A stretch of 64,000 nucleotides of DNA from Octopus vulgaris (GCA_951406725.2 OX597824.1:39866001-39930000), one strand, 5' to 3'; counted from the stretch's first letter, positions 1 through 64,000 are shown. Notes: generated from the letters alone by a model not told the origin. Numbers and translations are program-made.

Positions 1-331
1 TTTAAGTAAGGTCACTTGATTGGTATTAGAATAATGGAGATGTTTTGGCTGAGTCACAGAATTTAGTAAAGGGATTGGTATTTGAAGAAAATATTATTAC
101 GAGGGAAGAGGGTGAGCAAATATTTTTGGTCAAAGGGGAGAAAAATGTGTGTATGAATAAAGCAAGGTAGAGTGAGGGATTTATGTACGATTATTTAACT
201 GGTGGCATTGAAAAAAGTATATATATAAAGTTAATCCAAACATTAAAAACACAAAGAGAAAACACAACAACGCGAGGACGTGGAACAAGTATAGTGTTAC
301 TGGACGCTCAGGAAAGGAAAGAAAGAAGGAG

Positions 332-370
332 GATTTAACGTTTCGAGCGGAGCTCTTCGTCAGAAACATA
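332..370 (-). ncRNA. Minimal hammerhead-ribozyme-like motif (Penelope pLTR remnant)
   Basis: Minus strand reads tttCTGACGAa-GAGC-tcc-GCTC-GAAACGTTaaa: core boxes, stem II hairpin and palindromic stem III. Confidence 0.45.
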
Positions 371-624
371 GAAAAAGGAAAGGTCCAAGTAAGGGAAGAC
401 GGAGGAAGAAAATCGCCAACGATACACACGTGGTCACATTTTGAATGACCGGAAGGGAATGGGGGAAGAATAAGTTCTTTCAAAGACAGGAGTGTGCAAG
501 AGAAGGAGGTATGTGTGTGTGTGTGTATGTGTGGATATATGCGTGCGCGCAGGTCTGCGTGTGTGTGTGTGTGCATGTGTGTGTGTGAGTAATGATAGCA
601 CGTGTGTCTGTGTATGTATATATA

Positions 625-1001
625 CACTTGCGTCAGAAATTAATTAGCACTTCTCAAATTTCTGCATTAAATAGGTTAAATCAATTAACCTATGAGCTGT
701 TCAAAACGTCTTACGCGATGAGAAAACTTAGTATGGTGTGATTTCGGTACTTGCGAGGCGCTACCTATACCTATTAAACAAAGGAAGATTTGTCTGCATC
801 CGCACTCCAAGTTGTTGCACTGCTATGTCAACATCATAAGGCTGTAGACTCTCAAACTGCTCTGCAAACAAAGTTACGTCATCGTTCTGCGCAACAGTGA
901 ACTCGCAACAAAGCAATAGTTCGAGATATGGCCACTAGGTGACAGCACATACCTTGAGTGAAGAGCAAATCAAGGGTGCTAATTAATTTCTGACGGTAGT
1001 G
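625..1001. mobile_element. Tc1/mariner-type MITE
   Basis: ~26-bp terminal inverted repeats (CACTTGCGTCAGAAATTAATTAGCAC / GTGCTAATTAATTTCTGACGGTAGTG), flanked by TA. Confidence 0.8.
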
Positions 1002-1668
1002 TATATATATATAAATAAATGGAGGGGAAAGGGAGGGGATATGTTATTGGTCAAGGGGGAAGTAAGGAAGAGAAGTGAAGAATTGTTGTGGCTACTATAA
1101 GTTTTGTCAATAGAGGAATGTATTATAGTGTGCAGTCAGCGTGTTTACAATATGAAGTGGAGGAGGTGTATTTACTTGTACGTTTACGGAGTGAGAGTGT
1201 AGGAGGGGAGGCAATGAAAAAATAAATAATAAAGAAAGAAAAATAGGGAATTTTTTTTTCAAATGGTGAGAAAAAATACGGAGAGAAGTGTGTAATTGAC
1301 AATAAAGGAATTAAATGGGAGAAGTGTCATTGGTTTAATATATAGAGAGAGTAGGCGCCGGGATACACCTCGCTTGGAATTTTACCACTTCCATAGTTCC
1401 GCCTGCTATGAAACATATGTAACCCGGATCTTACCTATTCCATTCTGTAACTCTTGTATTCTTATTCACAAACCTGGTAACTCTGGCCGCCTACCGTTGG
1501 ATATAAAAAGAACTTTTTTCAGCTTATCGTACTTCGATACGAAGAAAATCCACAACCTTCCGACTCAATAAACCACTGTTGTCTCTGAAAGCTATCTTTT
1601 TTGTTTACTACGAATTGCTTGAAGCTAACTTTCTCCCTACACCTCGATGCCTGGGTCTTACATATACA

Positions 1669-3536
<1,868 letters not shown>

Positions 3537-3649
3537 GATCTTGGTATCATAGGAAAACTCGGAGAATGGCTCTTAGACTTCCTATGGGATAGGAATCAAT
3601 CTGTTGCTGCCAAATGTTATCTCTCAGTAATGTCACCCGTAATGACTCA

Positions 3650-3717
<68 letters not shown>

Positions 3718-3720
<3 letters not shown>

Positions 3721-3956
3721 CGCCATGTTGATTCGCTAGCCTCTGCACGCATTTTTTTTCTCTCCTTCTTTCTGTGTTTCTTCTCTGTGTATCTTTCTGT
3801 TGAAGAGCGTAGGCTCGAAACGTAAAAGACTTGTTTTATTTATATTCCTGAGCGCCATACTAATACAATTGTTTGTTTGTATTCCACCTGCCTTCGTCAG
3901 TTGTTTATTTCCGTAAACCTGCCTTCGTCTTTTGTTTATTTTCATAAAGCTTCCCG

Positions 3957-3960
<4 letters not shown>
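3718..3960 (+). mobile_element. Penelope pLTR-like repeat with variant hammerhead motif (second copy at 7640-7850, partial inverted copy at ~26480-26555)
   Basis: TCTTT-CTGTTGAa-GAGC-gtag-GCTC-GAAACGTA-AAAGA at 3792-3829; near-identical copy at 7640-7850. Confidence 0.55.
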
Positions 3961-4021
<61 letters not shown>

Positions 4022-4026
4022 CATAA

Positions 4027-4545
4027 ATGGAAAACATACTAAACAAATATTGCATAAAAAACAGTAGACGACAAGACAAAAACCTAAAGAAACATCTAAC
4101 AAGAGCGAAATTCTCATCAGAAACTAAAACTGAATTCTTTGTAAAAGAGTGCGGAGATGGTAGATGTGGGATCTGCAGCAACCCCACCTACAAATACATA
4201 GAGGGAGACAAAGAAATGAAATTCAAAAGTGGTCACATGTTTAAAATAAATGCAGATATGAACTGCAAGGCGCAGAACGTAATATACTGCATAACCTGCC
4301 CCACGTGCAAGGAGGATTACATAGGTGAAACTGGAAATTCTTTGTGCCAACGAGCCAGGATTCGCCGACAACATGTCCGACAGGAAGAACTGCGCAAGAT
4401 ACCACTGAGTAAACACCTAGATACATGTGGAGAAGGAAAATTTAAGATCTTTCCCTTCTACAAATGTCCAAAGAACGACACCTCCTTCAGGAGGAATATG
4501 GAAAAATATTTCATAACTAAGTTCTATCTCAAATTGAATGGCTGA
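4027..4545 (+). mobile_element. Penelope-like retroelement C-terminal GIY-YIG endonuclease fragment
   Basis: CGDGRCGIC Cys motif, NVIYCITCPTC..YIGET, R..H, H...C and E.YFI motifs typical of the PLE endonuclease; RT absent (5' truncated). Confidence 0.9.
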
Positions 4546-4605
4546 AAATAGCTCTATAATAAGCTGTACCAGATGAAGGACCAACTTTGTTAAGTAAACT
4601 GTATT

Positions 4606-5000
4606 GGGATGGGGAAGCACTCCGTCGGTTACGACGATAAGGGTTCCGGTTGATCCGAATCAACGGAACAGCCTGCTCGTGAAATTAACGTGTAAGTGGC
4701 TGAGCACTCCACAGACACGTGCACCCTTAACGTAGTTCTCGGGGATATTCAGCGTGACACAGAGAGTGACAAGGCCGCCCCCCTTGAAATACAGGTACAA
4801 CAGAAACAGGAAGTAAGAGTGAGAGAAAGTTGTGGTGAAAGAGTACAGCAGGGATCACCACCAACCCCTGCCGGAGCCTCGTGGAGCTCTTAGGTGTTTT
4901 CGCTCAATAAACACTCACAACGCCCGGTCTGGGAATCGAAACCGCGATCCTACGACCGCGAGTCCGCTGCCCTAACCACTGGGCCATTGGGCCTCCACAC
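4606..5000 (-). mobile_element. Full-length tRNA-derived SINE (family C)
   Basis: Head with A box TGGCCCAGTGG and B box GGTTTCGATTCC; 10-bp TSD AAACTGTATT (4596-4605, 5001-5010); 3' portion recurs at ~26315-26420 and ~37830-38026. Confidence 0.85.
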
Positions 5001-5815
5001 AAACTGTATTAAACACACACACACACAGAGTTCTACACATATGTTTTGGTTTTTGAAAATACAACATTGAACAAAGGATATTCTAATATTTGAATGAAAC
5101 CATTTCACTTTATTTTGTGGAACCAGTTGCTCCTGTATGATAAAACTTAATATTTATTTAACTGCCAATCAGTGAGATATTACACTCAATCAACTGAAGG
5201 TCAGACAACAGACTCAGTAGTTGTCAGTTTGTATTCTGTCATTTGTAACTTCAACACAAGAAAGTCTCTTTTTCAAGTATGGACTTTATGAAATTTTACT
5301 CATCATACATTGAAGGATAAATCTTTCAATTTACAACATAGTGGAGCATTTAGTATATATATAGTGGTATAAATATCAACACAATTATTTCTTCTTCCTA
5401 TTTTTTCTTCTCCTTTCTTCCCTTCTTCAAACTCACAGACACCCACCCACGCACACACACACACACACACACACCTCCACAAAACAATAATAAAAAGAAT
5501 TCTTCTTCTCTAAACCCAAAAACCATTTGACCATCCCTCATTAAACACACACACACACGCACTCTCTCACAATGATAAAAAGGAAATATAATTTATGGTC
5601 TACCTTCTTATGTCCCTCCCCACCACTACACACTCAATGACATTATGAAATGGTCAAAACTGAAATTCTTTTCACCCAAGATCTTAGACCCCCTTGGAGT
5701 AAGTATCCTGTCCAGCAGAACAAAAAAACTTTTTTCTTCTTCTTCCCTCTCCCTTCCCCTCTTTTTCTTTAACACCCCTTCCAAATACAAACACACACAC
5801 ACATACACACACATG

Positions 5816-5847
<32 letters not shown>

Positions 5848-6081
5848 TTCTCTTTGTACTCTCTTATATCCCTCCCGACCACTACAAACTCAATAACACT
5901 ATAAAATGGTCAAAACTTTTCACACAGGAACTTAGTTCGATTTGAAAACCCCACTAGAATGGGAGAAAGCGCTAATACATGATCTAAGTTATATGATGTA
6001 TAAAACCATGTAATATACAAATAAATGTCTGTAAATATAAAACCATCCGAATTTCTGAGTACCTCATTTCTTCTAATACAC

Positions 6082-6134
<53 letters not shown>

Positions 6135-6185
6135 TATATATGTACATACACACATATATATATACATATACATATATATCCATAT

Positions 6186-6219
<34 letters not shown>

Positions 6220-6311
6220 AAAACATATGCATATATACATACATATATGTACGTACCTGCCTCTACATGTATATATACATGCATATATGGGTACAGGACA
6301 TACAAAACAAG

Positions 6312-6359
<48 letters not shown>

Positions 6360-7105
6360 CATGTGCCTATGTGTACATAAATGTAAAGATAATAATTATA
6401 GATATTTTAGTATGTAAACAGACAGAGAGATGGGCAGATAGATAGAAACATTAATGCATACATACATGCATACATAGTCAAACATACACAGACGTCTATG
6501 TCCGAACACGCATACATATACACACACACAAATAACGAACAAATTCACGAACATTAAAAAAAACACTAATACTCATATGTACGCACACACACACACACGT
6601 ACACACTACATACACACACACAGATACCCATACATTTATTTGTGTACATAACGTGAGTGTATGTAGTCACACCGTTCAGACAGCTACCAACACATATGCA
6701 GGCACTAACACGGAAATATAAACAAACACACAAATTCTATAGGCTTTAATCGAGATAGAAACTAGTTTGATATGATGTTTTATTGTTGATAGCTAAGTAG
6801 GTTGTTAGAAGAGAGACACTAAGAGCAATTTACGCGTCTTCTTTTCAGACTGAGGATTAAAGATAACGACAACATCTTTTGTTCTATTGGTCTATTCTGA
6901 GAATTTTTACTTTCTAGGTCTTCCTTAGATAATTCTGCTTCGATGGTTCCTTGGATTTAATCTGTGTCATTATTGCAAGGCTTTTTTGTTATGCTGTTAT
7001 CTATATTCTTTTTCATTGCACTTCTTATGTAGAGTACACCGATGTTTATAAATCTATACAGTGTGTACTTTTTCTTCAGTGTATGCATTATACACACATA
7101 CACAG

Positions 7106-7158
<53 letters not shown>

Positions 7159-7554
7159 TAATAATATATAAATATATGCATATATATATATATATAAAAT
7201 ATTGATAATATATAAATATATGCATATATATATATATATACACACCTATATGTACATACCTACGTATATATGTATATATACATGCACATATGGGTACAGG
7301 ACATCAGAAAAACGTTGAAGTCAATGAGAAACGAAAACATAAAAATAAAAAGATAGAAACGAACTTTTTTTTCAAACAACAAAAAAAAACAGAGAAACGA
7401 GACAAACAACACAAGGAATATTCCCCTTCTTCAGTTATCCCTGTTTCATCTACTCCTCGTTTCGAAACATATACATATACGTACATATATATATATATAT
7501 ATCCATACATGTATAAACATATATACATATATATTTATATATATATATATACAT

Positions 7555-7641
<87 letters not shown>

Positions 7642-7848
7642 GCCATGTTGAATCGCTAGCTTCTGCACGCATTTTTTTCTCTCCTTGTTTCTCTCCGTGT
7701 TTCTTTTCTGTGTATCTTTCTGTTGAAGAGCGTAGGCTCGAAACGTAAAAGACTTGTTTTATTTATATTCCTGAGCGCCATACTAATACAATTGTTTGTT
7801 TGTACTCCACCTGCCTTCGTCTTTTGTTTATTTTCATAAAGCTTCCCG

Positions 7849-7904
<56 letters not shown>

Positions 7905-8026
7905 CAAAGTTGAGTTATATACAGTGGGGTATCGCACGAGTGGGATTATATAAGAAAAAAGGTTTGAAAATGCAATTTAAACGATTTGCAAAGGGAAGTC
8001 ATCCTTCCCGTCTTCAACTTATGATA

Positions 8027-8071
8027 CACACGGACTCGAGTTTCGAGGTATTGACCTCTCGTCAGCGTGTG
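8027..8071 (-). ncRNA. Type I hammerhead ribozyme
   Basis: Exact reverse complement of the 8381-8425 ribozyme. Confidence 0.88.
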
Positions 8072-8380
8072 ACAATCATAGTTGAAGACGGGAAGGATGA
8101 CTTCCCTTTGCAAATACTGACAGGACACAGATAGTGTGTCTATGGCCAGCTGGAGGAGTGCGTCCTCCTGGGGCTAAAAACTACAGTAGCATCCACCCTT
8201 AGGGGTTAGCCATATTGAAATGGCAAAAATACGTCACGATGTGTTACCGCTACTGTATATAACTCACTTTGATATTTATTATTGTTTGATTTCACTTTTT
8301 CAATATCAGCGACAGTGGACGCTGGAAAAAGTATAAGTATTTGTGAAGGAAATCTAATTCTCGGCGACAACTATGATTGT

Positions 8381-8425
8381 CACACGCTGACGAGAGGTCA
8401 ATACCTCGAAACTCGAGTCCGTGTG
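8381..8425 (+). ncRNA. Type I hammerhead ribozyme
   Basis: CACACG-CTGACGA-GAGGT-caat-ACCTC-GAAAC-tcga-GTC^CGTGTG: intact core, 6-bp stem I (extendable by TATGAT/ATCATA), 5-bp stem II, palindromic stem III, GUC cleavage triplet at 8417-8419. Confidence 0.9.
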
Positions 8426-8561
8426 TATCATAATTTGAAGACGGGAAGGATGACTTCCCTTTGCAAATACTGACAGGACACAGATAGTGTGTCTATGGCC
8501 AGCTGGAGGAGTGCGTCCTCCTGGGGCTAAAAACTACAGTAGCATCCACCCTTAGGGGTTA

Positions 8562-8599
<38 letters not shown>

Positions 8600-9083
8600 A
8601 ACACAAACACACACATTTATATGTATTGGTTGTTTTGTTGGTTGATTTGCCAAGTCACGCTTTACATAATATATAGAGAGAAATATACATACTATAGAAA
8701 GAACGCAGGATGACTGCGCATATTGTGCTTGGTTGCAAGCAATGAGTAAATAGACGATACGTGCCCGCGCACACGCACATACACACTCAGTGAGGGAGAA
8801 AAGAGAAGGAAGTATATATGGCCCGTTGGTGATTTCTTCCCCTTCTTTGAACTTTTCCCTTTCTCCTTTCACCGAGCGTCAAGCTTATATACTTGTCCAC
8901 TTCCTCACTTACCTTGTTTTTCTTCTCTTTGTCTTTCTTTTCTCTCTTTTTCTTTTCATTTTTTATTCGTTTATTTGAATTGCTTCTTTATTTGACTTGA
9001 CTATATATATATATATGTGCGCACACACATAAACACACGTACACACTACATACACGCACATACTACATACACATATGCGAAGG

Positions 9084-9221
9084 AGAAGAAGAAGAAGAAG
9101 AAGAAGAAGAAGAAGAAGAAGAAGAAGAAGAAGAAGAAGAAGAAGAAGAAGAAGAAGAAGAAGAAGAAGAAGAAGAAGAAGAAGAAGAAGAAGAAGAAGA
9201 AGAAGAAGAAGAAGAAGAAGA
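9084..9221. repeat. (GAA)n microsatellite
   Basis: Direct reading. Confidence 0.95.
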
Positions 9222-9239
9222 ATAGGGGCATTATACAAC

Positions 9240-9625
9240 TAGAAAACTATCATAAAGTTATAACCATTGGATCACACCCCAGAAAATCTCTCAGAAAATG
9301 ACAAAACAGCCATACTCTGGGAAATACCAATACACACAGATAAAGAAACTAAGGCTAATAGGCTGGATATAGTTTTCATAGATCACCAAGAAACAATGCC
9401 TTCTAATCGATATATCAATCCCAACAGATGACAATGTATCGCTAAAACAGAGAAACTCTCAAAATAACAAAATCCGAAAATAGAGATGAGGCGAATGTGA
9501 AACCTAAAAACAGAAATAACCCCTATAATAATAGGTGCATTAGGTATGATTAAAAAATATTCAAACAAATGCACAACCAAAACACCAGGACTAACAAATG
9601 TATATAACATGCAGAAAATAGCCCT
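9240..9625 (+). mobile_element. R4/Dong-like non-LTR retrotransposon, restriction-like endonuclease remnant
   Basis: Frameshifted translation ~IPIHTDKETKANRLDIV...LLIDISIP...EKLSK...ITPIIIGALGMIKK (RPD..D..K type RLE C-terminus). Confidence 0.7.
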
Positions 9626-10154
9626 GAAATCTGATAGTTGTGGCTCTGGACCGATGAACCCAACGAGATAATCAGATACACCGTTATTCCAAAGCACAGT
9701 AGCACAAGCTGGAATGCAGTACGCCTGAGCGGTTTGATAATACAGTTGATCAAATACTGGAAATAAGTCCCACTCTGGCCACATCAGAATATATTAGAAA
9801 ACATTACAAGGTTAGTGCATGCCCTTCTTGGGAGCAGATGAGGGCGCCGGTGGCATAAAAATGATACAATTATGGTAGAAAATGAAAATGGGTTGACTAT
9901 TTGGGCTATCCAGATTTATGTAAACAAGGCAGTAGCGGTGAACCAACTGGATATAAAAGGCAAGGGATCCAAAAAAAGTAACATCTTAGTTCTGGCTCAG
10001 AAGCGCAAGGCTCAAAGTTAAGATTTTTACTGCAGCACAGAATCTATCAAAACCATGTAATGAAGAATAATGCAAAAACTAACTTTAAAATATGTGAAGG
10101 CTGTGACAAAATAATCAGTCGCATTACTTAGACTTAATGAAATAAAAAAATAAA

Positions 10155-10620
10155 TGCGCCCTTTTAAAGCCTAGCCAGACTCATGATCCCGGTTACCCGG
10201 TTTCAATGGCGTATGTGTTCCCCAGCTGGACGGGACGCCAGTCCATCGCAGCGTTGCTCATTTTTGCCAGCTGAGTGGACCGGAGCAACGTGAACGCGTC
10301 GCCCGGTTCAGGAATCGAAACCACAATCTTACGATCATGCTGCTGACACCCGAACCATTAAGCAATGCGGCTCCACAAATAAATGCGTTCTTTTAAAGCC
10401 TAGCCAGGCTCATGGGCCCGGTTTCCCGGTTTCAATGCCGTATGTGTTCCCCAGCTGGACGGGACGCCAGTCCATCGCAGCGTGCCAGCCGAGTGGACTG
10501 GAACAACGTGTAATGAAGTGTTTTGCTCAAGAACACAACGCGTCGCCCGGTCCAGGAATCGCAACCACAATCTTACGATCATGATGCTGACACCCTAACC
10601 ACTAAGCCACGCGTCTCCAC
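10155..10620 (-). mobile_element. Two tandem tRNA-derived SINE copies
   Basis: Heads GTGGCTTAGTGG...GGTTGCGATTCC; shared GCGATGGACTGGCGTCCCGTCCAG domain; repeated unit of ~230 bp. Confidence 0.8.
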
Positions 10621-10899
10621 AGTACTTAGACTTAGGCAACAAGAAATATACACTGACTAACGAAAAGTTTTTAACCCCATTGTTGGTTTTTACATGTTTC
10701 CCAATTAGTTATATTTTCTCAACTTTGCAGGTACATGCTTGAATTTGTTCTTTGGGAGTTAATTGTAACTTTATTTTGAAAAGATATTTAGCTGGAAAGA
10801 AAGTTTTGTTGCATTTCAAAATGAGACGGAAATAAATGTTTCTTTGATTTTCTAATAATTTAATCAAGATAATATTTACCCTCATCGATAGCATAATCC

Positions 10900-11870
10900 C
10901 ATCTATTTAGTAAATCGTTGACCTCCTCGGGTGTAAAACTCGTCAGATTTCAAAGCAAAGAAACTCGATATCATTTTTAATCTCTTCACAATTAATAAAC
11001 TGCTTTCCCTCTAAATTATGTTGCAATCATCTGAAAAGATGATAGTTAAATCAATCAAAACCAGAAAAATAACTGTAGGAGGCAAAAAACTTCCATACTT
11101 AATGCCATAATATTTTCTTGTGTGATTTGGGTAATGAATGGTCTTACTTCATCGTGTAAGAATAACACCACTTTCCGACTGACTAATGATGAGAGCTTTC
11201 TCCGCAAATTTTTGTGCAATGCATCCAAGTGACAACAATACTTCTCTGTATTAACTGCTTTATTTTGGTTTCGTGATAGATGGCTCCCATCATAACCCAC
11301 TAAACAAAGAACAGAACCTTATCGAGTGTACTCTTGGTTTGCGGATATTTGTTTTTCTTTTTCTTTAGATGCTAGCCATTGCTATTTCCGCTGGATGTCA
11401 TTATAAAGAATCCACTTTTCATCAACGTGATGATTCTGTCCAGGAAGGGTTTGGTAGCAAGTCTATTCTTCAATGATGAGCTGAGAGCAACTCTTTAATT
11501 AAGCTGAGAAGCAATCAAATGATGAGGGACCCATTAATTAGGTTTAGACACTTCATGAAAGTATTTTATGATCGAGCTGTGACTTGAACAAATTTGCTAA
11601 CTGTCGTGCAGTTTACTTAGGATTTCCTTCAGTTACGATTTTCAGACGTGAATATCAACAGAACCTACATCATCCTCGAGGTGAATTGCGAGAGAATCAT
11701 TTCTCGAGCGAAACTGGTCAAACCAACATTAGCGTCCCCGGGCGCTTAATATTTCATTTTCATACACATAAGAATATTTCTGGCTGCTTCCATTACCGAA
11801 GAGCCTTTTACGAATTCATACGGTCTGACCTAAATTCTTTTAAAAAAGTAAAATCTATACGAATTTAACC
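10900..11870 (-). mobile_element. Decayed mariner transposase
   Basis: Minus-strand LDRIIT.DEKWILYN, YCCHLDALHKNLRRK..LVSRKVVLFLHD..RP and YHLFR motifs with frameshifts and stops. Confidence 0.8.
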
Positions 11871-12782
11871 TCTATGGTATGAAGCAATCTGCAAAGAAGA
11901 TCAAACGCTCTAGAATGTAAAAGTTAACGCTTATTTTAACAAAAGTATCTAAAAGATTCCTTCAAAGTGATCACGTTAAAAAATGCGACAGGTCTTTCTT
12001 TCCCACCTAATACGACAATGAAAACTATTGAGTAAAATAGACATCTATGAATATACACGCTGGTAAGTCATCATTTTGTATCAATGTGGAAAGTCCAGCT
12101 GAAAAATAGTTCTGTTTTTCAGTTTTAATCATCAAACAATATACCGCATAGTTTATACTTCAATAGATTGAAGTGAGACGCCACATAAGTTTCTGAAAAG
12201 GCAAATAGGGCAGTTAAAACGGAAACTATTAAACATCGACATGAAATTGTTAGAGAGGTTGCAAATTCTATGGAAATGTTGCCATATTACCCATGAAGAG
12301 TATTGAAAGATCTTGCATAGAGGTCTTTAATAAAGAAGTTGGCAAGAAGTCAATGATTTCAAAAGCTAAAAAAGACACAAAAGTTTCAACCGGACTAAAG
12401 AATTCTGCAAGAGAAGACGAGTTTTCATCGACAAAAATATAATCTGATGAAGGCAAGTTCTGCTAATTTTACATTTCAGTGAGTGGCACAACAAAATTGA
12501 AATATAAAATCCGGGTTGTTTAAACGTAATGGTTAAATATGGAGAATTTAGAACTGTTGTGTTAGAAGCTGTTTGGGGATAGCAAGGATTTCAGAGTTTA
12601 TTTTTGTTGAAAATTGTTTAAAAGACCCAGAAATACTACCAAACACTTCAAAAGGATTTACTACTCTTCAATTCCAATATAGGAATCTGCAAGAAGATCA
12701 GCCATTTTCTCACTGTTGTGTGTGTGTGTATGTGTGCATGCGCGTGTGTGTGTGTGTGTGTTGTGTGTTGTGTGTGTGTGTG

Positions 12783-12856
<74 letters not shown>

Positions 12857-13276
12857 GCTGTATTCAAATGTCATACACACAAGCTTAGAAAAGGATTCGC
12901 AGAATCGAATCTCTGAAATGATTATTCAGTAGAACATAAATAGGAACATCTTGACAGATAAATGCAAGACCCCCAACAATTACACCAATTACAAAACTGA
13001 AAGAATCGCTGACCGAATGGACAGGCATAGATCAGTCTGTCTTTAACAATTTAAACAAATTCTTGCCTAATCGGGTGGAGGCCATAATATTTGCTAAGAA
13101 TGAAATGTGCAAAATACAAAGACAAACTAGCATTATTTTGACGAATTTTCAAAGTTATATCAGTTAAATTTAACGTTGCGTTTTATTTGCTTGACTGCAG
13201 AGCAATAATAGATGGTTTCTTTGTGTGTGTGTGCATGCGCGTGCGCGTGTGTGTGTATGTGTGTGTGTGTGTTAAA

Positions 13277-13467
13277 GTAGAAAAGGAGAGGCTAACAATT
13301 TGGTCAAGACGTGATAAAGACATTTAATTTAATTTAGCTATGCAACTGTTTCTGGGATATCCCAGAAACAGCTGTCAGAGATTATCTCTACCTTTCATTA
13401 TACTGCCAAATTAAATTAAATGTCCTTACTAAGTCTTGCCAAATTGTTTACCTCTCCTTTTCTACTC
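13277..13467. repeat. Imperfect foldback with central perfect palindrome CTGTTTCTGGGATATCCCAGAAACAG
   Basis: AGTAGAAAAGGAGAGG... versus ...CCTCTCCTTTTCTACT. Confidence 0.75.
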
Positions 13468-13640
13468 TAACCTATACATACAGACTCAAGAGGAAGCCAC
13501 TTGTTGCCACTTTGGATAAGGCAGTCACAAAACCACAACTTCAACTGTCATTAAAATCGGAATTTTAGTGGCATACATATTGGAACAATCAGAATGCATA
13601 CCTATTAGTTTGAGTCACCCTGGCGAAAACCTCCTCGTTT

Positions 13641-13692
<52 letters not shown>

Positions 13693-13935
13693 TATATATA
13701 AAAGGAAATGAAGAAAATGCTGACAAAATAATTTAAGTAATTTAAGTAATTTAATTAGGTGAAAGTTCTTTTTACCGGTTGCGTATTTGTTATGCTTATC
13801 AAAAGATATTTTTTAAAGAGAGATAGAGTTCCTTTCTGATAGATTCTTCCTCTTATCTGATTTTTTCCTCTTATATATATATATATATAAATGGGTTTGT
13901 ATGATTGTGTATAGAGGAATATATATTATTCAAAG

Positions 13936-14264
13936 AAATTCCAACTCTGTTTTTTTATGTTTTATTTATTTTCTTTATAATATTAATGTAGAATATAGAA
14001 TATATAGTATAAATAATATATATATAGTATATATATATATATAGTAAAATGAAACACTCCTGTCACAATCTGGGACCTTGAAGACTGCTATAATGCAAGA
14101 AACTGTACTAGTCCCTTAATATTTTATATTCAATATTTCATCTATTCAATAAGACAATCAATATACTTCATTTCATTTTACTAGATATATATATTATTTA
14201 TACTATATATTCTATATTCTATATTAATATCATAAAGAATATAAATAAAACAGAGTTGGAATTT
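13936..14264. repeat. AT-rich inverted repeat (~110-bp arms)
   Basis: AAATTCCAACTCTGTTTT... versus ...AAAACAGAGTTGGAATTT. Confidence 0.75.
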
Positions 14265-14266
14265 AA

Positions 14267-14304
<38 letters not shown>

Positions 14305-15108
14305 CATGACAGAAGTAAATGTATACCCCATAAAATATCGTTTTATGTTTATTTTAACTTGAAAAGTTTATGTTTTTTGCTAATTGACGTTTTTTATGTT
14401 TTAGGTTCTATGTGACTGTTTAATCATGCCACTTTCAAAACAAGCCTTGGAACTGTTCGAATTTCAAAGAGGCCGTATTGTGGGTCAATCTGAAGGCTTT
14501 AATGTTGAGCAACATTAAATCATAAATTTAAATCATAAATTCAAATGTATGTAGATTCCATGAGCGATCCTAATAGGCACAAGACCTGAAATGCTTAAGG
14601 CGAGGTTTAGCCGATTGTATCGATCCCAGTACTTAACTGAGGCTTATTTTATTGTTTCCCGAAAATGGGAAAGGCTAATTCGATCTCGACGGAATTTGAA
14701 CTCAGAACGTAAAGCCAGAAGAAACACAGATAAGCATTTTGTCAGTTGTGCTAACAATTCTGCCATCGCGCCGTCTAATATAAGCTATTCATAGATCGAT
14801 TCTTTCAAGGTATTTTAATCGATAGTCGAGATGACTAAATGAATGAGTTGATGAATGAGTGGATAAAGGATGATAGATTAAATTTAATGAATCACGGAAT
14901 GAATAAATGAACGGACAATCCCGATAAACTCTTCTTTCCTGTCACAGCTTCACTGTGTAACGAGATCACATTTGTCTAATAAATTCTAACCTAAAACAAA
15001 CGATGTTTACAAAACGACTTCCCTTTGGAGAATTATGGCTTAAGAAATCTTTTCTGCATTTTCTAATGATCCATTCATAAAGACACACACATAAGCACAC
15101 TCACATAT

Positions 15109-15142
<34 letters not shown>

Positions 15143-15265
15143 ATTCAAACACACACACATACACACAGGTTCACACTCACACACAAAAACACATTTATAC
15201 ACGCACAAACATTCACATGCACGGCTACCAATTCAAAGACATTCATATACATATATATATATATT

Positions 15266-15307
<42 letters not shown>

Positions 15308-15442
15308 AAGAGAGAGAGAGAGAAAGAGAGACATAAAGATATATATGCATACATACATACATACATACATATATGCATGCATGCATACATACATATATAT
15401 ATGCATGCATATATACATACATGCATGCATGCATATGTACAT

Positions 15443-15473
<31 letters not shown>

Positions 15474-16527
15474 TTCACGATTTCACACACATCCCACACA
15501 TACATAGTTATTGACGTCTTGTGGTAAGTAGCGGTGGAGATGATGGTTGCAGTGATGGTGGTGGTGGTGGTGGTGGTGGTGGTGGTGGTTGTGCTTTGAA
15601 TATATGTGCAGAAATATAAACAACACACATACAACACACAATAGGAAGTATGCACAATGCATTCACACACGTATACACATGCACACAAATACGCACGTAC
15701 ACACAAATTACAGATACATATGTGTCTGTGTATTAATTACATACATAGAGAGTGAGAGAGAGAGAGGGGGAGAGAGGGGGGAGAAGAAAGGATAAGGATA
15801 GCATTGTTCTTTTTTTATTCTAGCCGAAAGCTGTTCCTCGTTTGTTGACTGGTGCCGTTTGCCGCGTGGTTGTGTGTTAAGAAGGATGCTTGCCTACACA
15901 TGATACCGGGTTCTGTCCTACTGCGATAGCGGGTTCTGGCACCTGAGGCAGATGTCTTCTACTATAACCTCGGGTTTACCAAAAAACCTTGTAACTGGAT
16001 TTAGTAGACAGAAACTGAAAGAAGCCGGTCCATTACTCTATATTTTGGGATAGGAATAAACGTAACAGTACTGGACTCAGTAAATTAATTTGGACTCTAA
16101 AAGGCCACAATGAACAATTTAATTTAGAATGGTTGATTCTCTCAATCTCGATACCTTATGACAAAGGCAAAGAATTGTCTTCTCTGTAATTCTGAACTAT
16201 TTTTCATTATTTTTTCTAAAAATCCCCTAGTAAACACGGTTATAGAGCGTGCATACCGATGTAGACATTGGCAAAACGCACCTTTAGTTCATAAATTTAA
16301 TCTCTATCATTATATATAATTTAAACATTAATTTTCTTTTATATTTAACATTCACTATAAATATCTCTCCTCTTTCTATAGGCTACTTCTGACGTTATAT
16401 CATATAACGTTTTATTAAACAATTGTTTTTTCAAACAATTTCAAACAATATTAATAGCGTTTAGTAAATAACTATACATATCTATCAGATTCTGTTAAAA
16501 TGTCTTATTGACGAGTTTCGTTTATTC

Positions 16528-16614
16528 ACTTCCCTGAAGAGAAGATTGTATTGTTTTATACCATTTAGTCTTTTGAATAATATCAGTGAAATCTTCGAGA
16601 CATGTGTCGAAAGT
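16528..16614 (+). ncRNA. Degenerate hammerhead motif with long stem II (Penelope pLTR remnant)
   Basis: CTGAAGA-GAAGATT...AATCTTC-GAGAC-atgt-GTC; the GAAA box is mutated to GAGA. Confidence 0.4.
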
Positions 16615-16801
16615 AAAAGTATTCGATTTATACTTGCGTTAAACTCCATTTATTTACTTATATAGTATACAAAAATTCCACGTAAACCCGAAGTTTCTAC
16701 CTTTAAAAACAAGGAGTTACAACCTCTTGTGTGATTTTTTGCTACACTAGTGACTATCTATTTTTTCCGTGTTAATTGTTAACAAGGGGAAAATACACTC
16801 A

Positions 16802-16855
<54 letters not shown>

Positions 16856-17276
16856 GTATGTATATATATATATATATCATACATACATACATATATAGAT
16901 ATAGATATGTATCTATATATATATATATATCATAGATAGATACATACATACATACATATATAGATATAGATATGTATCTATATATATATATATGTATATA
17001 TATATGTATGTATGTATGTATTATGTATTTATGTATGCATGTATGCATGTACATAAGTCGAAATAACATACACACACAAAAATATTGTGTAAATATCAAA
17101 CTTGGTACATAAGTACTGGCCGAATGATATTCTTGCAGTGTGTGTAGACAATTAGACCCAGATGAGTGAAGAAATCTGCTCTTGAGCTATTCAGACATGT
17201 ACATTATATTAAATATATGGTCCATAACATTTACGATGGGCAGATTCCGAGACAGGTGAATAAAATATAAATGATT

Positions 17277-17498
17277 AACAGTAAAGTTACATGTGGCAAT
17301 CCATTACGGCCGTTTCTAACGACTACTTTAATTGATAATGAAAAAATATTACATCATTGTAAAGATACCGTTTATTTTGACGTTCATGAATCAATATGAC
17401 GAAAACGGCTTCTTTACAATGACGTAATGTTTTCATTAATCAATAAAAGGATTCATCAGAAACGGCCGTAATGGATTGACACCTGTACATCTACTGTT

Positions 17499-17500
<2 letters not shown>
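17277..17500. repeat. Foldback inverted repeat (~100-bp arms)
   Basis: CAATCCATTACGGCCGTTTCT versus AGAAACGGCCGTAATGGATTG. Confidence 0.75.
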
Positions 17501-17556
<56 letters not shown>

Positions 17557-18473
17557 TTATATACATATACATGTATATCAAAAATTTATCAAAAACACAG
17601 CAAACGGAACATTTTACAAAAACATACCAGAAAATTCGTAGCTAATTACTCATTTCGCCCCTTTCACACTGATATTGTTCACTTTTGGTGGCGCCAGTGG
17701 CGAATCCACTGGTAATATCTAACTAACGTACAGGACAATGACAAAATCAAACACGATGTGTACGTATGTATGTATACTGTGTGTGTGTGTGTGCACATGC
17801 GTGTACATGTGTGTGCGTACGTGCGCGTCTGTGTGTGTGTGCGCGACCGCGCGTGTGTGTGAGTGTGCATATGTTTGTATGTATGTATGTATGTATGTAT
17901 GTATGTATATATTTCTCATCGTTTTTTCTTCTCCTTTCTTTCCACTCTACTCTCTGATTCGAAAAAGGACAACTTCCGAAACGCTATATCAATTTACTCT
18001 TTCCATTTCGCTGGCCTTCAAACTCATAAATTTGAGAGTAGACTTAACCTGTCATCTCGTATTATTTTTATTTTCGTTTTCGCCATATGCGTGTGTGCAA
18101 TCGAGTCAGCATGGAAGCATGTTAGTGTTGTGTGTGAATGTGTATGCGTAGATATATGTACGTGAGTGCGAGTATGTATGTTTGTCAGATTTTTACGAGC
18201 ATATATGCGTGGTTTTTTAGTATGGGCTCATGCGATGTGTTTGTGAGTGTCTGTGCTTATATGTATGTATGCTTGTATATGCATGCAAATATTTTGTGTG
18301 TTAGTCTGTGTGTAATGTGTATAAGCATGTCATAGTCTGCGTGTAGTTTCTATGGGTGTATGTAGTGCGTGTGTGTGAATGTGTGTATGTATACTTGTAT
18401 ATATGTATGTACGAGTGTGTATGCATTTTTCTACATATTCATATACACTTCTATTTGTCCGTGTATTATGCGT

Positions 18474-18514
<41 letters not shown>

Positions 18515-18599
18515 ATGTGTTTCTGTGTCTGTGTGCGATTATATGTACGTATGCTTGTATGTATACATATAAAGCTTTATACACTTTACTCTTTTCCTC

Positions 18600-18772
18600 T
18601 CTTTTACTTGCTTCAGTCATTTGACTGTGGCCATGCTGGAGCACCGCCTTTAGCCGAGCAAATCGACCCCAGGACTTATTCTTTGGAACCCTAGTACTTA
18701 TTCTATCGGTCTCTTTAGTACTTATTCCATCGGTTGTCAAGCGATGCTCAGGTTACAAACACAGACACACAA

Positions 18773-18830
<58 letters not shown>

Positions 18831-18992
18831 GACAGGCTTCTTTCAGTTTCCGTCTACCAGATTCACTCAAAAGGCTTTGGTCGACCCGAAGCTAAGTAGA
18901 AGACACTTGCCCAAGGTGCTACGCAGTGTGACTGAACCCGGAACTATGTGGTTCTTAAGCAAGATACTTACCACACAGCCACTCCTACGCCT
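18600..18992 (-). mobile_element. tRNA-derived SINE family A (CORE-like)
   Basis: Reverse complement of the family consensus GGAGTGGCTGTGTGGTAAG...ACCTTGGGCAAGTGTCTTCTAC...CAGTCAAATGACTGAAAC. Confidence 0.8.
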
Positions 18993-19447
18993 ATGTGCTA
19001 CTTTCTGTGTATATTGTGTGTGTGTGAGTATGAATATATGTGATTCTACGGGAGTGTGTTTCACTGTATGTATGTATGTACGTATGTATGTATGTATGTG
19101 TGTGAGTATGTATGTTTGTACATATGAATATGCATGTATGTTTGTGTGCATTATGCATGTGTATGTTTGTGTGTCTGTGTTGTGTGTTTGAATGTGTATA
19201 TGTATATGGATGTAAGTTTCTGTGAGAGAGTGCATTTATGTATGTTTTTTTACATATGCATATACGCCCATGTTTGTCAGTGTTTTATGAGAGGTGTGTA
19301 TATATGTAACCTATATGTATTTTTGTATGTATACATACCTTTCTGTGTGTGGTTCTTCCTTTCTCTTTCCCTTCTTCTTCTTCTTCTTCTTCTTCTTCTT
19401 CTTCTTCTTCTTCTTCTTCTTCTTCTTCTTCTTCTTCTTCTTCTTCT

Positions 19448-19494
<47 letters not shown>

Positions 19495-20379
19495 ACTCTA
19501 TAGTGTATGAGTGTTTGTGTCTGTATCAGTGTTTGCATTTGTATCTGTGTGTCTGTGTCTGTGCCAGTGTGTGTTTATCTGTTTGTTTATGTGTGTGTGT
19601 GTGAGTCTGTGTATGAGTGTGTTTGTGTGTATGTGTGTGTGTGTGTGTGTGTGTCTGTATCTGTATTTCAATGTATATCTGTAAAACAGTGTACGCATTT
19701 GGTCATTTTTGCATGGAGAATGTGGAATGCGCATGTCTGTCTCTGTTTCTCTCTATAGTGTTGGACAGCAAACATTAAATACAAAACACATAACAAAAAC
19801 ACGTTAGAAAACCAACAACCAAAAACAACGAGCAGATCGCGTCCAATCACCACCAATATGGCTGACTTTATTACAATAAGATCCTCGTTGTAGCTTTATT
19901 CTCTGTTATAACTATAATAACAGTAAATTTTAAAACCTCCATGTAGTGTGGCCGTTAGTGAAACATTAAACTACTTCTCGGTCGCATTTTCTGATTCCCT
20001 TTTTCCTTTTTTTTTTATACTTTTTCCTTCTGTGTATAATGGTTGTTCTTTTTCAGTCAATGTTCTGAGATATTAGCATTCTTGACATCTTTGAGATTTT
20101 AGATGTTTACTTTGCATTAAGAATTTTGTTTTGGTTTCTTTTTTTCTTTTTGTCACTGTCCGACATTATTTATCGCGTCGTGAATTATACATCGTATGGC
20201 TTTAGCCTTTTATTACGGTTCGTTAAATTCTGAGTTTCAAATACCAGCGAGGTCGACTTTACTTTTTCATCTTTTCGGGGTCGATAAAATAAGTACCAGT
20301 TACGCACTGGGGTCGATGTAATAGGCTTACTCCTAACCCGAAATAGCTGAGCTTGTGCCAAAATTTAAAACCATTATTA

Positions 20380-21290
<911 letters not shown>

Positions 21291-21516
21291 AGCACAGGCA
21301 CCGTTGTGCGGTTAAGAAACTTGCTTACGAACCATTTAGTTCTAGGTTCAGTCCTATTTCGTGGTACTTTGACCTTTCACCAATACATCAAACTGTTCCT
21401 GAAAAAAGGATACACACGAATGTACTCAGGTCGACTTATTCGACTAAACCAATGATTCTCCACCACTTTTTCCCTATGAATCCCTTTGATTATTATCCTT
21501 ATTATTACTTTTATTA

Positions 21517-21592
<76 letters not shown>

Positions 21593-21635
21593 TACTATTA
21601 CTATTTATTACTATTACTATTACTATTACTATTAC

Positions 21636-21689
<54 letters not shown>

Positions 21690-21975
21690 CATTATTATTA
21701 TTATTGCTAGCAGAATCGTTAGCACGCCGAGCGAAATACTTAGCGGTATTTCGTCTGCCACTACGTTCAGAGTTCAAAATCCGCCGAGGTCAGCTTTGCT
21801 TCTCATTCGTTCCAGGTCGATGAAATAAAGTACCAGTTAAGGACTGGACTTGAGTTGATACAGTCGAGTACACCTTCCCTTCACTCTCAAAAATTGTGGG
21901 ATTTTTTCCTGTTACAAATCAATATTTTTATCATTGAAGACAAATTGTAGCAGACAAATTGCAGTCGGTTATTTA

Positions 21976-22070
<95 letters not shown>

Positions 22071-22932
22071 GTACGAGTGTATATGTATATATATAATCAA
22101 ACCAGTTTGACTATCTACCGTACTTATTACCGTTATAACGAAGAACAAAGAAATTAAGACAAGCTAGGTGGAAGAGCTAATGAACAGTAAAAAAGATCTC
22201 ATCGCACATTTAAAGGAAAGAATGAAAATATCTCTATCAAAAAATACCTGATGATTTGTTGTTGGTTAAAGCATTTCCAACACTCCAGAAAAATATGCAG
22301 ATATTTTTCGGAGACAGGTAATAAACTCCTCAGCTTTCCCCACGTTTGTGAGCTCTGGAAGTAGCCCAACTTTTAAAACCAGCCATGGGTTTACTGAGGT
22401 TTAGAAATATGATACACATAGCCTTGATAGCTGTGTTGATGGGAACATTCTGAGATATTTCGAACCAAAGTTAATACACCAAGGTATTTAGTACAGTAAT
22501 AGTTTGATTTTGTATTCTTCGTTAGCATTGAATAATCTGTTAACTGATGTGTATACCAGTGACACAAGGGTTTCGATTATATATGAATTTGTTTTAATTC
22601 TACGAGGTTTATGAGTCTATGGGTATCCCTTTCGTTGTGACTGTTGTTTCAGAAAGTTTTTATTCCTTAACGTAAGTTTGATATTTCTGAATCCTCATAG
22701 CAGTTTTGTAGCCTTGGACGTGAGTAAGAGACAATTAGCTGGCTGTTGATACTCATAAATGTTGGTAGGGAACTAGGCTGGCAATTTACATACAGATGCG
22801 TGAGAAATTGATATTTAGGGAGAATGTAGAAGTTTTATATTTTTCTCACGTTTTCATTGTCTTAGAGAATACACCAGATTGTCTTGCTTGTATTTAAATA
22901 TTCTTATTCGTTGTGGATAGGGATGATGTAGA

Positions 22933-23230
22933 GCAGTGGTTTTCAACTAGGGTCCATAGAAGATGTTTGGAGTCCATGCTAACGGAATAGTAAATCAGGG
23001 ATCCACAGTAGTATTTTAAGGGTCTATAAAAAGCTTTGATTTGAATGTATTTTGCAAGAAACGGCTAGGTTTCTTTCTCTTACATTTTACATTTTTCAAC
23101 CTATACAAGTAAATGTGTGAATAACAAATTATGAATTTTTGTAAGAAATATCTATAAAATTAGTTTCTAAACATTGAATGGTTGTGGGGTCCACCAGAAT
23201 AATATTGGAATAATATAAGGAATCCATTGA
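22933..23230 (+). mobile_element. hAT-type MITE remnant, related to 52221-52468
   Basis: Begins CAGTGGTTTTCAAC; repeated GGGTCCAT motifs. Confidence 0.55.
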
Positions 23231-23847
23231 TGTAGCGTATCCCTAGTTTCTAGTGGTTGCCAACAGAGCTCTAAAGAATGTAATCTCTATAATTAACTTA
23301 AATATGACTTCACAGAAACTAATTAACTGGAAGCAAAAATCATCATTTCCGATGAAGAAATCCTATTGTGATATTATTACTGAACTTGTTAAAAGGAAAT
23401 TTTCAAGGGAAGAAACGTGTTTGGGGGGTGGAGAGGTAAAATGGAAATTAGAATGGCACTTAGAGTAAAGACTACAATATGCTCGTAGGGAAATTACTTC
23501 ATCCACGAGTGATGGGGGTGTTCATTGACCTTTACTTCAACGCTAAACTTGAAGACTATACTTTTTGTATTAAAACATAGGAATATAAAATCTATTGAAG
23601 GGTTTTGAGTATCATAGATGCTACATGGATGAAAGCTTCAATATGCTCTTTAAAAGGAAAAAAAAAACAAAGTGGGTGCGTAGTGTCAGATTCCAAACAG
23701 GCGTATGGAGTCTTTCTCATTTCTTAACAGACAACAGAGAAAATAAAATGTGAGACGAAAGGTGGTTTCTGCACATTTTCCTTAGCTATATAAGCTGCAT
23801 CTATTCTAGGTATTTCACTGAAATTCGGATACGGCTAAACAATTTCT

Positions 23848-24256
23848 GCAGGAGTGGCTGTGTGGTAAGTAGCTTGCTTACCAACCACATGGTACCGGGT
23901 TCATTTCCACTGCGTGGCACCTTGGGCAAGTGTCTTCTACTATAGCCTCGGGCCGACCAAAGCCTTGTAAGTGGATTAGGTAGACGGAAACTGAAAGAAG
24001 CCCGTTGTAGATATGTATATATATATGTATGTGTGTGTATATGTTTGTGTGTCTGTGTTTGCCCCCCCCCCCAACATCCGTTGACAACCGATACTGGTGT
24101 GTTTACGTCCCCGTAACTTAGCGGTTCGGCAAAAGAGACCGATAGAATAAGTACTAGGCTTACAAAGAATAAGTCCTGGGGTCGATTTGCTCGACTAAAG
24201 GCGGTGCTCCAGCATAGCTGCAGTCAAATGACTGAAACAAGTAAAAGAGTAAAGAG
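23848..24256 (+). mobile_element. tRNA-derived SINE family A, full length
   Basis: Pol III-like head, ACCTTGGGCAAGT CORE-like motif, internal (TA/TG)n, tail GAAACAAGTAAAAGAG; near-identical copies at 30370 and 46720. Confidence 0.85.
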
Positions 24257-26420
24257 TATATGAGAAAGACGTTACCGTCGTACTATGAGATATCTTAAAA
24301 ATCGAAGTAATTTTAACCAATCTAGAATACGATCGACAGCACGAATTAACCAGAATAAGTTTAGGACTTGCAACTCAGCAACTGAAGCAGTAGGACCGGT
24401 CAAAATCTGTCGTTGGACATGTGTAGGATAAAGCGGTCTACTTTTGGTTCAGATTAAATTAAACCTCTTGGAATATTAAGCGGTAGAGTGCTGATCCTAA
24501 TTCTTCGCGATACATTCCTTTATATTAACCACTTCAAATCGCACTCTCTTATCTTGTCTTTTTTTTTTTTTTTTTTTGACAAAAATAAGTACCAGTCAAG
24601 TTCTTGAGAGTGATATAATCGACTCTGAACTGTGGATCTAAAATGTGTTTCTGCTGTGTCTAAACTAGAAATCATTAACAAAATACTGTATTTGGAAGAA
24701 TGGGCAAAATGACAGGGAAAATGACATCCGATATTTAGTTACTGCGCACTATTCTTTTGTTCTTTTATTTTTTTTACTGATTCCAGATTTTTGACTGCGG
24801 TCATGCTGTAGCACAGCATGGAAGAGTTCTACTCGAACAAACTGCCACCAGTACTCATTTTCTTTTAAGTCTGTCTTTTATTCTAAGAGTATCTTTTACC
24901 GAACAGTTTAACAAATATTTTGAAAAATAGTGCAAACAACAACAACCCTCGTGCGCAGACGAATACGTTAGATAATGTCTGTTCAGGTTGTGTTAAGAGA
25001 CTCAGTTTCGCCTATGTCGTCACACAGAGACAGATATTAGACTTTACAACGTTTCCAGAAAAAAAAAGAACTGGGGAATTGTGTTAAACTAGACAGAGGC
25101 TTAGTTCATAAGGTTTTTTTCAAGGGGTGCAAAATGAAAAATAACTTCTCCGAAACTAAACAAGGCTAGCCGTGGTTTCTAACAGTCATCAATAATAGCA
25201 ATTAGAAGACGCATTGCCGGAAATACCAGATGTTCTCTTGATTGAGAGAGTGTGTAAGGTACATCTTTCGGGTCTGCTGTACTTTCAGGATGAAGACTCC
25301 ACTAAAACACAAGCCAAAATGCTCAGACGTATCTTAGCCCTTGTATTCGTACCACTTTCACTGTATCTGGAGCAGATTAGTACAAGGCTTACTGTCAGGA
25401 ATATTAAAAACGAATTGGATCCGTGATTGGTCGTCACTTTTGTATTAGAGAACCACTGGGTGTTAAGTGCAAGTGAGATTAGAGGCGAGTTATAATCAGA
25501 GTGGGTCAAGATATATTTGCAAATATTAATAACCCCGGAAGATCATAAGACAAGAACCAGACTTGTCCTTAGTTGAGGGTGCCGAAAGAAAGAGTATAAG
25601 ACTGTTACTTAAAAAAAGGCATGGATGTTATATATTTGAGTGTCCCTTGACCAAATTAAGTGGAAAGGCTTGGAAAACAGAGGAAAATGTAAAGCAGCAG
25701 AAAGCAGCTGAGACCACCAGGCCCCATTTTCCAGAAGACCGTCAGCCAACATAGGGGCGCACTTGGTGTCAGCTCGGGGAATCTAGTGAGCGGGTACCAT
25801 GTCACAAGACAGTAGCAACCAGTTGCGCCTGCTCATCTTCTTATGCATACATACATCATACAGACAAATAGAAAGACAGACGGACAGACAGACAGACGGT
25901 TGTATGGTAAAAGACGCAGGCGTGGCAGAAAGTCTGCTTCCCAACTACAGGTTCAGTCCCACAACGTGGCTCCTGGGGCAAGTGTCTACCACTATAGCCT
26001 CGAGTCGACCAAAGTCTTGTGAGTGGATTTGGCAGAGGGAAACTGTAAGAAGCTATAAGAAACTGTATGTGTGCATCTTTATGCCTGTTTATCCCCCAAA
26101 TGTTGCATGAAAAAAAGGCATGAAAAAAGGCATGATACTTGGTATTGATGCGTTACGTCCACATAAACTAGCGATTCGGGAAAAGATTCCGGTAAAATAA
26201 GCACCAGGCTTTAAATAAATAATCACATTCGGCCCCCAGTGTGACTGCAGTCTAATGATTAAAACAAATAAAAGATAAAAGATATATATATAAATATATA
26301 TAGGAGCAGCTGATACGATCAACGGAACAGCTTGCTCGTGAAATTAACGTGCAAGTGGCTGAGCACTCCATAAACACGTGTACCCTTAACGTAGTTCTCG
26401 GGGAGATTCAGCGTGGCACA

Positions 26421-26480
<60 letters not shown>

Positions 26481-26782
26481 AGAGTTTACGAAAAAAACAA
26501 AAGACGAAGACAGGTGGTGTACAAAACAAACAGATGTATTAGTATAACGCTCATATATAGGAGAGACACCCTTCGGTCATGAATGACCATGGGATTGCAC
26601 CTAGACAGTTGCCCTCCGAGGTACAAGCCAGGGCAAGATTGTTTATGGAAGACCATCAGTCCCCCATGCATACCAGCCTCCCCTCTGCACACCACTGATG
26701 TTATCCAAGGGAAATGCAAAGGCCGGTACAGCTTGGCACCAGTGATGTCGCAACTTATTTCTACAGCTGAGTTAACTGGAGC

Positions 26783-26865
<83 letters not shown>

Positions 26866-27039
26866 TAGAGCTGCACCCTTGTTACAAGAGAAAAGCCACT
26901 GCCAAAAAGGATTTACTGAAACGGTTCATTATTGATGCCATTTGATGCCCTTATATGACCTTTGAGCCCAGCCAAAGTTTTACACATTTTATTACATACT
27001 GCACAGCTTTCCTGGCTGGCAGGAGAAACAGGTGCCACC

Positions 27040-27278
27040 ATATGCACTCTCTTAACATGTCTTTTTAGACTTCCAACTGAGAGGCACACCCTTCCTTATT
27101 TAACACATGTTCTGTTGTGAATTGAAATAGCCACATCACTGTTTATCATGGGTCGATTCCTGTGAGATTTTTATGGCTGGCTCAAACACCTCCTCCCACA
27201 AACCACACACACAGAAAGCAACACTCCGTTAATCTCCACAGGTTCCCTCTTTCTAAGCTCCCTCCTAATTCTCTCATA

Positions 27279-27351
<73 letters not shown>

Positions 27352-28070
27352 CTCCAAACAACCACTTTGCACTGTCTTCCTCCATCCATCCTGGTGTTGT
27401 GCCTCCCTCTCCCAATCACCAACTGCAAATTCTGTCTGTATTGGATTATTTTTAAGGCAATCCGTAAACCTCAGTTTAGGCTTATGCGCTGGTCTCCTGC
27501 CGTCTTCCAGCTCACCATACAATAGCTGTTTGGGCAGTCTCACATCACTCATTCCTACCACCTCAAACGTCTTTGCAGAATCATTAACTCTATACTTCTA
27601 ATGCCACTCCTCTCAAGCACTTCCACATTACTAATGGCCATTTTCCAGTTTATCTCCAAAATTTTCCTCAGACAGTATTGATGATTCCAGTTGCCTTACA
27701 TACCTACGGTAAATAACCCATGCCTCACGCATATAGCAAAGATGACAGGACGCACTTGTTATATACCTTAACTTTAATTTGTGAAGATATATTATGTCGT
27801 ATCCAAAGACGCCTATCAAGCCTAATAAAAGCACTACTAACTCTGCCGATTCTAAATGAAATTTCATCAAGACCAGCAGTGCTCAAGGTACTTCCTAAAT
27901 AAATAAATCTAGACACAATCTCCAACCTTTAACCATTCACAGTTATAAAAGGTTCCACATCTATCTTGGAGGGACCAGGCTAGTACATTATAACAGTTTC
28001 TTTTTTCAGATTGATCGTTAGACCCAATATTGCACATGCTGCAGAAATTGCATTCAGCATGTGCTGAAAA
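27040..28070 (-). mobile_element. RTE-clade LINE 3' remnant
   Basis: FIYLGSTLS...EISFRIGRVSSAF, KVKVYNKCVLSSLLY and RLPKQLLYGEL..GRR...PKLRF.DCLK motifs. Confidence 0.85.
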
Positions 28071-28269
28071 AATTCTATCTAACATACTAAGAGTACGGAA
28101 ATTCTGTTTTAATAAATTGCTTATATGTGTTTTGAAACTGAGGGACTCATCAATATGAATGCCCAGAAATTTTGTTGATGTTGCGTGTGAAATTGCTTTA
28201 CCTCCAATGAGGACTTTGTCTATCTATCTAGCTAGTAGCTAGCTAGCTATCTCTGGACTACTTCCTAAT

Positions 28270-28357
28270 GTACTCTAGCTGAGTACCGAAATCACGACCT
28301 TCAGATACCTCGTCATATGTCGCTTGACCTCGAGGAGCTACCTACTGCGCTGCCTGT
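28270..28357 (-). pseudogene. Decayed tRNA-Met copy
   Basis: TCACGACCTTCAGAT...CCTACTGCGCT fragments plus flank homologous to the intact copies. Confidence 0.6.
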
Positions 28358-28746
28358 GAAGTCCTCCTAAACTTCACTATATAAATACTTTTACTTTCCG
28401 ACGAACTTCTCATTTAATTCATCGATTTAATTTAATTTACTCTACCTCTCCCATATATAGCATTACCAGTGAGAAAATGATCAAGTAATTATCACGATAT
28501 ATTCCAATTACTCTTTTGTATATCTTTAATTGCTTTTAATTAACTATTTCTATAGCTATTTGATTCTTAGCTCTACATTAATTGCAAAGATTTTTCTGTC
28601 ATTATAATGCAAGGGAAATAACCTTTCCTCAGTAACCATGAGCATAGTCGAGATATTAACAACTTTACACGGGTTGTCAAGTGGTAGAGGAGACAAAACA
28701 AGAACAAGCACGCAGACGCGCACACACACACACGCACGCACGCACG

Positions 28747-28790
<44 letters not shown>

Positions 28791-29111
28791 TTAACGCACG
28801 CACAAACATACCTACACACACACACACACGCACGCATACACATATACATACATATACATGTATAGGGTGAGAGAGAGAGAGGACAGAGAGGGAAGAGAGA
28901 GGAGGAGAGTTCTTACATAGTTTCAGCCTCTCACGAGGCATTTGTCGACCCGAGGCCATAAAAGACACTTGTCCAAGGGGTCATACAATGAAACTGAACC
29001 CGAATCCAGGTAGTTGGGAATCAAACTTCATAATCACAGTCACATCTACATCTAGAAAACAAAACTTACTTTCCAAACCTAAATCAGACTTGCTTTCTTA
29101 TTTAGTTTCTA

Positions 29112-29392
29112 CTAGCAATATCGCCCGGCGTTGCTCGGGCTTGTAAGGGAAATAACTGTATAAGCATTTTATATAATAGCAAAAAAATGCATTAAAAATG
29201 GGAAAAAACGATGGTAATTTTTTTTTAAAATCATAGACTCATCGTAGACACGCGCTAATACCCAGAATGGCTCGATATGAATCACGACAATAAGATACCC
29301 GCTTTTGGTTACACTGCACCGCAAAATGTGAGAGTAGTTAGGAATCTAAATCGTAGGAGACAGACACACAACTTCACTTTTATATATAAAGA
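29112..29392 (-). mobile_element. Non-autonomous Helitron
   Basis: Minus strand 5'-TC...hairpin CCCGAGCAACGCCGGG...CTAG-3', inserted between A and T. Confidence 0.75.
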
Positions 29393-29667
29393 TATCTATA
29401 AATACTCCAAAACAAAATGCACACTCTCGACCATTGACCCAGATGAATGCCAAAGTTTCAACAGCTGGAGGTTAAGAAGCTTTGTAGTAACTTGAGGTCT
29501 ATGAAACATTGCACGTGATGAAATTATGTAATTAACTCGATAAGTTTTAGTTCAATACCGACTTTGTCATTACAGTACAAGGGAGATAAATTTTCTTCCT
29601 GGATGAGCATATGAAATATATAATTTTGCTTTTATTCCCGATAATGCTTTTATTACATGGTTACTTA

Positions 29668-30260
29668 AGGCGGCGAGCTGGCAGAAACGGTAGCATGCCG
29701 GGCGAAATGCTTAGCAGTATTTTGTCTGCCGCGACGTTCTGAATTCAAATTCCGCCGAGGTCGACTTTGCCTTTCATCCTTTCAGGATCGATAAATTAAG
29801 TACCATTTACGCTCTGGGGTCGATATAATCGACTTAATCCATCTGGTTTTCCTTGTTTATCTCCTCTGTGTTTAGCCCCTTGTGAGCTGTAAAGAAATAG
29901 GTATTTCGTCTGTCTTTACGTTCTGATTTCAAATTCCGCCGAGGTCAACTTTGCCTTTCACCCTTTCGGGGTCGATTAAATAAGTACCAGTTACGCACTA
30001 TGGTCCATATAATTGACTTAATCCGTTTTTCTGTCCTTGTTTGACCCCTCTGTGTGTAGCCCCTTGTGGGCAGTAAAGAAATAAGAAATAGGTATTTCGC
30101 CTGTCTTTACGTTCTGATTTCAAATTCCGCTGGGTCGACTTTGCCTTTCATCCTTCCGGGGTTCGAAAAATTAAGTACCAGTTGCGTACTGAGGTTGATC
30201 TAATCGACTGGCCTCCTCCCCACAAAAAAATTTCGGGCCTTGTGCCTAGAGTAGAAAAGA
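29668..30260 (+). mobile_element. SINE family B, three tandem units
   Basis: AAGGCGGCGAGCTGGCAGAAACG head; GTTCAAATTCCGCCGAGGTCGACTTTGCCTTTCATCC domain repeated; tail TAGCCCCTTGTG..TAAAGAAATAGG. Confidence 0.8.
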
Positions 30261-30369
30261 TTATATACGGTTTCTGATTTCGTTGTTTAATTAATTGTAT
30301 ATTTACATCTTTAATACAATTAAATACCATAAGGCATTACAAAAATAAATATATTCTAACTATATATAG

Positions 30370-30772
30370 GCGCAGGAGTGGCTGTGTGGTAAGTCGTTTG
30401 CTAACCAAGCACATGGTTGCGGGTTCAGTCCCACTGCGTGGCATCTTGGGCAAGTGTCTTCTGCTATAGCCCCGGGCCGACCAATGCCTTGTGAGTGGAT
30501 TTGGTAGACGGAAACTGAAAGAAGCCTGTCGTATATATGTATATATATGTGTGTGTGTGTTTGTGTGTCTGTGTTTGTCCCCCTAGCATTGCTTGACAAC
30601 CGATGCTGGTGTGTTTACGTCCCCGTCACTTAGCGGTTCGGCAAAAGAGACTGGTAGAATAAGTACTGGGCTTACAAAGAATAAGTCCCGGTGTCGATTT
30701 GATCGACTAAAGGTGGTGCTCCAGCATGGCCGCAGTCAAATGACTGAAACAAGTAAAAGAGAGTAAAAGAGA
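30370..30772 (+). mobile_element. tRNA-derived SINE family A
   Basis: Near-identical to 23848-24256. Confidence 0.85.
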
Positions 30773-31377
30773 GTATATAAGTTAAATCTCGGTTGCTACA
30801 TAATAACAGAAACTGAGGAGCGTCTCTTAATTCCGTTTGATTTTTTTCAGTCATCGGACTGCATCCTTGCTGGAGCACCGCCTTGAACGATTTAGTCGAA
30901 CAAATCGACCCTAATATTTAATTTTTTAAGTCTAGCACATATTCTATTGTTTCGTTTGTCGAACCGCTATGTTGAGAGCTTAAACAAATCAACACCCGTC
31001 GTCAAAAAGTTGTTTGGGTACAAAGGTAAAATCCAAGTGTGTGAAGGTAAGAGCCAAGGATTAAGATGTAGGAAGTTAGTAAGCTTCGAGCGGTCCGTAG
31101 ATGGTATAAAAGACAACTTTCAGGAACAATACTGGTTTATTGACGTAGAAGGTCGTGAATTTTTCCCATATCGAAGTTTGATAAGCTGAAAACAAAGTTA
31201 TTTTATAGTTCAAGGTTAGCAACTAGGATTACTGTGTATGCGAATATAAAAATCCAAAGTTAGGAAATGGAGTAGATAAAATACAGACTACATGTGTATC
31301 CTAGCTAGCAGAACCTCTCAAGTAGTAATTGCTCAAACGAGGTGTACTCCGCTAGCTACTCACCAGGCCATATATAC

Positions 31378-31445
<68 letters not shown>

Positions 31446-32201
31446 ATATATATATATATATACGAGCGAATGGACGGTGATGAGTTGTCAAACATTTAAA
31501 CCAAATTTTCTCAAACCAACATGTCCCACCGTCCCATAGGCCTCCCCTTTGAAAAACACTGATTTAACCTAAATTTGAAACACCAGCAAAAGAAGAAATA
31601 AAGATAGACTTTTTTTTCTATTCCAAAGAAAAGCGATTTTATTCACACAAATATGCAACCGAAGAGTTTAAAGTACCAGTAATGATATGGCTGTTGACTG
31701 GGAGAACACAAACACGGTTTAAACAGAAAGCTTGGCAGGAAAGAAACGTGCCTTTAAGCAGTACAAAAATAGCAAAAAATGGAAGGTGCAGTTATGTAAA
31801 GGTTGACAGAAGAAAAGCAGGACAAAAACGGCTTTATCGATCGCTTTATTCTCACCTGGAATTGATTTTCGTAATGTTTTCAAGACTTATAGACGCCCTG
31901 ATACCGTCGGTATCTATATATCAAATTTGAGCGCAATCGGTTGGAGGATGCTCGAGATCCGAGAAGACACACACAGAGACAGACAGACAGAACGGATTTT
32001 ATATAAGAGATATGAGAGTATCTTGTGCCCGACCTCCTGCGAGGATTCTATAGGGACTTGACTATTTCTTCTAGTAGTTCATATAAATGGTGGTGGTATT
32101 TCTGATAAATATCACAACCACCACAATCACCACCACCCTGCAACCATAAGTAACTCTGTGCGGTGTCAGAAGACGAAGAAAAAGTAGAAGTTTAAGTGGT
32201 G

Positions 32202-32276
32202 TGCCCCAGGTGAGGGTCGAACTCATGACATTTAGTTTCATCGCAACTGAAGTACTGCCTACTGCGCTACCAAGGT
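32202..32276 (-). pseudogene. Decayed tRNA-Met copy (anticodon arm lost)
   Basis: TGCCCCAGGTGAGGGTCGAACTCA...CTGCCTACTGCGCTACCAAGGT. Confidence 0.75.
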
Positions 32277-32647
32277 AATTGGAAGGCAGCGCTTAAATTT
32301 GTCTATATAAGTACTATTACTTTCAGATTAATTACTTCGTCATTTAGTTTGTATATTAGAATTTACTCTACTTACGATGCCTACTTCTTTTTTCATAGAT
32401 AGCATTACTTACGAGAAAATCACTATGTCGTTACGATGATAGATTTCATTTCATTGCTTCCTTTGCATGTCTTTTAATTACTTTTAATTACCTATTTCTA
32501 TAGCTATTCAATTGTCATCTACCCTGTTAAAAGTAAACACTAAATATAGTTGAGTCATTTCAGTGCAATGAAAATAAACGTTCTTCCTACATTCATAAGT
32601 ATTTTCTTACTTCGCCTTTCGATTAATTATATTATTTTATTCTTTTA

Positions 32648-33046
32648 CTAGCAGTATCGCCCGGCGTTGCTCAGATTTGTAAGGGAAATAACTATAAAGC
32701 ATTTTTAGAGAGTTGTAGCCAAAAAATAGCAAAAAAATACATTAAAAATGGAAAAAAAATTATAGTAAATTTTTTTTAAATCGTTGACTCATCGTAGACA
32801 TTTTTAGAGAGTTACTTCCCTTATATAATAGCAAAAAATGCATTAAAATGGAAAAGAATTATGGTAAATTATTTTTAAAATCGTAGACTCATCGTAGACG
32901 CGCGCTAATACCCAGACGAGCTCGATATGAATCACGACTATAAGATACCCGAATTTGGTTAAACTGCACCGCAAAATGTGGGAGTAGTTAGGAATCTAAA
33001 TCGTAGGAGACAGACACTCACACAACTTCACTTTTATATATATAGA
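32648..33046 (-). mobile_element. Non-autonomous Helitron (same family as 29112-29392)
   Basis: Same TC and CTAG termini, same hairpin, shared internal sequence. Confidence 0.75.
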
Positions 33047-33442
33047 TATATGTTTCAGTCATTTGACTGCGGCCATGCTGGAGCACCAACTTTGGTAGGA
33101 AAAAATTGACCCCAGGACTTAATCTTTGTAAGCCTAGGACTCATACTATCGGTGTCGTTTGCCGAACCGCTTAGTTACGGGGACGTAAGCACACTAACAT
33201 CGGCTGTCAAGCGATGGTGGATGAGACAAACACAGACACACAAACATACAAACATACATATATAATTAAATAAGGGTAGAAATTGATACTAATCAATTAA
33301 AACCAGTGGCCTAGCATAATTTAAAGAAATCCGAACATTGAACATTTTTTTTACATACAAAATTTAGAGGACTTTTTTTTTTAGTGGTCAGTCCTCTAAA
33401 TTTTGTATGTAATATATATATATGTATATATATATGTATATA

Positions 33443-33513
<71 letters not shown>

Positions 33514-33522
<9 letters not shown>

Positions 33523-33759
33523 ATAGAGGGCATTAATACACATAAATGCATCACACTAAGAGGGACAAAGTCATTACTACCAAAATTACACTAATCATAC
33601 CTAAATGCAGTTCTTCAAAGCAAGACATTTAAATTCATTTTTTAAATGTCTTGCTTTGAAGAACTGCATTTAGGTATGATTAGTGTAATTTTGGTAGTAA
33701 TGACTTTGTCCCTCTTAGTGTGAGGCATTTATGTGTATTAATGCCCTCTATACAATATA
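33514..33759. repeat. Near-perfect palindrome, ~120-bp arms
   Basis: TTGTATAGAGG...AGACATTTAAA / TTTAAATGTCT...CCTCTATACAA. Confidence 0.9.
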
Positions 33760-34274
33760 GATATAATTAATTTGTTCAAAAGAAAAAAATTATTTTCGAA
33801 TTCTTTTCTTTTATGAGGTTTTCACGCTAACTACCTGATAATTTCTTGTTAAGATTCCTTATTAAGAAGTTATCCTTAATTGTTAATTTTATATGCATAT
33901 ATATATATACATACATATATACACGATGTACTTCTTTCAGTTTACACCTAACAAATCCACTCACAAGGCTTTAGTCGGCCAGAGACTATAGCAGAAGATA
34001 CTTGCCCAAGGTGTCACGCAATGGGACTGAACCATGTGGTTGGGAAGCAGGCTCCTTACCACACAGCGACGCACGAACTTTTCAGCACCGCCTCGTATAT
34101 ACTAGAAAGTATCTTGTAACAGTCCTCCCATAAGTTTAGAGGGACTTCATTATTTCTTCTAGTAGTTTATATAAATGGTCGGGATATTTCTTATTAAATA
34201 TCACCGATACTGTATATAACTCTGTGCGATCTCAAAAAGATGAAGATATTTGAGCAAAAAAAATTTAAAAGATG

Positions 34275-34369
34275 TGCCCCAGGTGAGGATCGAACTCACG
34301 ACCTTCAGATATCTCAACATAAGCTGCTTGATTATGAGACTGACGCGCTGCCTACTGCGCTACCGAGGC
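34275..34369 (-). tRNA. tRNA-Met-CAT: Elongator tRNA-Met(CAT) with 22-nt intron ATCAAGCAGCTTATGTTGAGAT
   Basis: Exons GCCTCGGTAGCGCAGTAGGCAGCGCGTCAGTCTCATA | ATCTGAAGGTCGTGAGTTCGATCCTCACCTGGGGCA form a 73-nt cloverleaf with G1-C72, T31:T39 and TTC in the T loop (elongator, not initiator). Confidence 0.95.
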
Positions 34370-34760
34370 AACGGAAAACCATTAGTTACATTTCTCTATA
34401 TATGTACGATGACACTCAAACTAATTACCTTCTCATTTAATTTATATAGTGTTCGGACCGCAGCCTTGAGGGAGCACCAACTTTTAAGCTTGATACTTAT
34501 TTTGTCGGTTCTTGTGCCAAACAACTACGTTACAAAAGACTTAGACAAATCAGCGCCGGTCATCAAGCCTGTGGTAGCACAAACATAATCACACACACAC
34601 ATACACAGAGCCAAAGAATACTTTGTAACCGACCTTCTCTAAGAAGTCTACAGGCAAATGACAATTTCTACCGATCGGAGAATTTCTATTAATTATCTCC
34701 ACCTCTATAAAACGAACTCCCTATGGCATAAGAAAATAAAGTTATTCTAAATAAAAAATA

Positions 34761-34855
34761 TGCCCCAGGTGAGGATCGAACTCACGACCTTCAGATTCCT
34801 CTAAAGACTTTACTTGATTATGAGACTGACGCGCTGCCTACTGCGCTACCGAGGC
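34761..34855 (-). tRNA. tRNA-Met-CAT: Elongator tRNA-Met(CAT) with 22-nt intron ATCAAGTAAAGTCTTTAGAGGA
   Basis: Identical exons; T-run downstream. Confidence 0.95.
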
Positions 34856-35392
34856 ACTTGGTAGCAAGTTTTTGAATTTGTCTATCTATGACTTTCATAC
34901 TACTTTTAATGTTTAACTTTTGTTTTTCTTTTATAATATTACTAGCGAGGAAATTACAATGTTGTTATCATAATCCACATTCTTTTAATATCTCCTTTGC
35001 ATGTCTTTTAATTACTTTTAATTACTTACCCAGTTTTATCTACCCTATTACAAATAAAACACTAAGTATAGTAGTGTCATTTCAAGGGAGATAAAATTTA
35101 TTCCTATATTCAGCATTATATAATTTTACTCTCAAACTCATAACCTATAATACTTTTATTGCGCGATTTCTTATTTTGTCTATCAATTAATTATATATAA
35201 ACATCTTTAATACAAGAAATTACCACAACGTTTTCTGTATGCATAGTTCCAGCCAGACCACAGCAATAATAAAAATATTATAATTGTATAAGTTAAATGA
35301 AGGACGGTACTTAACGAAAATCGAGTTGCGTACCTTTAATTCTCTTTAACTGTGCGTGCGTGCGTGCGTGTGTGTGTGTGTGTTTGTGTGTG

Positions 35393-35680
35393 TGGAGGCC
35401 CATTGCCTAATGGTTAGAGAAGCGGACTCGCGGTCGAGGGTTCGCATCTCATATCCGGCGATGTGTGTGCTTATTAGCGAAACACCTAAGCACCACGCGA
35501 CTCCGGCAGAAGGTAATGGCGAGCTTCTGCTGACTCTTTCGCCACAACATTCTCTCACTCTTTCCTCCTGCATCTTGCAGCTCACCTGCGACGGACCGAC
35601 GTCCCGTCCAAGTGGGGAACCTATAACCCAAGGAAAACCGGCCTTTATGAGCCAAGCAAGTCTCGAGAAGGAACAAACAA
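35393..35680 (+). mobile_element. tRNA-derived SINE related to the family C head
   Basis: GTGGAGGCCCATTGCCTAATGGTTAGAGAAGCGGACTCGCGGTCG matches the head of 4606-5000. Confidence 0.7.
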
Positions 35681-35801
35681 TATATACGACGACATTCTAA
35701 CTAGTTACCTTCTTATTTCATCTATATAGTCTCCACCTCTATTTATAAAACGAACTCTCAATGGCATAAGAAAATAAAGTTGATCAAAATAAAATAATAT
35801 G

Positions 35802-35895
35802 TGCCCCAGGTGAGGATCGAACTCACGACCTTCAGATTCCTCTGTATAATTAATTGATTATGAGACTGACGCGCTGCCTACTGCGCTACCGAGGC
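35802..35895 (-). tRNA. tRNA-Met-CAT: Elongator tRNA-Met(CAT) with 21-nt intron ATCAATTAATTATACAGAGGA
   Basis: Identical exons. Confidence 0.95.
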
Positions 35896-36362
35896 ACTCG
35901 ATAACAAGCATTTAAATTTGTCTATCTATGACTTTCGTATTACTTTCTTTTGTCATTTAATTTCTCTATTGAAATTTACTCTGCTGTCATTTAACTCTTA
36001 ATGTCTACCTTTTTTTCTTTCTTTTATAATTTTACTAGCGAGGAAATTACAATGTTATTATCATAATCCACATTATTTTAATATCTCTTTTGCATGTCTT
36101 TTAATTGCTTTTAATTACCTACCCTATTACAGATAAAACACTAAATATATTCGTGTTATTTCAAGGGAAATGCACTTTCTCTCTGCATTCCCCATAAGTA
36201 TATTCAGAATTATATAATTTTACTCTGATACTCATAACCCATAACACTTTTATTACGTGATTTCAAGAAGGCTTCAGGTAATTACAAATTTCTCCCAGTC
36301 CTTTATGCATATGGTCTATATTACAAGAAAATAAAGTTATCAAAAAAAATTCTAAAATGACA

Positions 36363-36457
36363 TGCCCCAGGTGAGGATCGAACTCACGACCTTCAGATTC
36401 CTCAACCTATTTTGTTTGATTATGAGACTGACGCGCTGCCTACTGCGCTACCGAGGC
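36363..36457 (-). tRNA. tRNA-Met-CAT: Elongator tRNA-Met(CAT) with 22-nt intron ATCAAACAAAATAGGTTGAGGA
   Basis: Identical exons. Confidence 0.95.
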
Positions 36458-37092
36458 AATCGGTAATCTGCTTTTAAATATGTCTGCATATGACTGTCAG
36501 GCTACTTTGATTTGTCATTTAATTTCTCTATTGAAATTTACCCTTCTGTAAATTAACTGTCATTTAACTTTTAATGTCTACCATTTTTTCTTTTATATTA
36601 CTTGCAAGGAAATTACCGTCATTATCATAACACACATTATTTCAATATTTCCTTGCACGTCTTTTAATTGCTTTCAATTACCTATTTCTATAGCTATTCA
36701 GTTGTTATCTACCCTTATTACAAGTAAACTGCTAAATATATTTGCGGCATTTCAGTGCAAGGGAGATAAACTTTCTTCACTATAAGCGTATTCTGAGGTT
36801 TAACAGTTTACTGATACTCTAAATGATTTTATATGATTTTTTTTATTTCGTGTTTCAGTTACTTGTGTATTAACATATATAATACAAGAAATTACTACAG
36901 CAATAACTGTATAAGTTAAATCTCAGGTTGTATTTAATGACAGAAATCGAATCGCATCTCCATAATTCTTCTTTAAGAAAAAATGGTAGACATTAAAAGT
37001 TAAATGACAGAAGGGTAAATTTCGATAGAGAAAGTAAAAACAAAGTAGCCTGAAAGTCATATGCAGACATATTTAAAAGCAGGTTACCGATT

Positions 37093-37187
37093 GCCTCGGT
37101 AGCGCAGTAGGCAGCGCGTCAGTCTCATAATCAAACAAAATAGGTTGAGGAATCTGAAGGTCGTGAGTTCGATCCTCACCTGGGGCA
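37093..37187 (+). tRNA. tRNA-Met-CAT: Elongator tRNA-Met(CAT) with 22-nt intron ATCAAACAAAATAGGTTGAGGA
   Basis: Identical exons; inverted twin of 36363-36457. Confidence 0.95.
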
Positions 37188-37661
37188 TGTCATTTTAGAA
37201 TTTTTTTTTTAATAACTTTATTTTCTTATAATATAGACCATATGCATAAAGGACTGGGAGAAATTGTCAATTACCTGAAGCCTTCTTAGAGAAAGAAATC
37301 ACGTAATAAAAGTATTATGAGTTATGAGTATCAGAGTAAAATTATATAATTCTAAATATACTTATGGGGAATGCAGAGAGAAAGTGCATTTCCCTTGAAA
37401 TAACACGAATATATTTAGTGTTTTATTTGTAATAGGGTAGGTAATTAAAAGCAATTAAAAGACATGCAAAAGAGATATTAAAATAATGTGGATTATGATA
37501 ATAACATTGTAATTTCCTCGCTAGTAATATTATAAAAGAAAAAAAAAGGTAGACATTAAAAGTTAAATGAAAGCAGAGTAAATTTCAATAGAGAAATTAA
37601 ATGACAAAAGAAAGTAGTACGAAAGTCATAGATAGACAAATTTAAATACCTGTTATCGAGT

Positions 37662-37755
37662 GCCTCGGTAGCGCAGTAGGCAGCGCGTCAGTCTCATAAT
37701 CAAGTAATTATACAGAGGAATCTGAAGGTCGTGAGTTCGATCCTCACCTGGGGCA
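37662..37755 (+). tRNA. tRNA-Met-CAT: Elongator tRNA-Met(CAT) with 21-nt intron ATCAAGTAATTATACAGAGGA
   Basis: Identical exons; inverted twin of 35802-35895. Confidence 0.95.
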
Positions 37756-38170
37756 CATCATTTTATTTTGAATAACTTTATTTTCTTATGACATAGAGAG
37801 TTCGTTTTATAAATAGAGGTGGAGATTATGGAATGGAAGCACTCCGTCGATTACGACGACGATGGTTCCGGTTGATCCGAATCAACGGAACAGCCTGCCC
37901 GTGAAATTAACGTGTAAGTGGCTGAGCACTCCACAGACACGTGTACCCTTAATGTAGTTCTCGGGGATATTCAGCGTGACACAGAGAGTGACAAGGCCGG
38001 CCCCTTGAAATACAGGTACAACAGAAACACACACACACACATAAAGTTAAGGAGAATTAAGGGTACGCAACTCGATTTCTGTTAAGTACCGTCCTCCATT
38101 TAACTTATACAATTATAATATTTTTTATTATTGCTGTGGTCTGGCTGGAACTATGCATAAATATATATAT

Positions 38171-38335
38171 AATTAAGGGTTTAGCAACAAGTTGCTTCAC
38201 CACATACCGAAAATTTAGAAATAGCAGCCAAAAGACCGTTATTTCTTTTGCTAGCGAAAAGAAATAACGGTCTTTTGGCTGTTATTTCTAAATTTTCGGT
38301 ATGTGGTGAAGCAACTTGTTGCTAAGCCCTTAATT
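38171..38335. repeat. Near-perfect palindrome, ~80-bp arms
   Basis: AATTAAGGG..AGCAACAAGTTGCTTCACC...GGTGAAGCAACTTGTTGCT..CCCTTAATT. Confidence 0.9.
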
Positions 38336-38577
38336 ATTGTTATAATTATATATAAAACTTCTTGTATAAGTTTTTACCGAATATGGTTCTTTTCCATACC
38401 GAAAGCTGCTTTGTAAAATTCATAAATTATAAATTAATAATTTTTTACCCTAACAGTCTCCTATACGAACTCCTTAGGGAGCTGACTATTTCTTCTTATA
38501 ATTCATATAAATAGCTGGGAGATTTCTGGTAAATATCACTCCTCCCGTGCAAAACTTTGTGTGATGTCAGAAAATGA

Positions 38578-38672
38578 ATATACAGGTGAGGATCGAACTG
38601 ACGATTTTCAGGTTCTTCACCATAAGCTGTTTGATTATGAGACTGACGCGCTGCCTACTGCATTACCGAGGT
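38578..38672 (-). pseudogene. Decayed intron-containing tRNA-Met copy
   Basis: Anticodon and 5' exon largely intact; acceptor 3' strand and T stem mutated; intron resembles that of 34275. Confidence 0.8.
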
Positions 38673-39084
38673 AACCGGTACGCTTCTGCTAAATTTCTCT
38701 GTATAAGTACGATGACATTCTAACTAATTACCTTCTCATTTAATTTATATAGTGTTCGGACTGTAGCCATACTGGAGCAACCTCTTGAAGAGTTTAGCCG
38801 AACAAATTGATCCTACTACTTAACTTTTAAGCTTGGTACCTATTTTGTTGGTTCTTTTGTCAAAGACGACTTAAACAAATCAGCGCCGCTCATCAAGCCT
38901 GTGGGAACACAAACACAATCACAACCATAGAATATTTTGTAATCGTCCTTCTCTAAGAAGTGTACAGGTAATTGACAATTCCTGCCGTGGAATTTCTGTT
39001 AAATATCTCCACCTCTATTTATAAAATGAACTCTCTATGGTATAAGAAAATAAGTTTTATTCAAAATAAATATCTAAAATGTTG

Positions 39085-39179
39085 TGCCCCAGGTGAGGAT
39101 CGAACTCACGACCTTCAGATTCCTCAGCATATCTTGTTTGATTATGAGACTGACGCGCTGCCTACTGCGCTACCGAGGC
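39085..39179 (-). tRNA. tRNA-Met-CAT: Elongator tRNA-Met(CAT) with 22-nt intron ATCAAACAAGATATGCTGAGGA
   Basis: Identical exons. Confidence 0.95.
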
Positions 39180-39539
39180 ACGTAATTAACCGCACTTAAA
39201 TTTGTCTATACAAGCACTCTTACTTTCTAACTGCTTACCTAGTTATCTAACATATATTGTTTAATTTACCTTTCTGTCATCTAGTTTACAACATATATAG
39301 CATTATATATATATAACGTTACATGTAAGAAAATTATTACGTAATTATTACGATATATTTCATCACAATACGCACTTTCTATATCTATATTTTCTTTGAA
39401 TTAGTAATTGCCATAGCTATTCTATTATCAACTTTATTAGACGTTAATTACGAAAGCTATAAGTGGCATTAGAGTAAAGGGGAGATAACCTTTCTTCTTG
39501 TATTCACTCTGAACATTTTTGCATTTGGTTTGCAAGGCT

Positions 39540-39770
39540 CTTACGGTGAGCTGGCAGAAACGTTCGCACACCGGGCGAAATGCTGAGCGGTATTTCGTCT
39601 GCCGCTACGTTCTGAGTTCAAATTCCGCCGAGGTCGACTTTGCCTTTCATCCTTTCGGGGTCAATAAATTAAGTACCGGTTACGCACTGGGGGTCAATCG
39701 ACTTAATCTGTCTGTCTGTCCTTGTTTGTCTCCTCTGTGTTTAGCCCCTTGTGGGTAGTAAAGAAATAGG
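39540..39770 (+). mobile_element. SINE family B
   Basis: Matches the family B consensus including the tail. Confidence 0.8.
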
Positions 39771-41015
39771 TTTGCATGGCTCTTGATTTGAGTTCGTATT
39801 TCGAAACAAATCTTGCGTCTTGGGACCTTTCTTTCTATATTGACTTTGACCATATTGGTTTCAGATTTTAGCACGTGGTCAGCAAGTTCGGGGTAGTGGG
39901 TAAGTCGATTACATCGACCCCAGTGTTCAGCTGGTACTTATTTTAACGACCGCGAAAGGATGTAAGGCAAAGTTGACCACGGTGGCATTTGAACTCAAAA
40001 CGTAAAAACAAACGAAATGCCGCAAAGCACGTTAAAGTATATATATATATGTATATATATATATATACGTATAAAAAATATATATATAAATACAAAATGG
40101 GACAAGAACGCAAAACACTCAAAGAGACGACACAAGAAACGGACTCTAATCTTCAGTCAAGAACCGGATCATCCTCGCAATTTTGGCTGATTAATCTTGA
40201 GATCGCTCCGATCCGGCCAGCCCCGAGGAAAAACTAAGCTACGAGCATTAGATTTATTGGGAAAAGGATCGAATGTATACGAAACAAGGACAGAAAAACG
40301 GACGATGCCACACGAATATAAATACAAAAAACAATAATAGTAATAACAGGACAAAAACAGTGGGTGTCTTACGACTTTAGACAGTTCAACTTAGCTTAGC
40401 TGGCGTATTTGGAAAATAATGCCTTACGGCAGACGAAGAAATCGATGTTGTCGTGGCGGTTCTCAGAAGCCGAAAGGCTAGTTGACCGGCGGTCATGTGA
40501 GAGGAGAAGAGAGAGAAAAAAAGGGGCAAAGGAATCAAAGAGAGAGAGAAAAAGAGGGACAAAGGCACCAAATAGGGAGAGAAGAGAGAGGAAGAAGGAA
40601 TTAAAATCGGGAGAAGAAAGAGAGCGTGCCAAGGATTGGCTTGACGACAGAATCAGTGAGGTGCAAAGTGAGAAAGACAGAGAAATGTGAGAGAGTGGGG
40701 GAAGAGGAGACCAAAGAATCAGAGGCGAGAAAAGAGAAAGACATAGACTAGTGAAGTATAGAGAAAGTGTGTGTAGAAGTCGTACAGTAGTGGGGTGCTT
40801 ACATACATAAGAGAACAAGGTGTACACACACACACCCAGTAAGTACAGCGAGTAGTGGTTGGGCCCTACAGCTGTACAAAAGAGATCTATTGATTTCATA
40901 TAGAGAGAGACAAATGCAAATTTAGATTTAGATATACATACATACATATGTATTTGTGTCCTTGCGTATGTGTAAGACATCAGAAGTTATTTACCTAAGA
41001 AGTTTAAAAAACTTG

Positions 41016-41075
41016 TGCCCCAAGTGACCCTCGAAATACTTTGATTATCTATGAGGCTGACGCGCTGCGCTACAG
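41016..41075 (-). pseudogene. Heavily deleted tRNA-Met copy
   Basis: TGCCCCAAGTGA...TATGAGGCTGACGCGCTGCGCTAC with homologous flank. Confidence 0.6.
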
Positions 41076-42006
41076 CGAAACCTATGAAATTGTCATAAAT
41101 TTTACTATAAAACCACTATCATTCTTCGACTAGTTTACTTGTCATTTAATTTATACTGGGGAATTTACCTTGTGCCCATCTAATTTAAAATGCCAACTTC
41201 TCTCAAATATAACATTACCAGTAGAAAAAACAATTACGTAATTATCTCGGTATAATTTGTCGCAATACCTCCTTAGTATATCATTTAATTACATTTAATT
41301 AGCTATTTCATTATACCTTATCTATTGCACAAAAGTCAACAAGATTTAGTGTGTCATTATAGTGCGAAGGAGATAACCTTTTATTCTCCTTTCACTTTGA
41401 TCAAACTGTGAAGCAATTTATTCTGATCCTGATAAAGCTTTTATTTTATGGCTAATTATTTCGTCTAAAAGTTAATTATATATTTTCGTCTTTACTACAA
41501 CTACTTACCACAAGGTATTGTGTGTGCTGTGTGCACTTTCTGTTCTTCCCCCACATTATAATTGTAACAACTATAAAACCGCCAATCATCGAATATAACG
41601 TGGTAGCTAGAGAAACAGTTATCTCGCTTACCAAGTCTTCGCTACTGCTTTAGGTTCACCTGTAGGCACCAGTCACCAACAGACAAGCACACCCTCTCGA
41701 CCTTTGCACCTAAACCCAGCAGACCATCAAAGTCGTGTTTCATGTTTGCTGAAGTTACAGAGAACTGCATCAATTCTGACTGCTGACGAAACAAGGTTTA
41801 TGGAGTCACAGACCCCGTCTCGACATGTCATGCTTTGATCCAGTGGCGCATTCAGAATGCTAACAGCTACTGTGAAAAAGGGCTTCACCAGCACGTGGCT
41901 GGTACTCGTTTTCAGCTGAGTAGATTTGATCAATGAAAAGTAAAGTGCCTTGCCCAAGGATACAATCCGACAGACAGACAGACAGACAGGTAGACAGACA
42001 GACAGG

Positions 42007-42042
<36 letters not shown>

Positions 42043-42049
42043 TAGATAA

Positions 42050-43920
42050 CTTTCTTTTATTAGCCACACAGGGCTGAATACAGAGGGGAAAAATACAAAT
42101 GTAGAGCTTTTCTTTTCGAGGGTGGAAAAGAAAAAGGAAAATAAATGTAAGATTTCGATCAAAAGGGATCGAGAGGAAAAAAGAAAAGAAAAAAATAGGA
42201 ATCGTGTATCACAGAAAAACTTTAAAAAAAACAAACATTGATAAAACAAGATTGGGTTCATCCGTGGGAAGAAAAGCCTACAGAAAAGACCACGGGAACC
42301 TCAGTCAGGGAGAAAATAACCACATGAGAGCAAAATGCTCTCTCTTTTTTACGATTTACAGGGTCATGCTCAAAATGGCTTCGTCACTCGCACGCACCAT
42401 CTTTGCAACATTCACCCATCTTTTTTTTTAATCTTTCGCGAGACAAAACTTTCCTCTCCATTCTCACCTTCCTTTTCAAGTGGTACTTGAAAAAGTTGAT
42501 GAGCGATTGGCCAGAGAGGTAAGTGTTTGTCTCTAATCCTTTCGCTCGGGTCCACCACACACATTCTTTCACCATGGCCACCAGTACGATGAAAACTGCC
42601 TTGCCTTCCCGGTTGAGGGAAGGGGGCGGAGCAATTTTCACGATAGACTCGGCCGATAAGCGGACTCGTCCCACACGTGACAGCAGCCGTTCGGCATAAG
42701 CCCACAGGTCTGAAATAGTTGGACATTGCACGAGTGCGTGCAGAACGATTTCGTCGCTCTGACCGCATCTCGGGCAAGTCGGTCCAGTGTGTCTGGAACC
42801 GTGTCTGTAGAGCTTATCCTGAACAGGTAAAGCTTCTCGATAGCACTGCCAGGCCATGGATCTTTGGTGATTGTTCATAGGTCCCGGCCCGAAAGTTGTC
42901 CTGAACAGGCGGGTCAGGTGTTCCTCGTCGACGCCCAGACTCTGCCCGAGATCGTCGTCGCACCTCCCCTTCACTAATCCTCTATAGAATGCCTTTATTG
43001 TGATGGAGTCGCACAAGTTTGATCCCGGACGGCAGAGTTGCTTGAGAGTAACGCGACACTCGCGGTGCCATTCGCCTAGCCTCGGTCTCTGCTTGATCCA
43101 TGACTGTAGTTCGGCCAATGAGACGAGCTGCGGGAAAGCGCGCCGCACAAAAAGCGACCACACCTGTTCACCGTTGTCTATGAAGCGCCGGAGATGTCGC
43201 AGTCTCAGCGCATTTCTGCGCATCATCAACCACGGCTTGCCCAGCCCTCTATTTAGCGGGTGTTGACAGCAAATGGATCGCCTAACCATCGGAATGTTTC
43301 CCTTCCACAGGAAGCGGAAGAGTATACGTTCCAGTTTGGTGATGGTAGGGTCGGGACAAGGCACGACGGTCAGACGATACTCGACGACGGATGCGATGTA
43401 CGCGTTTGCCACCTCCGCCCGACCTTTTAGGGATAGCTTTCTCTCAGCCTATTTCTGGGTGAGAGTAGCTACCCTAGTCGTTATTTCGCCCCAGTTCTTC
43501 TCCATTTGGAGGTCCGGACCGAACCAGCCCCCGAGCAATTTAACCGGTCCGTTGGTCCAGCGTCCCACGATGGAGACGCTGTTGGACGGCATGGGCCTGC
43601 TTCTCCAGGTGCCGAGCCGCAAGCCCACTGACTTTTCCCGGTTAATTTTTGCTCCTGTTACCGCTTCGTATTCTTTTAGTGTCTCGCCGACCAGCTCGAT
43701 GTGCTGGTAGCTCGACACTATGACGGTGACGTCGTCCGCGTATGCAGACACGCTCCTCCTGCATCCCAGCTCTCGTGGGATGCCCCTCAGCGTCGCCAGT
43801 TTCCGCAGTAGTGGCTCAAGAGTCAATACATACAGAAGCGATGAGAGGAGGCATCCCTGACGAACCGAACGCATGATGTTAAAAGGTCTGGATAGATGAC
43901 CATTTACGCGAACTACCAAG
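42050..43920 (-). mobile_element. L1/Tx1-clade LINE, 5'-truncated (RT C-terminal half, zinc-binding domain, 3' UTR)
   Basis: VRQGCLLSSLLYVL..EPL, SAYADDVTV, GAKINREKS, RFLWKG and CPRCGQSDEIVLHALVQC; ORFs 43449-44045 and 42384-43412 split by a stop; 3' end AATAAAAGAAA. Confidence 0.9.
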
Positions 43921-44391
43921 CGGAATGGTTCGCGGTTTCTCTTTGTATAGCATGTCTTTAAGAACACCCCACAAGAAGAAATCCGGAGGGCGGTCTTTCT
44001 GCTAGTTTTAATAAAAAGTGTTTGTTGCTCAAAGCGTCTGAGCAATTAAAGCTGCTTCTATAATAAATCAACATCGTTCATTAGATGTTCGATATACTGC
44101 AGGAGCATAGTGAGTATTATAATAAAAAATAGCTTTACTATTAAAATATTTCACCATTTTCTCGAGTTATTTCCATACAAAAAACATTTATTTCTCATTT
44201 GATGTTCTATATCCTGCATATATTACCATTTTGCCAACACACGACCATATACATCTTCGGATACAAGTGTATAATGTCTGGGTTTGTGTGTGTGTGTTTT
44301 TATGTTGCAGTGTATATTTGTTGGTCTCCATCTCCCATTCTCTCTCACCCTCTCTCTTTGCCTATCCCCTCTCTCTCTCTATCTCTCTCTA

Positions 44392-44444
<53 letters not shown>

Positions 44445-44544
44445 GCATGTCTTACTCTCTATCATAGACACCTCAGATACGTATTCTATTTTACTTTTCC
44501 TATCTATCGATCTCTCTATCAATCAATCTATCTATCTATCTATA

Positions 44545-44619
<75 letters not shown>

Positions 44620-44678
44620 ATACCTACCTATCTATCTGTCTGTCTGTCTGTTTGTCTGTCTGCCTGTCTATATATCAG

Positions 44679-44760
<82 letters not shown>

Positions 44761-44859
44761 CATCTATCTATCTATTTATCTATCTATCTATCTGTTTGTA
44801 TGTCTGTCTGTCTATCTATCTGTCTGTTTATTTGTCTAACTACTTCTTTAACTACATAC

Positions 44860-44890
<31 letters not shown>

Positions 44891-45019
44891 TGTATGTATG
44901 TATGTATGTATGTATGTATGTATGTATGTATGTATGTATGTGGGCTGGAGGCGCGTGAATGGGGGAGCACCTCTAATAGGTGGAACATGTGGTGATTTTC
45001 GATGTAGTTCGTCCGCTTT

Positions 45020-46260
45020 GATACTCATCTGACACCCAGCTCTCTTCTGTATGCATACAGCGTCAGGCGGGGATTCCAAACATGCGGTCGAAATACCAAG
45101 ACGAAAACATTGGTGATATCGCTCTCCATTGGCACGTTAAATGTGCGAATGTTCATTGACAGCTCCAAAGCAAACAGACCTGAGAGGCGGATAGCACTTA
45201 ACACAAGAAAACAGGACAAATTCCACATTGCGACTCAGAGCAAGACCAAGTTTCATACGAAGTTTAGTGACTGAGGTCAAAATCAGTTACATCTTCCTCT
45301 AAAGTGGCCATAGTGGCGACGAACGTCTGATCAGCAAGCTAACCAGCCTTCTCAAAGGACTGAATGACCGACTACGATTCTCCCTCAGAGGAAAGCGCCA
45401 TGCTACCATCATTAGTTCCTATACACTAACCGTGACTAACTCAAGGGAGGCCATAAATAGGTTTTATGAAGATCGGAAGCTCTCATAGGACAAGGGCGTC
45501 GTCCTCGGTGATATCAACACCTTAGCTGGTGCAGACTACCAAACACGAAATAGAGTCATTAGAAGGAACGGAGTTGGAGCAACAGCAACGATCATCTACT
45601 ACTGAAGACCTATTCAGTGCATGACTTGCTGATAACCAACGCAGCGTTTCGTCTGTCCAGCCGCAAAAAAAGACGTCTGAATGCATCCTCGCAGCAAACA
45701 TTGGCATCTAATTGACTATGCCGTAGTCAGAAGATGGGACAAACAGGATGTTAGAGTAACAAAGGCCATGTGTGGTGCAGAATGCTAGACAAATCACAGA
45801 CTCAGGAGATGGACACTGAGGAAGCTGGCAAACGAACGACAAAATATCAGCAAATTGGAACGGCAAAATGTGAAACAGAGCCTCGGTGAAGACCTAGGCA
45901 ACAAGGACAAGGTGGAAGAGGACTCAGTACGCGACTTCCTGTTCGCAAACAAGGGCCAACTCAACGCCAACACAGAGCCTCAGATGCAACACAGCATGAA
46001 CTGATTTTCCACTGCCTGCAGCAACTTATGGCTTTACAATCAGAAGACAGAAGTCATACACCAACCTGCCTCGAAGAAGCCATTTTTTTTAAAGCAACTA
46101 TCACTGTTGAAGGGGAAATCTTGAACGTTGTTGATAAGCTCACGTACATCGGCAGCACACTCTCCAAATCTGTGACGTATTGTCAAGGGAAGTTCAGCAT
46201 TCGGGTGGCTACGTGAATCGGTGTGGGAGGGGAGAGCATTAGGCTGGCCACCAAGTTAGT
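45020..46260 (+). mobile_element. RTE-clade LINE remnant (APE endonuclease and RT fragments)
   Basis: IGTLNVRM, WHLIDY.VVRR..QDVRVTKAMCGAEC.TNHRL and VEGEILNVVDKLTYIGSTLS motifs. Confidence 0.8.
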
Positions 46261-46265
46261 ATACC

Positions 46266-46498
46266 TATTTCTTTATTACCCACAAGGGGCTAAACATAGA
46301 GGGGACAAACAAGGACAGACATAGGTATTAAGTCGATTACATCGACCCCAGCGCGGAACTGGTACTTAATTTATCGACCCCGAAAGGATGAAAGGCAAAG
46401 TCAACCTCGGCGGAATTAGAACTCACAACGTAACGACAGACGAAATACCGCTAAGCATTTCATCCAGCGTGCTAACGTTTCTGCCAGCTCGCCGCCTT
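46266..46498 (-). mobile_element. SINE family B inserted into the RTE remnant
   Basis: Full head to tail; 9-bp TSD TAGTATACC. Confidence 0.85.
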
Positions 46499-46719
46499 TA
46501 GTATACCATGTAGTTGTACTGCTTACGGACGAACTAGTAATGATAGTGTAACCTCGGGCCAATTAATACCTTGTCTGTCTGTCTATCTGTCTGTCTGTCT
46601 GTCTGTCTGTCTGTATGTATGTATGTATGTATGTATGTATGTATGTGTGTGTTTATGTACGTGTGTATATATATTTATATATGTATATGGGCGTGTATAT
46701 ATATATATATATATATATA

Positions 46720-46849
46720 TAGGAGTGGTAAGTAGCCTGCTTACGAACCGCATGGTTCCGAGTTCAGTCCCACTGCGTGGTACCTTGGGCAAGTGTCTTC
46801 TACTATAGCCTCGGGCCGACCAAAGCCTTGTGAGTGGATTTGGTAGACG

Positions 46850-46924
<75 letters not shown>

Positions 46925-47150
46925 TGTATGTATGTATGTATGTATGTTTGTGTGTCTGTGTTTGTCCCCCATCATCGCTTAACAACCGATGCTGGTGTGT
47001 TTAGGTCCCCGTAAATTAGCGGTTCGGCAAAAAGAGACCGATAGAATAAGTACTAGGCTTACAAAGAATAAGTCCTGGGGTCGATTTGCTCGACTAAAGG
47101 CGGTGCTCCATCATGGCCACAGTCAAATGACTGAAACAAGTAAAAGAGTA
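46720..47150 (+). mobile_element. tRNA-derived SINE family A
   Basis: Matches 23848-24256. Confidence 0.85.
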
Positions 47151-47265
47151 TATATATTTGTGTATGTATATGTATATGTGTGTATGTGTATATATACAGT
47201 AAATTCGTTGAGTATATAATTAAAAGTAATAGTCTTTAATTTAATACATGGCTGTTGTTACAGGT

Positions 47266-47359
47266 GCCTCGGTAGCGCAGTAGGCAGCGCGTCAGTCTCA
47301 TAATCAAGTAATTATACAGAGGAATCTGAAGGTCGTGAGTTCGATCCTCACCTGGGGCA
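47266..47359 (+). tRNA. tRNA-Met-CAT: Elongator tRNA-Met(CAT) with 21-nt intron ATCAAGTAATTATACAGAGGA
   Basis: Identical exons; TTTTT terminator just downstream. Confidence 0.95.
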
Positions 47360-47959
47360 CATAGCTTTTTGTTTCTTGAGTGCTACGTAGGACTCATTTT
47401 TAAAATGGTGCTTTTAGATAACCGACTAACTCTATATGATAATAGCCGATACATATACACATACAACCGATAATAGCCAAATGTTAGCTTGTTGAGCTTT
47501 CTGCTAATGATTTACATCGTATAGAAAGGGGTGTAGAAGGAGTATAAAAATAATACAAAGAGAGTTAACATAAGAGGTGCAGGAAGAGTGTACATGATAG
47601 GCTTGGTGACAGGTAGTAAGAGAGAAATAAGCATAGAGACAGAAGATGAGAGGGAATACATATATGCAAGGCCAAACACAACATTCATCAAATCCGACAA
47701 CTACTATATTCTCCAGATCTTGCTCTTTGTAAATTTTCCCTTCTTTCCCCAAACCAAATCCCACTTAAAAGGGATGCTACAAGGCAGCCGTTAGCTATCC
47801 TAAAAAAAAAGGAACTCCATGAATGCTTACATCAATGGACACTAAGATGGATAAAGTGTCTGGCTTCAGAAGGGGACTAGTTTGAAGGAGATTAAATGCC
47901 AATATCTAGAAGTTTTCTGTTTATAACACCAGTCCCAACACTTTTTTTTATCAAACTTC

Positions 47960-48036
<77 letters not shown>

Positions 48037-48385
48037 CAGGGTGTCCCAAAAGTTTCGCTCGATTCTTATTTGGAAACCTATCGTAGGTTTATCAAGTAAT
48101 TTTATTGCATAGAACAATGATGAATAATGACTACGAATAAAACAATGGTGCAACAATGATAACTATGAACGAAATGATTCAAACTCTTCGCCATTGTTTT
48201 CGATACAAGAAAGCAAACGCGAAGCAACGCTGCGACAAGCCTTTTGGGACAGTTCTACGTCGACTGTAGCGAATTGCTTGTTAATAAGTCGACGAAGATC
48301 AGGAATGGTTCGCGGTTTCTCTTTGTATATCATGTCTTTAAAAAAAAACCACGAGAAGAAATCCATAGGGATTACATCGGGTGAA
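48037..48385 (-). mobile_element. Tc1/mariner transposase C-terminal remnant with TIR (second fragment at ~43921-43995)
   Basis: PMDFFSWFFFKDMIYKEKPRTIPDL...RLLSCIENNGEEFE; terminus TA-CAGGGTGTCCCAAAAG. Confidence 0.75.
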
Positions 48386-48631
48386 CAAACACGCTCTATA
48401 TATTTGTTCTTCTTATTTTTTTTTTAACTCATGTCCATTCTCCGGAAATGTTTCGTGACACATATGTGACCTCTTCAGTGACACTTTTCATTTTCGTCTG
48501 TGCTCTTGCACCAATTACTCCATTCTCCGTTTCTTTGGAAAAAAAAAATTCCCTCCTGAAATACAACAATATCTGTTTCAACACACGATTCCACATCTAG
48601 AATCTTGCAACACAAATTGATAAACGTATAA

Positions 48632-48705
<74 letters not shown>

Positions 48706-49349
48706 GTATGCGTGTGCATATGTATCTATATATATATATATTCATATATTATATATCTATCTATATATATATATGTGTGTGTGAAGGCACATGGTTTAGT
48801 GGTTTAGTGGTTAAGGTGTTGCACTCACGATTGCGAGATCGTGGGTTCGATTCCCAGACCGGACGTTGCCTTGTGTTCTCATTGAGCAAATCACTTCATT
48901 TCACGTTGCTCTGCGATCATTTCGACATTTCGACATCTGACATGTGGTACCTATACAAGTAATTTCAATCTGATGGAGGGAGTAAGGCAAAGCGATTCTG
49001 TCAGATACAAGGCCAGCCATTTTGTTAGGTTATCGCCCTTGCACAATGAACTCGCGCGATGGGAAAAACAGAATAACAACAAAATCTATTTAGCGTGTAT
49101 TTAAAGGAGTCAATATATGGGGAAGTAATTTGGGGCATAGGTAATTTAACGCTAATTAGAGACATACAAGAAAGTATTAAGATTAAATATATCACAATGA
49201 TTATGTAATTAATTCTTGATTTGTAATGTTTAATTCTCCGTGAGTAATCCTCATATATGCAAAATAATCGAGCTTATAGTAAATTCGTTGAGTATATAAT
49301 TAAAAGTAATAGTCTTTAAGTAGCCAAATAGATGGATGCTGTTACAGGT

Positions 49350-49444
49350 GCCTCGGTAGCGCAGTAGGCAGCGCGTCAGTCTCATAATCAAGTAAAGTCT
49401 TTAGAGGAATCTGAAGGTCGTGAGTTCGATCCTCACCTGGGGCA
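49350..49444 (+). tRNA. tRNA-Met-CAT: Elongator tRNA-Met(CAT) with 22-nt intron ATCAAGTAAAGTCTTTAGAGGA
   Basis: Identical exons; T-run terminator. Confidence 0.95.
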
Positions 49445-50337
49445 CAAATTTTTATTTTAAATAACTTTATTTTCTTATGCCATAGAGAGTTCGTTTTATA
49501 AATAGAGGTGGAGATATTTAACATAATCTGACTCAGATGGAAACCCATTTTGTAAGAGGATGTGTCATATTAGTTTCAAACTTTGGGGAAGTAGTCAATC
49601 GATTACATCTACTCGGTGCTCATCTGGTACTTATTTTATCGACCTCGAAAGGATGAAAGGCAAAGTCGTTCTTGGCGGAATTTGAACTCAGAACGTGAAA
49701 ACGGACTAAATGCCGTTAAACATTTTGCCTGACGTGCTAACGATTCTCTCAGCCAACCGTCTTATTAGGTTGTATCATACTGAGCAATCTTAAGCTTATG
49801 CGTTCGATCTTCATCTAAGGCATAGTGTTATGTCAACACAAACATTTGGTCACTATAAACAAATCATCAGCCAGCAATATTGAGGAGAAGGATTAGTCTA
49901 TACTTGTTATTTGACGGGTACTTATTATATCGAACCTAAATGGATGAAAGTTGAAATTGAACACGGCGAGAATTGAACTCAGGACGGAAAGGACTGGAAT
50001 AAATACTAGACGGTTATTCTGCCGGGCTAGCTGTCTCCAGTGAGATGGAGGTTAGTCGGTTCCTGCGGGAAGAAAGATCATCTCCCTTGCACAATGAACT
50101 AGAGGGAAGCAAAAATTAATATACTTGCATTGAAATTAGTTAACATATAATCAACTACTTACAAACATTAGTAATTAAAAGTTAGAGTTATTCAGAGAAA
50201 GTATTGAGATAAAATATGACATAATATTTTATCTCAATATGATATGGAGATTTTAAAAATCTTGCAAATATTTATACATTCCTTTATAAAATAGGCTTTC
50301 ATGTGTCAGAAAATATATTAATTCAGTAAAAGTAGCG

Positions 50338-50421
50338 TGCCACAGTTGAGAATCGAACTCACGAACTTCAGATTCCACAACTGATTATGGGCTGACGCGC
50401 TGCCGACTGTGCTACCGAGGA
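50338..50421 (-). pseudogene. Decayed tRNA-Met copy
   Basis: TGCCACAGTTGAGAATCGAACTCACGAACTTCAGAT...GCTACCGAGG. Confidence 0.8.
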
Positions 50422-50708
50422 ACTGACGACAGCATTTTCTAGCTACTTTCTAATTATTAGAAACTGTTACTTTCTGAATATTTGGTTGACCAATCAATTT
50501 ACTACAAGGTCTACCATTTCACATATTTAATGTTGCTAAAGGATAATTAATTACACAATTATGTAATTAATCCTCCTTTAAGAATTATGCAATTATTTCT
50601 CCTTTAGTAATGTTGTATATGTGAAATAATAGCCCTAGTAGTAGACAAAACAATCAGAAAGTAATTTGTTTTCCTTTAACAAGTCTACTAGAAGACATTG
50701 TCGTCAGT

Positions 50709-50803
50709 GCCTCGGTAGCGCAGTAGGCAGCGCGTCAGTCTCATAATCAAACTAAGCACGTTGAGGAATCTGAAGGTCGTGAGTTCGATCCTCACCTGGG
50801 GCA
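50709..50803 (+). tRNA. tRNA-Met-CAT: Elongator tRNA-Met(CAT) with 22-nt intron ATCAAACTAAGCACGTTGAGGA
   Basis: Identical exons; T-run terminator. Confidence 0.95.
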
Positions 50804-51348
50804 CATTACTTTTATTTTTTTAAGTTGAATGATTATATTTTCTGACACGGAAGAAAACCTAATTTATAAAGAAATGTATAAATGTTTGTTAGATTTAAAA
50901 AATCCCAAAATATTGAGGAATTTGAGGCTGATGACTTCCATCTTTGATGAGGGACAAATGTTCTTAATTTTCAATTATTTACTAAGAAACATCACATCAG
51001 CTCTTAAATGTCTAGCAGCACCGTATAGATAGACGGTCAACGAATAAATATACATTCTCCTAGAGGAGACTAGAACTTGAACATAAAACTGATAAAACTT
51101 TCGTTAATTTTAAAGTTATCTCCTTTCTGTCCTTAGTAGGTTGGTACCTGGTACATGATCCGTGTTTTACAACTAGGATCTATCCACCAAGCAGGATTCA
51201 TTTGACTGTTTTGTAGAGCATTTCAACTTGTGGGTCACACTCTATATAGTCGATCACTTAAAAATCTAAAAAGAAAATTACACCTTACTTTATAAAGCTG
51301 ATCTTCAAGTGTGTCAGAAAATGAATTTTTTCAAGAAAAAATAGCTCA

Positions 51349-51443
51349 TGCTCCTGGGGAGAGTCGATCTCACGGCCTTCAAATTCCTCCACAGACTTGG
51401 ATTGATTATGAGACTGACGCGGTGCCTACTGCGCTACCGTGGA
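51349..51443 (-). pseudogene. Decayed full-length intron-containing tRNA-Met copy
   Basis: 95-nt alignment with CAT retained; T arm, B box and acceptor stem mutated. Confidence 0.8.
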
Positions 51444-52220
51444 AAGTGACAGCTGGCGTAGTAGTTCGTTATATACACATGATTACTTTCTAATTGTTAT
51501 GCACTCACCTGATATGCATACATTATCTACTATTTCTTACATATGTCGTTATTACTCAGGTAATTTTTACAGAATGATTGCCATATACTTTAGCAATTTC
51601 CTTCTTTGAATAACCCTAATTAATATTAATTAGCTGTGTTTGTTATTACATTGTGTTAAAAGCTTTACCCGTTAATTAGGTAACATGTTGCTTTATTATA
51701 GTGTAAGGTTTTTGATGTTCTAAACTCAAAGTCAACTTTACCTTTTACCCTTCCGAAATCGAAAAACAATAAAGCACAAGTATTATACAGAGTCAATAAG
51801 ATTAAGTATAAGTCAAAAACTGGGTCTTTATTTTATCGCCTTGAATATTAGCTGTCAACGTGTATCAAGTAATCGATACCAGCTTGTTATAGGCTACAGT
51901 AGGTTGCTACAAAATGGACTAACGTTTCATCAATAATAACAGAGGAACAGCAACTGTTCCATACTGACCGAGTACACCTTCTGACTAGAAAAGGCCCCGC
52001 TGTGACCAGCCCCAGTATATGAACTATCTGGAAATGGTGAAAGTACATGTCCTGACTGCTTCAGTACATCCGATATGCCAGGCTGTGTCTTCGTATATCT
52101 GTTAGAAAATATAAATATATTACGGCTATTCGTCGACTAACTATACACATGATGTTATTGTACTATTCGGAGTTGAGCTGATGTGGGAGTTTTCAGAATA
52201 GTAAAAAAAACTTTCTAGAC

Positions 52221-52468
52221 CACTTTCTCAACACCTTTTTTTACTTATGGACCTCTTTGATTCCTATTTCACTTGGATGGACCCACATAGCCACTTGATG
52301 TGTAAAAAAAATTCTATTACGTTTTTATAATCAAATAAGTTTAGGAGTTGTATATAACAAAAGTATCGCAATATTGTGTGTATTGTAAAAGTATAGCCAA
52401 ATAAATTTCAATCACAAAATCTTACATGGACCCCCAAGGGCCATACGGACCCCGGATGAGAACACCTG
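52221..52468. mobile_element. hAT (Charlie-like) MITE
   Basis: Ends ...GAGAACACCTG; 8-bp TSD-like flanks TTCTAGAC / TTCTAGAG. Confidence 0.7.
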
Positions 52469-53046
52469 TTCTAGAGAGATAAATGATAAATGTATACACA
52501 TTATGCAGAATCAAAAACATTTTCCAGAAGTGTGGGTTGAATTCATAACCCCTTAGATTCCACAATAGAATTTGGAGATTTGTAAATCTAAGAAATATCT
52601 ACACACACCCTTCTATAAAATAGATTATTTTTGTATCAGAAAATAGAAACATTAAAGTAAAACAATATGCCCTTGGTGAGGATCGAACGCATAAGCTTAA
52701 GATTGATCAGTATGATACAACCTAATAAGACGGTTGGCTGAGAGAATCGTTCGCACGTCAGGCAAAATGTTTAACGGAATTTCGTACGTTTTCACGTTCT
52801 GAGGTCAAATTCGGCGAAGAACGACTTTGCCTTTCATCCTTTCGAGGTCGATAAAATAAGTACCAGTTGAGCACTGGGTAGATGTAATCGATTGACTACT
52901 TCCCCAAAATTTGAATCTAATATGACACATCCTCTTACAAAACGGGTTTCCTTCTGTGTCAGATTCTGTTAAATATCTCCACCTCTATTTATAAAACGAG
53001 CTCTTTATGGCATAAGAAAATAAAGTTATTTAAAATAAAAAATATG

Positions 53047-53141
53047 TGCCCCAGGTGAGGATCGAACTCACGACCTTCAGATCCCTCTGATGACTTTACT
53101 TGATTATGAGACTGACGCGCTGCCTACTGCGCTACCGAGGC
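53047..53141 (-). tRNA. tRNA-Met-CAT: Elongator tRNA-Met(CAT) with 22-nt intron ATCAAGTAAAGTCATCAGAGGG
   Basis: Identical exons. Confidence 0.95.
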
Positions 53142-53793
53142 ACCTATAGCAACACCTATATATTTGACTACTTAAATTAAAGACTATTACTTTTAATCAT
53201 ATACTCAACGAATTTACTATAAGCTCGATTATTTCGCATACATGAGGATTACTCACGATGAATTAAACATTACAAATCAAGAACTGATTACATAATCATT
53301 GCAATATGTTTAATCTTAATACTTTCTTGTATGGCTCTAATTAACTTTTAATCACCTATATCCCAAATTACTTTACCATATGTTGACTCCTTTAATTACA
53401 CGCTAAATAGATTTTGTTGTTATTCTGTTTTTTCCATCGCGCGAGTTCATTGTGCAAGGGAGATAACCTATCAAAATGGCTGGCCTTGTATCTGACAGAA
53501 TCGCCTTGCCTTATTTCTTCTGTCTATTTACGTCCTGAGTCCAAATCCAGCTAAGGTCAACTTTGTTTTTATCTTTCAGAGCTAGGATCGATCGAATAAA
53601 GTACCAGTCAAGTACTGGTGTCGATGGTATCCACTTAATTTCTCCAGTATTTTGTTAACGAGATAACCTACATGAATATGCTACGATCTAATCACGGAAT
53701 AAAAACATAAACAAATATACAAAAAAGAAAATGAACATTTTACATAACACGATGCCGCTTTATTTTATGCCTACTTATGTCCTTTATTTAAAA

Positions 53794-54208
53794 CTAGTGG
53801 TATTGCGTGGCGTTGCTCGGGTTTGTTTTCTTTTCGACCCTTTAGAATTGGAATTTTTGAAAAGTAAAACTTTAGCATTATGTAGCTTGTTATTCTCTTT
53901 AAGTGAATATTTTTCTGGTTGAAATACACCGAAAAATCGCGATACAGCAGTCAAAAAATTGTAAAAAAAATAGGGATTTTCATAGAAAAAAAGCACCTTT
54001 TTGATGTAAATACTTTTTGATGTAAATACTTTTTGGTGTTAATTTGGTGTTAATATGGTCCGATTTGAATTTTTTTTCTACGGAATGAAGAGCAAGCCTT
54101 CTTCTATCATTTTGGTCAACTTGCGCCGCAGGGTCTCGGAGGAGATAGTGTTAGTTGAAGCCTATTAAACCTGCCACACACAGACAACTTCAGCTTTATA
54201 TAGATAGA
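53794..54208 (-). mobile_element. Non-autonomous Helitron (related termini, different interior)
   Basis: CTAG end with GGCGTTGCTCGGG hairpin; TC end after ACAACTTCAGCTTTATATAGA. Confidence 0.65.
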
Positions 54209-54741
54209 TTGCATGATTTAAACGTTATCATGACATTAAATCCTGGCCGACATGAGCTTGAAGCTGATCAAGGCCAAAGTTTATTCCGGTTTCTATGACC
54301 TGCAAGCGACGAAATGTGCTATGTACTACTCTCCTGAATTGGACGCTAATCCGTCGGAGGGTTAACTTCCCTAGCAACTGCTGGCGCTTATTTTCAGTAG
54401 AGTGGGTTGGAGCAGTGGGAAATCAAATGTTTTACACAACGTACCGTGTTGTCTAGGAAATGAAACCAAGACCTTAAGATTGCAAGTCCTATATACTAAC
54501 CACTAAACCGTATTCTGCTCCTCAAAGGAACTGATTTAATATCACAAAGTAGTTTGTCCGCACTATAGCAACTGTAACTTTGGCATTTCACTGCTTTTAC
54601 AACAATAATAGTAAGTTACATTGATGACTGTACATGACTTCTTCTTTCTCCAAAATAGCTGCCAGGTTTGTTATGTCTGCACTTAGTATAGGTTTGGCGG
54701 GAATATTCAACCAATATTCTTTGTGTTAATATGTATCTTAT

Positions 54742-55115
54742 AGCAGAATCGTTAGCGCGCCAGACGAAAAGCTTAACGGCATTTCGTCTGCCGTTACTTT
54801 CTGAGTTCAAATTCCGCCGAGGTCGACTTTGCCTTTCATCCTTTTTGGGTCGATAAATTAAGCACCAGTTACGCACTGGGAACGATATAATCGACTTAAT
54901 CCATGTGTCTGTCCTTGTTTGTCCTCTCTGTGTTTAACCCCTTATGGGTAGTAAAGAAATAGGTATTTCGTCCATCTTCACGTTCTGAGTTCAAATTCCA
55001 CCGAGGTCAGCATTGCCTTTCATTCTTTCGAGGTCGGTAAAATAAGTACCAGTTGAGTACTGAGGTTGATATAATCGACTTACCCTTTACCCGAAATTGC
55101 TGGCCTTGTGTCAAA
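54742..55115 (+). mobile_element. SINE family B, two tandem units
   Basis: Family B domain and tail repeated. Confidence 0.8.
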
Positions 55116-55149
55116 ATTTGAGAACAATATGTTTATATTTATTGTTAAC

Positions 55150-55189
<40 letters not shown>

Positions 55190-55379
55190 ATGTATGTATG
55201 TATGTATGTATGTATGTATGTATGTTTATGTATGTATGTATGTATGTACGTATGCATGTCATTATTCAGTTTTATTTCAAGACTTCTTGCCAAAGGAGAA
55301 AGAGCCGGTTTCTAACCTTGATCCAAGGCTCCTTCGTTGGAATTTCAACATCAACAACAGGGTATTTTTGCATATATCA

Positions 55380-56080
55380 CCTCTCTGCAACATCACAGAG
55401 AAGCTGTCTCCTTGTAATATGTCTTTGCGATAAAGTATTCTATCGGTGATAATACAGTCACTTTTGTGTTTAATTTCAAGATGGTGGCCCACGATGAAGT
55501 CAGGTCAGCTATGGCCTTGACTATTCTCACTGGAACTTTAGCAAGTTGAAGAGCTTCTAGCATCCATGAGTGGGGAACAGAGCTAAAGGCTTTCTTGCAA
55601 TCTAGCCACATTGAAACTAGGTTCCTCCTATGCTCTCGCACCTCTGACATCACAGTTTTGTTGATTAGCAATTGCTCGGCACATCCCCAGACTCCCTTCT
55701 TCCCAGCTGCTTGTTCTGCTGTGATAATGTTATTGGTTTCACAATGGTCCTGGAGGAAGAGGTTTAAACATGCTATATATATATCTTATACATTAAGTTC
55801 TGGCATGCAATTGGCCGGTGGTTTTTTGCCAGGTGGTTGGTTCTGCATTTGAGCATCAATTTTGTCTCTGCCAGAGCTAACCAGTGTGGTATGCTATTGT
55901 GTTCCCAATGAAAGCTTACTGGGACGGATTGACAAGATATGTTAGCTTCTTGTACCAATATCCAACAATCAAGTCTCTTCCAGGTGCTTTTCCATCCTGG
56001 AGTTTCTGGATCACAGATGTAAGAATTTCACCATCAATGTTGTATGTCTTGGATGTAACGCAAGCGCAATAACTTTTCCA
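55380..56080 (-). mobile_element. R4/Dong-like non-LTR retrotransposon RT remnant
   Basis: KAPGRDLIVGYWYKKL, NHRPIACQNLMYKI, WLDCKKAFSSVPHSW and ILQGDSFS motifs across frameshifts. Confidence 0.85.
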
Positions 56081-56170
56081 GATTTCTATGTATGTATGTG
56101 TGTATGTATGTATGTATGTATGTATGTATGTATGTATGTATGTATGTATGTATGTATGTGTGTATGTATG

Positions 56171-56204
<34 letters not shown>

Positions 56205-56685
56205 TGTACGAACAATACTATTTCAGCGTGTCTTCTTTTCTATTTTAGATGTCCATAAATACATCCTCTCAACAAATGCACTGTTGACCTAGCTGAGAAT
56301 CAACCATTAGATATTTAGAGGTAGTGAGGGCTACATCGATTTAATCATTAGATAAAACTAAATTTTATTTTTGGGCAAATTCTTCCGCCTTGTTATAGCA
56401 ACGCCGCAAACGATATACTTTGAATTTGTAAAAAGTAAGGAGTAAAAACCCACTTCGGTCAGGATGGGCCATGAGATTGCACCTACAAACTTCCTCTCCG
56501 AGGCACAAATCCAGGCAAGATCGATCAGCAGTCACCCATGCATACCAGTCTCCTATTACCACGCTACCGATGTTGACCAAGGCTGTGAATCGAGCAGATA
56601 TTAATACTTCCCTTTATAAAATGGGTTTCTTACAGTGTCAGAAAATAAACATATTCAGCTAAAAAATTATGTAACATAAAGCACT

Positions 56686-56771
56686 TTGCCTTAAGGGCAA
56701 ATTTACGACCTTCCGATATCTCCACTTGATTGATAACGACAGTGACTTGCTGCCTACTACGCTACCGAGGT
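56686..56771 (-). pseudogene. Decayed tRNA-Met copy
   Basis: TACGACCTTCCGAT...GCTGCCTACTACGCTACCGAGG with the shared downstream flank. Confidence 0.7.
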
Positions 56772-56966
56772 ACTGGGAACCGACTACTTTTTCCGCCTTA
56801 GCACAGCATCGCTTCAGTGTGTGTATAATATTATTAATAATTAAAAATAGGATATTTTAATCAAACTGCACAGTATCTTACAAATATTTACACCTCCCTT
56901 TATAACGTGGATACTTTATTGTGTCAAAAGGTAAAATTTACAACTAAAAAAAAAGCGAAAATAATG

Positions 56967-57052
56967 AACTTCGGGTGAGGATCGAACTCACCACGTTCAT
57001 GTTTCTCCGTATACAATTACTAAAACGCGTTGCCTACTGCGCTATCGAAAAG
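56967..57052 (-). pseudogene. Decayed tRNA-Met copy
   Basis: GGTGAGGATCGAACTCAC...ACGCGTTGCCTACTGCGCTA. Confidence 0.7.
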
Positions 57053-58298
57053 CTGGCCGTTTCAGTTTTTATTTTACTTGGAAAATGAAAGCGCTATTTT
57101 CTGATTATATTATCAGCTAATTTACTTTTAGCTCTATTATTTCACTTATTTAACATTACTAATGAAGAATGAAACATTGCTAAAGGGGTATTAATTAGAT
57201 AATTATTACGTTTTATTTAATTCCAATACTTCCTTTGCATATATCTAATTAACTTTTCATTGCCTATACTTTTAAGTACCTACGGCTTCAGGTCACTACC
57301 GTTTTTATCAGGCCACAAAATCCTATGTGACGCACAATTATCTTTAAATGGTTGCGTAATACTTTGTCGTTTTATGTAGAAGGAGGGCTGTGCCCATGAC
57401 CTTTTGACCTCAGATAGAAATAGAGGAGAGGAAGAAACGGAGGGCAGTATCCCTTTTACAGAGATCAGGCCCAGGCTTGTAAACAGACTGGACTCTGCTA
57501 AAGGTATTCAAGGACTAAGTGGTGGTGTTTAATCGGGTGACGGATTAACTCGACTAACTCAGAGGGCCACGGTGGGGTTTGAACTCAGGCGTCCTGTCCT
57601 GTTCTGGCAATCTTGCTAATCCATCGCCTCGAATAGTGGCTTCATTTATTGACCCTCGGAAGCTTGATATTCAAACATTAAACTGGACGGCTGTTGAACT
57701 CGGAACACAAACTGGAATAAATACTGCAAGGTACCTTTGCCTGATGCTATGTAATTGAGGACCGCTTAACTTCGAATTTTAGTTGGTCAAGCAGCAGTAT
57801 AGAAGTCCTTTAGTTCGCTCGTGATGATGATGATGATGATGATGAGAAGGAGGAGGAGGAGGATCATGATCATATTTGTTGTTTAGCTCCAGGTCAGCCC
57901 TGATCAAAGGCCATCATATCTGTGGCTGTAATTTCTATTTGGCACAATTTATCTAAAGACTACATCATCCAATCTATCTTCCCATTTATTAGGAGGATGG
58001 ACGTAATCCGAAAGAGATTTAACTGCTATTTCTTGCAGTTGGAGTGACCACGTAAAGGCACTTTTTCTTGAGCCAAGATTTGTTACTTCCCTTTGTTGTA
58101 GGAGCTAACACCACTTATTAGAATTAGAACTTCGCATCTCATTAAGCAATTATCATTAAAAGAATGAAATGATGTTAATGAGATTTGGTTTGTTTATGCT
58201 AATCAACTGAAGATATAAATAAAACACATAGAGCAACAGGTATAATCACAACTGAGTTGATCATGTTCTATGCTAAGTTAAAAGAGACGTTTCCAAGT

Positions 58299-58386
58299 GC
58301 CTCGGTAGCGCAGTAGGCAGCGCGTCAGTCTCATAATCACAGGTCGAGCTATCTGAAGGTCGTGAGTTCGATCCTCACCTGGGGCA
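58299..58386 (+). tRNA. tRNA-Met-CAT: Elongator tRNA-Met(CAT) with 15-nt intron ATCACAGGTCGAGCT
   Basis: Identical exons; long T-run Pol III terminator immediately downstream. Confidence 0.95.
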
Positions 58387-58754
58387 ATTTTTTTTTTATA
58401 TTACATATTATAAATATGTTATTTTTACCGTCACTGACATTTTCTTGCTCCTCTCATATTTTTCTTTTGCACACTTTAACCTCATTTAAACTGAAATACT
58501 TCTCTCTCGAATCTAAAAAGGGAATAATTATATCGTCGCTTGTCCTACCAGAAAAAGCAGCAAAATATCTGTCAAATCACATCGTGTTGTCTAAAGGGAA
58601 AATTACATGAGACAATGTAATCCTACATATCCTCAAAAAGAGGAGACAGTAGAAATGTTGTTTGATTTTTGATTTTTATCATAAATCTTCTTGGTCAGGG
58701 ATAACTTAGAGCTAAACATTATCACAACCACCTTACGGTATGGTTTTGCAATTA

Positions 58755-58992
58755 AAAGGCGGAGAACTGGCAGAAACGTTAGCACGTCGAGCGAAATGCT
58801 TAGCGGTATTTCGTCTGCTGTTACGTTGTGAGTTCAAATTCCGCCGAGGTCGACTTTACCTTTCATCCTTTCGGGGTCGATAAATTAAGTACCAGTTACG
58901 CACTGGGGTCGATGTAATCGACTTAATACCTATGGCTGTCCTTGCTTGTCCCCTCTATGTTTAGCCCCTTGTGGGTAATAAAGAAATAGGTA
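58755..58992 (+). mobile_element. SINE family B, full length
   Basis: AAGGCGGAGAACTGGCAGAAACGTTAGC head through TAATAAAGAAATAGG tail. Confidence 0.85.
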
Positions 58993-59541
58993 TGGCTTTG
59001 CTGATCCTCATTGCAGACTAGTATAGATTATTAGCGAAGTATATTCACTGTTAAGGGCCATCAGTTTACCATTGACAGAACTCGGATTAGTTAAATTAAT
59101 TTCAAGTCTCCGGTAGGTGGAGTATATTGTGAGGCAGTGAAATGAAGATCGAAAGTACGGCCTTTAGGTAGAGTGGCGTTAAACAAAGGTTATGGAACTC
59201 GCACGTTGCCTCCTGCTGTGTGAAGGCAATTAATATTAATTCCTTAATTATGAATGAATTTGGTATGTATTCCTTACATTACGCAATCGTAGTGAGGGGC
59301 TGGGGATTAACTGATGTATAGCAGTAGCCGAAAAAGGTAAAATACTCAATGAAAAATCCCATGTTAGAATGAAAACATATGTCAGCGCAGGTGGTGAGGT
59401 CTCTGTACAACTGTGGCAAGAGGCGCACGTTGTTGCCACATGTGTGGGTCACCCGCAGGAATGAAAAGCCACATCCGTACTACTTATGTTCAAGAGAACA
59501 ATCAAGCGATAGCGTTACTCAAAATCGAGCTGAAGCCAGGT

Positions 59542-59591
<50 letters not shown>

Positions 59592-60142
59592 GTAGATAGG
59601 TAGGTATGTATGTATGTATGTAGGTAGGTATGTATGTATGTATGTATGTATGTATGTATGTATGTATGTATGTATGTATGTAGGTAGGTAGGTAGGTAGG
59701 TAGGTAGGGTATGTATGTATGTATGTATGTATGTATGTAGGTTGGTAAGTAGGTAGGTAGGGTATGTATGTATGTATGTATGTATGTAGGTAGGTAGGTA
59801 GGTAAGTAGGTAGGTAGGTAGGTAGGTAGATAGGCAAATAGGCAGGTAGGTATGTGCAAGTATATGCACACACGCTATTTTTTTTATTTAAAAAACCCAT
59901 AAAAATGCGTCTCTCTCTCTTTCTCTCTCTCTCTCACGTCATGTGTGTGTGTTAATGCAAACATCAAAAATAGAACTCAAAATATGAGTATATATGTATT
60001 TTTATTAATAATTATCAGAAGTAACAAAGTATCTCAATGTCCATGCGTTTTGTGCGTAGGTAATTGTGTTGATACTTATCAAACTTGATAAGTGCCAACG
60101 CACGAATCTCTCGGACCTTAAGTCACTTCGTTACTTCTGCTA

Positions 60143-60182
<40 letters not shown>

Positions 60183-60198
60183 CCCAAAGAAATCATTA

Positions 60199-60990
60199 GG
60201 ATCTTTTCGGTTTGAACGGCAGTTTTTAAAAATAATTTCTATGTAACTAAAAAATGTTAAACTTCGTATAGTGGTAGGATGTGTTTATAAAACATCTTTT
60301 TCTCTTGGCTTTCTTGAGAAAATTCTATAGTTTGTAAGTTATTTGGTCTTTAATTTCTTGCATTTCGGCAATTTCAACCAATCAATGACGTCTATTGAGG
60401 TGAAAACGATTTCTGACGTAGTGTGTCAACAACATTTATTTCCGGTGTCGTATGAAAATGTCCCTGTTATTTATGAGAAAAAAGATACCCTGTGGCCATA
60501 AACTGAGGGGTCACTTGTAAACAGAGCAGGATAACAAAACCGCTCCCACTTTAGTGTCCACCCATAATTATGGCCTTAGTATCGATCTATTGCATTTCAA
60601 TCTGTTTTAGGGTTAGGGTTAGAGTTAGGGTTGGGGTTAAGGTTAGGGTTAGGGTTTAGGTTAGGGTTAGGGGTGGGGGGAAGGGTATCTTTTTTTTCTT
60701 CAGAAATGTAAATAAACCCAATCTGTTTCTTAAACGAGGGACATTTTCATATTTCACCGCCAGAAAATTTTACAGCAGATAATGTTTTCACCTCAGTTGA
60801 CGTCATTGATTGGTTGAAATTGCCAACATTGAAGAAAATGCCTTACAAATATCTTACAAACTACAGAATTTTCTCAGAATTTTCCAAGAGAAAAAGATGT
60901 TTATAAACACATTCTACCCGTATACGAAGTTTCAGTGTTTAGTTTCATAGAAATTATTTTTAAAAACTGCCGTTCAAACCGAAAAAATCC
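60199..60990. mobile_element. Foldback/MITE with long (>200 bp) terminal inverted repeats and an internal (TTAGGG)n tract
   Basis: GGATCTTTTCGGTTTGAACGGCAG... versus ...CTGCCGTTCAAACCGAAAAAATCC; telomeric-type repeats at 60607-60672. Confidence 0.85.
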
Positions 60991-61349
60991 AATCAGGATC
61001 ATTATAAACTTAGCCGTACATAGGCATAACACAGAAAAAAAGAAAGGGAATTCAACTTCGAAAGTAATATTCCAGTATGGCCTTGCCCGTGTTAGCTTAC
61101 TTGAAGATCCGAAGAACGAAAGACCGTGCAAATCGATACAATAAAATATAAATTGCTTCCCTTGTTTCGAACCAAATTGAAAATGTTTTCGAGCGGCATT
61201 TACCTAAGGGAGGCAACTTTTAGAACACTCTCAGCGAAGCTTATATGCTACTGTTAAATTTGTGAAATAGAGTTACTACTAGCAATCCTATCTCAGCTAC
61301 CATCCGTACTTTCTTATATCAACTGTATCGCCTGAATCGCACAGACTGT

Positions 61350-62640
61350 CAGATGTTGTTATACATCACTGGTCACAATGCACTTCCAATTCTATCATTC
61401 TTTTCTATCTTCACTGAAGTAGTTTTACTAAATCGTTTTCCGCATGTCCTTTTCCGGTCTCTTAGATACCACTCGGCAATTGCACGGATCCACCTGATGT
61501 CTGTGACCCTTCCAACATATCTAATCCATCGGAACTTGTGCCTTAAATATTCTGCGATCACGTCGTTACACTCTGCTTCGTTCTCCAATCCCCTCATTTC
61601 GTATATACTTTTGCAATTATATTCCGAGCATGGATGGTTTCGTGGATCTTTGTGTCGTAGCCAATCGATGTTCTCTTTTTGCAGCAACCCATGTCTCTCT
61701 TGTATATAAGGATGCAGATGGAACTGTGCCATTGCAGAGATTGGTTCGTAGGATCTTGTCCTGCTTTGCTTTGAGTACATCTTTTATCGAGGTAAATGTC
61801 TTTTATCATGTCCTTATTCTCCTCGTCTAGGCCCCAAGTAGACGTATTGCTTTACCGCCTTCATTTCATCGCTTCCCACTTCACTTCGGGCTTGCACTAC
61901 ATCTTCAGACAGCATGGATTTTGATTTCATGCGGTTCGTTTTATGCCCTTTGGCTGAGATGTGGATGTTCAGCTCTATTAGCATGGTTTGCAGCTGATCT
62001 GTAGTTAAACAATGAGTACAACTTCCTCTGTGATTCGAAGGCATGTTGGTAGGTTGCTATTGATGTTCGTGCCACCTCTCTAGTCAATGTCGCTGACGAC
62101 CATATCTAGACGTACAGCGAAGAGCTTTGGAAAGAAGGTGTCTCTTAGTTTGAGACAATTCTCAGTTGGAACTCTTATAAGTGACAGTAGCATATCTATA
62201 TCGGTGGTGCATCGGAAGTTTACATCTCTGAGCAGTTAGGTATATTGCACCTCGACTCCTTGCATTTCCAGAGATTTCGACACTGCATTCATCTCGATGC
62301 TATCGAAGGCCTTTCAATAGTCGACGAAAGCGATACACAGAGGAAGTTTGTATTCATTCGTTCGTTCGTATAAGCTGTGATAGAGTGAATATGTGATCCA
62401 TCGTACTATAGTTCTTACGGAAACTTGCTTGTTTACTCGGCTGTTGGTCATCGAGCAGTTTCAACAGTCTGGTGACTATGATTTTGTAGAGGTGAAAGAA
62501 GAGAATATGGTGCGGTAGATTCTTAAATCTTCTCTGCCACGCTTCTTATGAAACAAAATGGTATTAAATTCTTTCCACAGCGAGGATATTTTACCCTCCA
62601 TCAGATAACACTTAAAGCGTAGAACGAGTATTTTCCACAG
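61350..62640 (-). mobile_element. RTE-type LINE RT remnant
   Basis: QASFRKNYSTMDHIFTL, AFVDY.KAFDSI, QYVYLG and KFRWIRYVGRVTDIRW motifs with frameshifts. Confidence 0.8.
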
Positions 62641-62782
62641 CTCTTCTTAAAAATCGTTCTACGCATTAATTTTCTACTATAATAATAGTAGTGGTGGGGG
62701 ATTACTTCTTTATAATTCATAATTAGAAAACACAGTTTACCTTAATTCTTAACATAATAAATATTGTGTATGTGTATATATA

Positions 62783-62844
<62 letters not shown>

Positions 62845-62861
62845 TGTGTCTGTGTGTGTCT

Positions 62862-62928
<67 letters not shown>

Positions 62929-63591
62929 TATGTATGTATGTATGTACTGAACAGTCCACAAAATAAAGTCAATAAATAACGTTTCTTCAAATATTCAAGG
63001 GAGAAGACTTCTATAAAGTTATAGAAATTACGTCTCTTGAATCATAGAAGTGTTGACGCTTCTTGAGAACCGTAGTACATCGAGGTTACACGTTGCGAAA
63101 GTTCAAGGTCTAGTTGCTGAGATGTTGGACACGTGATCATGAGGTCTTCAGTTCCCTTCCGGGATCAAGCTGAATATTGCTTTCTTCAGCAAAATGCTTT
63201 ATTTCATGTTATTCCAGTCTACTCAGCTCTAATGAATACCAACCGGTACAGCCTTCTTACTCTCTAGCTGTCACATCTTGAGTGATCCGATGTGTCTAGG
63301 ATGAAGGAACTGAGTTCCTATGTCTGCTCTTTACACTCTCCTCAAGTACTTTACACAGTTAACAAAAGAATGGTTAACGTTAACAAACTTTACTCGCTTG
63401 CGAGCGATGACTGGCTGCACATCTTTGTACAAACCCCATTAACATTCCTGTATAAAGATTAGTGTTATATTTAATATTAATAAACTGATAACATGCTTTT
63501 AGTTAATGTTTTAATTAAATATTTCGCCAATTAACTAGTTGAGATACCTACTCAATTCACATCAGTGGGGAGGAGCACGGAAGTAAATACC

Positions 63592-63800
63592 TATTTCTTT
63601 ATTACCCACAAGGGGCTCAACACAGAGAGGACAGACAAACAGATAAGTCGATTATATCGACCCCAGTGCGTAACTGGTACTTATTTAATCGACTCCGAAA
63701 GAATGAAAGGCAAAGTTGACCTCAGCGGAATTTGAACTCAGAACGTAGCGGCAGACGAAATACCGCGAAGCATTTCGCCCAACGTGCTAACGTTTCTGCC
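63592..63800 (-). mobile_element. SINE family B
   Basis: Flanked by the direct repeat AGCACGGAAGTAAATACC. Confidence 0.85.
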
Positions 63801-63829
63801 AGCACGGAAGTAAATACCAGTAGATATTT

Positions 63830-63995
63830 ATCAATCACTCACCACTTATGTCAAATCCACTACCATTTTGTCCATTACTCTCCGGTTATGTCAATTCACT
63901 TCCATTTTGTCCATCATTCTAATTTGTCACTTTACCATTATCTTATCCTTTACTCTTCGATTATGTCCATCAACTGCCATTTTGGCCATTACTAT
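63830..63995. repeat. Degenerate minisatellite (TCAA.TCACT.CCATTTTGTCCAT-like)
   Basis: CCATTTTGTCCAT and TTATGTCAA units recur. Confidence 0.55.
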
Positions 63996-64000
63996 AGTGA

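Follow-up and report, generated by a model that had tools for sequence, protein, structure and literature searches.

Elongator tRNA-Met genes of Octopus vulgaris carry a probably old intron whose conserved start may serve a guide RNA

Why do the elongator tRNA-Met(CAU) genes of an animal carry an intron, and was that intron gained or kept? The question was raised by a stretch of 64 kb from Octopus vulgaris (the window). A cephalopod origin is supported by a protein of the same genome that shares 96% identity with one named Octopus bimaculoides. We examined the genes of the window, their counterparts in the genome and in metagenomes, and the sequence of their introns.

The genes and their dependence on splicing

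A search with Rfam RF00005 identified exactly 12 tRNA genes in the window, all between positions 34275 and 58386 and each scoring 51.9-52.6 bits (Table 1). The initial annotation had described twelve genes with identical 73-nt exons split after position 37, and comparison of the exons bore this out: the 37-nt and 36-nt exons are identical in all 12 genes, the insert after position 37 measures 15, 21 or 22 nt, and only the intron middles diverge. The genes display the anticodon CAT at 34-36, G1-C72, T54, C60 and A73, and an anticodon stem of T-A, C-G, A-T, G-C and T-T, the last being a T31-T39 mismatch present in all 12. Initiator tRNA-Met is marked by A1-U72, A54, A60 and three G-C pairs closing the anticodon stem. 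Since the window genes carry the elongator marks and lack those of the initiator, they encode elongator tRNA-Met with a canonical intron at 37/38, as had been proposed. TTTT, a Pol III terminator, follows 2-8 nt past the end of every gene. The genes lie on both strands (about 6-7 minus, 5-6 plus) and form a loose homocluster with inverted duplications. They are not arrayed in tandem. Several half copies of the tRNA-Met gene are also present in the window; the initial annotation had missed both these and the decayed copies listed in Table 1. Gene finders run without an intron search mislabel Met genes of this kind: ARAGORN in that mode mislabelled or missed the window genes, and with an intron search it reported 12 genes, tRNA-Met being the label of the 9 entries printed in full.

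Table 1. Elongator tRNA-Met(CAU) genes and decayed copies, in window coordinates
Feature	Position	Strand	Remarks
Elongator tRNA-Met(CAU) gene	34275..34369	-	22-nt intron 34311-34332
Elongator tRNA-Met(CAU) gene	34761..34855	-	22-nt intron 34797-34818
Elongator tRNA-Met(CAU) gene	35802..35895	-	21-nt intron 35838-35858
Elongator tRNA-Met(CAU) gene	36363..36457	-	22-nt intron 36399-36420; inverted-duplication partner 37093-37187
Elongator tRNA-Met(CAU) gene	37093..37187	+	22-nt intron 37130-37151
Elongator tRNA-Met(CAU) gene	37662..37755	+	21-nt intron 37699-37719; inverted-duplication partner 35802-35895
Elongator tRNA-Met(CAU) gene	39085..39179	-	22-nt intron 39121-39142
Elongator tRNA-Met(CAU) gene	47266..47359	+	21-nt intron 47303-47323
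Elongator tRNA-Met(CAU) gene	49350..49444	+	22-nt intron 49387-49408; inverted-duplication partner 53047-53141
Elongator tRNA-Met(CAU) gene	50709..50803	+	22-nt intron 50746-50767
Elongator tRNA-Met(CAU) gene	53047..53141	-	22-nt intron 53083-53104
Elongator tRNA-Met(CAU) gene	58299..58386	+	15-nt intron 58336-58350, shortest among the genome's 39
Decayed copy	38578..38672	-	Exon changes 3 + 9; 22-nt intron without GAG at -5 to -3
Decayed copy	51349..51443	-	Exon changes 3 + 8; 22-nt intron
Decayed copy	50338..50421	-	Exon changes 8 + 4; intron partly deleted
Heavily decayed copy	32202..32276	-	Exon changes 10 + 5; outside the region annotated initially

A pattern search of the whole genome gave 39 intron-bearing elongator Met genes on 11 contigs, all with the intron at 37/38, while the reversed-pattern control gave none. 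Motif searches also found 45 intron-bearing Tyr genes and, for comparison, one Lys-CTT match, which is intronless. The intronless Met exon junction was found nowhere in the genome by exact search and in two places when one mismatch was allowed. Both places were rejected: at one the gene has decayed, with 9 changes and its acceptor stem broken, and at the other no tRNA surrounds the junction. With the decayed intronless copy as a DNA query, 40 of 60 candidates were scored, and none was another ungapped gene of full length. With no intact intronless copy found, the supply of this tRNA likely requires tRNA splicing, in agreement with the dependence suggested earlier for Met elongation. The tRNA intron endonuclease domain (PF01974) was detected above cut-off at three places on two contigs of the genome. 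Taken together, the elongator tRNA-Met(CAU) genes are almost certainly functional and spliced. In such animals, TSEN and a tRNA ligase would then likely be needed for every internal AUG, a point relevant to how far the picture of TSEN disease in humans can be generalized.

The same intron in coral-type and mite-type DNA

A metagenome scan yielded 132 loci with the same intron, representing 127 distinct gene contexts that we sorted ourselves into 7 exon types. The intron starts with ATC in 117 of the 127; the other 10 comprise 8 ATG, 1 ATT and 1 AAC. For placement, we scanned 148 of the 181 flanking ORFs of at least 85 aa at 80 of the 132 loci, and 3 ORFs in 2 loci gave Pfam matches; an Atlas search returned only "MTCH2-like, animals". 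Only 2 of the 80 screened loci could be assigned to a group, one locus each. Locus L111 is of stony-coral type: a flanking exon shares 95% identity with a protein whose cluster includes one named Orbicella faveolata. Locus L121 is of dust-mite type: a flanking gene shares 91% identity with one named Euroglyphus maynei, and the next cluster contains Dermatophagoides.

In both the coral-type and the mite-type introns, the position, the AUC start and the G at -3 are all as in octopus, which points to an origin of the intron before cnidarians and bilaterians split. For Trichoplax, Table 1 of PMC2655684 gives two Met genes and marks no intron; with the intron apparently absent there, losses or separate gains must have occurred. 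We consider it very probable that octopus, cnidarians and chelicerates share the Met intron by descent, and the intron is likely an old animal feature that was lost in model species. Its fixation in octopus, together with its occurrence in DNA of coral and mite type, moves the loss to within the animals.

The fixed intron ends and a predicted box C/D RNA

Both intron ends, which had not been remarked on in the initial annotation, are fixed in octopus. In all 39 Met introns the first three bases, AUC, repeat exon-2 positions 38-40, and positions -5 to -3 read GAG and are able to pair with C32-U33-C34. These introns have both an anticodon-intron pair, formed by base 32 and intron base -3, and a 3-nt bulge at the 3' splice site. 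None of the 45 Tyr introns of the genome starts with AUC, though Tyr exon 2 also begins with ATC; we counted 14 different starts among them by eye. The sole Ile-TAT intron found starts with G and does not copy its exon 2, a control that consists of a single gene (the first Ile-TAT motif gave no match, the second one match). Counting distinct introns only, A at +1 is invariant (30/30 octopus, 97/97 metagenome), C at +3 is not fixed (91%), and G at -3 is found in 95 of the 97 metagenome introns. U at +4 is rare, occurring in 1 of the 30 octopus introns and in none of the 71 introns that are not of coral type; the exon-2 copy runs further in coral-type introns, 21 of 26 having U at +4. In computed folds of the precursor, C32-C34 are paired with the intron at 0.80-0.97 in 7 of the 12 window genes, at 0.32-0.45 in 4 and at 0.03 in 1.

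A predicted RNA that could recognize this region, likewise absent from that annotation, was found with a guide pattern that matched 17 places in the genome and 2 in the control. We dropped 14 of the 17 as chance matches with no C box within 260 nt. An Rfam search at E up to 1, run over 14 of the 17 loci, gave only simple-repeat matches. The remaining 3 copies, each 152 nt long, possess a C box lying 124 nt upstream, together with a terminal stem of 6 bp. All three lie in sense orientation within one intron of a SOSS-B gene, whose exon matches SOSS complex subunit B1 (E 9e-18). The joint of the host intron (227 to 3757 of L195, GT..AG) is spliced in all 4 sequencing runs examined, these being 4 of 24 listed runs, seen as contigs, with no run on record as RNA and 14 only guessed to be RNA. 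One contig (X4) begins at the 5' end of the guide (place 799), as would also result from a break between three similar copies.

The guide's antisense element agrees with the probe for human SCARNA97 given in PMC6601510 and sets the fifth base upstream of box D opposite C34 of elongator tRNA-Met. With the precursors of all 12 window genes, the guide is computed to form a 10-bp duplex (-13.5 to -16.6 kcal/mol), and ATC shares the top rank when all 64 possible intron starts are compared (-13.5 kcal/mol; median -8.8 kcal/mol). With the spliced tRNA the computed duplex is 12 bp (-18.5 to -21.9 kcal/mol), the two extra guide bases being present in all three copies. Because the guide also fits the spliced tRNA, it does not need the precursor, and a strict intron dependence of methylation is doubtful. 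Judged by its sequence, the guide may well work like SNORD97; we do not claim orthology, given that no Rfam family covers the guide (L056) at E up to 1 and that the host differs.

Taking these features into account, we propose the following sequence of events. Pol III would transcribe the gene, which has internal boxes and an oligo-T terminator. The GAG at the 3' end of the intron would pair with C32-U33-C34, leaving the 3-nt bulge and thereby a presumed substrate for the tRNA splicing endonuclease. As the first three intron bases repeat exon-2 positions 38-40, positions 31-40 of the precursor read as in the mature tRNA, which makes the 10-bp guide duplex possible. The box C/D RNA may pair with the precursor, as computed, and methylate C34, as expected from work on human SNORD97/SCARNA97. 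It would first have to open the anticodon-intron helix, so that methylation would precede splicing or compete with it. The intron would then be excised and the tRNA halves ligated. In reconstituted C/D RNPs from fungi and archaea, one report gives an optimum of 9-10 bp, with longer duplexes inhibiting (PMC7229835). Such an optimum fits both the rarity of U at +4 and the lineage with AUG starts, which would give 9 bp.

Several observations go against a guide acting on the precursor. Its pairing with the spliced tRNA is longer by 2 bp, and C32-C34 of the precursor are tied up with the intron. The U at +4 in coral-type introns would take the duplex past 10 bp if the coral guide is alike, the guide having been seen in the octopus lineage alone, and 10 of the 127 metagenome contexts have no ATC start. 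With these weighed, we lean slightly towards the AUC start being kept for a guide that acts on C34 of the precursor. As to the explanation as a whole, an old, spliced intron whose AUC start likely enables SNORD97-type methylation of C34 before splicing, we consider it on balance probable.

The role of the AUC start and comparison with known systems

An unlikely alternative is that the intron is indeed old and spliced, that the guide methylates the spliced tRNA only, and that AUC is kept for a protein enzyme that reads the precursor's anticodon loop. Examples are the t6A37 machinery, for which U36-A37-A38 is required, and a pseudouridine synthase with position 31 or 39 as its site. An enzyme of this sort would agree with a +1 A that never varies beside a +3 C that does, and with the longer pairing to spliced tRNA kept in every guide copy. 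Known intron-dependent modifications are also made by proteins (PMC11408192, PMC12168002). On the other hand, t6A would account for +1 only and not for U at +2 and C at +3, the Ile-TAT tRNA has U36-A37-A38 as well and yet its intron starts with G, and +1 to +3 are the bases that complete the 10-bp guide duplex.

It is improbable that AUC serves a folding or splicing role special to tRNA-Met, whether by the weak U31-U39 making the 5' splice site sensitive or by the intron ends pairing and switching the precursor between folds. The mismatch is indeed common to all the window genes, and U at +2 is able to pair with base -4 in 30 of 30 octopus and 96 of 97 metagenome introns. Base -4 pairs with U33 as well, however, so that this count does not separate the models. 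The lowest-energy fold joins the two intron ends in 2 of the 12 window genes, but no covariation is seen past the fixed bases, +4/-6 pairing being found only in 6 of 30 octopus and 11 of 97 metagenome introns, and the Tyr introns of the same genome are spliced with their many different starts.

Could AUC instead be a relic? An intron that arose by tandem duplication of exon 2 from position 38 onward, once or several times, with AUC maintained by gene conversion with the exon and not by selection, would leave a direct repeat at both splice junctions, as is observed. Among the 26 distinct coral-type introns, agreement with exon 2 at +4 to +7 is 81, 62, 85 and 50%, and the interiors score above all 300 shuffles; of the 7 groups, only one other is positive, and weakly (3 of 300). 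The octopus intron interiors, by contrast, are no nearer to exon 2 than shuffles (278 of 300 reach the observed score), with no single intron below p 0.07, and the match ends sharply after +3 in 5 other exon types. As a neutral relic should not persist while neighbouring bases turn over, we regard this origin of the AUC as very improbable. Finally, of the lineage-specific gain or retention proposed initially, retention stands, and a gain specific to cephalopods or molluscs, suggested by Met genes without an intron in human, fly and worm (PMC12530127, PMC4536317) and in the Trichoplax list, is largely refuted by the matching position, AUC start and G at -3 in coral-type and mite-type contigs.

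Returning to a guide acting on the precursor, the question of why a tRNA intron is kept becomes open to a direct test with three invariant bases, one identified guide and one modification. We tentatively raise a broader possibility, that this is a fifth ancestral animal tRNA intron, which cnidarians, chelicerates and molluscs have kept and which has gone unseen because databases are biased towards vertebrates, insects and nematodes. Selection might have shaped its 5' end into a three-base copy of exon 2 that adjusts the precursor to the guide's optimum of 9-10 bp, and this would be the first example in eukaryotes of a guide RNA methylating an intron-containing pre-tRNA. The short direct repeat might offer a route for precise deletion, explaining repeated loss in model animals. 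We found no report of Met tRNA introns in animals in the literature searched; the invertebrate guide homologues and tRNA pairing in Figs S3-S4 of PMC6601510 may bear on novelty. Automatic genome annotations probably contain the bare gene calls already, so that the observation in itself is less surprising.

Among known systems, the elongator tRNA-Met introns of plants and algae concern the same tRNA and the same 37/38 position, the octopus case differing in being found in animals. Land plants retain introns only in elongator Met and Tyr, and a 2026 review suggests that the Met intron is ancestral and was lost in animals, leaving the reason for its retention in plants unresolved (PMC13578239). 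With the metazoan Tyr-GUA, Ile-UAU, Leu-CAA and Arg-UCU introns, processed by TSEN and RTCB, the Met intron shares the 37/38 position, the anticodon-intron pair and the 3-nt bulge, as well as its presence in every gene of the isoacceptor and an encoded endonuclease domain. It adds a fifth isoacceptor to these, introns being essentially absent from other metazoan tRNAs in GtRNAdb according to a 2025 paper (PMC12530127), and differs from the Tyr introns of its own genome in having a fixed 5' end that copies exon 2.

The octopus guide resembles the human Cm34 guides SNORD97 and SCARNA97 (SNORD133) in being a box C/D RNA within an intron of a Pol II gene and in its near-identical antisense element, which lies before box D and sets the fifth base opposite C34. 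The human target is an intronless tRNA, whereas the octopus target genes carry an intron. The hosts also differ, three tandem copies in a SOSS-B/NABP intron as against EIF4G2 or LARP4, and in place of the pyrimidine tract the octopus guide has a long internal stem whose GU repeats resemble the Cajal-body signal described for other scaRNAs. A counterpart of the precursor-directed guiding that we favour would be Haloferax volcanii sR-tMet, listed in PMC4033218 as a box C/D guide that targets the wobble base of elongator pre-tRNA-Met. By that description it too is a trans-acting C/D guide for C34 of elongator tRNA-Met with an intron-containing precursor as substrate; it differs in being archaeal.

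Elongator tRNA-Met genes in the window and the genome

All 12 tRNA genes recognized by Rfam in the window have identical exons (37 + 36 nt), interrupted after base 37 by 15, 21 or 22 nt of inserted sequence. When joined, the exons form a cloverleaf with a T31-T39 mismatch and with CAT at 34-36, G1-C72, T54 and C60, which we take as the marks of an elongator Met tRNA. The initial annotation, an array of 12 intron-bearing elongator Met genes, was thus confirmed. Seven genes lie on the minus and five on the plus strand, each with a T run 2-8 nt past its end. Several gene pairs are explained by two inverted duplications (Table). Four decayed copies and some half copies lie among the intact genes, and the remainder of the window consists of simple repeats and remnants of retroelements, including two broken reading frames that flank or interrupt the cluster. 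Two imperfect palindromes are also present.

Genome-wide searches covered 2.8 billion bases in 227 contigs. The gapped exon pattern was found at 39 places on 11 contigs (reversed control, 0), and the intronless junction had no exact match and two matches at one mismatch, at loci L011 and L012. With 39 intron-bearing matches and no intact intronless copy found, the dependence on splicing claimed in the initial annotation is likely right, and the whole supply of elongator Met tRNA is likely to be made by splicing. Alternatively, an elongator-Met isodecoder may be too divergent for the searches or absent from the assembly. The intron endonuclease domain was detected at three places on two contigs.

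A single intronless Met copy was found, at L011. It is decayed, with nine changes and a broken acceptor stem, and is either a retrocopy of a spliced tRNA or a gene that lost its intron by exact deletion from one ATC repeat to the other. L012 was ruled out, as no tRNA surrounds the junction match. Searching the DNA with L011 turned up no further ungapped gene of full length among the 40 scored of 60 candidates. Two extra Met copies missed by the exact pattern, at L206 and L199, have a deletion in exon 2 in one case and a changed base 41 in the other. Clusters of a single isotype are the rule in this genome, as 41 of the 45 Tyr-GTA matches lie in one cluster and further Met clusters are present on contigs C17 and C8.

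Coordinates of features in the window, the Octopus vulgaris genome (G000) and metagenome loci
Feature	Position	Strand	Detail
tRNA-Met cluster	window 34275-58386		all 12 tRNA genes
Inverted duplication	window 35726-36592/36975-37829		93%
Inverted duplication	window 48983-49829/52661-53513		92%
Imperfect palindrome	window 50233-50917		pairs copies at 50709 (intact gene) and 50338 (decayed, inverted)
Imperfect palindrome	window 38157-38349		
Broken reading frame	window 42384-44045	minus	LINE reverse transcriptase region-like by eye
Broken reading frame	window 4027-4545	minus	retroelement endonuclease-like by eye
Intronless Met copy	L011:1476-1548 (G000:C13:3138757-3138829)		
Extra Met copy	L206 (G000:C21 near 10400238)		
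Extra Met copy	L199 (G000:C17 near 78907891)		
Tyr-GTA cluster	G000:C4:51909597-52072575		163 kb
Candidate guide, copy 1	L060:8400-8551		
Candidate guide, copy 2	L060:9377-9528		
Candidate guide, copy 3	L061:355-506		
NSUN6-like frame	L062:5660-7069		469 codons
tRNA-Gly(GCC) genes	L072:597-687; L080:523-611; L081:466-550; L136:1408-1498		14-18-nt anticodon-loop inserts
Lys-CTT-like tRNA gene	L092:1114-1216	minus	~28-nt intron

Fixed ends of the intron and its distribution

The middle of the Met intron is free, and both ends are fixed in 39/39 introns. GAG occupies -5 to -3 and can pair with C32-U33-C34, leaving a 3-nt bulge; the computed pairing in the 12 window genes was 0.80-0.97 in seven, 0.32-0.45 in four and 0.03 in one. 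Every intron starts with ATC, the same three bases as the start of exon 2. The 45 Tyr-GTA genes of the same genome, whose exon 2 also starts with ATC, displayed 14 different intron starts when counted by eye, none of them ATC, and the intron start of the single Ile-TAT gene found is no copy of the exon. The fixed AUC start is therefore a peculiarity of Met, and the splicing enzyme does not generally require it.

Metagenome contigs were scanned for animal-type Met exons separated by 5-35 nt, a pattern that requires an intron and is thus silent on the number of lineages without one. At least 132 loci were obtained, with at least 127 distinct gene contexts and at least 97 distinct introns of 13-25 nt. 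Among 127 contexts listed, the starts were ATC (117), ATG (8), ATT (1) and AAC (1); among the matches listed, G was present at -3 in 95 of 97 distinct introns, and we sorted the exons into seven types. Flanking open reading frames numbered 181 from 80 loci, and the 148 scanned gave Pfam matches in three, from two loci. The product of an exon adjoining locus L111 shares 95% identity with a protein whose 90% cluster includes one named Orbicella faveolata (stony coral). The gene adjoining L121 shares 91% identity with one named Euroglyphus maynei, and the next cluster contains Dermatophagoides proteins; both genera are dust mites. The other five exon types among the matches listed are without taxonomic placement. 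As coral-type, mite-type and octopus introns have in common their position, the AUC start and G at -3, the intron most simply predates the cnidarian-bilaterian split, judging from one placed locus per group. The lineage-specific gain in cephalopods or molluscs proposed in the initial annotation is accordingly wrong. Table 1 of PMC2655684 gives two Met genes for Trichoplax with the intron mark absent.

Coral-type loci, including L074, L094, L099 and L124, have Met introns of 13-14 nt that repeat exon 2 over their first 6-7 bases; an anticodon arm like that of the mature tRNA, together with an enlarged variable region, could form in these precursors, and Lys-TTT genes often adjoin the loci. The tRNA-Gly(GCC) genes with inserts sit in dense mixed tRNA clusters of an unplaced lineage with AUG-start Met introns; if the lineage is animal, theirs would be a further intron outside the textbook set. 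The Lys-CTT-like gene adjoins an intron-bearing Met gene; the octopus genome gave a single Lys-CTT match, which is intronless.

A candidate guide RNA and the AUC start

According to the passages of PMC6601510 available, C34 of human elongator Met tRNA is ribose-methylated by box C/D SNORD97 + SCARNA97, and candidate guides of this kind occur in insects, plants and Ciona. A 15-base pattern derived from a probe printed there gave 17 matches in the octopus genome versus 2 in controls. A C box 124 nt upstream and a terminal stem of 6 bp are present at three of the 17. These candidate guide copies, recognized in the sequence of this one genome, are 152 nt each and lie in tandem ~980 nt apart on contig C21, sense within one intron that is spliced GT..AG in 4/4 sequencing runs compared; the exon upstream gave a match to SOSS complex subunit B1. 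Counted upstream from box D, the fifth base is the one that faces C34. The copies' long internal stem, rich in GU repeats, resembles the described Cajal-body signal of box C/D scaRNAs, whereas human SCARNA97 carries a pyrimidine tract there. No Rfam family matched the guide. An NSUN6-like tRNA methyltransferase frame without introns, ~11 kb upstream (its protein shares 96% identity with one named Octopus bimaculoides and 74% with Argonauta hians), is probably a chance neighbour.

The candidate guide pairs over 12 bp with the spliced tRNA (31-42) and over 10 bp with each of the 12 precursors (31-37 + AUC). ATC ties for best of the 64 possible intron starts (-13.5 vs median -8.8 kcal/mol). The AUC start would extend the duplex on the precursor to 10 bp and could be held fixed thereby. 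In the excerpt of PMC7229835, reconstituted fungal and archaeal C/D particles were effective on substrates of 9-10 bp and poor at modifying longer ones. Two observations fit this preference: in the AUG-start lineage the duplex would still be 9 bp, and U at +4, which would add an eleventh base pair, is rare. It is found in 1/30 distinct octopus introns and in 0/71 non-coral-type distinct introns among the matches listed, related copies not being independent, although 19-25% of the bases inside the introns are U. Against action of the guide on the precursor, exon 2 is copied as far as +6 or +7 in coral-type introns, with U at +4 in 21/26 among the matches listed. The substrate does not have to be the precursor: the spliced tRNA is the better fit, and the human guides work on a tRNA that has no intron. 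In most of the computed precursor folds C32-C34 pairs with the intron, and this pairing would have to open before the guide binds.

Taken together, the most probable explanation, though only slightly more likely than not, is that AUC is kept by pairing of the SNORD97-like candidate guide with the precursor, where the guide would methylate C34. It is possible, though we consider it doubtful, that a protein enzyme reading a loop mimic in the precursor keeps AUC instead; a role in folding is improbable. That AUC is a relic of duplication is very hard to credit, as 278 of 300 shuffles scored at least as high as the introns of this genome.

Relation to known tRNA introns

A literature search found no report of a Met tRNA intron in animals; GtRNAdb and genome annotations, outside its scope, probably already contain the raw Met gene calls. 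The portions available of PMC8450103, PMC11408192, PMC10485636 and PMC4536317 do not mention an animal Met intron, and that of PMC12168002 mentions a kingdom-specific pattern for the Met intron, gives no detail, and offers the speculation that its retention is driven by modifications. A fixed exon-mimicking start with a matching candidate guide would give the intron a concrete, testable purpose. The intron is of a known kind, in a tRNA previously believed to have none in animals, and the octopus Met genes display the same all-or-none intron state per isodecoder that is described in the available part of PMC4090602.
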